From: a virus
Taxonomy: Duplodnaviria > Caudoviricetes
Length of the DNA: 64,000 bases
IMG/VR virus record: IMGVR_UViG_3300025707_000006
Coordinates: 43,481-107,480 of that record
Reading direction: 5' to 3' (one strand)
Below, one piece after another: positions 1 to 64,000 of the stretch. The notes below the pieces were generated by a model that had not been told where the DNA came from, searched no databases, and worked only from the letters and a program-made list of their open reading frames with translations. A program made the position numbers and the translations under genes. Every line of letters begins with the position of its first letter. Position 1 is the stretch's first letter.

Positions 1-45
1 CAATGATATTTTGAGTGAATACCGATCACTATTATAAGGAACAAG

Positions 46-840
46 ATGAATCTACTGATATTTTTAGGACTCTCTTTTCAGTGTATGTTGAACCATATGT
101 CTTATGCGTCCTCTATCCACATAAGACCTGGATGGGATGTGGTTCAATCAAGACCAGCTTCAGAGAGGCAACTTAAGAGGTTTCTAAGAGAACTGACAAA
201 GAACGAAGAAGAATATATTGACCCTCGCATCCTAGCCTTATCTTGGGTTGAGTCTCGTATACGACCAAGAGTACGAAGAGGAGATCGTGGTAAAGCCTGT
301 GGGATGTTTCAAATCCATGCTCGCTACTCTTATCCCATGTTCAGAAGACGAAGGGGATTCAACGGTTGGGTCGAGGAAGAACAAAAAGAGGTGATTGGTA
401 AGGAATGTCGCAAACTCGAATCTATAAGGTACTCTGTAAAGACCGTAGAGAAACTTTTAGGTATGATGGATAAGAGAGACTTACACCCTTGTCATCATAA
501 CAGTGGCTTCTATGGTCGGTGTAATACATGGTATAAACAACGAGTAGATTACTGGACTGCGTACTTTAAATTCGCCAACTTTATATGCAATGAAAGGATA
601 GTGAAGATTATGGCTATGATGAGAACAGGAAATCCCATACCCACAGCACCCGCTACAATGATACAAGGATACCTAGACGCTATGGGAGGTAAAGAACCCC
701 ATAGCGAAGATACGACTTATAAGTCGGGGTATGATCTAGCCAAACTCGTACAAGAGGGGAAGGCTCAAGCACCCTCTTGGGCGACTGAAGACTCAAACAG
801 CACCTCGACAACAAGCGAGGGAACTGAGCGTGAGGGATGA
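46..840 (+). CDS. SLT/lytic transglycosylase-like protein with C-terminal extension
   Basis: Hydrophobic N-terminus; LALSWVES (catalytic Glu-Ser) and downstream GMFQI resemble the SLT ES...GLMQ motifs. Confidence 0.55.
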   Translation: MNLLIFLGLSFQCMLNHMSYASSIHIRPGWDVVQSRPASERQLKRFLRELTKNEEEYIDPRILALSWVESRIRPRVRRGDRGKACGMFQIHARYSYPMFRRRRGFNGWVEEEQKEVIGKECRKLESIRYSVKTVEKLLGMMDKRDLHPCHHNSGFYGRCNTWYKQRVDYWTAYFKFANFICNERIVKIMAMMRTGNPIPTAPATMIQGYLDAMGGKEPHSEDTTYKSGYDLAKLVQEGKAQAPSWATEDSNSTSTTSEGTEREG

Positions 841-1501
841 TTGGATAAGGCAAGGATTAATAGGGACACACCCTATACACCTACCTTATCTAGTATCAAG
901 AGGGGTGAATGAAAGTTGTCTAGTAGATTTCTACTCATGGCAACCCCACACCAATGTTCAATGTCCAAAGTTTAAAGCTAACTTTGGACATTCAGGTGAG
1001 CGTATTAAAGACTCACTCATAATCCCTATTACTTCCCCACGAGGGGAGATCTTAGGGATGGAAACACGCAGGATCAACGAGGACGGGTCTAAAAGAGTAC
1101 ATCAGTACCGAACCCTCAATGCTCAATGGAATCCTTATGCTTTAGGTGCAGAGGAAGGTTTTAAGGCATTGTGGGAACTAGGAGATTTATGGGTTGTTGA
1201 GGGGATCTTTGATAAGATCTCTCTCGATAAGGTCATACCTAGTTGTGATGCCTGTATCTCAACCTTGAGGGCTGGTATGGATGCTATCACAATGGACATG
1301 ATAGAGCGTTTCTACACACCTGCCTCAACCATATACATCTGTTATGATAATGATGAGACAGGTCAGAAGAAATCATATTGGCTTCAGCGTGAGATGAAGA
1401 AGCGAGGTATGAGGGCTGTTATCTGGAAGTATCGAGGGAAAGACCCTAACGATGTGTGGACACAAGGAGGAGATCAAGCTCTAAGGAGAATGTTCCTGTA
1501 A
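830..1501 (+). CDS. DNA primase, Toprim catalytic core (DnaG-like)
   Basis: YLVSRG, LIIPI, VVEGIFD, CYDNDETGQK and KDPND motifs; no Zn-binding or helicase domain. Confidence 0.85.
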   Translation: MRDDWIRQGLIGTHPIHLPYLVSRGVNESCLVDFYSWQPHTNVQCPKFKANFGHSGERIKDSLIIPITSPRGEILGMETRRINEDGSKRVHQYRTLNAQWNPYALGAEEGFKALWELGDLWVVEGIFDKISLDKVIPSCDACISTLRAGMDAITMDMIERFYTPASTIYICYDNDETGQKKSYWLQREMKKRGMRAVIWKYRGKDPNDVWTQGGDQALRRMFL

Positions 1502-2775
1502 TCTTCTTCAATATCTCTTACTTCTAAATCCATGATTGCGTAAGAAAGCCCATCAACACCTCTCTTACTTTCATTTAGATTTATAGTAAAGTGTTTAGTT
1601 CCTGTTGTGATGTCCTCATCTTCTTCATTCTCAAAATATTCAATAACACATTGAATGTCCAAACGAAAATCTTCTTCATCGAAGAAAATCTTATCCCTTT
1701 CGAGATAATAATCGGAAAGCTCATATACCTCTCTACCTAGTTCAGTGCTTATCCACCTATCCACAACCTTAATCAAATGTTTTAATGCTTTCCCACTTCT
1801 ATCTATTAAGTTAAGATTAATCGCCTTACGAGCGTTACCGTAGGATTGTTTTTCGAGTCTTGCGATCCTCATCTCAAGAGGATTAATGATTTCTGATGCT
1901 GATCTTCGGTTAGAGGTACTTTTCAGATGTTTTACCACTTCTTTACGATCATGCTTTCCATCTACACTCCCTACTTCAACCCCGACAGGTTTTGCATCGG
2001 GAGAGCTAAAGTAAATGTAAGCCAAAAAGTGTTCATCAACCATACCCTTCTCTTCACAAAAGTCATCATAGCATATTTCTTTCTTTTGACCCTTATCAAT
2101 CAAAAGCTCATAAAGACCCTGCTCGGATTTGATTTGCACAGCTTTGAGAATCTTTGGTCTGCTTTTGAAACCTTTGATAAATTTGGCTCTTTCAGCGGCT
2201 TTAATGACTTCTGTCTCCGTTAAACCAAAAGAGTCTTTTACCCATCTTTGAGAGAAGAAGTCTTTAACATCTTTAAAGTTAAATGCTTGTTTTTCAAGTC
2301 TAGCGATACGACCCTGTTTACGAAGCCTATCTCGCTCTTGGTTGACCATTTTTTGATGCTCCTCTACTTCTTTACGAGCACTCTCTTGACCTACACGATA
2401 AATAACTTGATCAACGACTCGTTTAATGAAGTTTCTTTCGCTCATCTTTGAGTCATTTGCACCACTCAGTTCAAAGTCTACTTGTCTAAAGTCTCTGTTT
2501 CCACCTGTGATCTTGTACTCAGCAGTATCTTTCCCTTCTCTTTTTAGAGAGACTTGGTACACCTCACCTTCAAATTTGAACTTCCCTGATAACCGATTGT
2601 CCTTATCCATTTTCACATCAGAATTGACTGCTCTGTTGTCTTTTAGTCCTTTTAAAAACCACCCATGTACCGTATCTAGGGGGTTTTTTTCAAAAAGTCC
2701 AAAGATTGCTTGTTTTTCAAGACGAGCAATCCTCATCTGAAGGTTATTAATAATTTCACTGGCAGATCTTCTCAT
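1474..2775 (-). CDS. tagged polyprotein with three RIARLEKQ leader copies (putative internal virion protein)
   Basis: ATG 2775 after GGAG; MRRSASEIINNLQMRIARLEKQA, internal GRIARLEKQA and RRSASEIINPLEMRIARLEKQS. Confidence 0.75.
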   Translation of the reverse strand: MRRSASEIINNLQMRIARLEKQAIFGLFEKNPLDTVHGWFLKGLKDNRAVNSDVKMDKDNRLSGKFKFEGEVYQVSLKREGKDTAEYKITGGNRDFRQVDFELSGANDSKMSERNFIKRVVDQVIYRVGQESARKEVEEHQKMVNQERDRLRKQGRIARLEKQAFNFKDVKDFFSQRWVKDSFGLTETEVIKAAERAKFIKGFKSRPKILKAVQIKSEQGLYELLIDKGQKKEICYDDFCEEKGMVDEHFLAYIYFSSPDAKPVGVEVGSVDGKHDRKEVVKHLKSTSNRRSASEIINPLEMRIARLEKQSYGNARKAINLNLIDRSGKALKHLIKVVDRWISTELGREVYELSDYYLERDKIFFDEEDFRLDIQCVIEYFENEEDEDITTGTKHFTINLNESKRGVDGLSYAIMDLEVRDIEEDYRNILLRA

Positions 2776-2841
2776 AATGGTTCTCCATTTGATTAAGGTT
2801 AGACTGATCACTTATGAGAACCTATAAATAAACTATTAAAG
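2707..2841 (-). repeat. promoter-RBS-leader cassette, copy 1
   Basis: CTTTAATAGTTTATTTATAGGTTCTCATAAGTGATCAGTCTAACCTTAATCAAATGGAGAACCATTATGAGAAGATCTGC; near-identical to copies ending at 8670 and 9155. Confidence 0.9.
2824..2838 (-). promoter_or_regulatory. class A (late-type) motif TAATAGTTTATTTAT
   Basis: Intergenic, ~50 nt upstream of ATG; recurs co-oriented upstream of many genes. Confidence 0.7.
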
Positions 2842-3174
2842 TCACCACCATGAGAGGTAAACGATCTCATACCCATCGTCTATTGCCTGTATAGCCGATT
2901 CTATGAACCTCCCTGTTTGAGTCTCCTCATATTTGCCACTCACTCCCCAAAAAGACCCTTTCGCTGTTTGTAAATTTTGATATTCATCTTTGAGTCTTAA
3001 CAAGTCATCTTTGTCTAGGGAAAGCTCAACGCAGTTGAAACTCTCAGCGTTACCTCCTTTGGCATAGTATAACTCAGACATCCAGCCTTCAAGGTTGGCG
3101 TGTTTACGCCACTGTATGATGTAGGTGTCTTCTTCGTCTTGTCGTCTTGTGAACGCATATTGATCTAATCCCAT
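2842..3174 (-). CDS. conserved phage hypothetical protein (MGLDQY...WRKH type)
   Basis: ORF with GAGGAG SD; motif pattern common in phage small proteins. Confidence 0.75.
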   Translation of the reverse strand: MGLDQYAFTRRQDEEDTYIIQWRKHANLEGWMSELYYAKGGNAESFNCVELSLDKDDLLRLKDEYQNLQTAKGSFWGVSGKYEETQTGRFIESAIQAIDDGYEIVYLSWW

Positions 3175-3190
3175 TTATTGCTCCTCTGTG

Positions 3191-3451
3191 TTATGGTTCA
3201 TTTCTATCAAAGTATTTGGGTAAGTCTATGATCTCGATAACTAAGATACCCTCTTGATCCGTAGTTAAACCCAAGCGTTTTGAGGGGTCATAAGCCTCAA
3301 CCAAATGGTACTCTTTTTCAGGTCTGCTCATGTCGTAGTAAAGGCTTATTCCGTATCCGTCATAGGTCTTTGCTAGCCAGCTATAGTTGTGTTGACCATT
3401 GGGTTTTGGGTCTTTGCCTATCAGATAGCTGATAGTTTCGATCTCTCTCAT
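3191..3451 (-). CDS. hypothetical protein
   Basis: ORF, GGAGG SD before MREIE. Confidence 0.6.
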   Translation of the reverse strand: MREIETISYLIGKDPKPNGQHNYSWLAKTYDGYGISLYYDMSRPEKEYHLVEAYDPSKRLGLTTDQEGILVIEIIDLPKYFDRNEP

Positions 3452-3525
3452 GATGACCTCCAAGTTTTCACTAAGGCGACAATAATAGCCACCTCAATGA
3501 GTCCACAGATTAAAGCGTATGCCAT

Positions 3526-3888
3526 TTATTTGTCCTTTCGAGTCCAAGAGCCTGTCCAACTAGACTCTGTTGAGTTAAAGCCCCATTGGGGTGTTCCCAA
3601 AACAGGTGCAGGAGCTACGGTTTTACCGAGAGCTTTACGCTCCACCTCCCAAGACGATGCTCCTGTCTCATCACAGATGTACTTGAAGCTCACATAGCGA
3701 TGCTTTTGACCCTTCTTGATGTTGAACTTAGGGTGGTCTTTACGAGCGACCACCACTTTGTTAACAAAGGTGGCGTACCAATAACCATCCTCGTACTCGT
3801 ACCCACTACAAGTGAGATGACCACGATTCAAGCCGTCATAACCTTCTTCAGCCATGTAGTCGTTGTATCTGTCCATTGCTAAACTCAT
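3526..3888 (-). CDS. hypothetical protein (early-type)
   Basis: AAGGAG SD before MSLAM; class B motif upstream. Confidence 0.7.
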   Translation of the reverse strand: MSLAMDRYNDYMAEEGYDGLNRGHLTCSGYEYEDGYWYATFVNKVVVARKDHPKFNIKKGQKHRYVSFKYICDETGASSWEVERKALGKTVAPAPVLGTPQWGFNSTESSWTGSWTRKDK

Positions 3889-3940
3889 GTTGTTCTCCTT
3901 AGTGGAGTCTTGGTTGATGAGGTTCATTCCTCATGTAGTC

Positions 3941-3958
3941 TTATAGATAAGGGGTTAC
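3941..3958 (-). promoter_or_regulatory. class B motif GTAACCCCTTATCTATAA
   Basis: Recurrent motif upstream of small accessory genes. Confidence 0.6.
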
Positions 3959-3969
3959 AGTTTCACCCC

Positions 3970-4530
3970 TTAGTCCTCATCTTCCTCCTCTCGCTCCTGC
4001 TCCTCACGATCAGCGGTACACCATTTACAAAGAGCTTCATCATGGTATTCGTACTCGCTGATCTCATTCCCACAGTCCTCACACTCGTACTCCTCTTCGG
4101 GATCAGTCTCGATCTCAAGAGCACCCTCTGAGGTGTAGAAGGTGAAAGTACCATCATAGTAGTCAGCTCTACTAACTTGATCTTTTGTCATGGACACTGC
4201 TTTGACCCCACTGTCTTTGAGTTTCTCTTGGACTACCTCGTCCTCGATAAGCTCGACAGGGATTGCCCCAATGAGTCCTGCGTCAACAGGATAAGAGCGT
4301 CCGTCAGACCCCACATAAAATCCATCGCCATGAGCTGTGGAATGCACAAAGATGGGATGACCCATGTAAGTGAGGTGTCCGTCAAAGTCCTCTTTGGACT
4401 CTGCCTTTTCAAGATCCTCGCAGAAGTTATTAACCCAAAGAGCATCGTTAGTCGCCCCTCCTGCCTCGATGGTGTGGAGGAAATAACAAGGATCTCCGAT
4501 AAAGTGTGTTGGTGTTGGTGTCGCAGTCAT
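3970..4530 (-). CDS. conserved phage protein (IGDPCY/GDG/VDAGLIG) with C-terminal Cys4 ribbon and acidic tail
   Basis: FIGDPCY, TAHGDG and PVDAGLIG motifs; CEDC...CKWC; GGAG SD before MTATP. Confidence 0.7.
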   Translation of the reverse strand: MTATPTPTHFIGDPCYFLHTIEAGGATNDALWVNNFCEDLEKAESKEDFDGHLTYMGHPIFVHSTAHGDGFYVGSDGRSYPVDAGLIGAIPVELIEDEVVQEKLKDSGVKAVSMTKDQVSRADYYDGTFTFYTSEGALEIETDPEEEYECEDCGNEISEYEYHDEALCKWCTADREEQEREEEDED

Positions 4531-4579
4531 TTTTATTCTCCGTTTGGGGGAGTGATGAGGTAGTGATTCTGCCTCCATA

Positions 4580-4813
4580 CTAGGCAATAGATAAGGGGTT
4601 ACAATCACACATTCGGGATTGGTTCTCCATATATAGACGAGCAGACTTAGAGATCTCAACGACATCAATCCTTGCTGTCTTTAAGTGGTTTGCTTGATCC
4701 ACCTTCTCGGCTTCGATTTCTGCCACGATGCGTAGCGAATATACCTTCTCTACCTTGCCTTTGTGCGTGTAGTAGAGTGGCTGTCCTGTAGCTTTATTCT
4801 GAACATAATACAT
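4580..4813 (-). CDS. hypothetical protein
   Basis: ORF starting MYYVQNK; AGGGG upstream. Confidence 0.5.
   Translation of the reverse strand: MYYVQNKATGQPLYYTHKGKVEKVYSLRIVAEIEAEKVDQANHLKTARIDVVEISKSARLYMENQSRMCDCNPLSIA
4587..4602 (-). promoter_or_regulatory. class B motif GTAACCCCTTATCTAT
   Basis: Same core as 3941-3958 and 15912-15929. Confidence 0.6.
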
Positions 4814-4817
4814 AACT

Positions 4818-4835
4818 GTAACCCCTAACCTATAA
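4818..4835 (+). promoter_or_regulatory. class B motif variant GTAACCCCTAACCTATAA
   Basis: Upstream of the 4941 operon. Confidence 0.5.
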
Positions 4836-4940
4836 GAGATTGTGAGCGATCTCACTTGAAAGGATATTATACATGAAAATCTTAGAACAGAATAATATAA
4901 CTACACTATCCATCAACCAAGACTCCATGAAAGGGGTAGC

Positions 4941-6152
4941 ATGAATCAGAACACATTTGTTATAGGAGGTGAATCTAAGTTCGCCTCTAAGTTTGTTGAA
5001 CGCCTTAACAAACGCTTTGGTGATGAGTTGAAACTCATCATATCTAATCACAAGACATGGGATCAATCAGGAGATCGCAGAGAGGACATCCCCTCTGGCA
5101 CCGACTTGGTTCTTGTCCTCAAGTCCAACTGCAACCACTCTTTACGAAACTGGGCAAAACAAGAGACCCTAAAAGAGGACATCAAGTTCATCGAATGTTC
5201 ACACAAGACTGCCATAGCTGAGATGGACATAAGACACTGTTATCAACTACCCATGAATACAAACCTTGATACGACTCAAGAAGAACTTGATCTGTATGAG
5301 ACTTGGGGTAGTTTCTTGGGTGAGCGTATCTTTATCCTTCCCCTTCTCGGCATGGAAGACGAAGGAATCTTTAATGGAAGAGATGCTTATGAGCGTATGC
5401 CTTGGGTGAAGACAGGTAAGAAAAAGATGGTAGCCAAGTGGGATCGTCTTTGGGTGTCTTACTCGAAGGATAGCTCGGAGGGTCTTCGTGCGATTCTCAA
5501 TCGTGTTGCGAAAACTGAGGGTAGAAAAGCAACTCTTGAACCTCTCCATTTAATGAATAAGGGTAAGTCTCCTTACTTCAAACTCATTGAGATCTTTAAG
5601 TCCTTTAAAGATGGTAGCTTAGGTCGAGGTCAAGTAAATATGGTCGCTGATCAATGGGTTCGTGATGCGTATCTTGGCACAAACCTAAGAGACTTTCAAA
5701 GCAAGTCCAATCTCAAATATGCCTTAAACTTAATCTTTGGTGCAGGTCTTGATGGGTTATCGCCCGAAACCTTAGAGGTCGTAGAAGAACACTTCCCTAA
5801 GCGTGGTAGACCAAAGGCTAAGAAGAGTTTGAAGACATCCACTCCAGTGGTTGAAACTACAGAGCAGGATCAAAACGAGACTCTAACCCCTATCCTTACT
5901 CAAGAGGATTGGGATGACTATGTGGCACAAAACCCAATCATCGAAGAGGAGATTGAGCAACCTGTTGAACAACCTGTATCGGTAGACTCTCATGTACTTC
6001 TTGGTACTCTTAAACTCACACCTAACGATAATGTGATCTGTATTGGTGAGGTACATCTTGAGGGGGATGTTCACATTTATGGTGACATCTCTCTTGAAGT
6101 TGATCGCATTGAAAATAACACCCTATATGGTGTTAAAATCAAGAAAGGCTAA
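4941..6152 (+). CDS. DUF2325-like N-terminal domain protein; C-terminal part paralogous to next gene
   Basis: FVIGG...DLVLVLKSNCNHSL resembles DUF2325. Confidence 0.6.
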   Translation: MNQNTFVIGGESKFASKFVERLNKRFGDELKLIISNHKTWDQSGDRREDIPSGTDLVLVLKSNCNHSLRNWAKQETLKEDIKFIECSHKTAIAEMDIRHCYQLPMNTNLDTTQEELDLYETWGSFLGERIFILPLLGMEDEGIFNGRDAYERMPWVKTGKKKMVAKWDRLWVSYSKDSSEGLRAILNRVAKTEGRKATLEPLHLMNKGKSPYFKLIEIFKSFKDGSLGRGQVNMVADQWVRDAYLGTNLRDFQSKSNLKYALNLIFGAGLDGLSPETLEVVEEHFPKRGRPKAKKSLKTSTPVVETTEQDQNETLTPILTQEDWDDYVAQNPIIEEEIEQPVEQPVSVDSHVLLGTLKLTPNDNVICIGEVHLEGDVHIYGDISLEVDRIENNTLYGVKIKKG

Positions 6153-6156
6153 ATGA

Positions 6157-6741
6157 ATGAAATTGTCGTCAATGGCGAAACTAATTTTACTGGACCCCAT
6201 GAAGTTCCTTGATCTCGATCATGGACAAAAGAACCCAGTAGATGCAAAGCACATTTGGACTGTTAAACACGAACAGGACAGTGCTGTCAGCGAAGGACTC
6301 TTTGTTGACGCACTAAAGTCTATCCGTAAGTTTGCTTCACAAAGGGGAGGCAAAGGTGAAGAAAAAGCCCTTATCCATAGATCCATTATCGAATACTCTG
6401 ACCTTGTGTGGTCTAGGTTCGGTTCAGTTAATCAACTGAACTATCACCTCAAGGGTCTTTACGGTTGTGAACTGCCGAAAGTGTTTAGAGACCATATGCG
6501 ACATCTTTTCTCAAATGCTCCTCAAGACACCATCGAAGAAGACCCGATTGAGGAGGTCTTAGAAGATCAGCCAAACATCTCACAAATCAGCCTTTGTGGT
6601 GTGAGTTTCAATCTCACCACAGGGTCTAGTCTCATCATCGGTGAACTGGCTACGAAGTCGCTCAATTTGAAAGGGATGAGGTCGATTAATATCGACAAGG
6701 TGTCTGAGGGTCGTTTGTTTGGGGTTAGCCTTAAAGCCTAA
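6157..6741 (+). CDS. hypothetical protein, partial paralog of 4941..6152
   Basis: Shared FxSxxxLxYxL block, acidic linker and terminal LxGVxxK. Confidence 0.65.
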   Translation: MKLSSMAKLILLDPMKFLDLDHGQKNPVDAKHIWTVKHEQDSAVSEGLFVDALKSIRKFASQRGGKGEEKALIHRSIIEYSDLVWSRFGSVNQLNYHLKGLYGCELPKVFRDHMRHLFSNAPQDTIEEDPIEEVLEDQPNISQISLCGVSFNLTTGSSLIIGELATKSLNLKGMRSINIDKVSEGRLFGVSLKA

Positions 6742-6822
6742 GACTATCTTATGTGTCTCGGTTTCGTATACAGAGTAGTCGGGGTCTACCTCTTTAATAG
6801 CAAAAACCTGTCGAGTGGACGC

Positions 6823-7278
6823 TTAGTATTCCTTACCTTTGGGTTCTTTTGTGATGTCTCTACGCCTATCTTTTAAACCCGCTTCACTAGCTTGAAGAAC
6901 TAAGAATTTTTGAATGTCTCTCTTAGGGATATTTTTGTCTACACCAGTAGCTGTGACAACCGCAAACAGATCTGCCATCGAATTTTTATGCTCTCCTTGC
7001 TGATACAAATTCATTGCCACTGATACTTTAATTTTATCACCATTATGTTCAATAATGGCTGTGTTCTTTGAACCCATGCCTAGCCTTTTTTGTATTTCTG
7101 CGTACCCTATCCCATACATAGGGTTACCATGAAACCAAAGTGATGCGGTATCAAACTTGGGCCTCTTTTTTTGTTCTCTTTCAGGTTCTTTAAATAAGTC
7201 CAAGATAGCACCTAAAAAACCTTCTTTTTGCATATATCTGTACGCAACTCTACTAGCCATCTTATTACGAGTTCTCAT
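6823..7278 (-). CDS. tagged hypothetical protein (MASRVAYRYMQKEG leader)
   Basis: Basic RVA-type leader; class A motif at 7319-7333. Confidence 0.7.
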   Translation of the reverse strand: MRTRNKMASRVAYRYMQKEGFLGAILDLFKEPEREQKKRPKFDTASLWFHGNPMYGIGYAEIQKRLGMGSKNTAIIEHNGDKIKVSVAMNLYQQGEHKNSMADLFAVVTATGVDKNIPKRDIQKFLVLQASEAGLKDRRRDITKEPKGKEY

Positions 7279-7318
7279 GGTTTATTTCCTTTGTCTGAGA
7301 GTCTCTATATGACTGCCT

Positions 7319-7333
7319 ATAAAAGAACTATTA
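7319..7333 (-). promoter_or_regulatory. class A motif variant TAATAGTTCTTTTAT
   Basis: Intergenic, co-oriented with downstream gene. Confidence 0.6.
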
Positions 7334-7336
7334 CAC

Positions 7337-7888
7337 TTAGTCCCAATCCTCCCAATCATCCTCTTCTTCCAAAGAAGGGTAAGACTCATTGTCCTTAATA
7401 TCGTTCTCTACCTCAGTAACACCTTTAAAGGCACTCGAACCCCAAATACAACCACTACCTACATCCCAAGGGTAGTACCAATGGACTCTCAGTCTCTCAC
7501 TCGATTGAAAGGGGCAGATTTCTATACCATCATAATCTTTTGAGACAGCAACCCAATCTATCGCATCTTCCCCACCTATTTCTATGCCATACTTCCCTGT
7601 AAACATCCATAATTCTTGTTTTATTCGTATTACACACATACGATTAAGATTTACTTCAAGTAAATATTTATGTTGGTATCCCGAAGCCCAACTAGGGTTC
7701 CGACTTTGCACCCACTCTTTCCAATCCTTATCGCAAGCATACCAAAGACCCTTTGGTTTTTGGAGGGCACTTATAGTCTTGTCCTGTCGAACATTCCGAA
7801 ATGACCCCATTGGTCTTGGAGAATACACCATACGATCATAGCTTTTCGCTTGAATGTGTAGAGTTGCGATTTTTCTGATTACATCCAT
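7337..7888 (-). CDS. conserved viral protein (KPxGLWY...YDGI...WDVxSG) with basic leader
   Basis: Motif pattern; leader IRKIATLHIQAK; class A variant TGTAGTTCCTTTAT at 7923-7936. Confidence 0.7.
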   Translation of the reverse strand: MDVIRKIATLHIQAKSYDRMVYSPRPMGSFRNVRQDKTISALQKPKGLWYACDKDWKEWVQSRNPSWASGYQHKYLLEVNLNRMCVIRIKQELWMFTGKYGIEIGGEDAIDWVAVSKDYDGIEICPFQSSERLRVHWYYPWDVGSGCIWGSSAFKGVTEVENDIKDNESYPSLEEEDDWEDWD

Positions 7889-7939
7889 GATACTCTCCTA
7901 TATAATATATGTAAGAGATTAGATAAAGGAACTACAAAT

Positions 7940-8284
7940 ATGAGTGAATGGGTCGTATATGTCATCCAGAGTCAGCAGATCAGACGCTCTGCTAAGACAG
8001 GTAAAGAACTACCTGGTTTCTTCTATGTAGGTTGCACCACAGATGTTAACCGTAGGCTGAGACAGCATCAGGGTTTCATCAAAGGAGGCGGGAAATACAC
8101 TGCAAAGCACCGACCTTGGAAGCTCATGTGTACTTATGGCACATACGCTAATAGATCAGAAGCCATGAAAGCTGAGATGGCTCTAAAGAAAAAGCGTGGT
8201 AAGGCTAGGCTCTATTGGACAGAGCAAGAGTCTAAATGGTGTCGAGGTCGTAAAGAAATAGGACTTAAAAACGACTGTATTTAG
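7940..8284 (+). CDS. GIY-YIG endonuclease (Slx1-like)
   Basis: VYVIQS...FYVGCTTDVNRRLRQHQG..KGGGKYT..HRPW; AMKAE. Confidence 0.9.
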   Translation: MSEWVVYVIQSQQIRRSAKTGKELPGFFYVGCTTDVNRRLRQHQGFIKGGGKYTAKHRPWKLMCTYGTYANRSEAMKAEMALKKKRGKARLYWTEQESKWCRGRKEIGLKNDCI

Positions 8285-8603
8285 CTATGTCTGAATCCAT
8301 CTGTTCATTCATCATCCCATGAGGCGGGTTTCCAATATCTAAAGCGTCACCCGTAGATGTTGTCATAAGAATATGATGATACTTTGAGTAGTTTATTTCT
8401 ACACCATTAGAAAGAGAGATAGAAACCATCTCTCGACCTGTAGGGTCCTTCCCTCTTTGCACATCAACAACATTTCTGTTTGATAGTTTTTGCTCGGCAA
8501 GATCGTGAACATAACGCAGATCTACGGCCTCACTAGCAAACCTTTCAAGTTTCGCAATCCTAGTCTCAAGGTTTCTAAGGATTTCTGATGCAGATCTTCT
8601 CAT
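8265..8603 (-). CDS. tagged hypothetical protein (RRSASE leader)
   Basis: MRRSASEILRNLETRIAKLERFAS. Confidence 0.8.
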   Translation of the reverse strand: MRRSASEILRNLETRIAKLERFASEAVDLRYVHDLAEQKLSNRNVVDVQRGKDPTGREMVSISLSNGVEINYSKYHHILMTTSTGDALDIGNPPHGMMNEQMDSDIAKYSRF

Positions 8604-8670
8604 AAGGGTTTCTCCATTTGATTAAGGTTAAGATGATCACTTAAGAGAACCTATAAATAAACTATTAAAG
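8535..8670 (-). repeat. promoter-RBS-leader cassette, copy 2
   Basis: CTTTAATAGTTTATTTATAGGTTCTCTTAAGTGATCATCTTAACCTTAATCAAATGGAGAAACCCTTATGAGAAGATCTGC. Confidence 0.9.
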
Positions 8671-8699
8671 TTATGGTGTCGAGGTAGAGAACCTAGATT

Positions 8700-9089
8700 T
8701 TAGAGCCTGCGAAGAACCCTCTTAGACTCCTTGAGGAAGTCTGCCTTAACAGAGTCAGAGTCTGGTCCAACCTCGACACGACCAATGGTCAGTCTACCCT
8801 GGTTTCCTTCAGACACATCAACTAAAATGAGATATCCATTCTTCAAGTCTTCTTCATACACGACATTAACATGATTCATATAGCCATTTGTCCACCTTAA
8901 CGCTCCTGTAGGCGAAGACTCAAGAGTATAACCTAACAATTTAGTTCCCGCTAACCTTCTCACAGATTGCATGGGGGACGAGGCGAGGCTGTGTCGGATG
9001 CGATAGAGGGGATCAGGTGTAGATTGTCTTTCAAGACGAGCGACCCTAGTCTCAAGGTTACGGATGATTTCTGATGCTGATCTTCTCAT
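8700..9089 (-). CDS. tagged hypothetical protein (RRSASE leader)
   Basis: MRRSASEIIRNLETRVARLERQS from ATG 9089 after GGAG. Confidence 0.8.
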   Translation of the reverse strand: MRRSASEIIRNLETRVARLERQSTPDPLYRIRHSLASSPMQSVRRLAGTKLLGYTLESSPTGALRWTNGYMNHVNVVYEEDLKNGYLILVDVSEGNQGRLTIGRVEVGPDSDSVKADFLKESKRVLRRL

Positions 9090-9155
9090 AGGAGTTCTCC
9101 ATTTTGTTAAGGTTAATGAGATCACTTAAGATCATTTATAAATAAACTATTAAAG
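9021..9155 (-). repeat. promoter-RBS-leader cassette, copy 3
   Basis: CTTTAATAGTTTATTTATAAATGATCTTAAGTGATCTCATTAACCTTAACAAAATGGAGAACTCCTATGAGAAGATCAGC. Confidence 0.9.
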
Positions 9156-9437
9156 TTTAAGGAAAGACTCTACAAGCACCTCTGCGAGATCTTCCCCCTC
9201 AACCCCATGTGAACTTACCCATACCTCCCCATCTCTCCTTACAGACCCATTATTGAGTGCGTATAGGTGGTGGAGGTACGCAAGGGTAACCGTGTCCTCA
9301 AAGTCGGGCAACCATGTTTCACTAGTAAGAGTGTATCTAACTTTTTGTTTAGGTTTGAAGTGAGGGAAAACTAGGATGCCAGTCACGCAGACCCACTTAG
9401 GGTGTTTAACTAAAAGCCTAAGACGATCAATATCCAC
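9150..9437 (-). CDS. hypothetical protein
   Basis: ORF coupled to upstream zinc-ribbon gene. Confidence 0.6.
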   Translation of the reverse strand: MDIDRLRLLVKHPKWVCVTGILVFPHFKPKQKVRYTLTSETWLPDFEDTVTLAYLHHLYALNNGSVRRDGEVWVSSHGVEGEDLAEVLVESFLKL

Positions 9438-9609
9438 CAGAGTTAAACCAACCCTCTCCCTTTAATACGAAGCTACTCTTTGAGATAAGTTTCTGGGGGT
9501 CTTCTGTCTTACATTTAGGACAAGGAGGTGATGGGTCATTCATTTTATGTGTGGCTTCAAAGTCATGTTTACATTCTTCTTGTTTACATCTGTAGTTGTA
9601 AGTCGGCAT
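9427..9609 (-). CDS. FmdB-family zinc ribbon protein
   Basis: MPTYNYRC..C.H.FE...CPKC...FVLKGEGW. Confidence 0.85.
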   Translation of the reverse strand: MPTYNYRCKQEECKHDFEATHKMNDPSPPCPKCKTEDPQKLISKSSFVLKGEGWFNSGGY

Positions 9610-9863
9610 TATTTTTTATCACTTTCTTGTTTGAGTCTTTCTTCACGCTGTCTTCTTCGAGCTTGACTCTCTAAAGATTGCACATACTCTAGTAATCTAC
9701 CAAGCTCTCGATCTACTTGCTTGAGGTTTTTAGCCAAATCTTTATCGGAACATACCTTATCGTCTTTTCTATAAGTACAATAAGAAATAACCGATCTGAC
9801 AGCCTCCTTGCTTGTGAGGAGTTTTTGTTGGATAGCCCTAGCAGACCTTAATGGAGTTGACAT
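9609..9863 (-). CDS. hypothetical coiled-coil protein
   Basis: ORF with AAAGGGGA SD; stop overlaps next start. Confidence 0.65.
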   Translation of the reverse strand: MSTPLRSARAIQQKLLTSKEAVRSVISYCTYRKDDKVCSDKDLAKNLKQVDRELGRLLEYVQSLESQARRRQREERLKQESDKK

Positions 9864-10317
9864 GAATATATCCCCTTTTGACTTTCATAATGAAGCCTAC
9901 AATATGATAAACACAACCGTGTCTGGTGCTAAAGAGAACGGTCTTGATATATCTACATTACCTCCTCATTTATCCATAATGACAAGTGAGGAGGTACTTC
10001 ATGGAAAAAAAGTTATACTTGGATTCTCTTTACCAGAGATCCTTCAAGATGTAAGCCCTAGTTTATGGTCTTTCATTGCACATCAAAAAATGCAAGAGGA
10101 AACAAACAGTATAGGGTTCGTTTTTTGGTGCTTGGTTGAAGATTCTAAGTGTGGTGGACAATCTGTCTTTGGTATGTCCTACTTTAAAGAAGAAGGATTC
10201 AAAGGATTTATCTCGGACATCGAGTTTCAATATGAACCCGAACTTCTAACAGACCCTCATCAAATTGTTCCCTCTTTCTTAGACTACGACTTTGAAAATG
10301 AATATCTGGTTCATTAA
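9862..10317 (+). CDS. hypothetical protein
   Basis: GGAG SD before MNISPF; stop abuts next ATG. Confidence 0.6.
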   Translation: MNISPFDFHNEAYNMINTTVSGAKENGLDISTLPPHLSIMTSEEVLHGKKVILGFSLPEILQDVSPSLWSFIAHQKMQEETNSIGFVFWCLVEDSKCGGQSVFGMSYFKEEGFKGFISDIEFQYEPELLTDPHQIVPSFLDYDFENEYLVH

Positions 10318-10638
10318 ATGAGTTATTTAATCCCAGTTATTCTCTTGTGCCTCGCTGAACTCATTTTTTGGTTTAAGGGTAACTCAAAGGCTCTCTATGG
10401 GATAGATTGGGGACCTTTAAAATGGTGGCTCTATACAAGTTTATTCACAAACTACCTATGCCTATATGCTTGGTGGAAGCTAATAGAAATCGGAGATGTT
10501 TGGAAGGCCGGCGTAACTTGGGGGTTGTGTAGTTTCACTATAGAACTTATTCTTAACTGCTACTTTTTCGGGTTCAACTGGAAAGGTGTTGTCGCATTAT
10601 GCCTATGTGCATTAGCCACAGTCATCGTACACACTTAA
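10318..10638 (+). CDS. small multi-pass membrane protein
   Basis: 106 aa with about 4 hydrophobic segments. Confidence 0.7.
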   Translation: MSYLIPVILLCLAELIFWFKGNSKALYGIDWGPLKWWLYTSLFTNYLCLYAWWKLIEIGDVWKAGVTWGLCSFTIELILNCYFFGFNWKGVVALCLCALATVIVHT

Positions 10639-10650
10639 AAGGAACGCAAT

Positions 10651-11112
10651 ATGAAAGCTCTTTATTTCGCTTATGGTCTTTGTCTTGAAGAACACACAAT
10701 GGTTGACTACCACCCTAGTGCTAGGTTTCACCTGTTCGCAACCTTGAGGGGTTTTAAACTCATCTTCTCTGGTGATGGAGTATGTTCCATAGATAAAGGG
10801 TCATTTAATGACATTGTTGAGGGCGTTTTATACACCGTAGATCATCAAGAGTTATCCGAACCCAGAGAGGGTTCTTCACTGTCGATACTCGACATTATGG
10901 GTCATGACGGAAACTATGTCTCAGCTCATGTTTATTATACGAACCGAAAAGATCTGGTAGCCCCAACTCAAGATTATCTTATGAGAGTACATAAAAAGTA
11001 TCAAGATTATGGCTTTAACATGACACCCTTAGAGAACGCACTTGATAAATCAAACTATCAAGATACAGAGCAAGAGGAGGACACAGTATGTGGGCCATTG
11101 CTGTCTTTATAA
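10651..11112 (+). CDS. gamma-glutamylcyclotransferase-fold protein
   Basis: LYFAYG, VEGVLY and PTQDYL motifs. Confidence 0.75.
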   Translation: MKALYFAYGLCLEEHTMVDYHPSARFHLFATLRGFKLIFSGDGVCSIDKGSFNDIVEGVLYTVDHQELSEPREGSSLSILDIMGHDGNYVSAHVYYTNRKDLVAPTQDYLMRVHKKYQDYGFNMTPLENALDKSNYQDTEQEEDTVCGPLLSL

Positions 11113-11314
11113 CCTCCCTAATTCTCCTATATGTGATCGCAGAATATGTAGCCTAAACAAGCACTTCCAAATAAAAGCAAATACACATCATAAGCTCTTC
11201 TGAGTAGATACAATCCATCATATTAACTTGTCTTTTTGTATGTTATATCGCATATCAGCCACCTTATAAGTTTAGTTCCTATAAGGTGACTGATAATAAA
11301 TAAGGTATTAAGAT

Positions 11315-11626
11315 CTATCCGTTCGACACAAAGTCATTCAACTTCTTTGCAATAGTTAAAACTTCGTCAACACCCATAGGGGGCATCTTCAACCCCTCGA
11401 TGTTTTCTTTCGCAGATGTAATCAACTCAGCGGCTGCAACACCAATCGTATCTTCATGTCGATCATAAAAGCTACCTGCAATGTCACCTTGTGTGTGCAT
11501 ATACTGAATTTGCTTTTCTACACTGTCTTCAACGATATGTTGAGCGAGATGTAAAATCTCTACACGAAGCTCATAGGGGGTCTTGTTTGGTTTAGGTGCA
11601 AGGTCACCTTTTAGACTTGACGACAT
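11315..11626 (-). CDS. conserved phage hypothetical protein
   Basis: KTPYELRVEIL...AKKLNDFVS pattern; AAAGGA SD. Confidence 0.7.
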   Translation of the reverse strand: MSSSLKGDLAPKPNKTPYELRVEILHLAQHIVEDSVEKQIQYMHTQGDIAGSFYDRHEDTIGVAAAELITSAKENIEGLKMPPMGVDEVLTIAKKLNDFVSNG

Positions 11627-11706
11627 AAGTCATCCTTTCTCTGTGTGTGTGTTACCCAAATGGGCGTTTATACTTTCGACTCTCTAATAATGAGAGTCAA
11701 TAGAAA

Positions 11707-11892
11707 TTAATCGCTATTTCTAGCTTCAAGAACCGCCTTACGAATCTCTTTAGACTGAGCGACTACATCTTGTAGTGATTTACGGACTCGTGTCCCTGCG
11801 GCTTTGTTTCCATCGTCAACTTTAGAAGCGTCTGATTCGAGGTCTGCGATTACTTGTTTAAGGGTAGCGATGCGATCTGAGATAGTACTCAT
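11707..11892 (-). CDS. small histone H1/Hc1-like basic helical protein
   Basis: GNKAAGTRVRKSLQ motif; 61 aa. Confidence 0.75.
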   Translation of the reverse strand: MSTISDRIATLKQVIADLESDASKVDDGNKAAGTRVRKSLQDVVAQSKEIRKAVLEARNSD

Positions 11893-11955
11893 ATTGATTT
11901 CTCCGAAGAAGGAAAAGGTTGGTTAATTGTATAGGGGTATCCTAAACAATACTTA

Positions 11956-12324
11956 TTATACTATGGGATTCTCTATTTCAGACCTTTTTTTAAGCTCTTC
12001 AAACATTTCTTTGCGTGTCCAACCCTCTCTAGTCACCCTTTGTAGAAGCTCAGTGCTAACTCTCAAAACCTGTTTTTTTAACCAATTTTTACGATGTATT
12101 TTATCAGTACCTATATACACACGATTGTCTTTACCTAGATAAACACTCTCATTACCGTAGGCTTCTCCAAGCGTAAATAATATGGTTAACCCATTCTTAG
12201 AGAGCCAAGCCTCAATCTCTTTAAGGATCTGAGCATCTTGTTCATAATAGCCTCTTATAAGGTCGGGAGGTAGGATTTTAGAAGGCTTAACAAGACGCTC
12301 ATATTTCAAAGATAATCTCGCCAT
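11956..12324 (-). CDS. hypothetical protein
   Basis: ORF in the polymerase operon. Confidence 0.6.
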   Translation of the reverse strand: MARLSLKYERLVKPSKILPPDLIRGYYEQDAQILKEIEAWLSKNGLTILFTLGEAYGNESVYLGKDNRVYIGTDKIHRKNWLKKQVLRVSTELLQRVTREGWTRKEMFEELKKRSEIENPIV

Positions 12325-12509
12325 AATGAACGATCTTCGCTTGAAGCAGAGACCCAGCCGACAAACTTGATCTTATCATTAGGGTTTAACTCGGAAGGGC
12401 TAGATACAACACCTTTAGAATACTTAGGTAATATTTGTACATTCATGCTTTTAGGTAACACGACAATGTACCCATTACGAATATGATTACAAATGACTAG
12501 TTCTATCAT
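12306..12509 (-). CDS. hypothetical protein
   Basis: ORF filling the gap between coupled genes. Confidence 0.5.
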   Translation of the reverse strand: MIELVICNHIRNGYIVVLPKSMNVQILPKYSKGVVSSPSELNPNDKIKFVGWVSASSEDRSLWRDYL

Positions 12510-12510
12510 T

Positions 12511-13104
12511 TTATTTTCCCATCTTAAACTTTCCACCCACAGGCAGAGTTTCGGTTACAGCCCAAGAATCTGATTGATACCTCTTAGGTCGAGATTGTGG
12601 TTGAGTAGGCTTGGGTGCTTCACCTATCGTGATTTCTTGAGGTGGCGTATTCAGTGGGTTCTGATACACCTGTGGATTAGGTAATCCGACTTTAGGTGCT
12701 GAGGTCTTCACTGAACTCTCTTCTTCTCCTTCAAACTCTGGTGTATCCACTGGAGGTGCAGGGAGCGTATCTTCTTCCCCCCTATCTATGACACCACCTA
12801 TAATCAAAGGGGATTGTGGCAGTTCTTCTGGGACTCCCCAAACCTCTATCACTTGTGGTTCTTGAAAACCTTCAAAGTCTGAAACACCCTCCCATCTGCT
12901 ACCATCTGCTTGAAGCACAATGTTAGGGTTTTCAAGGAGTCGGTCTACTTGACTGAGTATACGCCTATCCCAAGAGCTAAAAGCCATCCCTGCACGAACA
13001 CACTCTCTATTTTTACATTGGTTACAAAAGGTACGCTCGAACTCTGGTGGACTCATCATCCCACCCTCATTACAATCTACAAAGAAATCTTTATTAGGCT
13101 TCAT
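12511..13104 (-). CDS. hypothetical protein, Cys cluster plus Pro/Glu-rich tail
   Basis: FCNQCKNREC; directly downstream of the polymerase. Confidence 0.7.
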   Translation of the reverse strand: MKPNKDFFVDCNEGGMMSPPEFERTFCNQCKNRECVRAGMAFSSWDRRILSQVDRLLENPNIVLQADGSRWEGVSDFEGFQEPQVIEVWGVPEELPQSPLIIGGVIDRGEEDTLPAPPVDTPEFEGEEESSVKTSAPKVGLPNPQVYQNPLNTPPQEITIGEAPKPTQPQSRPKRYQSDSWAVTETLPVGGKFKMGK

Positions 13105-13114
13105 ATAACTGCTC

Positions 13115-15859
13115 TCATTCTAACAAGGTACTAATACTTCGTCCTTCATAGACTACATCATACCCTCCTTCTTGCACCTTAATCCACTCGGCAAGATCTT
13201 TTGCAATCTCTTCAGTTAGTTCCTCTACACAAAAAGTAGGAAGAACGGGGGTTTTCTGAACGGGTTCTTCTACGACCTTCTTTTTAACTATGTTATCGGG
13301 GTTTACTCCATAGTCTACATAAAGTTGTTCTGTCTGCCTTTTGATCTTGGCGATGAATTCCTCTGTGTAATCACATTTAATATTGCTAGATCCACAGTGC
13401 ATACAAACGGTTGGGCTAGGATCACGAGGTGTTTTCCCATCACAACCTACCTCTTTGCACTTGTAAGGTGCATTGATGATCTTATCTCCAGCCTCTCCTG
13501 CAATCACATCTTTCACATCAAAAGGCACTGTCCAATCTTTACCCAGCTCAACATCGACAAGTAAAGGCACACGCCACCCTAAACGCTTAATGACTTTGTT
13601 GCGAGTCATTAATTCAGAAATGATGTCAATCGCTTCTTTCAAGATTGATTTGTGAATCTCAAAAACGATTTCGTCATGTACTGTTAAGACCATCATCAGT
13701 TTGTCTTGCCAGCCACGCTTCTTAGTCTCTTGATAGATGAAGCTCATCGCCAACTTAGTCACATCAGCACTTGTACCTTGAACTGGTCCATTCACTGCCT
13801 TACGCTCATCTTTGGACTTGAACCTAAAGTCATCAGATTTGATGTCGGGTAAAGGCTGAACACGACCCATTCCTGTCTTTACATAACCATGTTTACGACC
13901 AAAATTGTGTTGCTTAGACCACCATTTAGTCAACTCACTATAAGTTGCTGTAAACTTCTTAAACTTCTCGTCTGCTTCTTCCGAAGTGCAACCAATAGTA
14001 CGCTGAACAGCTTTACCTGTACCCCCATAGGATAGAGCAAAGTTGCACCCCTTACCATTGCCCCTCAACGCTTTCCAATCATCACGCTTCTTAGCTCCCT
14101 CACCATAAAATGCAACTGCTGTGATTGTATGTAAGTCTCCAATCTTGTCCGACCCACAACCAGTACAGTTTGAAGGTGGTGCTTTAGCGAATCCATCCTC
14201 TTGGAATTCTTGTGGGTAAGCTGTGCCACATTCAGAACATTCAAAGAAAGCCTTGATCCATTTAGGCTCAAGACTAAGATTGGTTACTAACCGAAGCTCT
14301 ACACCTGCATAGTCAATGGCCGCTAACCACCAATCATCATCTCGTACAGACACACATGAACGCATCTTAGAAATCGCTTCGGGTTTGTTTGGATCATAGG
14401 TAGCAGGTATGCCTTGAAAGGGTACACGACACCCTCCATCTTTGACCTTCCAAGGCTTGCTATTCGTCTTACAGGAAAAACGACCTGTGTCAGCGGCGAA
14501 CTGATCAAACTTAGGTTTAAGCGTACCATCTGGTCCAACATCTTCTACAAATGGAATGAGATACTGACCCATTGCCTTCCCAAGCTCTCGAAAGGTCTTA
14601 ACCTTAGCCATAAAAGGAAAGTCTTCAGCCGCATTTTTAATCACATCTTCAAGAATGTCCTTAGAAGTCACGACCTGACCCGACTTTTCACTCGCCTTAA
14701 GCCCTGGTACACTCAACTCTCTAAATAACAGACCGAGCTTTTGAGGAGATAAAATGTCATAGGTTAATGGAAACTCAATCTCTTCTGTACCTACACTCTT
14801 ACCGAGAACCGTTACAGCCTTAGTAACAAAACCCTTTTCATCGGGATAAAGTCGGAGTGCTTCTTTACGAGCTTCATCAACACGAGTTTTATAACTCATG
14901 CCTTCTACTTCCATGTGATTAAACTTATTCTCTCCTTTAAGAGCACCCTTAAGGACACGCACATAGTTAGGGGTGATGTCTCTCCCTAAAATATCTTTCG
15001 CACCGTTGTAAACTTCAATCAAAGAGTCAAACCATAGCTTCTGACCTTGCTGACTATATTTCAATGCAGTATCTCGATCTATGTAAACACGATTTCTGTG
15101 CATCCACCGAGTCGCAAGTAAACACATACGCTCTAAAACATACATCGAGTTAGTGTGTTCTTTAGCTTCACTGTACTTCTTATACAAAACTTCCCACAGC
15201 CCAAGCGTACACATTGCATCACTAGCGGCATACCAAACACAGGGTTCCCAGCTCACATCAAGTTTAGAGTAGTTTTTGTCGGGAGCATCGGGCATGAGGT
15301 CTGATAACTCAATCATCTCACGATCAAGGTGAACATTGGTTAAATGCTTTAGTCCTCGACCACCTTTTTCACGAGGGTTCAAGAGATACTGAATGATGTA
15401 AGTGTCATGCCACTTGAAGGAGTCCCATCGAGCTTCACCGAGTCCTTTTTTATACTCGTTAAACTCCAAGAACTCTTGATCAAAACCTGCGTTATGGAAG
15501 ATAGGTTGTGCTTCTACTCTTGGGTCAAGTAATCGCTCTAGTGCAGGATACATTAAACGCCAAGGAATGTTATGCTCAACACCTTCTTGATGACCAACAG
15601 GGAAATAATAGCCTTTATCTTTGTGTGCTGAGAGGCATACACCCACAATCGTATCTCTCGTGCGACCATTAAACACACGATTATCAAGACCTGTTGTCTC
15701 AAGGTCAAGCCCATAGGCAACGCTGTTAATACACTCGTCAATGCACTCATCAAGGTTCTCTTTCGTACCTAAGATCAGTTCGGTGTCTTTCATCCACAAC
15801 TTGGGTTTGATATTTGGTCGTCTTAATGATTCAAGCATATCTGCAAACATTGGTTGCAC
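13115..15859 (-). CDS. polA: DNA polymerase family A with 3'-5' exonuclease
   Basis: Exo motifs DLETTG, HNAGFD and YAASDA; TGRFS; motif A DYAGVELR; motif B RGNGKGCNFALSYG; VQGTSAD; motif C VHDEIV. Confidence 0.95.
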   Translation of the reverse strand: MQPMFADMLESLRRPNIKPKLWMKDTELILGTKENLDECIDECINSVAYGLDLETTGLDNRVFNGRTRDTIVGVCLSAHKDKGYYFPVGHQEGVEHNIPWRLMYPALERLLDPRVEAQPIFHNAGFDQEFLEFNEYKKGLGEARWDSFKWHDTYIIQYLLNPREKGGRGLKHLTNVHLDREMIELSDLMPDAPDKNYSKLDVSWEPCVWYAASDAMCTLGLWEVLYKKYSEAKEHTNSMYVLERMCLLATRWMHRNRVYIDRDTALKYSQQGQKLWFDSLIEVYNGAKDILGRDITPNYVRVLKGALKGENKFNHMEVEGMSYKTRVDEARKEALRLYPDEKGFVTKAVTVLGKSVGTEEIEFPLTYDILSPQKLGLLFRELSVPGLKASEKSGQVVTSKDILEDVIKNAAEDFPFMAKVKTFRELGKAMGQYLIPFVEDVGPDGTLKPKFDQFAADTGRFSCKTNSKPWKVKDGGCRVPFQGIPATYDPNKPEAISKMRSCVSVRDDDWWLAAIDYAGVELRLVTNLSLEPKWIKAFFECSECGTAYPQEFQEDGFAKAPPSNCTGCGSDKIGDLHTITAVAFYGEGAKKRDDWKALRGNGKGCNFALSYGGTGKAVQRTIGCTSEEADEKFKKFTATYSELTKWWSKQHNFGRKHGYVKTGMGRVQPLPDIKSDDFRFKSKDERKAVNGPVQGTSADVTKLAMSFIYQETKKRGWQDKLMMVLTVHDEIVFEIHKSILKEAIDIISELMTRNKVIKRLGWRVPLLVDVELGKDWTVPFDVKDVIAGEAGDKIINAPYKCKEVGCDGKTPRDPSPTVCMHCGSSNIKCDYTEEFIAKIKRQTEQLYVDYGVNPDNIVKKKVVEEPVQKTPVLPTFCVEELTEEIAKDLAEWIKVQEGGYDVVYEGRSISTLLE

Positions 15860-15911
15860 CTCCTTATAAGTATCGCTCTCTCCCTCCTATTATATGAGAG
15901 ACACACAAAGC

Positions 15912-15929
15912 GTAACCCCTTATCTATAG
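15912..15929 (+). promoter_or_regulatory. class B motif GTAACCCCTTATCTATAG
   Basis: Intergenic, upstream of 15986. Confidence 0.6.
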
Positions 15930-15985
15930 AATAGTGTAAGAGGTTCAGAATCATCACGAACCCCACACTCCTCAAGGAGAACCAA

Positions 15986-16327
15986 ATGACAGCCAAGAAG
16001 ATCAAAACCAAGAAGGTCAACACCCTCCGCCATCAGCCCGATGAGCACACCGTCCTCGCTTACACTCCCTTTGAGGATGGGTGTGATGAAGGGTGGTACG
16101 AGCCTGTCGGTAATGTGCGAAAGTTTGACGCACACTACTCAGCGACCCCACTCTGCCTTGAGGAAGATCCTCGTAGGATGACTCAGAGGAAGCAGTTCAA
16201 GACACGCAAGCTCGCTTGTGAGTGGCTTCTCAAAGTCCGAAATCTCTCTTATTGGGATGAGCGTGATGCCGTCCTTGGAGAGTACGGAATGGATTCTGAC
16301 GAGTTCCGTCAAATCGACAGCCCATGA
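15986..16327 (+). CDS. hypothetical protein (early-type)
   Basis: AAGGAG SD; GC-richer codons. Confidence 0.7.
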   Translation: MTAKKIKTKKVNTLRHQPDEHTVLAYTPFEDGCDEGWYEPVGNVRKFDAHYSATPLCLEEDPRRMTQRKQFKTRKLACEWLLKVRNLSYWDERDAVLGEYGMDSDEFRQIDSP

Positions 16328-16338
16328 AAAGATGGGGC

Positions 16339-16355
16339 GTAACCCCTTAAGTATA
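16339..16355 (+). promoter_or_regulatory. class B motif variant GTAACCCCTTAAGTATA
   Basis: Upstream of 16400. Confidence 0.55.
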
Positions 16356-16399
16356 CCCTTATGTCATCAACCAAAACTCTCTTGGAAGGAGAACCTAAT

Positions 16400-16792
16400 A
16401 TGACTATCGCATCAATCCTCAAAACACCAACTACTCGTGTAGTCCTCAGTTCGGCTTTCAGCAATCGTATGCTAGCCGAGAACGCTCTTGTCCACAAGAT
16501 CGACCTTGATGTCGATCAAGCTAAGGCTATCATCTCTCTCGCAGAGATGGCAAGCAACATCACCTTCGAGAACGCTATCAATCCACGCCACGAGTCCACT
16601 GTGGCTCTCGCTCAAGGACTTACCAAGTCCGAGTGTGTCGGTGGCAATGTGAGTCTCAACGATGGTGATGTGGTGGTCATCATTCAGCCCTCAGCATCGA
16701 GTCGAAACGACACCGAGTTCGAGGTCGAACACTTTAACGAGTGTATCTTCCAAGTCCTTCAATGTCTACCCCTCTCAATGCTCCAGAGTTAA
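16400..16792 (+). CDS. DUF1874 (STIV B116/AcrIII-1-like) protein, candidate cA4 ring nuclease
   Basis: LSSAFSNRML, FENAINPRHEST and VSLNDGDVVVIIQ..SSRNDTE follow the DUF1874 motif order. Confidence 0.6.
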   Translation: MTIASILKTPTTRVVLSSAFSNRMLAENALVHKIDLDVDQAKAIISLAEMASNITFENAINPRHESTVALAQGLTKSECVGGNVSLNDGDVVVIIQPSASSRNDTEFEVEHFNECIFQVLQCLPLSMLQS

Positions 16793-16803
16793 AGGGAGGG
16801 TGT

Positions 16804-17031
16804 ATGTTGATCTACACAGATGTGGATCAGTGTGGCTTATTCGGAGCTAAATACTTTGGTCTTAACGAGATGCTTGTCTGCTCTGCTGATGCTCTCTTAC
16901 GCTCCAAAGGTGGCGATGGATACGACAAAGAACACCGAGACTTTCTTGAGCCACTAGGTTCACAAACCTTAGTCCTCCAGCGTACTGAACAATGTAGTCC
17001 AGGTTGGTGGGAACTTATCAAAACACTTTAA
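16804..17031 (+). CDS. hypothetical protein
   Basis: GGAGG SD before MLIYT. Confidence 0.6.
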   Translation: MLIYTDVDQCGLFGAKYFGLNEMLVCSADALLRSKGGDGYDKEHRDFLEPLGSQTLVLQRTEQCSPGWWELIKTL

Positions 17032-17040
17032 AAAAGGAGA

Positions 17041-17238
17041 ATGGATATGCCTTATAAACGAATGGAAAATGGAGAACGAGTATGGGTCGAAGTCGGTGGT
17101 CGTTATAACAACGAAGTCACCTATCACAGCCGACCCCCAGCACCCGCCCCTATGCCTGTCTTTCGGGTTCGTGAGAACATCGACTACAACACAGGTAAGA
17201 CAACACGAGAGATCGTAATCGTAGAAGATAAAGAATAG
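17041..17238 (+). CDS. hypothetical protein
   Basis: AAGGAG SD. Confidence 0.6.
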   Translation: MDMPYKRMENGERVWVEVGGRYNNEVTYHSRPPAPAPMPVFRVRENIDYNTGKTTREIVIVEDKE

Positions 17239-17270
17239 CCTGTCAGCAACCACTCTGAAAGGATACCTCT

Positions 17271-17594
17271 ATGTTAAATTCAAGAACCCTTAAAGTTAAT
17301 ACGATGCAAGATCGTAGTTTTAACGAGCTACTGGGTGAGTTTACTCTACACTGCCGAGATCTACTCGAAGAATATAACTTCAACAGAGTAGATGTATCAA
17401 CTCTCATACCACCATACCAAGTACATGACGGTGGTTATGTTGAGTTTACTGTCGCAGATCATTTCGATCAAGTTAAGTTTGAGCGTATCCAAGATGAGAT
17501 TGCTCGAAAACTACACCTAACAGCTCAAAAGATAAAACTAGGTGGGTGCTACTTTATAGGAAAGACTTACACACTACGAGTGTTTGCTCACTAA
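17271..17594 (+). CDS. hypothetical protein
   Basis: AAAGGA SD. Confidence 0.6.
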   Translation: MLNSRTLKVNTMQDRSFNELLGEFTLHCRDLLEEYNFNRVDVSTLIPPYQVHDGGYVEFTVADHFDQVKFERIQDEIARKLHLTAQKIKLGGCYFIGKTYTLRVFAH

Positions 17595-17838
17595 CACTCC
17601 ACATCTCTTGAAAGGAGAACAAAATGGACACAATCAAAGACTTAAAGGCACTAAGGTTGAGTGATAATGAGAACCATAATAGTGGCTTGTCTTTGCTTCG
17701 TGTGTTTAAACACACAAACCTAAAGTATATTTTAATCTTTGTGCATGGGCAAGGCAGAACAAATAAGAGTTAGAAGTCTCATTCGTTTGCTTCATGTAGT
17801 ATGGTATAGTATCTCCATCTAAACAAAGGAGATTAACT

Positions 17839-18927
17839 ATGTCTGAACTATACTTTAAATACGCCCTGTATGGACTTGCAAGCCTCTTTCTTGTATCGGT
17901 GGGGGGTAATGCTTGGACTGTCTATAAAATGCAACGAATGGACGCTACAATACAAGATCAGATTGCAGGTGTTCTTAGTGAGAACGCTACAAAGATAACC
18001 AATATGAATGAGACTTTAGGTACTGTGAAATCTCAGATGGTTGATCGTGCCACGCTTGAACAAAGAGCAAAAGAAATCATTAGTGGACTTGACCAAAAGA
18101 CCCAAGACGCTATAGGGAAGTATACTTCTGAAACGGGAGCAAAAGTAGACTCAATCAGCAAACGCTTTGTTAGAATGGAAGCAAGACTCGATCAAGGGAT
18201 CTCTCGCATAGGTAAAAAAGTAGATCGCCAAAGAAAAACCCCTCCACCACCTAAAAGCTGGAAAGGTGTGAGTGGACAAGATCAAACCCGATGTGCAGAC
18301 CACCCAGAGAGATGTGAAACATTTGAGTTTAGCTGGCACTCACCTTTCTCTCTAAAAGGTAGACCCATATATACTTTCTCAAGTAGAAATATATGGGAAG
18401 GAAAAGGGAGTCTCGATCTCAACTTAGCATTTAAGGTGGTGGCGATCACTTATGGTGAGGACCAATCCAAACTCGGTTCGGGTGCAGTTCAAAATCAAGG
18501 TATGCACATTTATGGTGGGTACTTTGATGAACAAGGAGAGTTTGTGGAGATAGAGGGTCTTGAGAGTAAACTCATGAAAGGAGATAAAAACTTAGATCCT
18601 AGACTGATTTATGTCCCAAAGGTTGATGCACCTATTGGGCGTTTAGGGTTAAGTTTGTTTGAACCAAGTTTACTTGTAGGCTCAACATATCAAGCTGGAG
18701 ATTTTGGTCTGTCTATTGGAGGTAGCTTTTTGAATCTCCGTAAAGGGGAGTATCGGTTAGGTGGGAACTTTGCCCTTACAGAATCTAATCAGTATCTAGG
18801 ACTGATGGGAACATGGCATCCATATATAGCGGGTAAGAACCTCAACATCGCTCCTGGTCTTGGTTGGGTATTAGGTGCAGATGGTTCTAACACATGGTCG
18901 TTGGGAGTCCACTTTCAAGTTTGGTGA
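17839..18927 (+). CDS. envelope protein: N-terminal TM, coiled coil, C-terminal beta-barrel-like region (spanin candidate)
   Basis: Hydrophobic residues ~8-28; helical region; alternating strands ending WSLGVHFQVW. Confidence 0.6.
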   Translation: MSELYFKYALYGLASLFLVSVGGNAWTVYKMQRMDATIQDQIAGVLSENATKITNMNETLGTVKSQMVDRATLEQRAKEIISGLDQKTQDAIGKYTSETGAKVDSISKRFVRMEARLDQGISRIGKKVDRQRKTPPPPKSWKGVSGQDQTRCADHPERCETFEFSWHSPFSLKGRPIYTFSSRNIWEGKGSLDLNLAFKVVAITYGEDQSKLGSGAVQNQGMHIYGGYFDEQGEFVEIEGLESKLMKGDKNLDPRLIYVPKVDAPIGRLGLSLFEPSLLVGSTYQAGDFGLSIGGSFLNLRKGEYRLGGNFALTESNQYLGLMGTWHPYIAGKNLNIAPGLGWVLGADGSNTWSLGVHFQVW

Positions 18928-18928
18928 G

Positions 18929-19303
18929 TTAAAGTCGGTAAAACTTTTTAAACCCTCTCCAATCTTTGGGGTGCATCTCACTAAACATACTTGGGATCTT
19001 AGAAATCAAGATCCATTCCCATTCAGTATGCTCATGGTCTAAAACAGGTTCTATCTCTGTTTTACATACTCCGACATACATGGTGTAAATCCTGTCCTCA
19101 ACATGATCGACTACCTTGTATTGGTCGGGAGTTATACCAGTCTCTTCTTCAGTCTCCCTAAGAGCTGTCTGATAAGTCGTTTCATTTGGTTCGCCCTGTC
19201 CTCCTGGGAAGTCCCAATAACTCGACCATTTATCATATTTATAATGTGTTCTTTTCATTATGAGGGTCTTATTACCGCATAATAGCATTATTCCAGCACC
19301 CAT
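18929..19303 (-). CDS. Nudix hydrolase
   Basis: Nudix box GGQGEPNETTYQTALRETEEETG. Confidence 0.92.
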   Translation of the reverse strand: MGAGIMLLCGNKTLIMKRTHYKYDKWSSYWDFPGGQGEPNETTYQTALRETEEETGITPDQYKVVDHVEDRIYTMYVGVCKTEIEPVLDHEHTEWEWILISKIPSMFSEMHPKDWRGFKKFYRL

Positions 19304-19409
19304 AGTGGTTCTCCTTTTGTAATTTGTTTATTAGTACCTCTACTGTACTTATTAAAGGAGTATAAAATGAAGCCGAACCAACAAGTAGCTTTGAGATTAG
19401 GGGCAACCC

Positions 19410-19913
19410 ATGAGTGATGGAAACATATCAGGCACTACACCATTACCTGAACACTGTCACTTTGTTGGCAGTGATAAGATAATCTGCTCGGACAACGATG
19501 GCGTTGATCGAGAATGTGAATTTTTCGAGGGTGAATTAGGATGCAAGGTGACAGCACAACTTGTGGATGTAAACCCAACAGGTGCGGAGATGAAAGATGT
19601 CTTTATAGGTCATGCTTATCTTGTAGTGGTTGTCGCTATTTTGAGTTTAGCCTTAACTCAAATCATTAAACCTTTCATTTGGAAAACCTGCACCGAAAAG
19701 TCGGATGCTGTGATTAGACTATTTGCGATACTCACGGGTGCGGGTATTGCCTACCATTTATCAAACCCACTTAAGATGATTGATGTCTATATGGGAGCAA
19801 GTGCGGGAGCTATCAATGCTTTCGTGATAAAAATGTTTAAAGCTAAAGTCAAGAAATCACTAGGTGTTGAATCAACACCAGACCCACAAGATAAGGAAAA
19901 AGAAGATGAATAA
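19410..19913 (+). CDS. holin-like membrane protein
   Basis: 2-3 TM segments, basic C-terminus; paralog of 20290..20673. Confidence 0.6.
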   Translation: MSDGNISGTTPLPEHCHFVGSDKIICSDNDGVDRECEFFEGELGCKVTAQLVDVNPTGAEMKDVFIGHAYLVVVVAILSLALTQIIKPFIWKTCTEKSDAVIRLFAILTGAGIAYHLSNPLKMIDVYMGASAGAINAFVIKMFKAKVKKSLGVESTPDPQDKEKEDE

Positions 19914-20262
19914 ATCAGTACAACGAGTTGCTTCAAAATATATGGAAGCAAGATTATTTGGAATACTTAGTACTCCTGTTAGCAATCAGGAAATAAGAAG
20001 AGCAGTTAAAAGATTACAATGGGCTTTCCCAAAAGGTGAATACAAAGTCATGTCCATTATGGGGCAAGACAGGAAGAAAGTGATTAGGACTACTACACCA
20101 GATGGTTTCTTGTCTGAGATTACTGGTCTTGAAATGGACAAAAAAGGGAATCTATCTTATCGGGTCTTAACTGTGTCTAACCCTCATGGCAGAGACATTA
20201 AAGTTGATAGTTTAGACGAAGCGACAGATACTGTATATAGATTATTAAAGAATCACTTGTAA
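19906..20262 (+). CDS. tagged hypothetical protein (SVQRVASKYMEAR leader)
   Basis: RVA-type leader; AAGGA SD. Confidence 0.7.
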   Translation: MNKSVQRVASKYMEARLFGILSTPVSNQEIRRAVKRLQWAFPKGEYKVMSIMGQDRKKVIRTTTPDGFLSEITGLEMDKKGNLSYRVLTVSNPHGRDIKVDSLDEATDTVYRLLKNHL

Positions 20263-20289
20263 GGATGCTTTGAAAACCATAGGAGGCTT

Positions 20290-20673
20290 ATGAGTAACGA
20301 GACTAAAAAAACTGAAACGACCGAGACTCTGATGGGACCGCCTGCTCCTAAAATAGAAAAATATGATCATATTGGTCATGTGTATCTTATAGTCGTGGCG
20401 GCTATTGTTAGTTATGCAGTCACTGAAATTGTAAAACCTTTCATCTTCAAAACCTGTGCAGAAAAATCTGAGGCTGTTATTCGCCTCTTTGCTGTTATTA
20501 CAGGAGCGATTGTAGGGTACTCTTTAAGTAATGATATTCTTGACCTATGGCTTGGAGCTTCGGCAGGGGCATTAAATGCTTATGTCATCAAAATCATCAA
20601 GTCAAAAATTAAATCCACAGTGGGTGTCGAACTCACACCCACTCCCTCCGAAGAGGGGGGTAAAGAAAAGTAA
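20290..20673 (+). CDS. holin-like membrane protein (paralog)
   Basis: IGHVYL..KPFIFKTC.EKSEAVIRLFA..GASAGALNA shared with 19410. Confidence 0.6.
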   Translation: MSNETKKTETTETLMGPPAPKIEKYDHIGHVYLIVVAAIVSYAVTEIVKPFIFKTCAEKSEAVIRLFAVITGAIVGYSLSNDILDLWLGASAGALNAYVIKIIKSKIKSTVGVELTPTPSEEGGKEK

Positions 20674-20685
20674 TAGTTTATTTAT
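20671..20685 (+). promoter_or_regulatory. class A motif TAATAGTTTATTTAT
   Basis: Exact consensus 36 nt before tagged gene. Confidence 0.7.
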
Positions 20686-20720
20686 CATTCACTCTTTTGA
20701 AAATGAAATGGAGAAATAAA

Positions 20721-21170
20721 ATGAGAAGATCCGCATCAGAAATCATCCGTAACCTTGAGTCTAGGATTGCTCGTCTTGAACGACAATCGGGTCGAGGATC
20801 AAATCGTCTTGAAAGACAAGCAAGACCAAATGAGAAAATAGAAAATGAAACATCAAAAACAATTCTCACTAAGAAGCAATGGGCAGGGATTGCAAAGACA
20901 CACGCCCCAAAACCTTTTGAGAATCCTCTTGGAGATCAAGAGGTGTATTATGACTATCGCAGAGGAGGTATAATCGTTGATGATCGTGATGAGCATGGTG
21001 ATGATGGAGAAATATTTCTAATCAAAGAGATTAAGGGGGGCGGGGCTGAGGGTGCATTTCAAGTCTATCAAGAGGTTTATCCAGATGCTAGACTGGGCCA
21101 AAATGGCTGGAATTTTGATGATATGAAGTATTTAGGGAAGACACTAGATCAACGAGCGAGGAGGGGATAA
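20721..21170 (+). CDS. tagged hypothetical protein (RRSASE leader, duplicated RLERQ)
   Basis: MRRSASEIIRNLESRIARLERQSGRGSNRLERQA. Confidence 0.8.
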   Translation: MRRSASEIIRNLESRIARLERQSGRGSNRLERQARPNEKIENETSKTILTKKQWAGIAKTHAPKPFENPLGDQEVYYDYRRGGIIVDDRDEHGDDGEIFLIKEIKGGGAEGAFQVYQEVYPDARLGQNGWNFDDMKYLGKTLDQRARRG

Positions 21171-21249
21171 AAGATATTTTATCCAAAGGCTAAAGGACTT
21201 GAAGACTATCGAAATGAAACTCAACAAAGCAGGTTTAAAGCACAAGTCT

Positions 21250-21264
21250 TAATAACTTATTTAT
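21250..21264 (+). promoter_or_regulatory. class A variant TAATAACTTATTTAT
   Basis: Upstream of the SNase-GNAT operon. Confidence 0.55.
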
Positions 21265-21301
21265 ATCTCACATTACATGAAACTAAATGTGAGGAATAAA
21301 T

Positions 21302-21670
21302 ATGAGATACCTATACCACTACAAAGCTGAAGTCCTCTCCGTCTATGATGGAGACACCGTTACCCTTATGATTGATCAAGGCATGAAACACTTTGCTAGG
21401 GTCAAGGTAAGAATGATTGGGATTGACACGCCCGAAATACGCACTAAAGACCTCGAAGAAAAGAAGCGAGGTTATGAAGCTAAGGACTACCTAAAGTCCC
21501 GAATCGAAGGTAAAACCATTATCGTACAAACCCTTAAAAAGGGTAAGTTCGGTAGGTGGCTTGGCGTTATGTGGGATTACACCGAAGATGCAGATGATCT
21601 AGGTGAATCACTTAACGATGAAATGATCCGCATGGGTCATGCTAAAGCCTATGACGGTGGTAAGAGATGA
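21302..21670 (+). CDS. thermonuclease (SNase-like)
   Basis: VYDGDT, RMIGIDTPE and KFGRWLG motifs. Confidence 0.92.
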   Translation: MRYLYHYKAEVLSVYDGDTVTLMIDQGMKHFARVKVRMIGIDTPEIRTKDLEEKKRGYEAKDYLKSRIEGKTIIVQTLKKGKFGRWLGVMWDYTEDADDLGESLNDEMIRMGHAKAYDGGKR

Positions 21671-22662
21671 GTATCACTATAGAGAAAGGTAGTAAAAGCT
21701 ATCCTCCATCTAATATACAAGTTCTTCTATGTAAGGATAGTGTAGTCTTAGGTGAAGTTAATGGGTATAGTGTGAACATGGAATACTCAGAGGTCGATGG
21801 CTCTGAATGCTATGAAGAAATATACGACCTTATTGAAAGATACCCTCAAGTCCTAGATGAAAACGGTAAACCTAGAATATCTGAAATTTACCAATCCGAT
21901 ATAGTTAAGTCTTTTAGAGGACAAGGCTTCGGTGTTGATATGTATATAGAGTTCATGCTTCGGTGTTGGGCTGAAAATAGTAAGGGCAAACCATTTATCC
22001 TAATCCCTAACGGTTGCAACTTAGATATGGAGGGGAACAACTCAGAGGACTCTATAAGAGTTTGGGAATCTCTAAGTCGTAAGTTTCCGAGTTCGGGAAA
22101 AAGCTACTCAACTTGCATTGCAGTGTTAAGGAAACCATCCTCAAGTAAAATGGCTCAAAGAGTTGCGAGTAGACATATCGCTCGTCTTGATATTAAGTTC
22201 GTAGAAACGGATGACTTCACTAATACAAATTCAACTCATTCGATAGAGATTGTAAATAATAAAGTGAAATTATATAGGGATGTTGTAGGTTTTATAGAGG
22301 GTAAGTTTGGAACCCATACTTTAGAAGAACTATATGAATATGCCTGTTCTGAAGATATTTTAGCCCTTTATGAACTATGGGCGATAGATGCTGAATGGCA
22401 CGATGAGATCCCTGTATTTGAAGTCTTAGAGAGCAGTGTCGATGAGGAGTATCGCTCAAAAAAGTTAGGTCTTCAAATGTATAAAGAACTCGCCAACTTA
22501 GCTAGGGAAGAGTCTAGGACACCAATGTTCTTTATCCCTAACTACTGCAATACGAGGTCTACAACCCCTTCAGCACTAAGGGTTTGGAAATCCTTAACAA
22601 AATCAAATGCTCCGACCAGCTCTGGTGATGTTGTTTTGATGGTAGATCGAAAGTTGAGATAA
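21667..22662 (+). CDS. tandem GNAT-like acetyltransferase with internal leader
   Basis: FRGQGFGVDMY...SIRVWESL and YRSKKLGLQMY...ALRVWKSL, joined by KMAQRVASRHIAR. Confidence 0.7.
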   Translation: MSITIEKGSKSYPPSNIQVLLCKDSVVLGEVNGYSVNMEYSEVDGSECYEEIYDLIERYPQVLDENGKPRISEIYQSDIVKSFRGQGFGVDMYIEFMLRCWAENSKGKPFILIPNGCNLDMEGNNSEDSIRVWESLSRKFPSSGKSYSTCIAVLRKPSSSKMAQRVASRHIARLDIKFVETDDFTNTNSTHSIEIVNNKVKLYRDVVGFIEGKFGTHTLEELYEYACSEDILALYELWAIDAEWHDEIPVFEVLESSVDEEYRSKKLGLQMYKELANLAREESRTPMFFIPNYCNTRSTTPSALRVWKSLTKSNAPTSSGDVVLMVDRKLR

Positions 22663-22664
22663 CG

Positions 22665-23720
22665 ATGAACAGATATGCAAGTGTAAATAGAGTCGCCCGT
22701 ATCCATACAGCTCGTATGCAAAAGAGAGCGATGTTCTTTGATAATGTCAAAGAAGATGTAGCTTCAGCCTTCATGCAAAATGAAGCGTCAAAAGAACGAA
22801 AGAAGATTTCTAGCGAAGGTAAGTCTGGATTAAAGTTCTTGCAGAAGCAGTTTGGACTAAACTCAATGGATTCCTTCATCAAAGCGATTGGGCAATCTAA
22901 ATATGATCCCAATGACCCAATACAAAAAATGATTGCAGAAGCTGGGGCTAAAACTAACTCGCCAGGTGAAGCAGGTGATATGTTAGGTAGGTTCGCTAAT
23001 GCTTATCAGAAGCAAGACATTGAGGGGATGGCTAAAGAGGTAGGAGTTGAAAAAGAGACTATGGCTCTCGTCCTGCTCTGGTATGTGAGAGACAATAAAA
23101 ATGTGAAACTCAAAAATGCTTCCATGAACAAAAATGCTTTTTGGAATCCATTTGCCGTTGCTCCTGTCCCCCCACTCCCCCCTTTCCACGCACAATCTGT
23201 TGTAGTGGAAAATGTACTAAATATAGGTGGTGGTGTGGTTAGCCAAGTATCTCACTATACAGGTGAAGGGATTTCATGGCTTTGGTCTATAATCCCTTCA
23301 GGGTATGCTCCAACTTTACCCACAGGTAAAGTGTGGACTGCAATATACTTCATTCTGAAGAATGCATGGCTAGGGATTATGAAGGCAGGTGGCCTAGCTA
23401 TAGGGGCGATTAAAGCGTCAATAGTTAAAAGCACAGCGACATTCGGAATCATCGCAGTGCTGAAAGTCATAGGGATTGCACTTATTGTATATTACGCCAT
23501 AATAGGTTTGTCTTGGATGAGTTATCAGATCACAAGACTACCTGCTAGGGTACTAATAGAGTTCCCTGTACAGGTCATATGGAAGATCCTTAAGATGGTT
23601 GGAAATGGTGCTATTAAACTCACCACATGGGCTTATGATAAGATCAAGTCAGTAATCTATGAAAATGAAGACCAAATAGAGCCAAGTGACCCTATGCTCC
23701 CCGCAGTCCAAGCGATTTGA
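22665..23720 (+). CDS. tagged protein with hydrophobic C-terminal helices
   Basis: Leader MNRYASVNRVARIHTARMQKRA; internal KNASMNKNA; long hydrophobic segments. Confidence 0.7.
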   Translation: MNRYASVNRVARIHTARMQKRAMFFDNVKEDVASAFMQNEASKERKKISSEGKSGLKFLQKQFGLNSMDSFIKAIGQSKYDPNDPIQKMIAEAGAKTNSPGEAGDMLGRFANAYQKQDIEGMAKEVGVEKETMALVLLWYVRDNKNVKLKNASMNKNAFWNPFAVAPVPPLPPFHAQSVVVENVLNIGGGVVSQVSHYTGEGISWLWSIIPSGYAPTLPTGKVWTAIYFILKNAWLGIMKAGGLAIGAIKASIVKSTATFGIIAVLKVIGIALIVYYAIIGLSWMSYQITRLPARVLIEFPVQVIWKILKMVGNGAIKLTTWAYDKIKSVIYENEDQIEPSDPMLPAVQAI

Positions 23721-23803
23721 AATGATTAATGAGGTAGACCTTTTAATCCAAAGGACAGTTCCAGCAGAGAGGTCATCCAAAGCGTCATTGATCGAAGCTA
23801 CAG

Positions 23804-24739
23804 TCAATGACCAAAGTCTGCTTGGTTCTCGATAAATACTTCTCTAATTTGAGTGATTTGAGAGGTCAAGACTTTGTAAGACACCGAACGAGCCGAAGCC
23901 CACTTCTTCTTACTCTCATACTCTGCATATCTAAGCTCAAGCCAAAGCGAGTAGTACATATCTACCTTCGCTTCACCGAAACGATCAAGTAAAAGAGATC
24001 TCATGTACGCATTAGTGGACTTTTCTTCAAGAGAATGATTTTCGTCCTCATGCACAAAGTAGTCTGGCTCTCCGACTGACACACCAGTATCTGCGTCAGT
24101 CTTGGAAACCACTTGAGCGATCTGCCAACCTTGCGACTCAAGATTCTGTATATGATGGACAGGAACATAATCTGTGTTCGACTCTTTAGAAGCGTATGCT
24201 TTGACTTTCGTAACCTCTGATTGAGTCCTCGCACCACGACTCCGTTGTAGAGCATCTGCACCCTCTTTGTACTTTTCACGCACTACATACTGCAAGAACC
24301 ACTCATAGACCACAGAGGGCTTGATTCTCTTGCCTTTATCAATCTCAGTTTTGAGCTGATTTTTCTTGATAAAGTGTTCAGATAGGAAGCTATGGAAGTA
24401 GCTTACGATCTGATCTTCGGGTAGAGTGAAACGCTTGTTGTAAGGGGTTCTTCTCTGAACCATCCCCAACACTCGTTCGTAGTTCTCACACTTAGCATTA
24501 TAAAGCCAATTTTCAGTCTCATTTCGCACCCTAACAGGTTTTTTTGGCTGTGAGTCTGATAAGATCATGTCAAAGTGATCATCTGCTGAAGTGTCGTAGA
24601 TCATATCGAAGTGATCATCTGCTGATGTATCGTAGATCATATCGAAGTGATCATCTGCTGATGTATCGTAGATCATATCGAAGTGGGCATCTGCACCACT
24701 CCTTATAGGGTAAGCTAAACCCTTAGTTATTCTATTCAT
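23804..24739 (-). CDS. divergent sigma70/ECF-like protein with N-terminal 12-aa repeats
   Basis: C-terminal LELRYAEYESKKKWASARSVSYKVLTSQITQIRE resembles the region 4 HTH; PEDQIVSYF...YEWFLQYVVRE resembles region 2. Confidence 0.5.
   Translation of the reverse strand: MNRITKGLAYPIRSGADAHFDMIYDTSADDHFDMIYDTSADDHFDMIYDTSADDHFDMILSDSQPKKPVRVRNETENWLYNAKCENYERVLGMVQRRTPYNKRFTLPEDQIVSYFHSFLSEHFIKKNQLKTEIDKGKRIKPSVVYEWFLQYVVREKYKEGADALQRSRGARTQSEVTKVKAYASKESNTDYVPVHHIQNLESQGWQIAQVVSKTDADTGVSVGEPDYFVHEDENHSLEEKSTNAYMRSLLLDRFGEAKVDMYYSLWLELRYAEYESKKKWASARSVSYKVLTSQITQIREVFIENQADFGH
24562..24694 (-). repeat. in-frame 36-bp tandem repeat (~3.7 copies; SADDHFDMIYDT)
   Basis: Unit agatcatatcgaagtgatcatctgctgatgtatcgt; no spacers. 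Confidence 0.95.
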
Positions 24740-24854
24740 TTGTGTCTCCGACAGGTCGGGTTAAAGTTTGACTTATTGGACATCTATCCAAGTCAGCAGA
24801 TACCTTACCACACACCAACCGACCTAGCAACGATTTTGCCCCCAAATATGAATT

Positions 24855-24868
24855 TGTAGATCGTTTAT
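24855..24868 (+). promoter_or_regulatory. class A variant TGTAGATCGTTTAT
   Basis: 50 nt upstream of 24918. Confidence 0.5.
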
Positions 24869-24917
24869 ATATGGTATATCTTGTAAACCTTAGCCCACAT
24901 CTGAAAGTGTGAGAGAT

Positions 24918-27260
24918 ATGAACATAAAACAAGCAAACGAGATGCTAAATCAGATCAAGAAATCTGGCCTTCATACCAAGACCAAAGTTGCTCAAGAACT
25001 TGTAAGAGAGCTTGAAATGTTCCTCAAATCAGCGGGCATGAAAAAGCAAGCCGATCTGAGGTTGCTGTCTAAAAGAGATGATGATCTTAAGAAGATCTTC
25101 TTCTATTGGGCAAGTGCCGCTCTCTCTGAAATGACTAGTGAGACAGAACTGCAAGGTATGACTATCCCCCCTGTTGGGTCTGATACTGGAGACATCTATG
25201 GTGCAAAGATCCTCAACCAACTTGGTGGTCGAATGAAAAGAAGGCGACAAGCGAGTGTTGCAATGTACGCAAACTTTTTGAACAATCTATATGAGGAACT
25301 TAAACCACTCCTTATCAGCGGTATCAACAAAGCCTATACTAAATTTGCTTATAATAATAAAGAATTTGAGAGACTAAACAGCGACATTCTTGAAGATCTT
25401 TGGCAGAGAGCTACGCTGTGGGCTGTGACTGGTACAAGAGATAGTGCAATAAGAGATACAGAGGTATCCCCTTGGAAAAGGATCGAGGGAAATGTCGAGG
25501 GGGGAGGATCTCTCGCTGAGAGAGTTATGAAAGCTATCCGTAAGGGTGTATTCAGTGCTATGACTTCTAAAGGACGCTACCTAAGCCTTGATGAAAGAAG
25601 ACGACTAGGACTGGCTAAGGTAGATGGGGAAAAAATCAGACAAGAATCTATCGAGGGGCAATCTTCGTCTGGTGAAGAATACAGCAAACTCGATCAGTTT
25701 TCAGCTCAAGGGTTCATTGAGAATATGGATGGAGTGGGTGATACTGAGAAGTACATAAAAAAGCATAAACTAACGGAGGAAGAATTAGAGACTCTAACAG
25801 GTCTATTGACTGATGGGACTTACGAAGATAAACCTTATCAGAGGGCACTCGTACTTGAGATACTTGTAAGGTCAGGTCATATTCTCAAGGACGATGCCTT
25901 TATAAGAACCTTAAAACTCGACTTCATGGATGGTAAGTTTGAGGGTACAGAAGCAATGGAAAAAGCGGTAGAGGTACTTGAGTTGACAGGAAACCCCATC
26001 ACTAAGGAACTTGTGGATCTTCTCCAAAGTTATGCTTCGGGTGAACTCGATGAAGATGCTTTTGAGGATCTTGAGGGTAACTTGATAGCTGACGGTTGGT
26101 TGGTTGATAACATAGAAATAGAGATAGAATCCGAAGAAGCTGTTAAGATGATCAATGAGAAAGCTGAACAAATGGCAGAAATAGCTGTTCAAGCTATTAA
26201 CTTACCAGAAGGTGAGCTTGGAGAAGCCATCGGTGACCTAGCTAAAAAAGAACTAGAAGTGAAAGAGTTAAAGAAGCTCTTAAAGCTGTTCACCGAAGAT
26301 GGTTTCCATTGGATGCTTGACGCTAATCTGTATCTTGATGACGCAGAATGGGCTAAAGCTCTGAGGGAGTCGAACCCTAAAGCTTTGAAAGCAATCCAAG
26401 AAGCCATCGAAGAACACCAAGAGCCTCTTCTACCTCTAGGGTTGAAGAATGTTCTCAATTCATCTGTCTTTGAGGACAAGCAAAAAGTGATAGCAATCAA
26501 AGAGTTTGTTGATCAGTGTATGAATAGTGGTGCTATTAAAAAAATGTTCGGTCAGTCTAGGGGGCCTCTTGGTTGGTTCATTGAGTTAGCTATCGTTTTA
26601 AACGGAAAGTCTATCACAGGGAGAAAAAATGGATCTCCTTTTACACTAAATATTGAGAAGGTAAGATTCTTTGACCTCACCCAAGACTTTTATGCTCAAC
26701 TTGCTGAATTTGTTAGAGTGGCGACTGATGGAGAGATAGACGCTCTTGTGGGTAAGCTTGATGAACTCGTTGAACCATATAGGCCAAAAGGGTTGACTTA
26801 TTCAGTATCAGATTGGTTAGAAAAGATAGTGGTGACCTGTAAAGAAAGAAAGAAATCTGGAAATCAAGCATGGAAAGAAGCTCGGACAAGTGGGATTGGG
26901 ACAATGAAAGGTTTCTATAGCGTTGTCGCTAGTGATCTTGTTCGGTATCGCTTCTATCTCGACATTGGTCTTACTGAGGGGGATAACTTACCAGAGGGTC
27001 TAGGTAATCCAGATTGTGATAATCGTGTTCTAGGTCTAATGAGACCGATCCCCACCAACGCTGTTAATGAAGTTAAGAGCGAGGGTTATGATCTTATGTT
27101 AAGGTCTTGGCAAGCTGAAGTAACACAGGCCACTCAAAGGCGAGTTGATTTGAGGATTACTGAAAAAGCTAAACTTAACCAACAAGTAAAAAAGGTATTC
27201 AAAGAGTTCGGTATCGAAGAGGGTACAGAGCTATATGAGGCATTTGTTAATCTCGGTTAA
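24918..27260 (+). CDS. large tagged helical protein with sigma region 2/3-like segments
   Basis: Leader VAQELVRELE...MKKQAD; LKPLLISGINKAY...LEDLWQRATL; ESIEGQSSSGEEYSKLDQ. Confidence 0.6.
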   Translation: MNIKQANEMLNQIKKSGLHTKTKVAQELVRELEMFLKSAGMKKQADLRLLSKRDDDLKKIFFYWASAALSEMTSETELQGMTIPPVGSDTGDIYGAKILNQLGGRMKRRRQASVAMYANFLNNLYEELKPLLISGINKAYTKFAYNNKEFERLNSDILEDLWQRATLWAVTGTRDSAIRDTEVSPWKRIEGNVEGGGSLAERVMKAIRKGVFSAMTSKGRYLSLDERRRLGLAKVDGEKIRQESIEGQSSSGEEYSKLDQFSAQGFIENMDGVGDTEKYIKKHKLTEEELETLTGLLTDGTYEDKPYQRALVLEILVRSGHILKDDAFIRTLKLDFMDGKFEGTEAMEKAVEVLELTGNPITKELVDLLQSYASGELDEDAFEDLEGNLIADGWLVDNIEIEIESEEAVKMINEKAEQMAEIAVQAINLPEGELGEAIGDLAKKELEVKELKKLLKLFTEDGFHWMLDANLYLDDAEWAKALRESNPKALKAIQEAIEEHQEPLLPLGLKNVLNSSVFEDKQKVIAIKEFVDQCMNSGAIKKMFGQSRGPLGWFIELAIVLNGKSITGRKNGSPFTLNIEKVRFFDLTQDFYAQLAEFVRVATDGEIDALVGKLDELVEPYRPKGLTYSVSDWLEKIVVTCKERKKSGNQAWKEARTSGIGTMKGFYSVVASDLVRYRFYLDIGLTEGDNLPEGLGNPDCDNRVLGLMRPIPTNAVNEVKSEGYDLMLRSWQAEVTQATQRRVDLRITEKAKLNQQVKKVFKEFGIEEGTELYEAFVNLG

Positions 27261-27262
27261 TC

Positions 27263-27276
27263 TGTAGTTTATTTAT
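27263..27276 (+). promoter_or_regulatory. class A variant TGTAGTTTATTTAT heading the baseplate operon
   Basis: Intergenic, 46 nt before 27322. Confidence 0.65.
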
Positions 27277-27321
27277 CATCGGTAGTTTAGTATCAAACCC
27301 CACTAGACTACTGGTGATAAC

Positions 27322-28362
27322 ATGAGCGAAGACCTACAGATTTCTTATGCCTGTCCTCATTATCTTCGATATGAGAGGGTAGGACTACAAAACAGTATCT
27401 ACATTATACCCGCATCACCAATCAATGGTGAGGGTCTTGTAGTGATTAGACGAGATGGTGTCGTCCTTGAACCTCAAGGTAATTACCGAGAAGCGACTAT
27501 CACCACTCCTAATGTGTCTCCTTTTAGGGTGAGAAGTACCTCCAATGTGCTTACAATAACCACTACAGAGGGGTACTCAAACACAATCACCTTACCCTCG
27601 AAGATATACAAATCAAAGACCTTGATCTCCGAAATACAAAGCCAAATCGGAGCGATCATTGTTGAAGAGACTACATCAAAAGCGTTGAGGTTTTCTGATC
27701 GAAAATTAGGTATTGGGTTTACCCTCACAGGAAGCCTATTAAAAGCACTTGGTTTCAAGAAGCAAAAGCAAGTTATTAAAACGAAAAAGTCTACTCCTGC
27801 TTGGGGGTTAGTTTCACGACTCAACGGACATGATATACAGTTCAAGAGCAGATTAGAACCTGAAGGTTTACTAGAAATATCTTACACTACCGAAAAGCGA
27901 TACTGTAGAAGATGTGGTGGCACAGGGGTTGAAAACGACTTTAGATTCGGTACTGATGGAGACATTCAAAAGATACAAGACACTGATCTACTCTATCAGA
28001 ACATAGCCAAGACTCTTTTGACTGAGATCGGGTCGAACCCTTACCACGCTTGGTATGGATCAAACGCTAACCGACTCATAGGTAAAAAGAATAATGCTTC
28101 GGTTGGGGTCGCTTTAAGGATGAGTGTACAACAGGCACTAGATAAGTTGCAGAAAATCCAACAAGATCTCAAGAGGGTACAATACCTTAGCCAAGAAGAA
28201 AGATTAATGAGCGTTCAGTCTGTGGAAGTTTCTACACTCAATAACAATGCGACTGCATTATTGTGTAATGTGGTTGTTCGTAGTGGAGCAAATCGTCAAG
28301 TGAGCGTAAATATAGTCTTTGAAGTACCTGGTAGCATTTCATTAGATGGGAGTTTGACATGA
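27322..28362 (+). CDS. baseplate wedge protein with C-terminal gp25/GpW-like domain
   Basis: LLYQNIAKTLLTEIGSNPYHAWYGS; directly precedes baseplate J. Confidence 0.7.
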   Translation: MSEDLQISYACPHYLRYERVGLQNSIYIIPASPINGEGLVVIRRDGVVLEPQGNYREATITTPNVSPFRVRSTSNVLTITTTEGYSNTITLPSKIYKSKTLISEIQSQIGAIIVEETTSKALRFSDRKLGIGFTLTGSLLKALGFKKQKQVIKTKKSTPAWGLVSRLNGHDIQFKSRLEPEGLLEISYTTEKRYCRRCGGTGVENDFRFGTDGDIQKIQDTDLLYQNIAKTLLTEIGSNPYHAWYGSNANRLIGKKNNASVGVALRMSVQQALDKLQKIQQDLKRVQYLSQEERLMSVQSVEVSTLNNNATALLCNVVVRSGANRQVSVNIVFEVPGSISLDGSLT

Positions 28363-31300
28363 GCTATAGCTTAAAAATTGTAAAGCCAGATGGAGTTAGT
28401 TCCACTGTTTCAACAAGTTATTCTACAGATAAAGAAGAAGTATTCATTCATGGTCTTGTTGAGGGGTACGATCAAATCACAGTGTCATTCTTAGATGAAG
28501 TATTCACCTCCGTAGGACAAGAAGCAGACATCACAATTAGTAATGGGACTTGGGTATTCCCGAATCCAGACACGACACAAGAGGGGATAGACTTAAATCA
28601 AGGGGCTAACAGCTTCTTTATCACAGCAACAGATGGGTCAAACACTACCTCTTTAACACTCATCGTCATCTCTAGTCTTGACTCAAATACTGCTAAACCT
28701 CAGCCCCCTCTCAATATAAAATCCGAGAGAGCGGATGATAATGTAGTTCTTAGTTGGTTACATTCAGACTCTGAGATTATCTCTTATAATGTGTACGCTT
28801 CTACTGTAAGTGGAGGGGGTGATGGTTATCGACAGATCAACAAGATACCTATTGACCCGATTTCTTATGGGTTTAAGTCTGAGAAGGTTACCTCTGTAGT
28901 AGATTTCTCTAGTGATCTTAAAACAATCGAAGAAGACCCAAATGTCCTTACGATAAAAGCCTTACAGAACACCACATCAAGTGATATAGGTACACAAGAA
29001 ATTGCTGAGAGCATCAGTCGATTAAGAGTGTCAACAAATGTGTCTGCAATCGAGTTAGAAACAAAGGTGTCTTTCAAACATAATCGTAGTATACCAGACC
29101 AAGCGAATACAATAGATATAGGCGATTTTTCTTCTCTCAATGCAAACACACCTCTTTACTATGTCATTACAGCAGTCAAGGTCGTGGATAACCAATCGGT
29201 TGAGTCCACTTTTAGTGTTGAAGTTGGATCCGCACCGATTGACTTACAGATTGTCAATACAATCCTACCCAATGTGACTGATGCACAGATTACAGAGAGT
29301 ATGATCTCAGCTATTTATGATGCAGACTCCACAGCGAGTGTCCATGCTGGGTCTGCGATAAGAGACTTGTTTATAGACCCAGTAGTGTCAGAGATCTCTC
29401 GCATGAGAGTCCTCTTAGATTTCTGCTACAAAGCTACCAACTTTGTGTCTCTTAACGACATTGATGACCCAACAGGATTGGGTGAGTCCATCTTCGTATC
29501 TAACTCAAGTTATAAACAGCTCTTAAAAGAGGCTTACTTCCTTGATACCGACACACAGGTACAAAACCTTATCGACATCTGTTTTGATCGCCTAGCGTCT
29601 AATCTAGGCATTGTTAGGTTATCAGGTCAGGTGGCTAGAGGTGAAGCAACTTTCTTCTCAAGAAGTCTGCCTACTTTTGATCTGATCGTACCTATAGGAC
29701 AGATCCTCTCTAGTGGTGGTGTGAGATTTAGAACTCTTCAAGGGGGGACAATCACAGTTTCTGAAGCACCTAGCTTTTACAACCCAATCACACGCGGATA
29801 TGAGATCACCTTACCAATCCAAGCTGACACAGCAGGTCTTAGTGGGAATGTTACATCGGGTCAAATCACAACTGGTGCTCCTTTAGGGTTAAGTGTAATC
29901 AATAACTCATCTACATTTGGAGGTTCTACTAGAGAGACAAACCAAGAAATGATGACACGAGCAATGACTTACATATCTTCTGTAGATGTAGGCACAAGAG
30001 CTGGTTATGAGCGAGTGGCTAGAGAGTCAGCAGGTGTTTTAGGCTATGAGGTTATAGATGCTGACAACCCATATATGCTTCGAGATAACGATCAAGGGGG
30101 GAAGGTAGACATTTGGATTAGAGGTGAACTGTTGAGCCGAGTAACTGATGTATATGCTCCGTCCTATAGGTCAAGAAAAGACTCAAGGTTCATCCCTATA
30201 CAATCGGAGGGTGCATATAGGTTTCAAGCCTCAGATGCCACCTCAGAGAACCCTCTCTTTCAAATGATTGATCGAACTAATACCTTTGGACTTAAAAACC
30301 AAACCAATGGTGAGTTCTTCGACCTTACAGGAGCAACTATTTCTGAAGGTAAGATCCTTCGACTCAATACAGACATATCCCAACCCACATATCGCATGAC
30401 CGACATTATCTTGGGAGACTATAGAACTGATGTTACTAATAAAGTCGTGCTTGATCGACAACCTGTTCGACAAGTCATTTCTGTCCGTAAAGCAGATGGT
30501 ACTGATCTGACTTTCACCTTCTATAAAACCGAAGATCCTCTTGTGCAAGGACAGTCCTCAAAATCTCAAGACTATATCATCCTTGATAACGATGGATTAG
30601 AGAAGATCATCTCAATCACAGCCGAGCAACAAACCCTTAATGAACTCTACACTGAAACGCTATCAAATCGTGGGGTAGACATCACTACCATTGTAGTCAA
30701 AGACTCAAATGGTAATACTTTTGCAAGCCCATTGACCTCTGCAACGCCAGATTATGTTATCGAAGTTAATGGTGATCTGACAACGATTAAGAGGACTACT
30801 TCAAGTACAATCACATCGAGTCAAACAGTCCTTGTCGATTATGAATACCTAGAAAACATTACAGTAACCTATCAGACAAACCTAGTTGTATCTAACCTAC
30901 AACTAGAAGTTGATGAACAAAAACACATGGGTGCAGATGTTCTTATAAAAGAAGTTTCTCCTGTTCGAGTTAATGTAAAAGGTCTTGTCTACTTAGAACA
31001 AGGGACATCAGCTACTAGTGTTGACTCAATAATCAAAGCCTCTTTATTCAATCGCATAACGGAAACAACTCTTGGTGGGAGTCTTTACCCATCCGATTTC
31101 ATTCGGGAGATTGACTCTGTACGAGGTGTTTCTTATGTCTCTGTTCCTTTGACAGAGCTTTCACTGACTGAAGGAGATCAGATCCTTCGTGAAAAAGTGA
31201 ACCCAACAGTGCCTGTGGAAGTCACAGAGTTTACAAGCTCTAGTCATAAAGTATGGCTCATGGATGTTCAACTAGATCATGTACCTCAACAAAGTGGGGG

Positions 31301-31634
31301 GTCAAATGCTAGGGTGTTTTTAAATCGAAAAGAAATCGAAACGCTCAAGGTCGGACAAAGAGAAACAGCCTCAAACTGGATCGGTGAGAAAGGGAGCATC
31401 GTAGGTTTAGAGAAAGCCTCTGTTAACTCTAACGGAGTTCTCACAGAGATACCAAACTCCACTCGAAAACTTATGATCTCATTACCTTTGGGGGAAACTC
31501 CTTTAGGGTATGAGATTGAGGTCAACTACACTTGTGGTAATGGGACTGGAGTAGTAGGTGAGATCAGATTAAATAACTTTAGCTACTTTCAAGTGGGAGA
31601 TCTCAGCTTCACTTATGAAGAGGAGAGAAGATAA
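28359..31634 (+). CDS. baseplate J-like protein with N-terminal Ig/FN3-like domains
   Basis: GSAIRDLFIDP, FDRLASNLGIVR, ARGEATF, AGLSGNV..GQI and GGSTRETNQE motifs. Confidence 0.85.
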   Translation: MSYSLKIVKPDGVSSTVSTSYSTDKEEVFIHGLVEGYDQITVSFLDEVFTSVGQEADITISNGTWVFPNPDTTQEGIDLNQGANSFFITATDGSNTTSLTLIVISSLDSNTAKPQPPLNIKSERADDNVVLSWLHSDSEIISYNVYASTVSGGGDGYRQINKIPIDPISYGFKSEKVTSVVDFSSDLKTIEEDPNVLTIKALQNTTSSDIGTQEIAESISRLRVSTNVSAIELETKVSFKHNRSIPDQANTIDIGDFSSLNANTPLYYVITAVKVVDNQSVESTFSVEVGSAPIDLQIVNTILPNVTDAQITESMISAIYDADSTASVHAGSAIRDLFIDPVVSEISRMRVLLDFCYKATNFVSLNDIDDPTGLGESIFVSNSSYKQLLKEAYFLDTDTQVQNLIDICFDRLASNLGIVRLSGQVARGEATFFSRSLPTFDLIVPIGQILSSGGVRFRTLQGGTITVSEAPSFYNPITRGYEITLPIQADTAGLSGNVTSGQITTGAPLGLSVINNSSTFGGSTRETNQEMMTRAMTYISSVDVGTRAGYERVARESAGVLGYEVIDADNPYMLRDNDQGGKVDIWIRGELLSRVTDVYAPSYRSRKDSRFIPIQSEGAYRFQASDATSENPLFQMIDRTNTFGLKNQTNGEFFDLTGATISEGKILRLNTDISQPTYRMTDIILGDYRTDVTNKVVLDRQPVRQVISVRKADGTDLTFTFYKTEDPLVQGQSSKSQDYIILDNDGLEKIISITAEQQTLNELYTETLSNRGVDITTIVVKDSNGNTFASPLTSATPDYVIEVNGDLTTIKRTTSSTITSSQTVLVDYEYLENITVTYQTNLVVSNLQLEVDEQKHMGADVLIKEVSPVRVNVKGLVYLEQGTSATSVDSIIKASLFNRITETTLGGSLYPSDFIREIDSVRGVSYVSVPLTELSLTEGDQILREKVNPTVPVEVTEFTSSSHKVWLMDVQLDHVPQQSGGSNARVFLNRKEIETLKVGQRETASNWIGEKGSIVGLEKASVNSNGVLTEIPNSTRKLMISLPLGETPLGYEIEVNYTCGNGTGVVGEIRLNNFSYFQVGDLSFTYEEERR

Positions 31635-34600
31635 TGGTATATGATTTCGACCCACGCACAAATAGAGAAAACTTAAACTCAAAGTCCTACCCTAGACGAC
31701 TCCTAGAGGACATAATTACCAACAAAATCGTAGACTCCATGTCCTTCGGGACTGCCTCAAACTACCTCACTCGTAGCTATGGCCCGAACCATAGGGTTAT
31801 CTACGAGGGTGTAGGCCGACTCCTTGCAGGATTATTAGTAGACACCTTAGATAACCTAGAAGATGTTGAATACTCCCAACTAAGAGCTGAGTTTATTGCT
31901 ACTCGCCTCATGTACCTTGTGTTCCCCGATGAGGACTCTGTACCTGTCGGGGATACACATGAAGAGACTATCTCTTTTCTCCTACAAACCTATGAAGCTC
32001 TATTAAAAGGGGCGACTAAAAAATCTGTCGATGAAGTGTTGAATGACATCGCTGAAGGAAATGCCGTTGTACTTAGCAACATCGAGGGATATATCGCTAA
32101 CATCAAGTCCTCTATCCTCGCTACAACAGAATACAACACAGATGGGGTGTTTTCCAAACACAGACACTTTGCCTTCACTGATGAATCTGGACTAGGTTCT
32201 ACCAACAAGCCGATTGAATATAAATGGGGAGATGAACTTCATACACACGACATTATTGACGGAGTTATTCAGCCACACATAGATGCTGACGGAAACTCTC
32301 ACTCCCATGAGGTTTATCTTGGGATACCAGAAAACATCATAAGATTACAAACGAACTTACGCAAGGTTTTAAGGGTAACCAAACCCGCACATATTAAAAC
32401 AGGTGAGGTTTCCTCAGTCATTGATGAGGACATACCTATTCTCTCTAAAGGGAAAGGAGATGTGTTTAGCCCTATTCTCGGAATCGACCCTGCTCAAACA
32501 GATGCTCTGATAATCGAGGGCAACAAGATTGACGCAACACTACCATATTACAACCAAAACGCACAGTATGGGCTTGTTGGAGTCTCGCTAGGGTCTTTCT
32601 TCCAAGAAGAGATGAGGAAGGCTAGGGAGGGTGTTTACGAAGAATATTTCTACGGGTATGCGTCTGGTAATACCATTCGTGTATGGAGGACTAATGTCCA
32701 AGTAGCAGACAACCTCGTCCTCAGTGATGATGACTCCAACACAGCAGATCAAAAGTTTAGGGTCATAGAGGTCGAAAGTGGTATTAAACCAGTAGATGGC
32801 ATCTATCAGAAAATGACTGGTAGTGATGGAGTAGAATACACAACTAAAACAATACGGGATTTGAATCGTGGTGCGAGTTCTTCACTGAAACCCATAAATG
32901 TCGCTGATGTAGAGATCATTAATGGGAGTATGTACCCAATAGAGGAAAACGGTATAAGAGAGGGTCGGGCAGGTGATACACAATCCTTAAATGATGGTGA
33001 GCCTATCTTCCTAAAAGATAAAGTGTACTTCTGTGAGTTAAAATCTGACTTGGGTCAATACCTTTTGAGTTTTGATTCTGTTCGTGAACCTATGATGTCT
33101 GGTCATAGGGTAGGTCTTGTAGCGACTGTCATCACTGTAGATTCTAGGATACAACAAGAAGGGTTGATCAAGTTCAAAAACAACTCATCTCCTTGGAATG
33201 TTAGAGATGAATTAAAGTACGAGACAGTTACCTTCACTAACACTTTTGATGTGGCTAGATGGGGTGTAAACTACAACTACGCTATAAACCTACCCAACTT
33301 TATCGTGAAAGATATGCTCAAATCTATAGGCACACTGCCTGTGTCTATGAATGACATCACCATAAAAATAGACAAAGGAGCAGGGTTCGTAGATCCCGAT
33401 TACTCTTATTCTAACCTATTCTTAGAATCTATCAACTGGTATACATACTCAGATAAAGATGGGATCATGCGTATAAGTGATCGGACTTATACCACTGTGG
33501 GGGCTAATAACTATAATAACCCACTTATAAGTTCGGGACATAAAGTTTCAATCACATATCCCAAATCCAAATCGGAAATCAGACGCTTCAGAGAACTTAA
33601 TAGTCTTGAGATGACCCTCAATGCCACAAGACCAGCTCGTAAAGTCTCCGACTCTGGTAGAGGGTTATTAGGTCAAAACAGAGTCATTGGGACAACATCA
33701 CCAATCTCTTATGTACTTAATGAACCACAACCTGTCACCCCTTTCACACAAGAACAAAAGACTGCTACCTACTCTGCGGGTAGTTCCGACCTGCTCAATA
33801 CAAAAAATCAAAATCTATATGCAAACACAATCACAGACCCTTTAGTCTTTAATAGCACATACACCCTCAATAACTTCTCACTCAATCAAACAGCAACTCA
33901 AGATCAAGTCTTTAAGCCGTCTACGAAAACCATCACTACATCAAACCCTAAGATTTCTTTTTATCTCCTGGGATTTAGACCCTCGTACATCACCTCCGTG
34001 GTCGATAGTAGTGCTGTGTCTTATGCCTATACACTCAATCAAGATCATGTCTTAGTCAGTGGATTAACAAGTGAAAAAACACTGACCATTACTGGTATCT
34101 CTTCTAACCCATTCTCCTCTGATCTTGATTGGTACAAAGGAGAAAAGTTAGCAGAAGGTCAAGCGTTCTACAAACACACCTCCACTAATGAATTAGATGT
34201 CTTCTCGGAGTCTACTCCTGAAGAATACATGACGAACCCTCTAGGTCTTGCATACGACAAAAACGGTGTTGTATCCGATCAAATACGCTCTGTATACTCT
34301 ATGGAAGACACTAAAACATCGGGTATAGAGGGTGAACTAGACTTTTATGAGGACAAGGTTACAGGGTATGAGTTTAAGCAAGATGAAGACGGAAGGGATG
34401 GGTTTGCTAGTGAATATAATACGCAATGCACACAAGATGAAGTTCTTTACCCAGATCCGACTCTATATGTGTTAGGCCCAATATCCACATTAACAGGGGG
34501 TGTGCCTGTAAACACGATCCCCACATATCTCTTCTTTGGGTACTTTATGCTTATTGACCAAGATAGCAACAATGATATTGTATACTACCTCTCCATATAT

Positions 34601-35212
34601 CGAATAGATGCTAATGGGGATAAGCAATATCAAACACTAACACCAATACAAGATTCAAATGGAGATGACGCTTTACAGGTGTCGGGAACACTACCAGAAT
34701 CTAATGGCTCTCCACTTGCATATAGATTCTTAGGGAATAATGGGTTTGGAAGTCTTGAATACAACCAAATGAGTTCTACTGCTTACGCTAATATCTCATT
34801 TAATCACATACCTAATGAGACCTATTATATGGAAGTCTTCTTTGAACGATCACCAGCAGGAGGGGCTTCTTTTCTTGGTTTTACAGCCAGAGGTTCAAAC
34901 TCAGATGTAAACCTCTCTGATACTTGGTTTAACTTAAATCAAGACGCAAATCAGAATGAAGTTGAGTTCTTAGGTCAAGGTGGCACAGATGTTTCGGAAA
35001 CATACGAAGTCACATTCACTAATAATCCTGGTGGGGGTGAGATAGATACGATCAGTAATATCGCTGACCCAGACGCAGGGGCAACAAAAGACACCGAAAA
35101 TGTAGGGGTGACTCACACCACCACTACTACTACTTATTCCGCTACGGACTACTATCCTATCAGACCCTTAGAATATGACTACGGGTATAAAAGACTATTC
35201 ACTGAGAGTTAA
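31634..35212 (+). CDS. baseplate/tail structural protein (follows baseplate J)
   Basis: ALLKGATK and RVTKPAHI motifs typical of wedge proteins; HxH triplet; gene order. Confidence 0.6.
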   Translation: MVYDFDPRTNRENLNSKSYPRRLLEDIITNKIVDSMSFGTASNYLTRSYGPNHRVIYEGVGRLLAGLLVDTLDNLEDVEYSQLRAEFIATRLMYLVFPDEDSVPVGDTHEETISFLLQTYEALLKGATKKSVDEVLNDIAEGNAVVLSNIEGYIANIKSSILATTEYNTDGVFSKHRHFAFTDESGLGSTNKPIEYKWGDELHTHDIIDGVIQPHIDADGNSHSHEVYLGIPENIIRLQTNLRKVLRVTKPAHIKTGEVSSVIDEDIPILSKGKGDVFSPILGIDPAQTDALIIEGNKIDATLPYYNQNAQYGLVGVSLGSFFQEEMRKAREGVYEEYFYGYASGNTIRVWRTNVQVADNLVLSDDDSNTADQKFRVIEVESGIKPVDGIYQKMTGSDGVEYTTKTIRDLNRGASSSLKPINVADVEIINGSMYPIEENGIREGRAGDTQSLNDGEPIFLKDKVYFCELKSDLGQYLLSFDSVREPMMSGHRVGLVATVITVDSRIQQEGLIKFKNNSSPWNVRDELKYETVTFTNTFDVARWGVNYNYAINLPNFIVKDMLKSIGTLPVSMNDITIKIDKGAGFVDPDYSYSNLFLESINWYTYSDKDGIMRISDRTYTTVGANNYNNPLISSGHKVSITYPKSKSEIRRFRELNSLEMTLNATRPARKVSDSGRGLLGQNRVIGTTSPISYVLNEPQPVTPFTQEQKTATYSAGSSDLLNTKNQNLYANTITDPLVFNSTYTLNNFSLNQTATQDQVFKPSTKTITTSNPKISFYLLGFRPSYITSVVDSSAVSYAYTLNQDHVLVSGLTSEKTLTITGISSNPFSSDLDWYKGEKLAEGQAFYKHTSTNELDVFSESTPEEYMTNPLGLAYDKNGVVSDQIRSVYSMEDTKTSGIEGELDFYEDKVTGYEFKQDEDGRDGFASEYNTQCTQDEVLYPDPTLYVLGPISTLTGGVPVNTIPTYLFFGYFMLIDQDSNNDIVYYLSIYRIDANGDKQYQTLTPIQDSNGDDALQVSGTLPESNGSPLAYRFLGNNGFGSLEYNQMSSTAYANISFNHIPNETYYMEVFFERSPAGGASFLGFTARGSNSDVNLSDTWFNLNQDANQNEVEFLGQGGTDVSETYEVTFTNNPGGGEIDTISNIADPDAGATKDTENVGVTHTTTTTTYSATDYYPIRPLEYDYGYKRLFTES

Positions 35213-35224
35213 TAACTCTTTTAT
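35210..35224 (+). promoter_or_regulatory. class A variant TAATAACTCTTTTAT
   Basis: Upstream of 35278. Confidence 0.5.
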
Positions 35225-35277
35225 ACATTGGTAATATGTAAACAAGACCCCCCACAATTTTTAGATTGGAGGACAAT

Positions 35278-35919
35278 ATGATACACACGAAAATCCCACC
35301 ACCAAAAACGACTGCTATTAACTTTGGATTAGGTTTCTCAGAAGGAATCGGAGTTAAAATCAAAGGGGATGTTTTTGGGGTTCTCCAACATAAAGACGGT
35401 CAAGAAGAAATCGTCTTAGATAAATCAAATATATACACACTAGATGGTGGGATTTTAGCCGCTATCTTGTTTTCCAAAAACTTAGGTGTGGGTAATTTTC
35501 GTGGCATTGATATGTTAGCTGTTGGAACAGGAGCATCGGGATCAACTGCGAGTCCCGACATCGCTGATTATAGGCAAAGAATTATCAACACACCCCTTTA
35601 TCGTAAAGAATTTTCAAGTGTTGTTTATCGAAACTCTAACGGTACTCTAGCTTCAGTTCCCACAAACATCGTAGACTTCACAACTACATTTGATGCTTCG
35701 GATGCTGTTGGTGCATTAACTGAGATGGGGTTGGTGTGTACTACTGACGGTATAGGAAATGCCCCACAAGACTTCGATCAGTTAGCGGATGCTTTTCCTG
35801 TTCGCACATTGACTACAGACATCACCACAAAAGACATCTTAGTAAATTACCTCACTTTTCCAGTAATCAATAAACCCGCAGGGTCTATATTAGCGATTAC
35901 TTGGCGTTTAACATTCTAA
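35278..35919 (+). CDS. tail-collar/fibre-attachment-like structural protein
   Basis: LAVGTG, LTEMGL and FPVINK...ITWRLTF motifs; GGAGG SD. Confidence 0.65.
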   Translation: MIHTKIPPPKTTAINFGLGFSEGIGVKIKGDVFGVLQHKDGQEEIVLDKSNIYTLDGGILAAILFSKNLGVGNFRGIDMLAVGTGASGSTASPDIADYRQRIINTPLYRKEFSSVVYRNSNGTLASVPTNIVDFTTTFDASDAVGALTEMGLVCTTDGIGNAPQDFDQLADAFPVRTLTTDITTKDILVNYLTFPVINKPAGSILAITWRLTF

Positions 35920-35934
35920 GAGAGGGTTTAAGTA

Positions 35935-38900
35935 ATGTCACAAAAGTATTTACCCTCTACAAGTAGAGATTTAGACCCCACAAATTATGCGTGGGACTCC
36001 ATTGTATATCAAGCTGGGAGACCCATGCTTGATAGTGAACTTAACCTCACCCAAGATATCCTCAATAAGAAAAACACCCTCCCAAGTGGAATGATTTCTT
36101 ATCAAGGTGAAGATGACTCTGTGGGTTCATTCGCATATGAAAAACCGTATGTTGAGGGTGTTCTAAACGGCAACTTCACTGCTAACACCTTCATCATTAA
36201 TCCGTTCAAAGCAATGGTAAATGGAATAGTGATTGATGTACGAAACACAAATGCTACCGATGGTACGAATAAAATCACCCTACCAGCACCAGATGCAGGG
36301 TCTGGGCCAGGTGATCGTGGGGATTTTGTTTTCCTTGAAGTATGGCGAAAAGATGTGACTCCTGCCATGCAGTCAAAGTCTAGGATTAAGTTACTTTCCC
36401 CCCAAGCTAATGACACATTCACCTTTAAAAAGGGTGGTGGAGCAAATGATGTAGTCCTCACTGTGGACACTACTTTTGCAATAGGGGCTTCTCTAGCTCA
36501 CACAGCTCGCAATATGGCTTCATACATAAATGATCATGGTGGGGCAGGGTTAGGACTCACTGTTGATGGTGTTACCACATTTGCCGAAACTAGAGGTACA
36601 GAGTTTGTATTCCTAAACCATAATGGTGGAGCTAGTGGGAACTATACTGGTGGAGCTAGCTTTACCTTAGCCTCTTCAGATGTTACAGGGATTGAAATCC
36701 AAATACAACCTTCTGGTGGTTCTGATGGTGACGGAAAGCCTTCTGCTACTACAGTTTATTATGCAGGGAATGTACTATCTGATATTTCAACGCACCTACC
36801 TGATGATATACAAGACCCAAATGTAAATGTATCTTCTACTCGAAGGATACAAGTTCAGTATCGTATCAGGACTCAACAAAATCTTAATCTTTCACATCAG
36901 ATTTTCGGGTTTGAAAATGGAATCCTCTACGCACAAGGGTCACAAGGTGCTCCTGTAAACACAAAATCTTTTAGTAAACATTCTACTGACACAGGTTTAT
37001 GGTATGCTGGAGATGGTTCAGAAGCCGATGCCACTGCATTAGGTACTGTTGATGGGTATGTTTACGCTATCCCTCTCTGTTATGTCTTTAGGAGACAATC
37101 TCCAGGTGGTGGAAACGCAGGATTCAATGCGAGTGGTTCATTCAACACAGGTGCATTACATGATCATGACGGAAACACCTTAGCGAGTAATGACTATGTG
37201 GATAATGTAGCAATTAAAGAATCTGATCGACCCGATGGGTTATTTGCAGATGAAGTCGCTCAAAGTGATGTACTTGATCTTAGACGCAGAGTTTACCCTA
37301 GAGGAATAGACTTCTCGGCAGAGCTTGAGTATCAATATCATACTCTACTCGATAATGAGAATCGGACATGGTTTGCTAAAGCACACTCTCTACAAAAAAC
37401 AGGGAATACTTCGGGAGGTGCAAGTTCTACCCCTCTAGTTTGTGATGTCTATGGTGGAGTTGCAAATTTAGAAGGTGAACATAGAAGAACCTTTGACCAT
37501 ATTGCTCGTAGGTGGTCAGACACACCTACAACTGAACGCATATATATCGTAGCCAAGCCCTTTACCACATTAACTCAACCCTCAACAGGTGTCACTGTAA
37601 CAAGAGGAAACAATACGACTACGGGGGACTATTGGTACGCAGGAGATAAAATCACAATAGACTTAACAAATCTTAAAGTCTCAAGTCACCTTCTTTGGGC
37701 GACCAATGGAAATCAGACCTTTGATCAAGAGGCTGACGATTTTGCACCAAAACTCTTAGATATAGGGTTCTGTTGGCATAACGATGGTCATTACACTAAC
37801 GCTATCGAACAACAAGTCAAGATATCAAGTGTTGATGGGTTAGGTTCTAATACAATCAACATCACCCTAGAGGAAAACCCTAACATCACAGCTAATGGGG
37901 GTATGTCGGCAGGGGCTGATTACGACCTTGTTGGGGATGATACCAATGGTGAGTCCACAGGGAGTAATAAAGAAATCTTCATCGAGTTAATCTTTGACTA
38001 TGCGTCTTTTGATCGAGGGTTGAGCGGGGTTGCTATTGATGTCCCTACACCAGATCCTTCGGGTTACCCAACAGGATCGGCTGTCCTCATTGAATCCGAT
38101 CCTGCATTTGCGTATGACCTTTACCCAGGTCAAGGGAATGGTAATGCACCCCCTATAAGTAATGTCATACCAAAGACAAAACAAGTGTCTCTTGAATATG
38201 TGTACGAACAACAATCTATAGATATCGTGTCTAATACCAAGCTCAGTGCTTATCTACCTTGGAGACTTTATTATAGATCAGGATTAGCTCCTGGGATAAC
38301 AGACAGTAGTGGTGTAGGTGCGACTATCTGTACTCTTGATAATGCAACCACAAAGTATCAACACGCTGAATCAAAGATAGGCTGGACTAACTCAGTGAAT
38401 GGTTGGGCTACAGGACAAAGGAAACTAACGATCTCAGCTTTCCCAATAGAACCTTACCCTGCGGATACAGTCACAGATAGTACTCTGTTAGTTTACTATA
38501 ACCGATCTGCACCTATGACTGCGGGTTCAGATTTCGCTATTCCAAATACCGTAGCAGTATCAAATATTGGTGTTGTACCCGATGAGTTGAACCTTCAACC
38601 TTTAGCCATAGGTAAAGAAGTTAGTGTCTTTCTCAAAACAAACGACCACTACCCATTCTTTAACCCCACAGATCAGTTAGGTACTCATCCTAACGCTTCT
38701 AATTATGCTGAGTATGAAACTCTCAGTAATCCTGATGTTTTCCTTGATGACTTAAAGATCAACACAGGGTCAGTTGTCCTACCCTCATTCGTACCTTTTG
38801 TATCCTCTGTGAACATCACTCTTGGAGATACAGGTCCAGGCCAACCTCCAGTTAAAGATGATTATAGTCGAGTGGTATACCCCACTATGGAGGACTCAAG

Positions 38901-39153
38901 TTATTTCCCATCAGCTTTCGCTAAGAATATGAGTGGATACCATAGTGCTTATAAAACAGCTATCCCATGTCTTATGAAGATTGTTGATGATACCCATACG
39001 CTCTATCGTAAGGGTGAAGTCGTGTTAGTTGTCTTTGTTAAAACGAATACTTGGGGTCAAGGGGTTTCTGTAGACATGAGATCTACCCTCGCTGATAACT
39101 ATGTAGTCGCTTGTGTTTATCGCACAAAAAACCAGCTTTTGCTCGGAGAATAA
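35935..39153 (+). CDS. large baseplate/tail protein (DUF4815-like N-terminus)
   Basis: VYQAGRPMLDSELNLTQD, DFVFLEVW, RIQVQYR and RPDGLFAD motifs. Confidence 0.65.
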   Translation: MSQKYLPSTSRDLDPTNYAWDSIVYQAGRPMLDSELNLTQDILNKKNTLPSGMISYQGEDDSVGSFAYEKPYVEGVLNGNFTANTFIINPFKAMVNGIVIDVRNTNATDGTNKITLPAPDAGSGPGDRGDFVFLEVWRKDVTPAMQSKSRIKLLSPQANDTFTFKKGGGANDVVLTVDTTFAIGASLAHTARNMASYINDHGGAGLGLTVDGVTTFAETRGTEFVFLNHNGGASGNYTGGASFTLASSDVTGIEIQIQPSGGSDGDGKPSATTVYYAGNVLSDISTHLPDDIQDPNVNVSSTRRIQVQYRIRTQQNLNLSHQIFGFENGILYAQGSQGAPVNTKSFSKHSTDTGLWYAGDGSEADATALGTVDGYVYAIPLCYVFRRQSPGGGNAGFNASGSFNTGALHDHDGNTLASNDYVDNVAIKESDRPDGLFADEVAQSDVLDLRRRVYPRGIDFSAELEYQYHTLLDNENRTWFAKAHSLQKTGNTSGGASSTPLVCDVYGGVANLEGEHRRTFDHIARRWSDTPTTERIYIVAKPFTTLTQPSTGVTVTRGNNTTTGDYWYAGDKITIDLTNLKVSSHLLWATNGNQTFDQEADDFAPKLLDIGFCWHNDGHYTNAIEQQVKISSVDGLGSNTINITLEENPNITANGGMSAGADYDLVGDDTNGESTGSNKEIFIELIFDYASFDRGLSGVAIDVPTPDPSGYPTGSAVLIESDPAFAYDLYPGQGNGNAPPISNVIPKTKQVSLEYVYEQQSIDIVSNTKLSAYLPWRLYYRSGLAPGITDSSGVGATICTLDNATTKYQHAESKIGWTNSVNGWATGQRKLTISAFPIEPYPADTVTDSTLLVYYNRSAPMTAGSDFAIPNTVAVSNIGVVPDELNLQPLAIGKEVSVFLKTNDHYPFFNPTDQLGTHPNASNYAEYETLSNPDVFLDDLKINTGSVVLPSFVPFVSSVNITLGDTGPGQPPVKDDYSRVVYPTMEDSSYFPSAFAKNMSGYHSAYKTAIPCLMKIVDDTHTLYRKGEVVLVVFVKTNTWGQGVSVDMRSTLADNYVVACVYRTKNQLLLGE

Positions 39154-39154
39154 A

Positions 39155-42100
39155 ATGCCAAAGAAATCCATAGAGAAAAATAGAGTCGTTATCTCATCAG
39201 GTCAAGGTACTGATGGGTCTAGTAATGACATCACCATCATTAGTGGCTTAGATGTAAGCGTTACTGCTTCAGATGTGATCTCATCAAATGATTTAGGTGG
39301 GTATCTTGGCAATAATGTACAAATAAATCTTGATGACTTGACCTCTGATGCACGAGAGGGGCAACCCCCAAAGATTGGATATGAAGCGATCACATTTAGT
39401 AATGGTGAGACAACCACCACACATGAGGGTCGCCCCGATTGGGGACAAGCAAAAATTGTAGACACTCCACCTTGGACTGCGAAGCAACCAAGAAAAAAAT
39501 GGACTGCTCAATATGAGATGCCACATTATGGTGTAGGCAAGAAAACAGACGAAGCAAACACCCCTAGTGACAACCTGTTCCCTAAGTATGTTAATGATAG
39601 CGGAGCATATGACACAATCAATCTAAACTACAGAGATAATAGTGATAATAGTTACTATGGACTAGCTCTTTATAATGATTTCCCCTTTCTTGTGGATGCT
39701 CCTCAGTTCACACAAAGCAACTACCCACACATTGCACAATCAGTTCCAAGATCTGCCTTCCAAACTAATCTCCAAGACAATTTAAGATTCCCATTTTTAT
39801 ATCAAAAACCGTTCATCGCAGAAGAGAACAACAGAGATTTTTTCAATACCTCTGACTATAAGTTAGGGTTTAATGCTGGTGAAGGAACTTCATCTTTAGG
39901 TGTTAAAAACGGTCAAGCCTCAATAAGTCTCTCTTCGCCTTTTAGCACTGAACTATTTGACCCTAGAAAATCTCATGAAGCATTAGATGCCACAGATGCA
40001 AATAGCCCACCCTTTGATGTAGGGTTAATTGTTTCTGGTCTTTTATTCCCTGCCGATAGAGGTGTTCTTGCACTCATCAGATTTCCTTCTGATGATAACA
40101 ATGTGGCACAGGGGTTCAACAATCCTGCTACCACTGTGGACATCATTGAAAATAGAGTTTTAGCGGCCATAAATCTCGGTGTTGGTGCAGGAGTCAACGA
40201 TGGTGCTTCGGGTGGAGTCATCTTCAATAACTCTGATAACAATACCTTCCCTTCAAGAGTTACAGGACAATACGATCTGTATGAGCTACACACAGGGAAC
40301 TATGTACCGAACTCTACTAGAATTGGGGCTAATGGGGATTTAACTGCTGACCCAAGCATAGGGAAAGTAAGACTGCTTACTAATATAGATGCGTTTTACC
40401 CTTCAAGTGGGTCTTCTGTTAGACCTGGTGGTATTCCCGTTCTGTTTTCTCCTTATGAGAAACATAACACAAGTATATCTGCGGATACCATTTCATTTAA
40501 CTCATTCTACTCCGAAAGTGACCCCATAAGTGATCTAAAAGCTTATGCTATAGATGACGCGGGTGTTTATTATGACTGCACAATCAACACCCAAGGGAGT
40601 CAAATAGAGGTTAATAACCCAGCAGGAATCACAGACCCTACAACATTTTATGCTCATGTCTTAAAGCAAAATCGTAGCTTCTTATCTTACAGACTCCCCG
40701 CCTTAAAAGATTACTCGTCAGAAGGAATCACTACTCCATTTGCTGAACGAGATCGCTTCTTCGTTAAAAACACACCTAATGAAGATGAGTTTAAAGCAGA
40801 TTACAAATCTATCTTTGACACAGCAGGTGGATACATCACATTCGGTGAAGAAGATAACTATTCATATCAAGTTGCACGATACAGGCAAGTGGTAAGGTTA
40901 GTGCAAGATTATATTAAAACTCTTTCTCAAGGGGAATCCACCACAGACGATGAACCCGAATATAACTTTGGATCATTTGCTCTGATACACTTTAAAACTG
41001 AAAAAGCATTTGAATCTCTTGTTCGTGATGGTATCGCACCTAGTGATGATGAAGTGTACAGTAGAAACCTACTCGATTATTCCAACCTCAATAATAACTT
41101 AGGGTCTTCCTTAAGCACTGTTGGTGGTGATGGGTTAGAAGATGGAGTGGACTCTTTCACACCAAGTCCTTCAATGTCTATCTTTAGACCTAATGTTAAC
41201 TTTGAAAAAAGACTTGATGGATACCCTCAAGACTTAGTGATCAAAACAAAAGCACAGGCATGGGGTTTATACCCCAGCGTTCAAGCAAATGAGTTGAGGG
41301 CAAACGATACTTACTTCATGTGGACATCGGGTGTTATTTATGTCAATCCAACCACTTGGAGAGCCTATAAAGGACACCCTAGTGATAAAGGTGGTGCGTC
41401 TGCTACTCATTCTACTGACACACAACACTCAAGACTACAGACTATCATTGAAATCACGCAGAAGTCTGTACAAGGAGATGACCACATTTCGGAGTTTGAT
41501 CAAGTTAAACCAACAATCTCTAAACCATTCCACACAGTTAGACCCACAGCTCAAATACTAACAAGTGAGCTATCCGCTTCGGATAACCTTTTTGCGGGTA
41601 AATATGAAAGGTTATCTAATAACGCTCTAACTGAATATGAGACAATACCAAAACATCAACAAGTTTGGGTTACAACTAGTGGTCTCGGTGGAAACCTTGC
41701 AGGTAACATCACAGTCATACCTAAAGGTGATGCAGGTGAGGCTCTCGATGATCTTTCTTTATACAACCCTAAAGATGGTCTTTGTTCTTTCACAACCGTT
41801 GGATTAAGACCTTCGGTGATGATTAATAAACCTCACAGGCAGTTTAATAACTTAGGTGTTGAGTACATTAAAGATAACATCAACGATAACAGCAGTTCCA
41901 CCATCAAGAAACTTCTCTATCACTCTGCAAGAAAGATCTCATTACTAGAACTATATGGTGAGAAGTTAAGCCCTAATGGAAAACTCATAAAAGATGAGTC
42001 CTCCATCTCAAGCATTAACAATATTTATACAGGGATTGACCTTACTAAAAATCGTGTCGGTGAAGACTATCGCTCAAATAATAACTTTGCCTATGGTTAT

Positions 42101-45100
42101 ATTTGGGCTGATTGGGAAAATACTAATGTAGGGACTCAAACTTATACCCCAAGGTCATCTGGACAAGCGTTCTCTATTTATAGGTATGATGTAGAAGGGT
42201 ATAAAGTTTATCAAGAACTTGAGCTACTACCCATAGGTGGTGATGTTGTAAATGGTTACGCTTTAGAGTTATGCACAGGTTGGGATTGGGTAAAGAACAG
42301 TGATGATTCTGACGCAGGTGTTGGGTTATCTTTTAAGTATTCTCGATATGTACCTGTTTATCGCCCTGTAGAACCAAACCACACAAGAACAACACTTGAG
42401 ACTCATGCCGATGCAAAGTTCCTCGTAATCAAAGGTGTTGACTACTATGTGGAAATGCACCCTTCAATCCCTTATAATTGGAATACAAACACGAACCCCG
42501 CAGTAGGCGGACACGACCCGACAAACTTCATAAACTACACAGAGCCTAAAAATTCTATTGGAGATTTAGGTGGGGACGCTACTTCTGATTTGAGTCTGAT
42601 CTTTAGCCCAAGTCTGACAGATAAAACCACAGCCGCTACTGCATTAACTTCTTTGTACGACTTTATGGGTACTACAACAAATAATCATGGTGAATATGTA
42701 GGGCATGGGGTGTCTCCCATTGACGCGGCCTCAGCTAACGCTATTGTAAACCCTACAGTTGGGAACACATATCACTTAGCTAAACTATCTCTTAGTTCAC
42801 TCGCAGTATTCTCCATTACAACAAACCCTCAACACCCTCACCCTACGACAAGCGTAAGGGTGGACACTGGTGGGTTTGTCGCAGGTACTAGAGAGTTTGG
42901 TGATGTTATTGTTGAAGCGATACCTACAGGGCGTAGACAACTTCCAGAGTATGGAAACTATACGATGGATATTAGAGGGTATATCACCGTTAGTGGTATG
43001 GGGAATACTAGTGTTTTCATTTCGGATCAACTACAAGCAGTATCTACTATCTCAAGACTCCCTCTTGTTTCTCTTTTCACACCTAGAAAAGACACCCAAG
43101 AACGCTTCTTAGACGAATCTTATCGCATAGAACATAGCCTCGCTCACCTTTTCTTCATACAGGGCAATGACCCTGATTTTAACTATCAATTTGGCAACCA
43201 TCAAGACACTAGTGGTGTCACTCCAATCACAGGGAATACCGAGTTAAGAGATAACTTAATCGGCCCAGGCATCCCTAACTTCGGATCGGGTTATAATGGA
43301 GGCTATATTTCATTCCCTGTGAGAGATGAGTCAAATGTTTCTCCAGAAGGTTGGTTAGCTAACACAACTAACTTAAGATTGTATAGCTTTCATGGGTTCG
43401 CAGGATACTTACGAAACAGTTTACACATGAGAAGGATACAAATCACAAGCCCTCTTATTTTCTCTGACTGGTTAGAAGCACAAGTGAGTGGATTCCCTAA
43501 CATGACGAGAAATCACTTGTCGGGAGCTAAATATGGAACGCCTCCAAGAGGTGTCTTAATTTACCCTTATCAAGACTTTGATGGTAACACGATAAGTGCT
43601 TTTGGATATAACCTCAGTAATAGTGGTCAAGCCACAGTCAATCCTCTTGTTGATTCGGAGTCGGGATTCTATCTACCTAACTCTAATGCAGGTCTTTCGG
43701 CTTATGACGATGTAGCTAACAACATCGCAGGGAACTATGGCAATAATGGAACATGGCTTGATGACGATGCAGGAGGTGTGGGAGTTTCTACTGACCCTAT
43801 CCTAAGACACGCACAACCCACCTATTCTGGAGGTGGTTTTGTGGCATCTAATGATTCTCCCGATGTGGGCTACTTGAGAGCCTTCGATCTAAACTTTGGA
43901 AAGAGCGTAGAACGATCTCCCCACCTCCCTTATTGGGATACAGATTGGACAGAAACAACTGCAAGTGGAGAAGAAAAAGATCGACTCTCCACAAGTGCTA
44001 CACCTAAAGGTTTGATAGAATCAAAGGAATGGGAGAGAGTTAAGGGTGATGAATTTGCACCCATTAAGTTAAGGCTAGTAGGTGTTGATTGGGATATGAT
44101 CTCTTATGTCGATCCTCAGTTCCCAAATGCTAGAAGAGATGGCACAGTTTATACGATTGACAATAAACAACACCTCATGCGTAAGAGGGTCATGAGAGTC
44201 TTTGTAAAAGTACCAGGTCTAACCACATGGCTTGATGTTGGTGTAATGAACGGAGAAGTCGGTGAGTCTTATGTGCAGTATGCAGGAGACCCCACAGGCA
44301 CATTCGGTGTGATGAGTGAAGGGGGTGCAACCTCTGACAAAACACACCCAAGTCTTGATGGTGCAGGGTGTTGTGTTTCATACAAAGAAACATTCCTTGT
44401 TGAAGAAGGATTAGTCGCTCTTGACCTTGAACTTGATGTTGGTTTTGTACCTGCTTTTATGAGCGTAGGTGATGATACAGTATCTACTGACACCATAGCT
44501 TCTTCGGATAACTTCTTAGGGCAAGAAAAAGTTATTTATGTGAATAACTCTGACAAATTCTTTAGTGCGAGTAAATCTGATGACCTCGCTTATGGTAAAG
44601 GTGGCACAGAAGCACCTATCCTTGTCAAAGTTATCTTAGGTAATCCCGATTTCCCTAAGTATGAAGTCCACCCTGAAAATGCATTTGCTCTTGTAAATCG
44701 AGATGACTTAGCAGACCAAACAACTTTAATCGCTAATGTGTACGGAGGTGTGGGTACTAACGCTATATACGATATATGGCCTTCACCTAATAAGTCTTAT
44801 CGAGGTCATTCATTCCCACCCGATGATCGTGCTCCAACATGGTCGAGAAGAGGGCTGATGGGTATTGAAGTTCTTAGACCAGATGGATCAAACTTTGATC
44901 ATGACCTTGTAGTTGACAGACCTGACTTTGCAGATTTGTCCTTGTTTGGATCGCTAAAAGCAACCAAATCAGGAACTAGTGAAGATGATAGATCACATTA
45001 TATGGTTTATCGACAAGTTAGTCATTCGGCATCAGGGTATTTAAGAGGGGATACTGCATTAGAAGGTACGATAAAAACAAACAAACAAACATATACCTTT

Positions 45101-45172
45101 GATGATGACCTATTAGATGAGGGAGTCGATTATGAGGAGAAGTACTCTTTATCTAAAAAAGGGGAAGGGTGA
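39155..45172 (+). CDS. very large virion structural protein (~2005 aa)
   Basis: GGAG SD; G/S/T/N/D-rich; inside the tail operon. Confidence 0.7.
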   Translation: MPKKSIEKNRVVISSGQGTDGSSNDITIISGLDVSVTASDVISSNDLGGYLGNNVQINLDDLTSDAREGQPPKIGYEAITFSNGETTTTHEGRPDWGQAKIVDTPPWTAKQPRKKWTAQYEMPHYGVGKKTDEANTPSDNLFPKYVNDSGAYDTINLNYRDNSDNSYYGLALYNDFPFLVDAPQFTQSNYPHIAQSVPRSAFQTNLQDNLRFPFLYQKPFIAEENNRDFFNTSDYKLGFNAGEGTSSLGVKNGQASISLSSPFSTELFDPRKSHEALDATDANSPPFDVGLIVSGLLFPADRGVLALIRFPSDDNNVAQGFNNPATTVDIIENRVLAAINLGVGAGVNDGASGGVIFNNSDNNTFPSRVTGQYDLYELHTGNYVPNSTRIGANGDLTADPSIGKVRLLTNIDAFYPSSGSSVRPGGIPVLFSPYEKHNTSISADTISFNSFYSESDPISDLKAYAIDDAGVYYDCTINTQGSQIEVNNPAGITDPTTFYAHVLKQNRSFLSYRLPALKDYSSEGITTPFAERDRFFVKNTPNEDEFKADYKSIFDTAGGYITFGEEDNYSYQVARYRQVVRLVQDYIKTLSQGESTTDDEPEYNFGSFALIHFKTEKAFESLVRDGIAPSDDEVYSRNLLDYSNLNNNLGSSLSTVGGDGLEDGVDSFTPSPSMSIFRPNVNFEKRLDGYPQDLVIKTKAQAWGLYPSVQANELRANDTYFMWTSGVIYVNPTTWRAYKGHPSDKGGASATHSTDTQHSRLQTIIEITQKSVQGDDHISEFDQVKPTISKPFHTVRPTAQILTSELSASDNLFAGKYERLSNNALTEYETIPKHQQVWVTTSGLGGNLAGNITVIPKGDAGEALDDLSLYNPKDGLCSFTTVGLRPSVMINKPHRQFNNLGVEYIKDNINDNSSSTIKKLLYHSARKISLLELYGEKLSPNGKLIKDESSISSINNIYTGIDLTKNRVGEDYRSNNNFAYGYIWADWENTNVGTQTYTPRSSGQAFSIYRYDVEGYKVYQELELLPIGGDVVNGYALELCTGWDWVKNSDDSDAGVGLSFKYSRYVPVYRPVEPNHTRTTLETHADAKFLVIKGVDYYVEMHPSIPYNWNTNTNPAVGGHDPTNFINYTEPKNSIGDLGGDATSDLSLIFSPSLTDKTTAATALTSLYDFMGTTTNNHGEYVGHGVSPIDAASANAIVNPTVGNTYHLAKLSLSSLAVFSITTNPQHPHPTTSVRVDTGGFVAGTREFGDVIVEAIPTGRRQLPEYGNYTMDIRGYITVSGMGNTSVFISDQLQAVSTISRLPLVSLFTPRKDTQERFLDESYRIEHSLAHLFFIQGNDPDFNYQFGNHQDTSGVTPITGNTELRDNLIGPGIPNFGSGYNGGYISFPVRDESNVSPEGWLANTTNLRLYSFHGFAGYLRNSLHMRRIQITSPLIFSDWLEAQVSGFPNMTRNHLSGAKYGTPPRGVLIYPYQDFDGNTISAFGYNLSNSGQATVNPLVDSESGFYLPNSNAGLSAYDDVANNIAGNYGNNGTWLDDDAGGVGVSTDPILRHAQPTYSGGGFVASNDSPDVGYLRAFDLNFGKSVERSPHLPYWDTDWTETTASGEEKDRLSTSATPKGLIESKEWERVKGDEFAPIKLRLVGVDWDMISYVDPQFPNARRDGTVYTIDNKQHLMRKRVMRVFVKVPGLTTWLDVGVMNGEVGESYVQYAGDPTGTFGVMSEGGATSDKTHPSLDGAGCCVSYKETFLVEEGLVALDLELDVGFVPAFMSVGDDTVSTDTIASSDNFLGQEKVIYVNNSDKFFSASKSDDLAYGKGGTEAPILVKVILGNPDFPKYEVHPENAFALVNRDDLADQTTLIANVYGGVGTNAIYDIWPSPNKSYRGHSFPPDDRAPTWSRRGLMGIEVLRPDGSNFDHDLVVDRPDFADLSLFGSLKATKSGTSEDDRSHYMVYRQVSHSASGYLRGDTALEGTIKTNKQTYTFDDDLLDEGVDYEEKYSLSKKGEG

Positions 45173-45177
45173 TTTAG

Positions 45178-45999
45178 ATGCCAGCTATATTTGAAAGAAT
45201 AAATGATAACCTCGTTGAAGTTATCCCGAAGTATTCGGACTCTATGCCTATGTCTGGGAAATATGTAATAGACTTCCCAGACCACTTTGACTTGAAACTC
45301 ACTACAGCCAAACCTAGTCGGGCAGATGTGATCACTAAAGTAGACGAGCTAATGAAAGAGAAGTTCGTTTCATTCGATTATTTCAGCACAAACAACTTTA
45401 TAGTGGATACAGAGTTCACGAACGCTTTTGAGGTTACCCCTAATTTGTCTGTCTCTTTTGTTGACAAGCAGTTTTTACCTGTACACCCTTCAAGCAACCC
45501 AGAATATACCTTCAAAAACTCCTTTAAAAGCGGAACACAACCTAACACGATTCAAGTAATGGGTAGATTCCCTCAACAAAACCATATCGAAGGTGCTTCT
45601 ATCACATCAAACAAGGCACTTTCTGGAAACAGATGTATCATCACAAAAGATATTGATATCTCTGGGAATACAAATGACCAACTGGGCAGAAACGATTTCT
45701 TCGTGTACTTTCGCAGTGTCTTAAAATCTTACACTAAAGACTCATCTCTTTCTGATGTGGATCGTGGGGTTGTTTCTCCACAGACTTCTAATCAAGAAGG
45801 ATTCATGAGTTACACTGAGACTCAATACGATTCCACAAATCGTCTTAGATGTTTTATATCTAGTGATGGGAGTACCTACTCGGAAATTGAAAACCTTAAA
45901 GTTTTCTCATTCCCACAAAAGGTAGACACTATCAAACTCGCCTTTGTGAACTACACAGACGCAGACCTCACATTACTCTCATACACTTTGATGTACTGA
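45178..45999 (+). CDS. virion structural protein
   Basis: Coupled within the tail operon. Confidence 0.6.
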   Translation: MPAIFERINDNLVEVIPKYSDSMPMSGKYVIDFPDHFDLKLTTAKPSRADVITKVDELMKEKFVSFDYFSTNNFIVDTEFTNAFEVTPNLSVSFVDKQFLPVHPSSNPEYTFKNSFKSGTQPNTIQVMGRFPQQNHIEGASITSNKALSGNRCIITKDIDISGNTNDQLGRNDFFVYFRSVLKSYTKDSSLSDVDRGVVSPQTSNQEGFMSYTETQYDSTNRLRCFISSDGSTYSEIENLKVFSFPQKVDTIKLAFVNYTDADLTLLSYTLMY

Positions 46000-46019
46000 A
46001 ACCATAAAGGATTATAGTC

Positions 46020-49000
46020 ATGGCTGATGATTTTAAGACCACAGTTAGTAGAACGCTAGATACGACCAATCGCCAATACACAAATGTAGTATGGCAAGCA
46101 GGTAAACCTCCTCTCGATAGTGAGCTTAACCTAGTAGGTCAACTCGCCACAGATAATCTCTCAAAGACTATTTCGGCAACTGCTCATAGTGGTATCCTAA
46201 TGAACCCTAGAACTGCCGACAGAGACTTTGAGTTTAATCCCCTATGGTCAAACATCTTAAAATCCAAGCCCCTAAAGGCTTTAGTCAATGGGTTGGTTTT
46301 AAACATTGAAGAGACTACCATTAACCTCTCTCCACCACCCACACAAGACAATCGAGTAGACTTTGTTTTCCTAGAGGTGTGGAAGACCATTATCTCTGCT
46401 AGCAATGCAATAGCTGATGCAGACCTTCTTAAGATCAAACCTACTACAACAACCGTTTATTCCAATGGCAATCTTGCGGGTAGTGGGCTAGAAGATGAGA
46501 TGGTAGACACCAATGTTGGATTTGAAACCACAAAGCGTGTACAGGTTCAGTATCGCTTTAGAGTAGTTGATAACATTGACATTTACTCTCACATCGAAGG
46601 TATGTCCAGCAACCTCGTTAAAGCTAAAGGCCCTTTAGATGCTGTTAGCACTGTGAGCTTCAATAACCAACACGCAAATGGAGATGCTGGTCTTTGGGTC
46701 GCTCACATGACAAGTGATGGATGTCCTCTTGGTCAACCTTGTGACCCTAATGTGCCAAACACAGCACTGAGCGATTTCTTAGCAGAGAACATCGTTTATG
46801 GTATCCCTATCTGTGCAATCACTCGAAGAAATGACCACGCTTATGTTGCGTCTGTAAACGCAGGCAATGCTAATCAGAATGGAGCGATGGATCGTAAGCC
46901 TTCATCTACCATGAGTACAGACGCAATTACTCTCCTACAAGCAACATTGACTAATGCTTTAGATGCTTCAATCACAGGTAATGTAACGATCACTAATGGT
47001 GTTGGTTCGGGTCTTGATGATGCTGATCTTTATGGTTCTGAAAGATACTTGGTGCTTGGTGAAGGTCTTAACAGAGAAATCATTAGAGTAAGTGGATTTG
47101 CAAACCCAAATCTTACGATTGTGGCTAGAGGTGAAGGTGGAACACAAGCTAAGTACCACTCAGCAGGAACAAATGTTGTTCTCTTTAACAACCGACCTGA
47201 TGGTAAATATGCTGATCAGATCCATGCCGAAGATCTATTCGATATGCGTCATGCTACCACTATCGGTGAGTGGGATTATCAGTCTCTACTTGAAAGCTCT
47301 CTCTCTGATCTCCTCTTCGGAAATCTAAAGACTGCCTACAAGCAGAACCAACAAAACAACACCACATCGGGAACGACCATAGAAGAAGTTTCTATGATCG
47401 ACAACCAAACCCCACCACAAACATACAATATGGATTGGCCTAATGGGTTTAGAGACACATGGTCTGATGCTTCTGTACCCCAAATGGGATTGACTATGTA
47501 TCTTAGTTTGCCGAGTGCAAGAGACTCTTTTGGGGTAACACAAACAAACCTCAATGTAGCCAACTCAACCTTTTGGTCTATCGGACCAAACTTATCTCCT
47601 AGTGCTTTCATTTATGATGGTCTTGTCATGAAGTCTGGCTCATGGATCAAAATAACACTTAATAGTGATCAGACAAACTTAGCTTATGGGGTCAATCAGA
47701 TTGTTGGTGCAAATACCTCCGAAGAGAGAGGTGTTCGCTTTATCGCACCTAAAGAAGTCAGAGATGCTTCAATAAAACGATCACCATTCACCATCGAAGA
47801 GGTAGGTGATAATCATGGTCAGTTATACTACCCGACCCTTGCATCTAGCTTTGAAAGACCATTTATCGTACTAGGTAAATCTCAGTACGATGCTACATTC
47901 ACCACATCTACTGCTGACAATGTGACAGATCAAAACTATCGTTATTTGTATCGACCAAATGCGATCAATCAGTCAAATGTTGTTGTTGATCAGCAGACTG
48001 GAGCTGGTAAAGCTACAGAACAAGTCGTTGCTGTCAGATTGGGTGCGAGTGGTGTTGATTTACCTCTCGCTGTGAGAAATATCGAATCCCTCGTGACAAA
48101 CAATGGGTATGACACGAGTGGAGATCACTCTAGTTTATATGCTGTCATCTATGGTGACCCAGCCGCTCAACAGAACAATGGTGTATTCAAAGTAATAGAC
48201 ATATTAAACGATGACTTAGACACACCTAATGCTATTTACTATAAATCAACCGACACTACTGTTGGTTGGGCTCCAACATCCAAAGTAGGTTGGCTTATAC
48301 TCAAGCCTATCGACAACATTAACAGAACCCCTGATCTAATTACCGAAAAAATATTGAAGATTGAGTTCAGAACGCAAGACCTCGCTAACAAAGACGATGA
48401 GGTGATGATCGCCATTACAGAATCTGTAGACCACGCCATTGCCAACTCTACTCTAGGTAAACTCTCTATCACAAGCGAGTTCCAACTTGGTGTCTCTGTC
48501 CTCTACCCCTCTGCAACAGGTGGCATTGCTAATGTAGCTGAGGACATTCATAAGATCGGTTTAGTACCAGATGTCTCCACAGGCGAGTTCCTTAACAACT
48601 CGAAGTCTGTTTTACATGGTGCAGATTTCTCTAACTTGCCCCTTATAGGGAATGAGATAGACCTACCAACGAAGAACCATGTCTCTCTTTGGAATAGGCT
48701 ACCCTCATCAAACCTGCCAATCGGTATAGCACAGTCTACTCAGATGGGTGGTCGTATCATCAATGAAGAAGCTGATCGTGAGGCTGAAGCGTTTACAGAT
48801 GAAAACAGTAAGACTGTCGTTCTTAGACCTTTCCAAAACAAGACTGTCATCATCAATAAAGCGATTACGAAGAACCTCGAAGCAAACAATGTTACTCTAC
48901 CTCTAGTTCCAGAACATTGGAACAGCACAACTATTGATGTAGATCTTGAAACATCAGAAATGTTCCTTGCAACTAAGAATGCCGCTTTCGTATTGCCCGA

Positions 49001-51338
49001 AGCAATCATGCCTCGATTCGGTAGGCAAGACATCCCTCTACACAACTATACTGGGACAGAAGATCAGTTTAGAAACGGTCTGAACCATATCTTTATTGAT
49101 AAGTCCTCTGCAAACTCTGATGGTGTATTTAACATCATTGGGGGGCTTGATAACGGAGGTAATCCAGGTGTTAGTAATGTCCTATTCGTCACAGACGACC
49201 CAAATACCTCGTGGGGTGAGCGAAAGACAATCACCACAATAGACAGCAAGATTGGTATTGGAGCTAGAAAAACCTCATTAACTGTTCCTACAAGCGACTT
49301 TGGATCTACCCTCAATGGTATCGAACTTCCTCCTTATTACGGCATTGTTCGTGTCTATGGTGTCTATGAGAGATCTCTATTCCACGATCATTTAAACCAA
49401 CTAGGAGGTCACGCAATTGATCGTGTGACCGTTGCAGGTAATGTGTCAAGTGATGCCTGCCCTAATCTACTAAGAACCGACTCATCAGCGTTCACTATGT
49501 ATATCAGACAAAACGGTGGTAAAGATCATGTCAATGGTGTGGATGGCTTGTCTAACACAGACTATTTACACGCACACACTTATATGCTCACCGAACACGC
49601 AATCGACATCACCCGACTAAATGGTGTGGGTGCTGGTTGGTCTGACGCATCTGTTTTCACAGACTTTAACTATGTTGTTGAAGCTGTGGTATTTATGTTT
49701 GCTGATGGGTTTATCTCACATAACCGTTATGTACTACCTAGAAAACATAACGGTTCTGGATCTGCTCTTGTGGCGACCACTACACAAAAGGCTGTTGTAT
49801 CCACAGTCATTCCTTTTGCTCCTCCTCTTGGTTCACATATCACAGTCGCTTATAAGCGTACTCCATACCAAGGCGACCCTTTAGGTACTCTCGGACAAGC
49901 AGACCAAACAGTACCTCAAGGTCGAAAGAGTCTATCAGAACTCAGACTTGGGACTAAGGTACAGCCAGTAGACCTCTCAAACACCAATAAGCGTAATGTT
50001 GAAGTTCTCGCAAGTATGGATTTCTACACGACACTCGGAACAGGTAAGATTGGTGGGGTGGTTTACCCGACAACAATCACTGATGTCGGTCATACTCCAT
50101 TCCCAATCAATCGAGATCCCACTGCGTTATTGGCTGACGGTCTTACCCACATCCCTTTAAAGACAGCTACCTTTAAAGGTGAGTCTGAACTAAAAGGAGG
50201 TTGGGCGAGCCTATTCCTATTTGAGAAGGCAAAAGATGTCGTTAATGGGGAAGTCACCTTAGCTCTCTATAAGAATGACACATCGGTTAGTACCTTTGCG
50301 ATTGTTACTGCCACGATCCAAGAACAAGTTACATTGGCGATGTTATGGCTACAGGGATTAGGTTATAACTGCTTCCAAACTCGTGGAGAAATCAAACAAA
50401 GTGGTACGGATAACTCAAACTATTTTGGTCTACTCATCCAAGCACCTAACCCTACGGACACCTTTGAGTTAGAGGTTCAATGGAAAGATCTTAGAAACGG
50501 ACAAGACATTCAAGTCTTTGGAAACCTAAGAGAATCGCCTTTGAGTTTTCAAATGTGGACATTAACAGGACCTCCTCTTGTAAACTATGAATCAACACTC
50601 AATTCTCGAAGCATGAGTCGTGTTCATTTCTCTAAGGTTAACACACCAAGAATAAACGCAGGTGATGGTAATACCCCTATCTCTCTAACAGGGATCACCT
50701 CAAGATTACCTATCGGATCTCTCGTTCGAGACTCGGACTTTGTATGCGAAGATATCCTAAGCAATAAGTCGAGCTATTTATTCTCCTCTGCGGGTTCGTT
50801 CTCCACTATTTCTAATCCTGTACCTGTAAGCCCCGATGGTATCCCTTACACAGCTACATTAGGAGTGAGTGGAGATACCTTACAGATGAATGATGGGAAG
50901 ATATACAATGGAATAACACCTGCAACACAAACTAAATATACTATCGCAAGAGGGGGAGGATCTGTCTTTAGTGCAGGGGGAAATGTAGAGGGTGGACCTC
51001 TAAGTTTCCTAGCGACATCATTCAATGAATTTTTACAACCTGTTTTGAAAGGAAGTGCTTTGGTCGGTAGGGCGATGCTTGTGTCTAACAGTTATGAGGA
51101 AGATGATACATCAAGCCCTACAAGTTATGGAAGCGAACTGCAACTTGTAGTAGTAACCCATGCTGTGGATGGTGGTTCTCCCTCTATTACTCTAGGAGGA
51201 GACATTTCACCTTCGGGGTATGGAGAAGGTCTAGCGGCGGCTGATCGGTTTAGAGTCAAAGGTAAACCTTTAGTTAAGGTCTACAGTCAAGCCTCTAACC
51301 TAAGTGTTGTACCTGCTTCGTATAACTCTAGCAACTAA
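46020..51338 (+). CDS. large baseplate/tail protein, paralog of 35935..39153
   Basis: VWQAGKPPLDSELNL, DFVFLEVW, RVQVQYR and RPDGKYAD motifs. Confidence 0.7.
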   Translation: MADDFKTTVSRTLDTTNRQYTNVVWQAGKPPLDSELNLVGQLATDNLSKTISATAHSGILMNPRTADRDFEFNPLWSNILKSKPLKALVNGLVLNIEETTINLSPPPTQDNRVDFVFLEVWKTIISASNAIADADLLKIKPTTTTVYSNGNLAGSGLEDEMVDTNVGFETTKRVQVQYRFRVVDNIDIYSHIEGMSSNLVKAKGPLDAVSTVSFNNQHANGDAGLWVAHMTSDGCPLGQPCDPNVPNTALSDFLAENIVYGIPICAITRRNDHAYVASVNAGNANQNGAMDRKPSSTMSTDAITLLQATLTNALDASITGNVTITNGVGSGLDDADLYGSERYLVLGEGLNREIIRVSGFANPNLTIVARGEGGTQAKYHSAGTNVVLFNNRPDGKYADQIHAEDLFDMRHATTIGEWDYQSLLESSLSDLLFGNLKTAYKQNQQNNTTSGTTIEEVSMIDNQTPPQTYNMDWPNGFRDTWSDASVPQMGLTMYLSLPSARDSFGVTQTNLNVANSTFWSIGPNLSPSAFIYDGLVMKSGSWIKITLNSDQTNLAYGVNQIVGANTSEERGVRFIAPKEVRDASIKRSPFTIEEVGDNHGQLYYPTLASSFERPFIVLGKSQYDATFTTSTADNVTDQNYRYLYRPNAINQSNVVVDQQTGAGKATEQVVAVRLGASGVDLPLAVRNIESLVTNNGYDTSGDHSSLYAVIYGDPAAQQNNGVFKVIDILNDDLDTPNAIYYKSTDTTVGWAPTSKVGWLILKPIDNINRTPDLITEKILKIEFRTQDLANKDDEVMIAITESVDHAIANSTLGKLSITSEFQLGVSVLYPSATGGIANVAEDIHKIGLVPDVSTGEFLNNSKSVLHGADFSNLPLIGNEIDLPTKNHVSLWNRLPSSNLPIGIAQSTQMGGRIINEEADREAEAFTDENSKTVVLRPFQNKTVIINKAITKNLEANNVTLPLVPEHWNSTTIDVDLETSEMFLATKNAAFVLPEAIMPRFGRQDIPLHNYTGTEDQFRNGLNHIFIDKSSANSDGVFNIIGGLDNGGNPGVSNVLFVTDDPNTSWGERKTITTIDSKIGIGARKTSLTVPTSDFGSTLNGIELPPYYGIVRVYGVYERSLFHDHLNQLGGHAIDRVTVAGNVSSDACPNLLRTDSSAFTMYIRQNGGKDHVNGVDGLSNTDYLHAHTYMLTEHAIDITRLNGVGAGWSDASVFTDFNYVVEAVVFMFADGFISHNRYVLPRKHNGSGSALVATTTQKAVVSTVIPFAPPLGSHITVAYKRTPYQGDPLGTLGQADQTVPQGRKSLSELRLGTKVQPVDLSNTNKRNVEVLASMDFYTTLGTGKIGGVVYPTTITDVGHTPFPINRDPTALLADGLTHIPLKTATFKGESELKGGWASLFLFEKAKDVVNGEVTLALYKNDTSVSTFAIVTATIQEQVTLAMLWLQGLGYNCFQTRGEIKQSGTDNSNYFGLLIQAPNPTDTFELEVQWKDLRNGQDIQVFGNLRESPLSFQMWTLTGPPLVNYESTLNSRSMSRVHFSKVNTPRINAGDGNTPISLTGITSRLPIGSLVRDSDFVCEDILSNKSSYLFSSAGSFSTISNPVPVSPDGIPYTATLGVSGDTLQMNDGKIYNGITPATQTKYTIARGGGSVFSAGGNVEGGPLSFLATSFNEFLQPVLKGSALVGRAMLVSNSYEEDDTSSPTSYGSELQLVVVTHAVDGGSPSITLGGDISPSGYGEGLAAADRFRVKGKPLVKVYSQASNLSVVPASYNSSN

Positions 51339-51344
51339 AGCCTG

Positions 51345-51533
51345 ATGGCTAAGGACAAGCGTATACCAGGACATTGCACTTGTTGTGGATATAAACTCCC
51401 CGAAAGCAATAGAGGGTGGGGTTTGAACTGGCATGACGGTGCTGGTATGTGTGCTAAATGTCTTTATACTATTCGGAAGTCGATTGGATACTTTGATCGT
51501 CTTGAGAAGAAGAAGACTCGTCAAGATCAGTAG
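51345..51533 (+). CDS. small Cys4 zinc-finger protein
   Basis: HCTCCG...MCAKC. Confidence 0.45.
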   Translation: MAKDKRIPGHCTCCGYKLPESNRGWGLNWHDGAGMCAKCLYTIRKSIGYFDRLEKKKTRQDQ

Positions 51534-51720
51534 GAGTACCCTCTTCAGTCGCTTCTGAGTCTGCGAGTTTTTGTAAAGTCTGAGCGTTCTCTGCGATAAC
51601 CTTAAGGTATGACTTAATCATCTTCTCCCTACGCTTTAAATCTTCAATACGCTGATTTGCCTTACGAGTCTTACGCCTCGATTTGATTTCTGCCTTCTTG
51701 TTCTTCTTTGGTTTCCCCAT
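51469..51720 (-). CDS. small basic hypothetical protein
   Basis: AAAGGAG SD; Lys/Arg-rich N-terminus. Confidence 0.55.
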   Translation of the reverse strand: MGKPKKNKKAEIKSRRKTRKANQRIEDLKRREKMIKSYLKVIAENAQTLQKLADSEATEEGTPTDLDESSSSQDDQSIQSTSE

Positions 51721-51826
51721 GATCTTTCATCTCCTTTAAGGTAGTGCGTAGATCATCTATACCATTTGTAAAAGTTAAATGTACCTATACATATATAAGA
51801 TTAACCTTCGCACTTAGGAGTTAAAT

Positions 51827-52207
51827 ATGTTCAAGAACGCAAAACCATTTTTCTTTGAGAACTCAAAAGTACCAGTTTGGCTCTCAAAGTTAGCACCTAT
51901 CGAGATCTCTGCTATAACACTTGGACCTCTAGTTTTCTCAAGGGGTGTTATCTCAGAGAAAACAAAACGACACGAAACAATCCACTATCAGCAGTATATT
52001 GAACTGTTGTTCGTGGGTTTCCTTGCCATCTATGTGTTTGATTTCTTATATGCCGCCATCATCAAGCGTAAAGGATTTACAAGAGACTCATATCTCGCTA
52101 TACGATTTGAACAAGAAGCATGGCAATGCGATGACTACGAGAACTACTTAGAGACTCGCCAAAGATTCGCTTGGAGAGGATACCCTTTAGGGGGAGAGAG
52201 TGTTTAA
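51827..52207 (+). CDS. HExxH-motif protein (zinc peptidase-like)
   Basis: AITLGP...RHETIHYQQ...FEQEA. Confidence 0.7.
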   Translation: MFKNAKPFFFENSKVPVWLSKLAPIEISAITLGPLVFSRGVISEKTKRHETIHYQQYIELLFVGFLAIYVFDFLYAAIIKRKGFTRDSYLAIRFEQEAWQCDDYENYLETRQRFAWRGYPLGGESV

Positions 52208-52325
52208 ATACTACATAGGGTGGAAATACCTAGAGCAAAGCTCAAATGGAGGGGTCGGAGCCTTTATTGTAGGATTCTTACTCATCTGTACCATCTTATA
52301 CTTTGCATATAAGTCTACTCGCTAG
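52200..52325 (+). CDS. 41-aa membrane peptide (not in the ORF track)
   Basis: GTG start after GGGGAG; MFKYYIGWKYLEQSSNGGVGAFIVGFLLICTILYFAYKSTR. Confidence 0.5.
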   Translation: MFKYYIGWKYLEQSSNGGVGAFIVGFLLICTILYFAYKSTR

Positions 52326-52391
52326 TCTATCTAGTCCCATTAAACATACTGTTCTCCTTTACTTATATATCATATAAGGGGTTACACACTC

Positions 52392-52835
52392 ATGGAGGAA
52401 AGTATGAGCTATAGAACTAAAAATAAACGGGGTAAAACTTGCTTTACAGACAGTGCTAAAAATGACTTTAAAATTGCCCCCCTTGATTGCAAGGATGGTG
52501 TTCTCATGGATATGCTAGGGGAGATGACTTTCGGGTGTGGCAAGACTAGATGGGACAGTCCTATCTTATTCACCCACCTCGATTCTCGTAAGATCGTGGT
52601 CGCTATTCAATGCCCAACAGATGCTTGCGGTTGGAATAGGTGTCCTTACATAACCCCAAACCCTGGAGAGACCTTTGCTTTTGTCCACGAACAAGGGTAT
52701 GATATCCGTATCATGGGCGAAGTAACTGGGTTTAAAACTATTATATACGAAACATCTATCAAGAGACAACCCGATGGGAAGCATTGGTTCGACCTACCTC
52801 ACAATATCAGAAGAACTTGGGCTTGTAGTTTGTAG
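52392..52835 (+). CDS. hypothetical protein
   Basis: ORF; start may be ATG 52404 after GGAGG. Confidence 0.6.
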   Translation: MEESMSYRTKNKRGKTCFTDSAKNDFKIAPLDCKDGVLMDMLGEMTFGCGKTRWDSPILFTHLDSRKIVVAIQCPTDACGWNRCPYITPNPGETFAFVHEQGYDIRIMGEVTGFKTIIYETSIKRQPDGKHWFDLPHNIRRTWACSL

Positions 52836-52916
52836 TTTCTTTATATCTTCTGATGCTAAGATCGTCATTTAAACCTTTAGTCGGTAGGGTACTATAAAAT
52901 GAAAGGGGTCATTAAA

Positions 52917-53207
52917 ATGAGCGAAGAAGTTAAAGTACAGGATCTAGTTGACGCTATTCTTAATCCTGTACGGGAACAAAAACCTTTAGTAGAACAAGAG
53001 AACCTTGTTTGGGAAGAATTTAATTTTAAAGGTGAAGTTAAAGATTTCTCTCTTAAGCAAGAGGTTCTGCCCGAAGGATCAGCGATTGTAGAAGAGAGAA
53101 TTACAGAGGTGTCTGTAGTTGACCTCAAGGGTAAAACCTTCAAGTTTCCTGGACACTTTAGGATGGAACGGTTCGGGGATAAGGTTAAGTTTGTCGCTGT
53201 GATGTAA
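52917..53207 (+). CDS. hypothetical protein
   Basis: AAGGGG SD; class A variant at 52831-52844. Confidence 0.6.
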   Translation: MSEEVKVQDLVDAILNPVREQKPLVEQENLVWEEFNFKGEVKDFSLKQEVLPEGSAIVEERITEVSVVDLKGKTFKFPGHFRMERFGDKVKFVAVM

Positions 53208-53219
53208 TAGTCTGTTTAT
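53205..53219 (+). promoter_or_regulatory. class A variant TAATAGTCTGTTTAT
   Basis: Upstream of 53260. Confidence 0.6.
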
Positions 53220-53259
53220 GAACTAACCTCTATTAACAACAATAGAGAGGCTAGGCATC

Positions 53260-53634
53260 ATGTATAGATCATCAGCGTATTTAAATGAGATAACAAGCAA
53301 ACTGGACTCAAAAATTAAGTCGAACGCTTCTTCAATCAAAGCTGTTGTTAATGGCTTTGAAGAGAAGGTGCTTAAAGAGCCTATCGAGTTTAAGGTAGGG
53401 GATTACATTATTACTGTTAAAGCAACAGGAGAGAGATCGAATCCAGACCTTCACCTCACTTGCTCCTGTAACTATTGGCAGTATCAAGGGCCTGAGTATC
53501 ATGCAGTCCAAAACGATTACTTGTTTGGTAAAGTGAGAGGTACAGCAGAACAACCAACCAAAAAAGACCCTAAAGGTACTCACAAAGTGTGTAAACACGC
53601 CTATGCGGTCTTGAGGGATTTCTTTGGAGCTTGA
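53260..53634 (+). CDS. SWIM-type zinc finger protein
   Basis: TCSC...VCKH. Confidence 0.7.
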   Translation: MYRSSAYLNEITSKLDSKIKSNASSIKAVVNGFEEKVLKEPIEFKVGDYIITVKATGERSNPDLHLTCSCNYWQYQGPEYHAVQNDYLFGKVRGTAEQPTKKDPKGTHKVCKHAYAVLRDFFGA

Positions 53635-53638
53635 CCTT

Positions 53639-54025
53639 ATGCAATACCCATATAAATGTTCAAAATGCGAGCATGAATATATCTGTTCTATACCTATGGA
53701 CGATTACAAAATACCCCAACCCTGCCCTGAGTGTGGGGTTAAGAATGAAAAGTTGTTCAGACCCACTCGAAACTTCATTCTTAAAGGTGATGGTTGGGCG
53801 GGTAAAAATAGTCGCATAAACCAACAGATGAGAGCTAAAAATAAGAAGCTAGACGCTAGAACAAATGAAATGAAGCGTGATGCTCCTAATGTCACTCTCG
53901 CCCCTAATGTTGATGGGGAGCGTGTAGACTCTTGGTCAGACGCTCAAAAACTCGCCAAATCAAAAGGCAAGAGTACAGAATCTTATGAACCAATGATAGC
54001 AAAAGAGAAAGAGAGTAAGAAATGA
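53639..54025 (+). CDS. FmdB-family zinc ribbon protein, extended
   Basis: YPYKCSKC...CPEC...FILKGDGW. Confidence 0.8.
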   Translation: MQYPYKCSKCEHEYICSIPMDDYKIPQPCPECGVKNEKLFRPTRNFILKGDGWAGKNSRINQQMRAKNKKLDARTNEMKRDAPNVTLAPNVDGERVDSWSDAQKLAKSKGKSTESYEPMIAKEKESKK

Positions 54026-54750
54026 GTAGAGGTCGCTTAATACCAAGCCTTATCTACAGATCAAAAGGTCTAGTAGATATGGTAGTACACAACGCAAACC
54101 TAAGAGGTATGGATCAAATCACTATTTATGGTGCATCTAACCTCAATGATGCACATAACAACCCTGTGGAGATGTTTTCTGTGCCTTATGATAGAACTTT
54201 TAGAAGTCAGTTTATCACTCAGGCAAAGTTAGGTGTTGAAGAATCACAAAGAGATCAAACTCGATTTGTATTTAACCCTAGTGAATATGCTACTACATTC
54301 AAGGCAAATACCCCTCGTATTCCAAATGATGACCAAATGCTCTATCTTAGAGTCAGAGGTCGGCTCCGAGCCACCCAAGAGAACTCAGACTTTGGACCAG
54401 TTGTGGGGGTTGTACCTTACGATTTCTTCTCACTAACTGCTCCTATCTTCACGACTATTGGTAATGCACCAAACCTAGATGCAGGCAATGGTATTCCCGA
54501 TACTCTTAGTACAGGGGCAATGAACTTCCACCTCCCTAGTTTCAGTCAGACTTTGAACATTCAAAATCTTGATTCTCCTCAAGGAGGGTCTAATATGTTC
54601 ATCTCTTTTAATCCAGGAATGTCTCCCTCTATCCTAAGACCAGGAGAAGCATTGACTTTAACATCGGGTGCTGTCGGGGAGTTCTTTTTAGCAGGGCAAA
54701 CAGGAGATCCTTTGTTCACTATCCGATGTTCTGTAGTTAATAGAGGTTAA
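54022..54750 (+). CDS. putative virion protein
   Basis: Coupled ORF, beta-rich, upstream of the paralog triplet. Confidence 0.55.
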   Translation: MSRGRLIPSLIYRSKGLVDMVVHNANLRGMDQITIYGASNLNDAHNNPVEMFSVPYDRTFRSQFITQAKLGVEESQRDQTRFVFNPSEYATTFKANTPRIPNDDQMLYLRVRGRLRATQENSDFGPVVGVVPYDFFSLTAPIFTTIGNAPNLDAGNGIPDTLSTGAMNFHLPSFSQTLNIQNLDSPQGGSNMFISFNPGMSPSILRPGEALTLTSGAVGEFFLAGQTGDPLFTIRCSVVNRG

Positions 54751-54763
54751 ATGACATCTTCCT

Positions 54764-54778
54764 TAATAGTCTATTTAT
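54764..54778 (+). promoter_or_regulatory. class A variant TAATAGTCTATTTAT
   Basis: Upstream of the paralog triplet. Confidence 0.65.
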
Positions 54779-54825
54779 AATTTATATGTATATAGGTGAA
54801 CCCCTAACTATTAAGGAGAAAGACA

Positions 54826-55536
54826 ATGCCTTTCATTCTCGCAAGACGATCCGAGATCCAAAATGGGTCTATTCAGATCACAGACCTCTTCCCTAATGTT
54901 TCGCAAAGAAACCTCGTAAATGACCCCGCAGGTCAAGGCCCCTTCTATGTTCGTATCTCAAATATGGGTGCAACAGGTAGGACTCGACCTTTCATCAAGA
55001 CTAATGTTGATGGTTCTCTTGAGTTCCTACAACAATGTAATGGTCTTGTTGCTTACCTCATCGCTAATGTTGAAGCAGATGTCGGTGGTGATGATGACGC
55101 ACTCACTGTACCCGAAGCAGAAGAGATTGCAAATGGACTCCTCGCTAGAGTTCGTGCAGGTCAAACCCTAACACTCGCAAACATCAATGCAGTCTGTAAT
55201 GGTGTTAGTAATGCTTCGGGCTTAGACCAAGGTGACTCTACAGGGTCTGTTTCATCAATCCTTTCTATCCTTGCGGGAGAAGAGTACACAGTAAATGCAG
55301 GTGTTCCTATCCAAGACGCAGGTGGAGACTTTACAAACGGTATCGACCCTGGAACTCTTGGTTCGACCATGAGAAATCTCGTACCTAACGACAGCTCTTG
55401 GAAGATTTCTTTCGCTGAAGGAACTCTTGGTGGGCTTGTAGGTGCTCAAGATCCAAAGAAAACCTTTGGTGGAGTTAACTCTGCTACCCCACTTCTTACT
55501 GTCTACAATGATGACGGTACAATCTACGCAGGATAA
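54826..55536 (+). CDS. putative virion protein, paralog 1
   Basis: QITDLFPNVSQ, QGP, GLVAYL and VYNDDG motifs. Confidence 0.7.
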   Translation: MPFILARRSEIQNGSIQITDLFPNVSQRNLVNDPAGQGPFYVRISNMGATGRTRPFIKTNVDGSLEFLQQCNGLVAYLIANVEADVGGDDDALTVPEAEEIANGLLARVRAGQTLTLANINAVCNGVSNASGLDQGDSTGSVSSILSILAGEEYTVNAGVPIQDAGGDFTNGIDPGTLGSTMRNLVPNDSSWKISFAEGTLGGLVGAQDPKKTFGGVNSATPLLTVYNDDGTIYAG

Positions 55537-55549
55537 TAGGAGATAAACT

Positions 55550-56278
55550 ATGCCATTTCTAACTACTATTAGATACTCTGAGTTTGGCCTCGATTCAAAA
55601 GGCAACTCAAGATTACAGATTACTGACCTCTTCCCTAACAAGAGTCAGTCAAACGCTGTCATCACCCCTCGTTTTCAAGGTCCTTACAACTTCAGACCTG
55701 TTGACGCACAGTCAGCAGGTGCTTTAGTTGATCTGCCTGTTCTCGATGTTGCTCTCGACATCACAACCGAAGTTAGTGGGCTTGCCGCTTACTTCCTCGC
55801 TGTTGTTGAGGATGATGCAGGCACGACTCACATCTCGCCTGCTCAAGCAAGAGACATTGGTTCAGATATGATTGCTAATATGCAATTTGGTAGTCCTCTT
55901 ACCCTCTCTGACATTAACACTAGTATTGTAGGTATTGTCGGTCCTGGCAGTGAGTTGACTAACGCAGGTGGTTCAGAGTCAACAGGTTCTGTTTTAGAAG
56001 TTCTTGAGATCCTTTGTGGAGCTAAGACTTTTACTCTTCCTGTAGGACACTCTGTTGGTGATAATGGAAACCAAAACGCTTTCACACCATTTGTAAACGC
56101 AGACACTCAAGCGGCTGCTTTCACTGCGGTAACAGGATACACAAGTATCCCTTCTACACATGACAGTTTTTATATGTCTGCTCGCAGTGGTCAGATCAAA
56201 ACTGCACAACTAAACTTAAACTCAAACAACCACCCTGTCCTCGTTGCTTATGACGATGATGGTTCTGTCGTTAAATAA
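55550..56278 (+). CDS. putative virion protein, paralog 2
   Basis: QITDLFPNKSQ, QGP, GLAAYF and AYDDDG motifs. Confidence 0.7.
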   Translation: MPFLTTIRYSEFGLDSKGNSRLQITDLFPNKSQSNAVITPRFQGPYNFRPVDAQSAGALVDLPVLDVALDITTEVSGLAAYFLAVVEDDAGTTHISPAQARDIGSDMIANMQFGSPLTLSDINTSIVGIVGPGSELTNAGGSESTGSVLEVLEILCGAKTFTLPVGHSVGDNGNQNAFTPFVNADTQAAAFTAVTGYTSIPSTHDSFYMSARSGQIKTAQLNLNSNNHPVLVAYDDDGSVVK

Positions 56279-56289
56279 GGAGAATAAAC

Positions 56290-56946
56290 ATGGCTAGTCC
56301 AGTAATTTGTATTCGTGACGCATCTATTACAAATGGATCTCTTATGGTCAAAGATATGTGGCCGAATCGCTCACAGGCGAACCCTGTTGTAGACCCTGCA
56401 CCACAAGGTCCTCGCTATCTTCGTGTTGTTCAGAATGTGCTTCCAGCAGTAGCCGCTAATACCGTATCTGTTGAAGTAAGTGGTTTAGCCGCTTACCTTT
56501 TAGTCACTGTTGATACAGGAGCCAATGGTATTAACCCTACACCTGCACAAGCTAAATCAATGGCTGACGCTCTTATCGTTATTATGAGGGCGGGTGGTGA
56601 ACTTAGTCTTCTCAACATAAATGGAGCTTTAGCTGGTGTTGTTGCAGGTACAGGTACTTTTGGTACAGGGTTATCTACTGCAACTGTAAATAACATCCTT
56701 CAGATTCTTGGAGGTGCTCCATTTACTGTTCCTGCGGCAACTCTTGTACTTAATACCTATCAGACGGAAGCGGCTCAAGCGAACCTCTTTACCTCTCACC
56801 ATAATCCTATTGTTGAAGAAGATTCTAGTTTTTGGATTTCTTTAGCACAGGGAGACCTTCTTGGACTTAAAAGTTCTCGTACCGTTAATGGTGTGGTTCT
56901 AGACCCTTATGTGGTAGTATATGATGGAACTGGCGTTGCTCAGTAA
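56290..56946 (+). CDS. putative virion protein, paralog 3
   Basis: VKDMWPNRSQ, QGP, GLAAYL and VYDGTG motifs. Confidence 0.7.
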   Translation: MASPVICIRDASITNGSLMVKDMWPNRSQANPVVDPAPQGPRYLRVVQNVLPAVAANTVSVEVSGLAAYLLVTVDTGANGINPTPAQAKSMADALIVIMRAGGELSLLNINGALAGVVAGTGTFGTGLSTATVNNILQILGGAPFTVPAATLVLNTYQTEAAQANLFTSHHNPIVEEDSSFWISLAQGDLLGLKSSRTVNGVVLDPYVVVYDGTGVAQ

Positions 56947-56977
56947 TCATATTTATACACATAAGGAGTAAGACAAG

Positions 56978-57199
56978 GTGAAGATTGCCCTATCAGATAA
57001 GAAAGTCTTAGGTGCTTTTTTAAAGCGAAACTCATTTGAAGGTCGTGTTTTAAAAACAGATGGTAATGAGTTAAGAGGAACATGGGGCAACTTACCCCTT
57101 ATTGCTAAATGGGATAAGAAAGATAAACTCATTCAAATCCAATCTAGTGATAAGGGTGTACGCAAGGCACTGTCGGCTTTAGAGACTCTTTTAGAGTAG
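56978..57199 (+). CDS. hypothetical protein
   Basis: AAGGAG SD, GTG start. Confidence 0.6.
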   Translation: MKIALSDKKVLGAFLKRNSFEGRVLKTDGNELRGTWGNLPLIAKWDKKDKLIQIQSSDKGVRKALSALETLLE

Positions 57200-57251
57200 T
57201 CTTTGGTATTATAGGATTGCATTAACACCCTTGAAACCAAAGGCGTATACT

Positions 57252-57512
57252 ATGGATACCGAGATTAAACCAGAGCCTCTTTACAAGACCTCTGATCTAT
57301 ACTTTGCGGCTTATTTAAAGACCACAGGTATGGAACTATTAAAGACAGAACTAGATGGTCGTAAAGTAATCTTCGTATTTGAAAAGCACCATAGTTTCAA
57401 AGACCTTAAAAGAGAATACTTTAACCGTACCTCAAGAGTACCTGCTCTTACCTTTGTTGATGAGATCAGATCCATGAAGTCTTTAACCTACATGGCTAAA
57501 GAAGATTTATAG
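57252..57512 (+). CDS. DUF5659-like small protein
   Basis: YKTSDLYFAAYL...VIFVFE. Confidence 0.6.
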   Translation: MDTEIKPEPLYKTSDLYFAAYLKTTGMELLKTELDGRKVIFVFEKHHSFKDLKREYFNRTSRVPALTFVDEIRSMKSLTYMAKEDL

Positions 57513-57521
57513 TTTCTTTAT
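57507..57521 (+). promoter_or_regulatory. class A variant TTATAGTTTCTTTAT
   Basis: Upstream of tagged gene 57560. Confidence 0.6.
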
Positions 57522-57559
57522 AATTGCTCCTTTGTGTCCACAACACAAAGGAGATTGCT

Positions 57560-58054
57560 TTGAAAAGATTAGCCTCAGAAATCATAAGTGAGTTAGAAAC
57601 TCGTATTGCTCGCCTTGAAAAACAAGCTACTTCAAGTCGCAGAGCCTCAAGTCGCAGAGCCTCAAGTCGATACGCAGACCCATTTTTGGCTGAACTACAA
57701 TCTGACATTGATGACGGTATGCACATGGCAAATGAGTTTCAAGCAGGGAGAAATCCTGATGGTCAAGGGTGGTCGAATGAAACTCAAAAAGATTACAACA
57801 GCCCACCTGCTCCTAAGAACCAAGCAGATTGCTACACCGAAGACAACCTTGAAGGTCTCGGTAAGCCTGGTGATGGGGTGACTTGTTACCGACTCCACCA
57901 TGAATATGGAAAAGCAAACTCTGGAAAACCAGGATCATCAGCAAGACAAAAGTACAATAAAAAGTATCGTGAGAACTTCATGGACTCACCAAGTATCCAA
58001 AGAAAAACCTGTCCAAAACCTGGTGGTGGGAGTGGTCCTTGCAACAGAGGATAA
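57560..58054 (+). CDS. tagged protein (leader variant plus SSRRA repeats)
   Basis: TTG start after AAAGGAG; KRLASEIISELETRIARLEKQATSSRRASSRRASSRYA. Confidence 0.75.
   Translation: MKRLASEIISELETRIARLEKQATSSRRASSRRASSRYADPFLAELQSDIDDGMHMANEFQAGRNPDGQGWSNETQKDYNSPPAPKNQADCYTEDNLEGLGKPGDGVTCYRLHHEYGKANSGKPGSSARQKYNKKYRENFMDSPSIQRKTCPKPGGGSGPCNRG
57632..57669 (+). repeat. 15-bp tandem repeat (SSRRA, ~2.5 copies)
   Basis: tcaagtcgcagagcc repeated. Confidence 0.9.
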
Positions 58055-58453
58055 TCAGCGATTGGTGTGAGTGAAGATTTCTACATCTACCTCACCATTC
58101 CCATGAGATGCCTTACGGATAGAGTATTGAGCAAGTCGGATACTGTTCCACTTATACAATACCTCTTCTGTGGGCATCTTCATTTGATAACCACGCTCAA
58201 AGTTAAAGGTACTGACCTTCACTAAGCGATGTCTCTTGTCATAAGTACATTTATAGACTTGAGCGATGGGTACAATATGCTTAATCTCAGTCTTGATATA
58301 TTTGATTTCCTTTACTGGCCAACCACAACCTTTGGACTCTGGAACATTCAAAAAAACGAACCGAGATGAGGGTGTTGTTTTAGAGGTAAATAAAAACAAC
58401 ATCGTCATAAGGGAAATCATCATTATAGCAAAGACTGCGTTTTGGTTTTTCAT
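58055..58453 (-). CDS. membrane-anchored or secreted protein
   Basis: MKNQNAVFAIMMISLMTMLFLF. Confidence 0.6.
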   Translation of the reverse strand: MKNQNAVFAIMMISLMTMLFLFTSKTTPSSRFVFLNVPESKGCGWPVKEIKYIKTEIKHIVPIAQVYKCTYDKRHRLVKVSTFNFERGYQMKMPTEEVLYKWNSIRLAQYSIRKASHGNGEVDVEIFTHTNR

Positions 58454-59160
58454 GGACTCACCTTGTAAGTATAAAAAGAAGGTGTCCGACAACCCTCTTC
58501 ATAAGAAACCTGTCCTTGACCCTCATAATCATAAGAAACAGTAGGCGTAAGCCAGACAAAGTGAGTCAGAGCAACATCTATAAAACCACTCGTTTGTTTG
58601 ACGAGTTTAAAGAAAACTATCTTCATTGAGGAGTGAGTCTCCCAAGCCTCTATGTCGATTGCTGATGACTCAGGTATCTGAACAAGGTCATAACTTGCCC
58701 TCTTTGGTATGTTAGTCAATCGATAAAGCCTGCCTTTGGGGATGAGCGTGTGGGGTAGAAAAGTAAACCCCTCAAAGTCAACAGAATAAAGCCAGTAAGT
58801 GTCCATGACCGAACAGAACTCTGCATTTGATGCACCTCTTAAATCAGAGAGCATGGATCGGTAGAGACTCTTGTACTCATCTGTCCTCGAAAACACTTTC
58901 CTCTTCAATGGGGTATTGTAAACCCTCCTAATGTCGGGTCGGTAGTCAAAAAGATTCTTCCCCACAAGACCTTGAAGGACAAGTGAAAGACAAAGGCTGT
59001 CACCGAACTCACAGCTCGGTGCATATTTGAAATAAGAAGATTGACAGGTGGATGTGGTCTTCAACACTTCTGCATCACCCACACACTCCAATGCGTGAGC
59101 TGAAACAGTCGTTAAAAGCAAGAGAATAGAAAATAAGTAGTGAACCATAAGTAGCTCCAT
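58450..59160 (-). CDS. secreted protein with signal peptide
   Basis: LFSILLLLTTVSAHA signal-like segment. Confidence 0.6.
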   Translation of the reverse strand: MELLMVHYLFSILLLLTTVSAHALECVGDAEVLKTTSTCQSSYFKYAPSCEFGDSLCLSLVLQGLVGKNLFDYRPDIRRVYNTPLKRKVFSRTDEYKSLYRSMLSDLRGASNAEFCSVMDTYWLYSVDFEGFTFLPHTLIPKGRLYRLTNIPKRASYDLVQIPESSAIDIEAWETHSSMKIVFFKLVKQTSGFIDVALTHFVWLTPTVSYDYEGQGQVSYEEGCRTPSFYTYKVSP

Positions 59161-59225
59161 AAAAGGTTAAACTATATACATTATATGACTTCTACACCAA
59201 ACACTCTACCCTCAGATGGGATCTT

Positions 59226-59240
59226 TAATAGTTTATTTAT
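59226..59240 (+). promoter_or_regulatory. class A motif TAATAGTTTATTTAT
   Basis: Exact consensus with the same CTT prefix as the cassettes. Confidence 0.7.
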
Positions 59241-59302
59241 AAAAGATTAACTGTAACCCTTTAAATATATCCTTGTAGATAACTCTTGAAAGGAGAAACA
59301 AG

Positions 59303-60019
59303 ATGGCACGACAAGACTATGTAAACATCACTCGCCACGAACTAGAAGAGTGGCTTGACTCAAACTTTGGCTCATGGAGTCGAGTTGTAGGCAAAGCTGG
59401 TGTATACCTTATCGAACTTTCGGATCGTGTGGCTGTGAAGCTCTCATCGACCCAAAAAGATAGTGGAGGAGCAGTCTCTAAAGGTAATGCTTCTATGAAT
59501 CTTAGCCTTGTGAGTCGAGTTGATGGTAAACTTCTTAATCGTAAGGCGAGAGATCGAAGATACTTCCAACGCACAACCAACTGGAAAAAGACTTGGAAGA
59601 AAGGTGTTGATCACTGGATCAGCATCTATGAGGACAAGGACGAGTTTTATGAGAAGATCGCTGACAGACAAGGATACAAGACCAAATGGCTCGGTATGAT
59701 CGACTCCCTACCTAACGGAGGGTCTGATAGAGAGATCATCAAGAGCCGAGACACCCTTGAGGGTGGGGGCGTTCTATGGGCTAACCAAGAGCGTTATATC
59801 CTAGACTCTGTGAGATCTAGTCGCACCCAATCCACCACTCCATCAAACACTCTCGATGTATCTAAGTTGCGTGATCTTTATCGCAAAGCTCGATCCGAAG
59901 GCTATCGTGACGACATGGACATCATCAAAGACTTAGGTCTAAAAGCTCGTGATGGTATCGCACCCTCTCGACAAGAACAATCAACCTACAAAGCACTGCG
60001 TTTGCAATACCGAATCTAA
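59303..60019 (+). CDS. hypothetical protein
   Basis: AAAGGAG SD; 238 aa. Confidence 0.75.
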   Translation: MARQDYVNITRHELEEWLDSNFGSWSRVVGKAGVYLIELSDRVAVKLSSTQKDSGGAVSKGNASMNLSLVSRVDGKLLNRKARDRRYFQRTTNWKKTWKKGVDHWISIYEDKDEFYEKIADRQGYKTKWLGMIDSLPNGGSDREIIKSRDTLEGGGVLWANQERYILDSVRSSRTQSTTPSNTLDVSKLRDLYRKARSEGYRDDMDIIKDLGLKARDGIAPSRQEQSTYKALRLQYRI

Positions 60020-60081
60020 AATATCTCAATAGGTCGTTTATAATCAACAATTGAGGTGGCAATCTAACTGAGGAGATCCCT

Positions 60082-60645
60082 ATGAACATTAATCGTAAAA
60101 TCATCAAACAAATCACCAGTGCTGTAGAAACCTTCTACGACCATTCTTACAAGCGAAGTTCTTTCAAGCAACTTGAAGTTCTTGGACGAGAACGCTTCGA
60201 GGATATGGATGTGGAGGGTGAAGCCTTCGCACCAAAGCCATTTGAGGACTTAATTGACCCTCAAATTGTCGCTGTCTCCAAAAGACAAGAATATGTCGTG
60301 GTCTTTGGTGTAGGTGCTACATACCAAGTCGAAGCTCCCGATATGTACGAGAGTCAAGGAGGTAGTTACACCAATAATGCTTTTGCACTTGTTGATATGT
60401 CAGGTAAAAGACCTCAAGTTGAAAAGTTCATCGTAGGTCGTGAAAACGACTCAAAGAAGGATCTCTTGAAGAAGCACCTTGAGGCTGGTGGATTTGAACA
60501 CCTCAATGATCGTGCTCTAAAGAAAGACCTCAGAGATGAAGATCTTCAGATGTCTTACCTTGAGAGCAGAGACTATGGCAAAACCGAGTGGGAAGATCCA
60601 GAAGAGTATCGAAAGATGCGTGAGATGGACGATGAGCTAGTCTAA
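60082..60645 (+). CDS. hypothetical protein
   Basis: GAGGAG SD; class A variant CAATAGGTCGTTTAT at 60027-60041. Confidence 0.7.
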   Translation: MNINRKIIKQITSAVETFYDHSYKRSSFKQLEVLGRERFEDMDVEGEAFAPKPFEDLIDPQIVAVSKRQEYVVVFGVGATYQVEAPDMYESQGGSYTNNAFALVDMSGKRPQVEKFIVGRENDSKKDLLKKHLEAGGFEHLNDRALKKDLRDEDLQMSYLESRDYGKTEWEDPEEYRKMREMDDELV

Positions 60646-60894
60646 ATCTTCATCCACTGTAGCAAAGCTATCCCAAAAAAGATCTTTGTCCACAGTACCT
60701 AAGATTTCTTGACCGTCAAGAGTCCTCAAGACCCATTGGTCAACTAACACTGACCACTCACCTTGTGGATCAAGTACAGTAATGCAGGTGTCGTTGACCT
60801 TAGCTTCAATGCCGATGAATCCGATTACTTCATCTGCGTTATCGCCTATGTATTGAACAGCTTCAAACTCTTCAACCTGCTTCGTTATCTTCAT
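60637..60894 (-). CDS. conserved phage hypothetical protein
   Basis: FEAVQY...QWVLR...F pattern. Confidence 0.65.
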   Translation of the reverse strand: MKITKQVEEFEAVQYIGDNADEVIGFIGIEAKVNDTCITVLDPQGEWSVLVDQWVLRTLDGQEILGTVDKDLFWDSFATVDEDLD

Positions 60895-61141
60895 CTTCTT
60901 CCTCCCTTGTCTTATGCGAAAACCCTAGCTTAATACCAGCCGACCTCTTTGATTGCATATAAGGGGCAAACTGATCGGATAATAAGTTATATAGCGATTC
61001 GGCAAGCCAGTTGGGGTTTTCTTTATCTTCATAGACATATGTCTCAACCGCACCCTCAATGACTTCACTACCCGTACAAACAAGCCAGCCATTCCTCACT
61101 CGTCTAATTAGTATATCACCGTATTCATATTCGGGTTTCAT
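60872..61141 (-). CDS. hypothetical protein
   Basis: ILIRRVRNGWLV pattern. Confidence 0.6.
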   Translation of the reverse strand: MKPEYEYGDILIRRVRNGWLVCTGSEVIEGAVETYVYEDKENPNWLAESLYNLLSDQFAPYMQSKRSAGIKLGFSHKTREEEDEDNEAG

Positions 61142-61189
61142 TTATAGACCTTTTATATGCAAGGGTAGTTAAAGTATAAGGAGACAAAA

Positions 61190-61519
61190 ATGAAAATATC
61201 ACTAACTGCCATCTCACTAATTTTAATCTCATGTGGGTCAACCTCACTACCTAAAAACAAAGAAGAACCACATCAAGAAATCCAAATCGACCCTAATCCA
61301 CTTTGCCACCTTGAACAAGGAAAATATCAAGATGAACTTTTAGAATCCATTTTGAGTCGTGATGTGCTTGATCTATTTGAAGAGCCTATCAAGACACCAT
61401 GCAGATACTTAGAACCAGGAGACCCAAGAGAGATACCTCCAGAAAGTAGGACTGCTGTTTGCTCTGTTAGTCAAGAGCAGTTTAAGTGTCAATGCTTTTT
61501 ACAAGACACACAACCTTAA
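61190..61519 (+). CDS. lipoprotein
   Basis: Lipobox-like LISC after a hydrophobic stretch; class A variant at 61142-61156. Confidence 0.65.
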   Translation: MKISLTAISLILISCGSTSLPKNKEEPHQEIQIDPNPLCHLEQGKYQDELLESILSRDVLDLFEEPIKTPCRYLEPGDPREIPPESRTAVCSVSQEQFKCQCFLQDTQP

Positions 61520-61558
61520 TCACTACATGAGGTGTTCAAAAGAGTACTTTGTCTCCAA

Positions 61559-61762
61559 TCATCTCGGTGAATGACCCTCGTCAAAATCAATCTCATGTTC
61601 ATGCTCTAAGGTGTGAGAGGGTTCGGGGATTGTAAAGTCGTGTAACTTATCCCCCCATGAAGACAGCCCAATGAGATGAAGGATCTCCATGATTGGATGT
61701 GCGACAAGATTATGGATTGACCACTTAAAGTAGCCTAATCGGTCAAAGATATTTCTCTTCAT
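61559..61762 (-). CDS. hypothetical protein
   Basis: WSIHNLVAHP...LHDFT pattern. Confidence 0.6.
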   Translation of the reverse strand: MKRNIFDRLGYFKWSIHNLVAHPIMEILHLIGLSSWGDKLHDFTIPEPSHTLEHEHEIDFDEGHSPR

Positions 61763-61866
61763 TTTTTTTCGCCCTTTGGTTTGTAAAGGTAGATTGTGAG
61801 GATTATCAAAACAGAAAGGTAGACTGCAAACTCTACATCATCTATCGGGAGGGGGAACAAAGTCAT
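61759..61866 (-). CDS. 35-aa membrane peptide
   Basis: MTLFPLPIDDVEFAVYLSVLIILTIYLYKPKGEKK; ATGA overlap with next gene. Confidence 0.45.
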   Translation of the reverse strand: MTLFPLPIDDVEFAVYLSVLIILTIYLYKPKGEKK

Positions 61867-61871
61867 TTTGA

Positions 61872-62051
61872 TTAATGTGTATTACAAGTCATTGCTTGTA
61901 CAAACTCAGTCTTAGACTCATAAGGAGCAATAGAGATATGACGAACATTCACCCCGCCAAGTGGTCTCCAGTTATTAATCATCACCATGTGATTATTCAC
62001 TAACTCTTCGAGTTCTTCAACGCTATCCGCTGTTAAGATTTTATACTTCAT
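61872..62051 (-). CDS. DUF1737-like small protein (59 aa, not in the ORF track)
   Basis: MKYKIL...LEELVN...WRPLGGV...FVQAM; AAGGAG SD. Confidence 0.7.
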   Translation of the reverse strand: MKYKILTADSVEELEELVNNHMVMINNWRPLGGVNVRHISIAPYESKTEFVQAMTCNTH

Positions 62052-62087
62052 TTGTTTAACTCCTTTTTAAGGTGTGTTTTGTGTAAG

Positions 62088-62120
62088 TGGACTCGGAGGG
62101 ACTTGAACCCTCGACCGACC
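62088..62120 (-). pseudogene. 3' fragment of a tRNA gene
   Basis: GGTC-GAGGG-TTCAAGT-CCCTC-CGAGTCC-A gives a T-arm and acceptor 3' strand; no 5' half upstream. Confidence 0.7.
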
Positions 62121-62942
62121 TTACCCACTAAATATGTCAGTTTTTAATATTTTGGCTGGTATGTGGGTCGCCCCCATCTCTAGTGCCTTCGCTACTCTAT
62201 GGTATCCATCAAGCAAGACAAGAGATTTATGGAGCAAGATAAACTTTGTAGTGTCTGCTTGGTCTTTTCTATTGGTTTCAATCAAGACCTTGTTACTACG
62301 GCAAATAGTGCTAATTTCAACACTAATGATAGGCTCATCTTTTAGTCGCCATAAAACATCTTGGATGGTGACTTTCGAGCCGCCAGTGTCGATCCAATGT
62401 GTGTTTTCCCAGCATTTTGCCAACTCCTTTTTAAGACGAGAGATTTTACGATCTAATGTTGGTTCTCTCCTCCACCAATAACTAGCGTCAAAACCGTCTT
62501 CTCGATTCTCTCTCATCCAATGTGCTCTACAATTCTCAAGATTGTCGTAGGGGTTTTCCCCCGCAACACAGTGACAGTCATACCAATAGTCACTCTCTGA
62601 AGGGTCTACTGTGGCTAAGTATTTGTCGCAACTCCTACAGGTCTTCACGAGGGCTTCCGTCATCGGCCTCAGAGTTTCAGGAAACTTCTTACGAATCTTC
62701 CCCCTTACAAAGTCGTAGGAGTCAATTTGCAAGTTGACACAATCTCGATCAGATTGATCATATTCGGTGGTCTTCTGTCTCATCTTATAGGTATCTGAGG
62801 TGTCCTCCACAAGACCTGTCTCTTTCTGTATAGACAGGATCTTAGAATCCAAATTGGAGATCATCGTCTGAATGAACGAGTCATTTTTATTGGGTAATAA
62901 AGTATTTCTTACCTTGCAGAGCATTTTAAGTTCTTTTTCCAT
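62121..62942 (-). CDS. protein with C-terminal ParB/Srx-like domain
   Basis: LLDGYHRVAKA...IPA; central Cys cluster. Confidence 0.65.
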   Translation of the reverse strand: MEKELKMLCKVRNTLLPNKNDSFIQTMISNLDSKILSIQKETGLVEDTSDTYKMRQKTTEYDQSDRDCVNLQIDSYDFVRGKIRKKFPETLRPMTEALVKTCRSCDKYLATVDPSESDYWYDCHCVAGENPYDNLENCRAHWMRENREDGFDASYWWRREPTLDRKISRLKKELAKCWENTHWIDTGGSKVTIQDVLWRLKDEPIISVEISTICRSNKVLIETNRKDQADTTKFILLHKSLVLLDGYHRVAKALEMGATHIPAKILKTDIFSG

Positions 62943-62972
62943 TATGTTCCTCGATCAAAGAATCTAAAGTTA

Positions 62973-63045
62973 TGGGCCGTCTGGGACTCGAACCCAGAAC
63001 CTGCGGATTAAAAGTCCGATGCTCTACCAATTGAGCTAACAGCCC
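62973..63045 (-). tRNA. trnK: tRNA-Lys (UUU)
   Basis: GGGCTGT/ACGGCCC acceptor, anticodon loop CT-TTT-AA, GGTTCGAGTCC; CCA not encoded. Confidence 0.95.
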
Positions 63046-63296
63046 TCATGTAATACCTTATATGATTGGAGTCATCTTCTATCCCTCTTTAGAGCTTCTT
63101 TTCAAGTCTTTTGACTTTATAAAGAAGCTTATCAACGCAGACTTCATTTTTTCTACTAGAAGAACACCTTGCTCCTACCCAACGATCTTTTTTACATCTC
63201 ACACAATAAATACTCTTGTTATCATACATAATCTGATCCCCTTAAAGGTAATGTGATGAGATTATTATATGATATAGTCGATAAACTTAACTTGTA

Positions 63297-63369
63297 TGAT
63301 CCATACGGGATTTGAACCCGTGTTACCAGAGTGAAAGTCTGGCGTCCTAACCGACTAGACGAATGGACC
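63297..63369 (-). tRNA. trnE: tRNA-Glu (UUC)
   Basis: GGTCCAT/ATGGATC acceptor, CCAGA-CTTTCAC-TCTGG, GGTTCAAATCC; CCA not encoded. Confidence 0.95.
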
Positions 63370-63431
63370 TCATTTGGGTGGTGGGGGTAAACCTTTTATA
63401 TGAGCTAGAGGCTACCTTGCAAGCTCTTTTT

Positions 63432-63800
63432 TTAGTCTGGGAGGGTGAAGTATCGAGGATCAGGTTCACCGACAAGGAACGCTACGATATCCTTGTCTGC
63501 ACCCTTACTAAGTAGCTTGCTAGGGTTGTCCTCATCGAGAATACAGTCGAACTCGAAGAAGCCTCTCAGCGTGTCCAAGAGATTGTACTCTTGGAGGAGG
63601 TGATGAGCCATCTCGTTGAACTGCTGATCAAGACTCTCATGGGGCCAAACCATCGTTCCATCAAGATAGTTTCTCCCACAACCCATCATCGCAAACTGAC
63701 GAGCAAGGTAGGGGAGGTTCGGGTTCTCAAGGTGAGACTTGATCTCACGCTCAAAGCTCCGAACCCACTCAAAGTGGTTATATGTTAAGTCGTATGCCAT
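63432..63800 (-). CDS. hypothetical protein (early-type)
   Basis: AAAGGAG SD before MAYDL; GTAACCCCTTA at 63816-63826. Confidence 0.65.
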   Translation of the reverse strand: MAYDLTYNHFEWVRSFEREIKSHLENPNLPYLARQFAMMGCGRNYLDGTMVWPHESLDQQFNEMAHHLLQEYNLLDTLRGFFEFDCILDEDNPSKLLSKGADKDIVAFLVGEPDPRYFTLPD

Positions 63801-64000
63801 CTTGTTTCTCCTTTCTAAGGGGTTACACTCGGAAGTCGTCCATCTCAACAATGAGGCGAGCTTCAAACATATCGTGGCATTTGAGGATGTTGAGGATAGT
63901 TTCGATCTTAGGGATTGGACGAACCCCGTTTGCAAGGATTGTGGTATGCTCATCTCGGTATGACTTGATGCGAGCGATACGAGATGCGTTAGTCTCAGCG

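Follow-up and report, generated by a model that had tools for sequence, protein, structure and literature searches.

The internal proteins of T-even phages are diverse defence proteins which, in the passages of PMC3012670 devoted to them, have only a capsid targeting sequence (CTS) in common, and in giant phages, according to parts of PMC5694885, propeptides have been interpreted as doing the job of the CTS, with identical N-termini found on the diverged paralogs gp53 and gp54. N-terminal tags are also described, in sections of PMC9054023 and PMC11495950, on the unrelated payloads of PVC, the Photorhabdus virulence cassette, a contractile-tail machine in which loading of payload into the tube needs the AAA ATPase Pvc15. 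At the DNA level, repeated regulatory cassettes (PeSL) of T4-type phages flank variable ORFs and mediate shuffling between related phages (parts of PMC2839356 and PMC4122927).

The locus described here lies in a stretch of 64,000 nucleotides (the window) of a 107-kb contig from an uncultured phage, a jumbo myovirus of whose genome the contig makes up roughly one third. As with the T4 CTS of IPI-III and Alt, a short N-terminal peptide is the sole common part of diverse, fast-evolving accessory proteins, whose genes lie in variable regions and would be made together with the structural proteins, to judge here from their promoter; compared with the CTS as covered in parts of PMC3012670 and PMC5694885, however, the tag is longer (23 residues against 10-20), zipper-like and unrelated in sequence. 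The two systems also differ in scale and in head machinery, with 25-31 tagged genes per genome here against a handful in T4, and with a small PHROG-type capsid protein and a ClpP-type protease in place of gp23 and gp21. The T4 prohead cleavage site is [LI]-x-E, whereas the tag ends in K/R-Q-S/A. Head packaging and tag removal belong to T4, the present system being known from its genes. SPN3US, phiKZ and 201phi2-1 are, like this phage, jumbo myoviruses with many head-internal proteins, but their propeptides, in the portions of PMC5694885 that treat them, are mostly longer than 100 residues, a T4-type protease cutting them at A/S/G-x-E, whereas here one short tag recurs on unrelated proteins. 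The triplet A-S-E does occur at tag residues 5-7, but a protein cut at that point would keep the helix.

Some tagged genes of the clade stand, outside the head module, within an operon whose first genes are tail-tube-like, which recalls PVC; PVC is however not a phage but an extracellular contractile injection system, and its signals are not a conserved zipper. Repeated cassettes that border variable ORFs and have joints inside them are seen here as in the PeSL system. PeSLs are non-coding units of an early promoter and a stem-loop, whereas the present cassette combines a late-type promoter with 23 translated codons and has its recombination joint inside the coding tag. PVC payload signals run to about 50 residues. 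Short peptides on diverse cargo are further known as double-glycine leaders, which are cut by C39 peptidases, and as the encapsulation peptides of bacterial microcompartments and encapsulins, the tags of encapsulins being mostly C-terminal. The tag resembles these in being a short amphipathic helix followed by a linker, and a C39-like peptidase gene adjoins tagged genes here; unlike them, it has no Gly-Gly and no transporter was seen, nor is any shell protein known besides the capsid.

A 23-residue tag on unrelated cargo

Five of five tagged genes in the window encode, by translation, the N-terminal consensus M-[RK]-R-[SL]-A-S-E-I-[IL]-x-x-L-[EQ]-x-R-[IV]-A-[RK]-L-E-[KR]-[QF]-[AS], starting at 2775, 8603 and 9089 on the minus strand and at 20721 and 57560 (TTG) on the plus strand. 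Residue 23 is the last similar position among them and the cargo beyond it is dissimilar, blastp among the five cargos alone giving a best E of 0.18 over 14 residues. The original prediction of a tag shared by five genes, with similarity ending right after it, is thus borne out. The features of the window are:

1474..2775, minus strand: tagged gene 1 (P0001, 433 aa), leader codons 1-23 at 2707-2775
about 1849-1908, minus strand: full internal leader of P0001, RRSASEIINPLEMRIARLEKQS
about 2287-2310, minus strand: partial internal leader of P0001, GRIARLEKQA
2823..2838, minus strand: class A promoter-like motif TAATAGTTTATTTATA, perfect, tagged gene 1
8265..8603, minus strand: tagged gene 2 (P0002, 112 aa), leader at 8535-8603
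8652..8667, minus strand: class A motif, perfect, tagged gene 2
8700..9089, minus strand: tagged gene 3 (P0003, 129 aa), leader at 9021-9089
9137..9152, minus strand: class A motif, perfect, tagged gene 3
20671..20686, plus strand: class A motif, one mismatch, tagged gene 4
20721..21170, plus strand: tagged gene 4 (P0004, 149 aa), leader at 20721-20789
21250..21265, plus strand: class A-like motif, two mismatches, before an untagged endonuclease gene at 21302
27265..27276, plus strand: perfect class A core TAGTTTATTTAT, ahead of the baseplate operon, 45 nt before the gene at 27322
27322: first gene of the baseplate operon, sheath-initiator-like; Baseplate_J gene at 28359-31634
54764..54779, plus strand: class A motif, one mismatch, before an untagged 236-aa gene at 54826
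57507..57522, plus strand: class A motif, two mismatches, tagged gene 5
57560..58054, plus strand: tagged gene 5 (P0005, 164 aa, TTG start), leader at 57560-57628
59226..59241, plus strand: class A motif, perfect, before an untagged 238-aa gene at 59303

The internal tag copies divide P0001 into three cargo units in a single frame, and P0004 carries a duplicated leader end (RLERQS...RLERQA). The TTG start of tagged gene 5 is credible because its syntenic ortholog in the relative G002 begins exactly at the leader. Seven further tagged genes, together with a decayed cassette lacking cargo, lie on the contig outside the window.

Conservation is near-total over residues 1-23 and nil from residue 25 onward, the fall from near 100% to background spanning two residues. 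Positions 21-24 are K/R, Q, S/A and a small residue, after which there usually follows a Ser/Thr/Gly/Lys-rich stretch and then the globular cargo. With heptad-spaced hydrophobics (A5, I9, L12, I16 and L19) and invariant charged residues (E7, E13, R15, R18 and E20), the tag reads as an amphipathic, leucine-zipper-like helix; its string RIARLE we take to lie within the c-Jun zipper itself. Among the 11 copies of the tag in this phage, Ser6 is encoded by AGT in five and TCA in six, Arg18 by five different codons, and Ala5 and Ala17 by three each; since synonymous codons thus differ among copies, selection is seen to act on the peptide. Orthologs only 34-47% identical still keep the tag, and an internal copy is kept in three diverged WGR proteins.

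The scan of contig and relatives for the leader, called for by the original prediction, yielded 12 tagged ORFs on the contig and 12, 31, 25 and 11 tag matches in the relatives G001, G002, G003 and G004, complete relatives having 25-31 tagged genes apiece (about one per 12 kb in G002). At E<=1e-3 a profile search found the tag in 974 protein cluster representatives, starting at residue 1 in 143 of the best 150 cluster matches. Of 244 stretches in IMG/VR that fit the pattern, 105 could be confirmed, whereas none of the 192 pattern stretches from 185,579 prokaryotic species genomes was confirmed as the tag. Searches of 50,697 GenBank phage records by tblastn gave no leader match, whether the query was a leader piece of 35 aa (E limit 1) or the three-leader P0001 (E limit 10).

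The cargos form 68 blastp clusters from 93 unique sequences, 51 of them singletons and 17 with at least two members, and only three of the best 150 tagged proteins match any Pfam family. Across 146 cargos the median length is 133 aa (range 53 to 396), a TM-like segment is present in three, and pI values divide into 59 acidic and 72 basic; one tagged family of 350-375 aa has several tandem paralogs in G003. Orthologs in G002 were found for three of the 12 tagged ORFs, tagged gene 5 among them, while 80 of the 98 untagged ORFs with 90 aa or more have one (Fisher p 1.3e-4). Turnover of the tagged genes, as read from these orthologs, is far faster than that of their neighbours.

Promoter, leader cassette and recombination joint

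Allowing up to three mismatches, TAATAGTTTATTTATA has 13 occurrences in the window where 1.31 would be expected; none of 100 shuffles reached 13. The 12-nt core lies 48, 49, 48, 35 and 38 nt from the start codons of tagged genes 1-5; the predicted spacing of 35-50 nt therefore holds when counted from the core (35-49 nt). A cassette of about 135 bp, which had been called nearly identical in three genes, does recur, but the three 135-nt copies are 77-80% identical pairwise (104-110 matches in 135-137 aligned columns). By subtraction, the 66 non-coding nucleotides (52-62 identical) are more alike than the 69 coding ones (48-53). The UTR is conserved in six of nine copies in this phage, and three tagged genes have differing UTRs and the same peptide. 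Folding of the UTR is no better than that of shuffles in five of six copies; a hairpin 3' of the motif of tagged gene 5 pairs with the SD (z -4.18). With its cargo clusters, Pfam matches and blastp results, the system agrees with the original view of a reusable cassette of promoter, SD and leader that is fused to unrelated cargo.

Sharing of the promoter with the baseplate operon, also foreseen, is confirmed by the perfect core before 27322 and extends to structural operons of the complete relative G002. There the core occurs 51 times at up to one mismatch, against 4.5 in shuffles, and precedes the major-capsid, tail-tube-like, baseplate and ClpP-type head protease operons as well as 18 tagged genes. 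Since the class A motif is found at the head of the capsid, tail-tube and baseplate operons too, the tagged genes can reasonably be taken to be expressed late, probably with the structural genes. In one mosaic pair the joint falls right where the tag ends, with 163 of 164 residues identical before it and 29% identity after it; by this alignment the tag DNA is a recombination joint.

Head, tail and protease genes of the clade

The leader motif was further expected in capsid propeptides. The major capsid protein of G002 (292 aa), which matches the PHROG major-head-protein family and has no match to Pfam Gp23 or Phage_capsid, showed neither a leader-like N-terminus nor a propeptide, and the G002 portal likewise had no leader-like N-terminus. 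Tag and head maturation would therefore not be tied together by a common cleavage code. Neither a T4-type S77 protease (PF03420, searched in G000-G004) nor a Gp23 capsid was detected, but these are weak negatives because neither search rang in any control genome. The clade does encode a ClpP-type head maturation protease. On the tail side, the window holds Baseplate_J and a weak, below-cut-off sheath-initiator match, and G003 a sheath C-terminal domain scoring just under its cut-off.

Directly 3' of three tagged genes, in the same late-type operon and in a like arrangement in G002, lies a gene for a C39-like peptidase (Peptidase_C39_2, E 1.6e-5, 26 bits with the cut-off at 24). Over its N-terminal 176 residues the G002 and G004 proteins reach 85-93% identity, and the G003 protein is 64% identical over 339 residues; the peptidase was thus found in three of four relatives searched, both complete genomes included, and not in G001 (73% complete). 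Cys20, His103 and Asp123 are invariant in four of four sequences and might be the catalytic residues; the AlphaFold model (pLDDT 42.8) is unusable. The peptidase gene has just its first five codons, MRRSA, in common with the tag. No ABC transporter appeared among the Pfam results and 25 of 45 PHROG families for the ORFs of the contig. An actin-like (Volactin-family) gene is 92-97% identical across G000, G002, G003 and G004 and adjoins a tagged gene in all four; its family has 2590 matches, many at about 65% identity.

Possible roles of the tag

The best explanation, which we hold tentatively and at somewhat less than even chances, is that the tag is an address for virion cargo, in the head or the tail. 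The portable module consists of a promoter specific to the phage and probably late (core TAGTTTATTTAT), which structural operons use too, a conserved 5' UTR with a GGAG ribosome-binding site, and the 23-residue tag. Its many cargos, small soluble accessory proteins that turn over fast, would thereby all be marked for the same fate. The tag would most likely dock to a conserved, late-made virion component, so that tagged proteins would be built into the capsid interior or the tail lumen and enter the next host together with the DNA; a phage protease may trim the tag, and the DNA of the tag also serves as a homology patch for swap, insertion or fusion of cargo. Several observations speak against virion cargo: 25-31 different packaged proteins are many for one virion; the tagged genes are scattered, some in the tail-tube-like operon, and not in the head module; the major capsid protein and portal of G002 lack the motif, and S77 and Gp23 searches, weak as they are, came out negative; and the tag is unlike the T4 CTS and ends without a known prohead-protease site. 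A near-invariant helix of 23 residues is also much stricter than known capsid-targeting peptides, and it could equally dock a non-virion partner. Head packaging with a cut after [KR]-x-[AS], as originally proposed, is a candidate fate, and the data suit tail-lumen loading or docking outside the virion about equally well. The fuller proposal, that one 23-residue coiled-coil tag, carried overall by about a thousand protein families, lets a clade of non-T4 jumbo phages pack some 30 exchangeable proteins per genome into its virions for co-injection, with cargos traded between phages at the tag DNA, we regard as rather doubtful; if true, it would be a natural plug-and-play system of effector delivery, far larger than the T4 internal proteins and built on different head machinery.

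The tag could instead be a helix for docking to, or oligomerising with, some hub of the infected cell, such as the actin-like filament or another late cytoplasmic assembly, or it could simply zip tagged proteins to one another; it would then stay on and nothing would be injected. The heptad hydrophobics with their invariant charged residues fit such a role, RIARLE occurs in the text of papers on the Jun/AP-1 zipper, and internal copies are tolerated and conserved. The highly conserved actin-like gene with its tagged neighbour points the same way, but neighbours shared by four related genomes count as one observation, tagged genes are common everywhere, and conservation of the gene needs no tag because the family evolves slowly in general. 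A cellular hub would also leave unexplained why the tag is found only on fast-turnover accessory proteins and why a structural promoter is used, and we consider it unlikely. Rather improbable, in our view, is a true leader cut off by the C39-like peptidase, with the cargos inactive until then and packaging optional. The position of the peptidase gene, repeated in G002, and its presence in both complete relatives favour this, and the tag resembles double-glycine leaders in its length (23 aa), in being an amphipathic helix and in its small residues 23-24; yet positions 21-22 are K/R-Q in place of Gly-Gly, no transporter partner was found among the Pfam and PHROG families covered, G001 yielded no peptidase, and the Pfam match is weak and the model unusable.

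That the peptide has no targeting role and merely rides on a mobile expression cassette, giving captured ORFs strong late expression, is quite improbable, although T4 PeSL cassettes offer a precedent (parts of PMC2839356 and PMC4122927). Spread by recombination or gene conversion would suit the greater likeness of the non-coding part, the conserved UTRs, the joint at the end of the tag, the decayed cassette without cargo and the MRRSA codons of the peptidase gene. Against it stand the varied synonymous codons under an invariant peptide, which are unlike gene conversion or an RNA-level constraint, retention of the tag in strongly diverged orthologs, functional-looking internal tags far from any start codon, and the same peptide behind different UTRs. 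A single diverged paralogous family with the N-terminus as its best-conserved part is very remote: the multi-member cargo clusters and the tandem paralogs of G003 are what such a family would give, but singletons prevail, the five window cargos lack mutual similarity, lengths and pI vary widely, and conservation drops to background within two residues.

The leader, its cassette and its promoter

Translation from all five starts (window positions 2775, 8603 and 9089 on the minus strand, 20721 and 57560 on the plus strand) yielded the N-terminal motif that the original prediction had ascribed to these genes. A six-frame scan of the contig with the strict motif revealed two further tagged gene starts, along with two internal tag copies in the first window gene, P0001, of which one is full and the other partial; with a looser pattern, the tagged ORFs of the contig numbered 12. 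As had also been proposed, similarity ended after the leader, the five window cargos having nothing in common. In the best 150 representatives of a protein profile search, residues 1-23 read M-R-R-S-A-S-E-[IV]-I-R-N-L-E-x-R-[IV]-A-R-L-E-[KR]-Q-[SA], with L12, A17 and E20 invariant, residue 24 usually small and conservation absent from residue 25. Of the 25 matches from the more distant genome G003, 18 were confined to the tag's second half, which argues for L-E-x-R-[IV]-A-x-L-E as its invariant core. Among PHROG families, the five window proteins matched only two tiny unnamed ones, which touched the leader copies inside P0001. The tag is devoid of a hydrophobic core and was thus discarded as a Tat or Sec signal; an RRxS kinase site was considered and dropped.

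Nine of the contig's own copies aligned with promoter, UTR, GGAG and leader all in register. The near-identity claimed for three of the cassettes proved overstated at a measured 77-80%, their non-coding portion being more alike than their coding portion. A shared regulatory RNA structure was dropped because five of the six UTR copies folded no better than shuffles (z -0.40 to +0.99). The sixth, the sole strong one, belongs to the tagged gene with a TTG start at 57560, whose ribosome-binding site it pairs:

Window 57524-57574, plus strand: 11-bp hairpin pairing the Shine-Dalgarno sequence (-16.7 kcal/mol, z -4.18, equalled by 0 of 200 shuffles)

The promoter-like 16-mer (class A motif) occurred 13 times in the window for 1.31 expected and 25 times in the whole contig, where 15 of the 18 sites with at most two mismatches lay roughly 35-75 nt before a gene start. 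The five tagged genes started 35-49 nt behind its 12-nt core, in agreement with the 35-50 nt originally reported, and a perfect core was likewise found where predicted, before the baseplate operon. In the complete relative G002, the core was present in 51 copies with at most one mismatch (4.5 in shuffles), nearly all in front of genes. These included 18 tagged genes, the gene immediately upstream of the major capsid gene, the baseplate operon, an operon beginning with tube-like genes and one ending in a ClpP-type head maturation protease. Its position ahead of capsid, tube, baseplate and protease operons points to the class A motif being a promoter of structural genes, from which late expression of the tagged genes would follow as a sound inference rather than a measurement.

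Spread of the tag and turnover of its cargos

A single virus contig of 107,480 bp, about 34% complete according to CheckV, has the window as its right-hand 64 kb. Within the window are genes for a family-A DNA polymerase and a Baseplate_J protein, a weak sheath-initiator-like match and, further downstream, very large ORFs; helicases, methyltransferases and an actin-like protein are encoded in the remainder of the contig. Among GenBank phages, a sizeable match was found only to an uncultured phage of 485 kb that lacks annotation (32.5% identity across the baseplate protein), and megablast of window 20600-23700 against GenBank phage records found no match. Gene content and this sole sizeable match argue for the contig being a fragment of an uncultured jumbo myovirus. 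Two giant ORFs, which share 54% and 81% identity with those corresponding to them in G002, probably encode proteins of the tail fibre or the baseplate periphery:

Window 39113-45172, plus strand: 2019-aa ORF downstream of the baseplate genes
Window 46020-51338, plus strand: 1772-aa ORF downstream of the baseplate genes

When 1.84 billion proteins were searched with a profile, 974 clusters passed E<=1e-3 and 108 also passed E<=1e-10; in 143 of the best 150 of the 974 the match began at residue 1. Using a pattern back-translated from the leader alignment, 105 of 244 stretches were confirmed in IMG/VR, many of them in contigs of 200-375 kb and often several per 6-kb locus. The four related virus records (G001-G004) yielded 12, 31, 25 and 11 matches, respectively, two of these records being rated complete (375 kb and 312 kb). 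Among prokaryotes represented by one genome per species (185,579 species), none of 192 pattern stretches was confirmed, and the tag thus looks confined to free viral contigs. In GenBank phage records, tblastn with a 35-aa leader piece gave no match at E<=1 and, with P0001, one chance-level match (E 6). A literature search found no paper describing the tag, and none of the papers matching the string RIARLE was on phages.

By blastp, the 93 distinct complete cargos from the loci formed 68 clusters, of which 51 were singletons; with nothing common to the five window cargos, a single paralogous family was rejected. Tagged proteins were short (median length 133 aa) and their cargos soluble, with a transmembrane-like window in 3 of 146; 59 of these 146 were acidic and 72 basic. 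A Pfam family was assigned to 3 of 150 representatives (WGR, DUF5419 and VF530). A homolog search with P0003 retrieved four proteins, none of them named, and the AlphaFold model of a conserved 371-aa tagged family (mean pLDDT 43.1) was too poor for a fold search.

Untagged proteins of G002 were mostly 60-97% identical to their counterparts in the contig. Of the 12 tagged ORFs, only 3 had an ortholog there, compared with 80 of the 98 untagged ORFs that reach 90 aa or more (p 1.3e-4). The first window gene matched a homolog in another contig at 163 of 164 residues through the internal RIARLEKQA, beyond which the other contig's cargo shared only 29% identity with the third unit of the window gene; exactly at this joint, an extra cargo and a full leader are inserted in the window gene. 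A cassette without cargo was also found:

Own contig about 24180-24340 (L002:6180-6340), minus strand, outside the window: decayed cassette, no cargo following

It retains a class A motif with one mismatch, the conserved UTR and the ATG, and its leader bears a 13-nt deletion causing a frameshift and a stop after 11 codons, RIARLENK being readable in another frame. The RIARLEKQA joint and this cargo-less cassette indicate that tag DNA serves as a recombination joint, from which in-frame polyproteins arise. The module is real, as are its scale and the way it evolves, all of them well supported.

Destination of the tagged proteins

Short N-terminal tags on diverse accessory proteins of a large phage are known from T4, as passages of PMC3012670 and PMC5694885 describe; what is new is this particular tag, the kind being already known. 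The sequence here is long, near-invariant and zipper-like, it is borne by about a thousand protein clusters and doubles as a recombination site, and it occurs in a clade in which no T4-type head proteins were detected. Pfam S77, Phage_capsid and Gp23 found nothing in the contig or its four relatives, the S77 and Gp23 searches being silent in control genomes too, and the Tunturi_5 portal as query gave only a 26-residue chance match. The capsid and portal genes of G002 were identified through PHROG families; the original prediction had proposed looking for the motif in capsid or scaffold propeptides, and it was found in neither the G002 major capsid protein nor the portal. A protein of 573-584 aa combines a repeat-rich N-terminal half, an internal tag copy that retains its Met, and a WGR domain:

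L084:107-1828, plus strand: WGR protein with internal tag copy
L085:2053-3807, minus strand: WGR protein with internal tag copy

This protein is encoded by the first gene of an operon ending with the ClpP-type head protease, with the portal gene nearby; in G002 the 573-aa form and the protease share that operon. The protease and a C39-like peptidase are candidate processing enzymes:

Own contig 32950-33996 (L002:14950-15996), minus strand: C39-like cysteine peptidase, behind three tagged genes

The peptidase gene directly follows three tagged genes in the contig and also follows tagged genes in G002. Its product begins with the cassette's first five codons (MRRSA), lacks the remaining tag and differs between phages in its C-terminal half. 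The first genes of the operon with those three tagged genes have G003 homologs located behind a sheath-like gene. By analogy with payload loading in PVC (PMC9054023, PMC11495950), the tail lumen is as open a candidate destination as the head.

We tentatively lean towards the tag being a virion address, for head or tail. Unlikely in our estimate is a helix docking tagged proteins elsewhere than in the virion. The tag follows a heptad pattern (hydrophobic positions 5, 9, 12, 16 and 19), residues 5-37 were helical in a low-confidence model of one tagged protein, and RIARLE was otherwise met in papers on the Jun zipper. A leader processed by the peptidase is more doubtful still. Complex prediction of residues 1-178 of the C39-like peptidase with the leader scored 0.00 against a mark of 0.32, without controls and uninformative either way, and the AlphaFold model of the peptidase (mean pLDDT 42.8) was too poor for a fold search. 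About as doubtful is an explanation purely at the level of the cassette; the contig's 11 own copies encode the same residues with differing synonymous codons, which argues for selection on the peptide itself.

Were the tag a virion address, it would mark a large catalogue of proteins delivered ahead of gene expression (974 protein clusters, hardly any of which has a known domain), and the tagged proteins would be the first place to look for functions in anti-defence and host takeover. Tagging, loading and injecting would then be a general jumbo-phage strategy independent of T4-type head proteins, and the tag, being short, sharply bounded and portable, could serve as a packaging handle. Even with another destination, a near-invariant 23-residue signal on 6-8% of a phage's genes would imply a central hub in the biology of jumbo phages that has yet to be recognised.

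Neighbouring genes

A Volactin-family actin-like protein (PF25216, E 5e-75; L002:1145-2143, minus strand, own contig 19145-20143) was 92-97% identical in G002, G003 and G004, other shared proteins being 47-93% identical, and a tagged gene adjoins its gene in all four genomes. The family had 2590 database matches, many at about 65% identity. A 260-aa late-operon protein (L002:9692-10471, minus strand) matched DUF481 (E 3.5e-11), which we take to be an outer-membrane beta-barrel family, odd for a phage. No match reached 0.9 in the ESM Atlas for two neighbouring late proteins, the sole lead being a weak GNAT-like C-terminal fold in a 628-aa late protein, and phmmer against the PDB returned 0 matches for three neighbouring proteins.

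Four paralogs of ~400 aa with a C-terminal N6/N4 DNA methylase domain were encoded at L001:7487-11272 and 15111-16286 (plus strand), three of them in tandem; an adjoining 687-aa protein has QueC-like and Asp/Arg-hydroxylase-like parts, and together they may form a DNA-modification cluster. A G002 protein (within L097-L115) matched PHROG 1211, '2-aminooxy adenylosuccinate synthetase' (E 2.3e-88), which we tentatively read as the PurZ family; if so, it hints at 2-aminoadenine DNA in the clade. G002 further encodes GroEL-like and PhoH-like proteins.

A second short motif, R-V-[AV]-S-x-Y-[LMI], recurs at window 6823-7278 (minus strand), at window about 19924 (plus strand), at the C-terminus of the protein encoded by L002:14950-15996 and in L094 and L095. 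It lies near the N-terminus in MRTRNKMASRVAYRYM and MNKSVQRVASKYM and at the extreme C-terminus in ...RRASRVASSYLNRG, ...IERVASAYINNH and ...IQRVVSRYLR, and the 371-aa tagged family has a related TAS-x-Y-P close to its C-terminus.

Follow-up and report, generated by a model that had tools for sequence, protein, structure and literature searches.

Does an open reading frame that contains, besides an N-terminal leader, further copies of that leader in its interior give rise to a single protein or to three, and how did such a frame come about? The frame in question lies on the minus strand of the window analyzed here, a stretch of 64,000 nucleotides that is part of an approximately 107-kb fragment of an uncultured marine jumbo myophage. 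From stop to stop it extends over positions 1474-2811, and the 433-residue ORF itself (1474..2775, stop codon at 1474-1476) starts with the ATG at 2775, which is preceded by a GGAG 8 nt upstream. A leader profile made from 11 leader copies was searched against the 107-kb record in six frames (1,596 ORFs). Within the ORF, this gave the order leader, module A, half leader, module B, leader, module C, with all features on the minus strand. Specifically, the copies are the N-terminal leader (residues 1 to 23; 2707..2775; 52.4 bits), a half leader comprising the last heptad plus K-Q-A (residues 155 to 164; 2284..2313; 12.9 bits, i-E value of 0.005 in the 107-kb record), and a full internal leader in which ATG has become AAC and Met has become Asn (residues 289 to 311; 1843..1911; 50.6 bits). 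With these profile scores the copies are not due to chance, and their coordinates all agree with those that a preceding sequence-only reading had given for leader, half copy, and full copy.

The N-terminal leader retains every position that is invariant in the leader family, except for an E13Q exchange. The internal full copy, too, has kept those residues that are invariant or nearly so, the exceptions being the lost Met and a Pro at the variable position 11; none of the 74 unique family leaders has Pro there, and relaxed constraint could account for it. As the N-terminal and the internal full copy differ at 20 of 69 nt, a recent internal duplication of the leader was rejected. Rejected, too, was an internal translation start at the full copy, since the ATG is now AAC and a ribosome-binding site is missing; neither a promoter nor a ribosome-binding site was found upstream of this copy, where the DNA is unlike the conserved 5′ region of leader genes.

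Such a frame might also be mimicked by a pseudogene in decay or by chimeric assembly where leader sequences repeat: leader and 5′ region are repeated in the genome, and contig graphs branch there, with unitig ends and peaks of depth at 1859-1909, 2267-2331, and 2675-2830. However, a 9,425-nt contig from an independent seawater run extends across both internal copies, with a single difference in window positions 1400-2744, and a 906-nt contig from another run spans 1426-2331, again with both internal copies, without any difference. The independent assemblies bridging both junctions thus rule out a chimera, against which the above-mentioned divergence of the leader copies also speaks. The same 433-residue protein is found on four contigs (nine members of a cluster of identical proteins), and the frame is open across all 433 codons, such that chimera and pseudogene taken together are scarcely credible. 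The fused stretch is present in 20 runs, all of them marine or seawater; 13 studies are named for these, four rows give no study, 9 of the 20 runs may be the source sample, and no RNA run is among the sequencing runs listed as holding the stretch.

A family of leader-tagged genes

The leader defines a family of otherwise unrelated small proteins, in which the same 23-residue leader precedes cargoes of approximately 40 to 350 residues and the likeness is confined to about 24 residues. The profile search of six-frame ORFs yielded 13 leader ORFs in the 107-kb record and 31 to 32 in the complete genome of a relative (G001; 375,691 bp), and 144 leader stretches were confirmed in IMG/VR. Within the window, the leader profile identified four further tagged genes: two on the minus strand, encoding 112 residues (8265..8603) and 129 residues counted from the ATG (8700..9089), and two on the plus strand, one encoding 149 residues, where the leader is followed by a second short repeat, R-L-E-R-Q-A (20721..21170), the other having a diverged leader and a TTG start (57560..58054).

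The leader consists of two to three coiled-coil-like heptads, with the pattern I-x-x-L-E-x-R occurring twice, followed by K/R-Q-A/S. L12, R15, L19, and E20 are invariant in all 74 unique leaders, hydrophobic residues occupy positions 8/9, 12, 16, and 19, and position 23 is Ala, Ser, or Thr in 66 of the 74. Conservation stops sharply at position 23-24 and is absent from position 25 onward; the leader end reads K/R, then Q/S/E, then A/S/T, then often S/G/A, and Gly-Gly was not found in any of these leaders. In the 433-residue protein, each of the three copies is predicted to be helical, with pLDDT values below 65. Leader codons differ more at the third position (0.45) than at positions 1 and 2 (0.18), and of 1,254 codon pairs, 413 differ synonymously and 258 nonsynonymously; owing to this excess of third-position and synonymous differences, the leader is considered to be under constraint at the protein level.

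Immediately upstream of the 433-residue ORF, a conserved 5′ leader RNA region on the minus strand (2776..2835) contains the GGAG and a promoter-like 13-mer (2823-2835). With up to two mismatches, this 13-mer occurs 13 times in the window (3.05 expected), a number reached in none of 100 shuffles. It is located approximately 50 nt before leader genes and also before a baseplate gene (27322-28362), which supports late or structural coregulation of the leader genes.

Database searches returned few relatives. No match to the 433-residue protein or to a 25-residue leader was obtained by tblastn in 50,697 phage records, Pfam assigned no family (E ≤ 0.01) to this protein or to four other leader proteins, and in PHROGs only two tiny families were hit, both on the leader motif itself. 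A phmmer search against 1.84 billion representatives returned 10 matches, all of them close relatives, and the ESM Atlas gave no usable match for modules C and A. The single-sequence AlphaFold2 model of the 433-residue protein reached a pLDDT of 39.3, too low for domain contacts; a global alignment of the module-shuffled homologs, which misplaces C-type proteins, was left out of the folding.

Fusion and exchange of cargo modules at leader sequences

The sequence-only reading had divided the protein into three dissimilar segments and offered the fusion of three tagged genes as one explanation. Dissimilar they are, with BLASTP E values above 1 for every pair of A, B, and C. Module A (residues 24 to 154, 131 residues; 2314..2706) is basic with a pI of 9.3, module C (residues 312 to 433, 122 residues; 1477..1842) is acidic with a pI of 4.6, and module B (residues 165 to 288, 124 residues; 1912..2283) lies between them, all on the minus strand. 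When each segment was searched separately, stand-alone leader-tagged homologs were found for all three, which bears out the proposed fusion: A stands alone behind the leader in P0010 (167 residues, 80% identity) and P0020, B alone behind a full N-terminal leader in P0013 (159 residues, 72% identity), and C alone behind the leader in P0014 (145 residues, 69% identity). Moreover, B directly follows a full N-terminal leader in P0004, P0011, P0012, P0015, and P0016, C stands first in P0007 and has a remote relative in C′, a module of P0002 and P0019 (E values of 1e-3 to 8e-5), and A is coupled to other second modules in P0002, P0003, P0005, and P0006. The modules thus occur separately and in other combinations, and are not confined to one full-length protein with a single interdependent fold.

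The joints themselves are equally informative. The residues after each internal copy are those found after the native B and C leaders in P0013 and P0014. Among proteins that are 96 to 99% identical in A, three different modules occur behind the combination of A and half leader; in the relative L009, the order is leader, A, half leader, C′ in the same downstream context, and DNA homology with this relative (96%) stops exactly at the last codon of the half leader. Joints compatible with the latter form were also detected in two seawater runs that hold the fused form as well, the sequence between the two sides of these joints not being known. On the basis of the single-module tagged homologs and the joining of A to other modules at the same half leader, the 433-residue ORF arose when three independent leader-tagged cargo genes were fused in frame. 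In its interior, B is preceded by the last 10 residues of its native leader and C by its own native leader, complete but for the lost Met; these copies were left at the joints once stop codons and intergenic DNA had been deleted. Leader DNA is the crossover point for the exchange of cargo modules between genes and between phages.

The triple fusion A-B-C was found only at 99 to 100% identity and is therefore evolutionarily young. Internal leader copies as such can be long-lived: one N-terminal module (58% identity over 120 residues) is common to G001 209749-210483 and L077, and in both it is followed by a Met-less leader and then by different cargoes. Half or partial copies are again found where modules meet in diverged lineages (P0006, P0007, P0008, and G001 191206-191919).

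Proposed processing of the fused product

By analogy with the capsid-targeting sequence that T-even internal proteins carry, the leader may be a removable address or processing tag. It would take late-made cargo to the assembling particle and would be removed by a phage protease just past the conserved block, and internal copies would double as cleavage sites, giving up to three cargo proteins per translation product. That a polyprotein is cleaved in the head to yield three products, which the sequence-only reading had named as the other explanation, is accordingly plausible: the stop of leader conservation, the conserved Met-less internal leader, the shared promoter, and two candidate enzymes point to cleavage, and the analogy together with the shared promoter suggests the head as the location of the tagged proteins. 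Counted against cleavage are position 24 of the three copies, which is Ile, Phe, and Tyr and hence not small, and the rarity of multicopy proteins (1 of 77 in the IMG/VR loci, where the internal leader of two more lacks Met, and 4 of 32 in G001). For the reading as a whole, i.e., leader fusion, a removable tag, and cutting at the internal copies into three products, we see an even chance.

Alternatively, the fusion may never be cut, in which case the protein would act as a single polypeptide of three domains, with the N-terminal leader or any of the copies carrying it, and the internal copies would be recombination scars, short coiled-coil linkers, or docking helices. The youth of the triple fusion, the mere 10 residues of the half copy, the atypical Pro11, and the combination of one leader with one cargo in 70 of the 77 proteins of the IMG/VR loci are all in line with this, and the I-x-x-L-E-x-R heptads would suit a binding helix with no need for removal. 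It accords less well with the invariant and nearly invariant residues kept by the internal full copy (Met and Pro11 excepted), with the conservation of a Met-less internal leader between phages that share only 58% identity in the flanking module, and with the recurrence of partial copies at the joints of diverged lineages, and we regard an uncut product as doubtful.

If the product is cut, one candidate enzyme is a 348-residue protein encoded beside three leader genes at positions 32950-33996 of the record, which matches the Pfam family Peptidase_C39_2 (PF13529) at 26 bits (cutoff of 24) and, weakly, the related Peptidase_C39; Pfam indicated no transporter family and no ABC transporter domain in it. 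Among its 494 homologs, which have variable, nontransporter C-terminal parts, some carry the JGI name "double-glycine peptidase," and Q14, C20, and H103 are invariant across 37 aligned sequences. A phmmer search against PDB sequences gave no match at E ≤ 1; the top Foldseek matches of the model (pLDDT of 82.6) were PCAT1, LahT150 (TM score of 0.81), and ComA (TM score of 0.84). The predicted complex of the peptidase domain with a 40-residue leader stretch scored 0.00, which carries no weight in either direction. Two observations count against a link between this enzyme and this leader: the relative G002 (73% complete) has 12 leader copies and no peptidase match, and the leader occurs within 1.5 kb at only 4 of 80 peptidase loci. 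The four more distant huge-phage genomes scanned for leader families all bear the peptidase; G007 has 18 weaker matches to the profile of this leader, and G006, G008, and LR745208.1 have leader families of their own with 10, 7, and 10 ORFs. The association of leader and peptidase is not exclusive, since T-even phages, to our knowledge, have leader families but no C39 peptidase. We can propose only tentatively that across a wide clade of huge phages, with contigs as long as 619 kb, a stand-alone C39 enzyme matures dozens of leader-sharing proteins per genome, the leader being lineage specific and serving as both recombination joint and polyprotein cut site.

The other candidate is the head maturation protease, which might cut the leader in the prohead as in T4, phiKZ, and SPN3US, leaving the C39-like protein with an unrelated role. 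According to the sections cited of PMC3012670, PMC12373910, and PMC10052503, no mechanism but this one has been demonstrated for phage proteins with a leader tag. In G001, genes were identified for a head maturation protease (phrog_18299, E value of 5e-14), a portal, and a major head protein; an acidic 513-residue protein lies between the protease and the major head protein, in scaffold position. R-[IV]-A-R-L has 26 matches in G001, 25 of them in leader ORFs and the sole other one in the scaffold-position protein (0.36 expected in non-leader ORFs), and conservation in the family ends just past the invariant Glu. This five-residue match was, however, noticed post hoc, and the scaffold-position protein scores an insignificant −0.7 bits with the leader profile. 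Every tailed phage known to us has a head maturation protease, and its presence therefore does not discriminate. The Pfam families of T4 gp21 and gp23 gave no match in G000 to G003, where the controls were silent too. That the head protease cuts the leader and the C39-like protein is unrelated seems to us possible rather than probable; as to the enzyme itself, we lean slightly to the C39 (double-glycine-type) peptidase, with the head maturation protease nearly as likely.

The leader might, finally, address a site other than the capsid, for export after C39 cleavage in the manner of bacteriocins or for another late intracellular assembly. Cellular C39 peptidases do act in the export of leader-bearing peptides, according to the part of PMC6363468 cited here, and the JGI name borne by some homologs of the phage enzyme would agree with such a role. 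Yet the phage protein is devoid of an ABC transporter domain and the C-terminal parts are variable and nontransporter, cargoes of up to about 350 residues are far above bacteriocin size, and the promoter is shared with a baseplate gene, which together make a noncapsid destination quite improbable.

Relation to known leader systems

The closest known analogue is the set of T-even internal proteins Ip1 to Ip3 with their capsid-targeting sequence, i.e., one leader, many unrelated cargoes, and rapid turnover. As described in the portions cited of PMC12373910 and PMC3012670, these are unrelated small proteins with a common short N-terminal packaging leader, and their sets vary greatly between related phages. 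The same arrangement, a short N-terminal leader on unrelated small proteins, was found in 13 ORFs of the record and 32 of G001; the likeness concerns organization, and the marine phage leader is 23 residues long and heptad-like. In contrast to the handful of T-even genes, there are about 31 scattered genes per genome here, leader copies are found inside proteins at module joints, and packaging and cleavage are putative. Repoila et al. (1994) reportedly proposed recombination at conserved leader/promoter sequences for the T-even ip loci. Crossovers in the marine tag, if it is an address tag, would explain reshuffling of the repertoire. In T-even phages, proteins of this class inhibit host defences in a specific manner. 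Should the leader be an address tag, some 30 proteins in each genome would be recognizable by it; these would likely be loaded into the particle and could enter the host with the DNA, and such candidates could be listed from sequence in uncultured ocean phages. A portable tag, possibly with a matching protease, could then be used for loading foreign proteins into large capsids.

In phiKZ and SPN3US, jumbo myophages like the present one and with many head proteins, the prohead protease removes N-terminal propeptides of 20 to 254 residues, some of them by cutting at more than one site (PMC10052503, in part). These propeptides are not one sequence common to dozens of unrelated proteins, however, and the part of that source considered here describes no internal repeats of a common tag.

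With PCAT1, LahT150, and ComA, the phage shares a co-encoded enzyme with a C39 fold and invariant Gln, Cys, and His, as well as an N-terminal leader that falls in the range of about 15 to 30 residues and has spaced hydrophobic residues. LahT150 needs only the last 13 to 14 or so leader residues, which are helical and bind in a hydrophobic groove (PMC6363468, in part). The phage leader differs from C39 substrates in ending with K/R-Q-A/S, without the defining Gly-Gly (or Gly-Ala, Gly-Ser) before the cut. The putative substrates are folded proteins instead of peptides, the phage peptidase is stand-alone and not fused to an ABC exporter, and the pairing of enzyme and substrate is a candidate one. 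If it does act on entire proteins, the phage C39 peptidase would extend the C39 family to a new role. Up to 30 prochlorosins are processed via one leader type, and one conserved leader with many variable "cores" is likewise the pattern seen here; bacteriocin- or RiPP-style "one leader, many cores" logic would then, if the reading holds, extend to folded phage cargo.

Polyvalent proteins (Iyer et al. 2017; PMC5512222, in part) also unite unrelated modules in one polypeptide, with predicted co-delivery with DNA and proteolytic separation. They are large, are composed of enzymatic domains that can be recognized, have two to 15 known conflict-related domains, and usually contain their own zincin-like peptidase, whereas the 433-residue protein has neither a Pfam domain nor an embedded peptidase and carries repeated tags at its joints. 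No description of the leader-tag system was found in print, the exact motif strings occurring only in unrelated papers. One six-residue string of the leader is part of the c-Jun zipper.

Modular organization of the 433-residue ORF

The 433-residue ORF lies at positions 1474 to 2775 of the window on the minus strand, with its ATG 8 nt past a GGAG. A profile of 11 copies of the leader, the 23-residue N-terminal tag common to otherwise unrelated small phage proteins, was searched against the 1,596 ORFs in the six-frame translation of the 107-kb record. The ORF carries an N-terminal leader at residues 1 to 23 (52.4 bits), a half leader copying the leader's end at residues 155 to 164 (12.9 bits), and an internal full leader at residues 289 to 311 with Asn (AAC) at the Met position (50.6 bits); the coordinates in the sequence-only reading agree with these for the ORF and both internal copies. 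As that reading had also stated, the three segments, modules A (131 residues, pI 9.3), B (124 residues, pI 8.5), and C (122 residues, pI 4.6), are dissimilar, being mutually unlike in BLASTP. With 20 nucleotide differences over their 69 nt, the two full leader copies cannot stem from a recent internal duplication of the leader.

The earlier proposal of three fused tagged genes was borne out when each segment was searched separately, as stand-alone leader-tagged homologs were found for A (P0010, 167 residues; P0020, 156 residues), B (P0013, 159 residues, on 28 contigs), and C (P0014, 145 residues). B and C begin with the same residues after the leader in P0013 and P0014 as after the internal copies here, which identifies each internal copy as the leader native to the module behind it. 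This demonstrates that the ORF is a fusion of three tagged genes. Other homologs show that modules are exchanged at the leader tag: P0002 and P0003 consist of the leader, module A (98 to 99% identical), and the half leader followed by two other modules; P0004, P0011, and P0012 join leader and B to other modules; and P0007 has a C-like module, a partial leader, and another module. At the DNA level, the match between the window and the relative L009 (96%) extends from the promoter to the end of the half leader, including its final codon. L009 then carries an unrelated 310 nt coding for a module (C′) distantly related to C; the match returns, at 86%, 45 nt short of the stop codon and runs on into the primase gene.

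The fused gene is real DNA. Contigs from seawater runs other than the possible source samples cross both internal copies, one of 9,425 nt spanning window positions 1400 to 2744 with one difference and one of 906 nt spanning 1426 to 2331 with none. In two of the four seawater runs examined, a joint of 1502 to 2285 was found beside the A-B-C gene, with depths of 4.9 versus 11.2 and of 16 versus 11 in the two runs, respectively; judged from its two sides, this joint fits the shorter form leader-A-half leader-C′. Its presence at comparable depth suggests that the locus carries a standing polymorphism in its cargo.

The leader family

Whole or partial leaders occur on 13 ORFs of the record, one of them a remnant. 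The complete 375,691-bp relative G001 has 31 matches, or 32 leader ORFs in a separate scan, and the relatives G002 and G003 have 12 and 11 matches, respectively. In IMG/VR, 144 of 282 pattern matches were confirmed as leader stretches, and the best 80 of these, on 78 loci, formed the set analyzed. Among 74 unique leaders, positions 1 to 20 are conserved, and L12, R15, L19, and E20 show no variation. Position 21 is always basic (K or R); A, S, or T stands at position 23 in 66 leaders, and S, G, or A is frequent at position 24, with no conservation from position 25 onward. The core consists of two heptads, I-x-x-L-E-x-R. Most differences between leader copies are at synonymous sites (third codon positions, 0.45; first and second, 0.18; 413 synonymous versus 258 nonsynonymous among 1,254 codon pairs), and constraint therefore acts on the peptide.

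The wider result is a large family of leader-tagged cargo genes in uncultured marine huge phages, whose multicargo fusions retain the tag at the joints; we found no published description of this family. Proteins with multiple or internal leaders are a minority: two copies occur in one of the 77 distinct leader ORFs on the IMG/VR loci (best 80 of 144 stretches), six further ORFs there have the leader more than 40 residues into an open frame (two of them lacking the Met), and 4 of 32 leader ORFs in G001 have an internal copy. The G001 ORF at 209749 to 210483 and one at locus L077 have a common N-terminal module (58% identity over 120 residues), followed by a Met-less leader and then by differing cargos; an internal leader can therefore outlast substantial divergence and mark a swap point.

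Leader genes are preceded, at a distance of about 50 nt, by a promoter-like 13-nt motif, which is also found ahead of other genes, among them that of the gp25-like baseplate protein. The window contains 13 occurrences of the motif versus 3.05 expected, a count reached in none of 100 shuffles. In a subset of leader genes, near-identity of bases extends beyond this motif to the entire 5′ untranslated region, some 45 nt long (window 2776 to 2835, 8604 to 8664, and 9090 to 9149; record 19065 to 19127 and 24302 to 24325), which may represent either recent copies or a regulatory RNA element. The remnant (record 24206 to 24301, L011:4206-4301, minus strand) has the conserved 5′ region leading into a broken leader and then a stop, i.e., a tag without cargo, and the 347-residue gene just upstream of it has an internal leader that keeps both Met and GGAG.

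Proposed processing and candidate enzymes

The closest demonstrated system is that of the T-even internal proteins, a diverse set of injected antidefense proteins whose N-terminal leader, their sole common part, directs packaging (PMC12373910, PMC3012670). Giant phages such as SPN3US use the prohead protease to cut off N-terminal propeptides, in some cases at several sites (PMC10052503). By analogy, the leader is probably a removable address: every copy in the ORF would be cut past its conserved block, yielding three products, and it is reasonable to suppose that the ORF is cut in this way.

One candidate for the cutting enzyme is the head maturation protease, which G001 encodes (phrog_18299, E value of 5e-14) along with portal and major head proteins. 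Between the protease and capsid genes of G001 lies an acidic 513-residue protein with the sole R-[IV]-A-R-L of that genome that falls outside leader ORFs; however, the leader profile gave no significant match to this protein, so that the motif is only a lead. The other candidate is a stand-alone C39-like peptidase of 348 residues (record 32950 to 33996, L011:12950-13996, minus strand), which lies outside the window and adjoins three leader genes. It passes the Pfam Peptidase_C39_2 threshold, Q14, C20, and H103 are kept in all 37 aligned sequences, and its confidently predicted structure (pLDDT of 82.6) is most similar to the double-glycine leader peptidases PCAT1, LahT150, and ComA, whereas the leader has no Gly-Gly. 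The N-terminal 176 residues are 93% identical in G001, and across 494 homologs this domain is highly conserved while the C-terminal parts are variable and modular.

The peptidase occurs at 80 IMG/VR loci, the longest contig measuring 618,736 bp. Besides the missing Gly-Gly, several points count against its link to the leader: this leader lies within 1.5 kb of the peptidase at only four of the 80 loci, G002 (73% complete) has leaders and no peptidase match, and T-even phages do without a C39-like enzyme. In more distant relatives, de novo scans for leader families, which took in peptidase-bearing huge-phage genomes only, and profile searches gave 18 weaker matches to this leader's profile in G007 (peptidase identity of 89%), a shorter related leader on 10 ORFs in G006 (68%), and different leaders on 7 ORFs in G008 (55%) and on 10 in LR745208.1 (49%), where one leader lies 350 residues inside a 594-residue frame; G004 and G005, covered by the profile search only, had no match to it.

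Several further features were observed around these genes. The peptidase starts with the same five residues as the leader, and its gene is preceded, at 50 nt, by the promoter-like motif of the leader genes. Its C terminus (L011:12950-12997) is nearly identical to that of a 344-residue G001 protein (L095:17108-17150) encoded two genes upstream of the head protease, R-V-A-[RS]-S-Y-L-N-(L)-R-G, and a related motif, S-R-[IV]-A-[RK]-V-x-L-E-R-K-K-W, occurs at module joints of peptidase homologs and of the record ORF 31061 to 32947; these motifs may represent another type of tag. Besides the main leader family, a second and different one seems to be present in G006 (149828 to 152386) and G008 (47282 to 48061, 98000 to 99199, and 269065 to 271236), with four to five ORFs each. 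In G001, the 513-residue protein, which is in the scaffold position (L095:10555-12096), has an EF-hand calcium-binding motif above the Pfam cutoff, and a LAGLIDADG homing-endonuclease-like gene (L095:7474-8385) directly follows the major head protein gene.

The phage and its record

The window occupies the right-hand 64,000 nt of the 107,480-bp IMG/VR virus record, for which CheckV gives a completeness of 34%. The record is a fragment of a jumbo myophage, as its genes show: a family-A DNA polymerase, a Toprim primase, baseplate J and gp25-like proteins, helicases, and several DNA methyltransferase-like paralogs. Marine and seawater metagenomes contain its sequence, in 20 runs from 2012 to 2020 that name 13 studies. 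No cultured relative was found; the closest deposited record, a 485-kb "uncultured phage" that lacks annotation, has 45% identity in the polymerase. At L010:7487-16286, four paralogous proteins of about 400 residues with DNA methyltransferase-like PHROG matches stand in a row that is broken by a 687-residue protein with a QueC-like match. A 260-residue protein (L011:7689-8471) matches Pfam DUF481, a bacterial outer-membrane protein family that is unusual in a phage, from end to end (E value of 3.5e-11).
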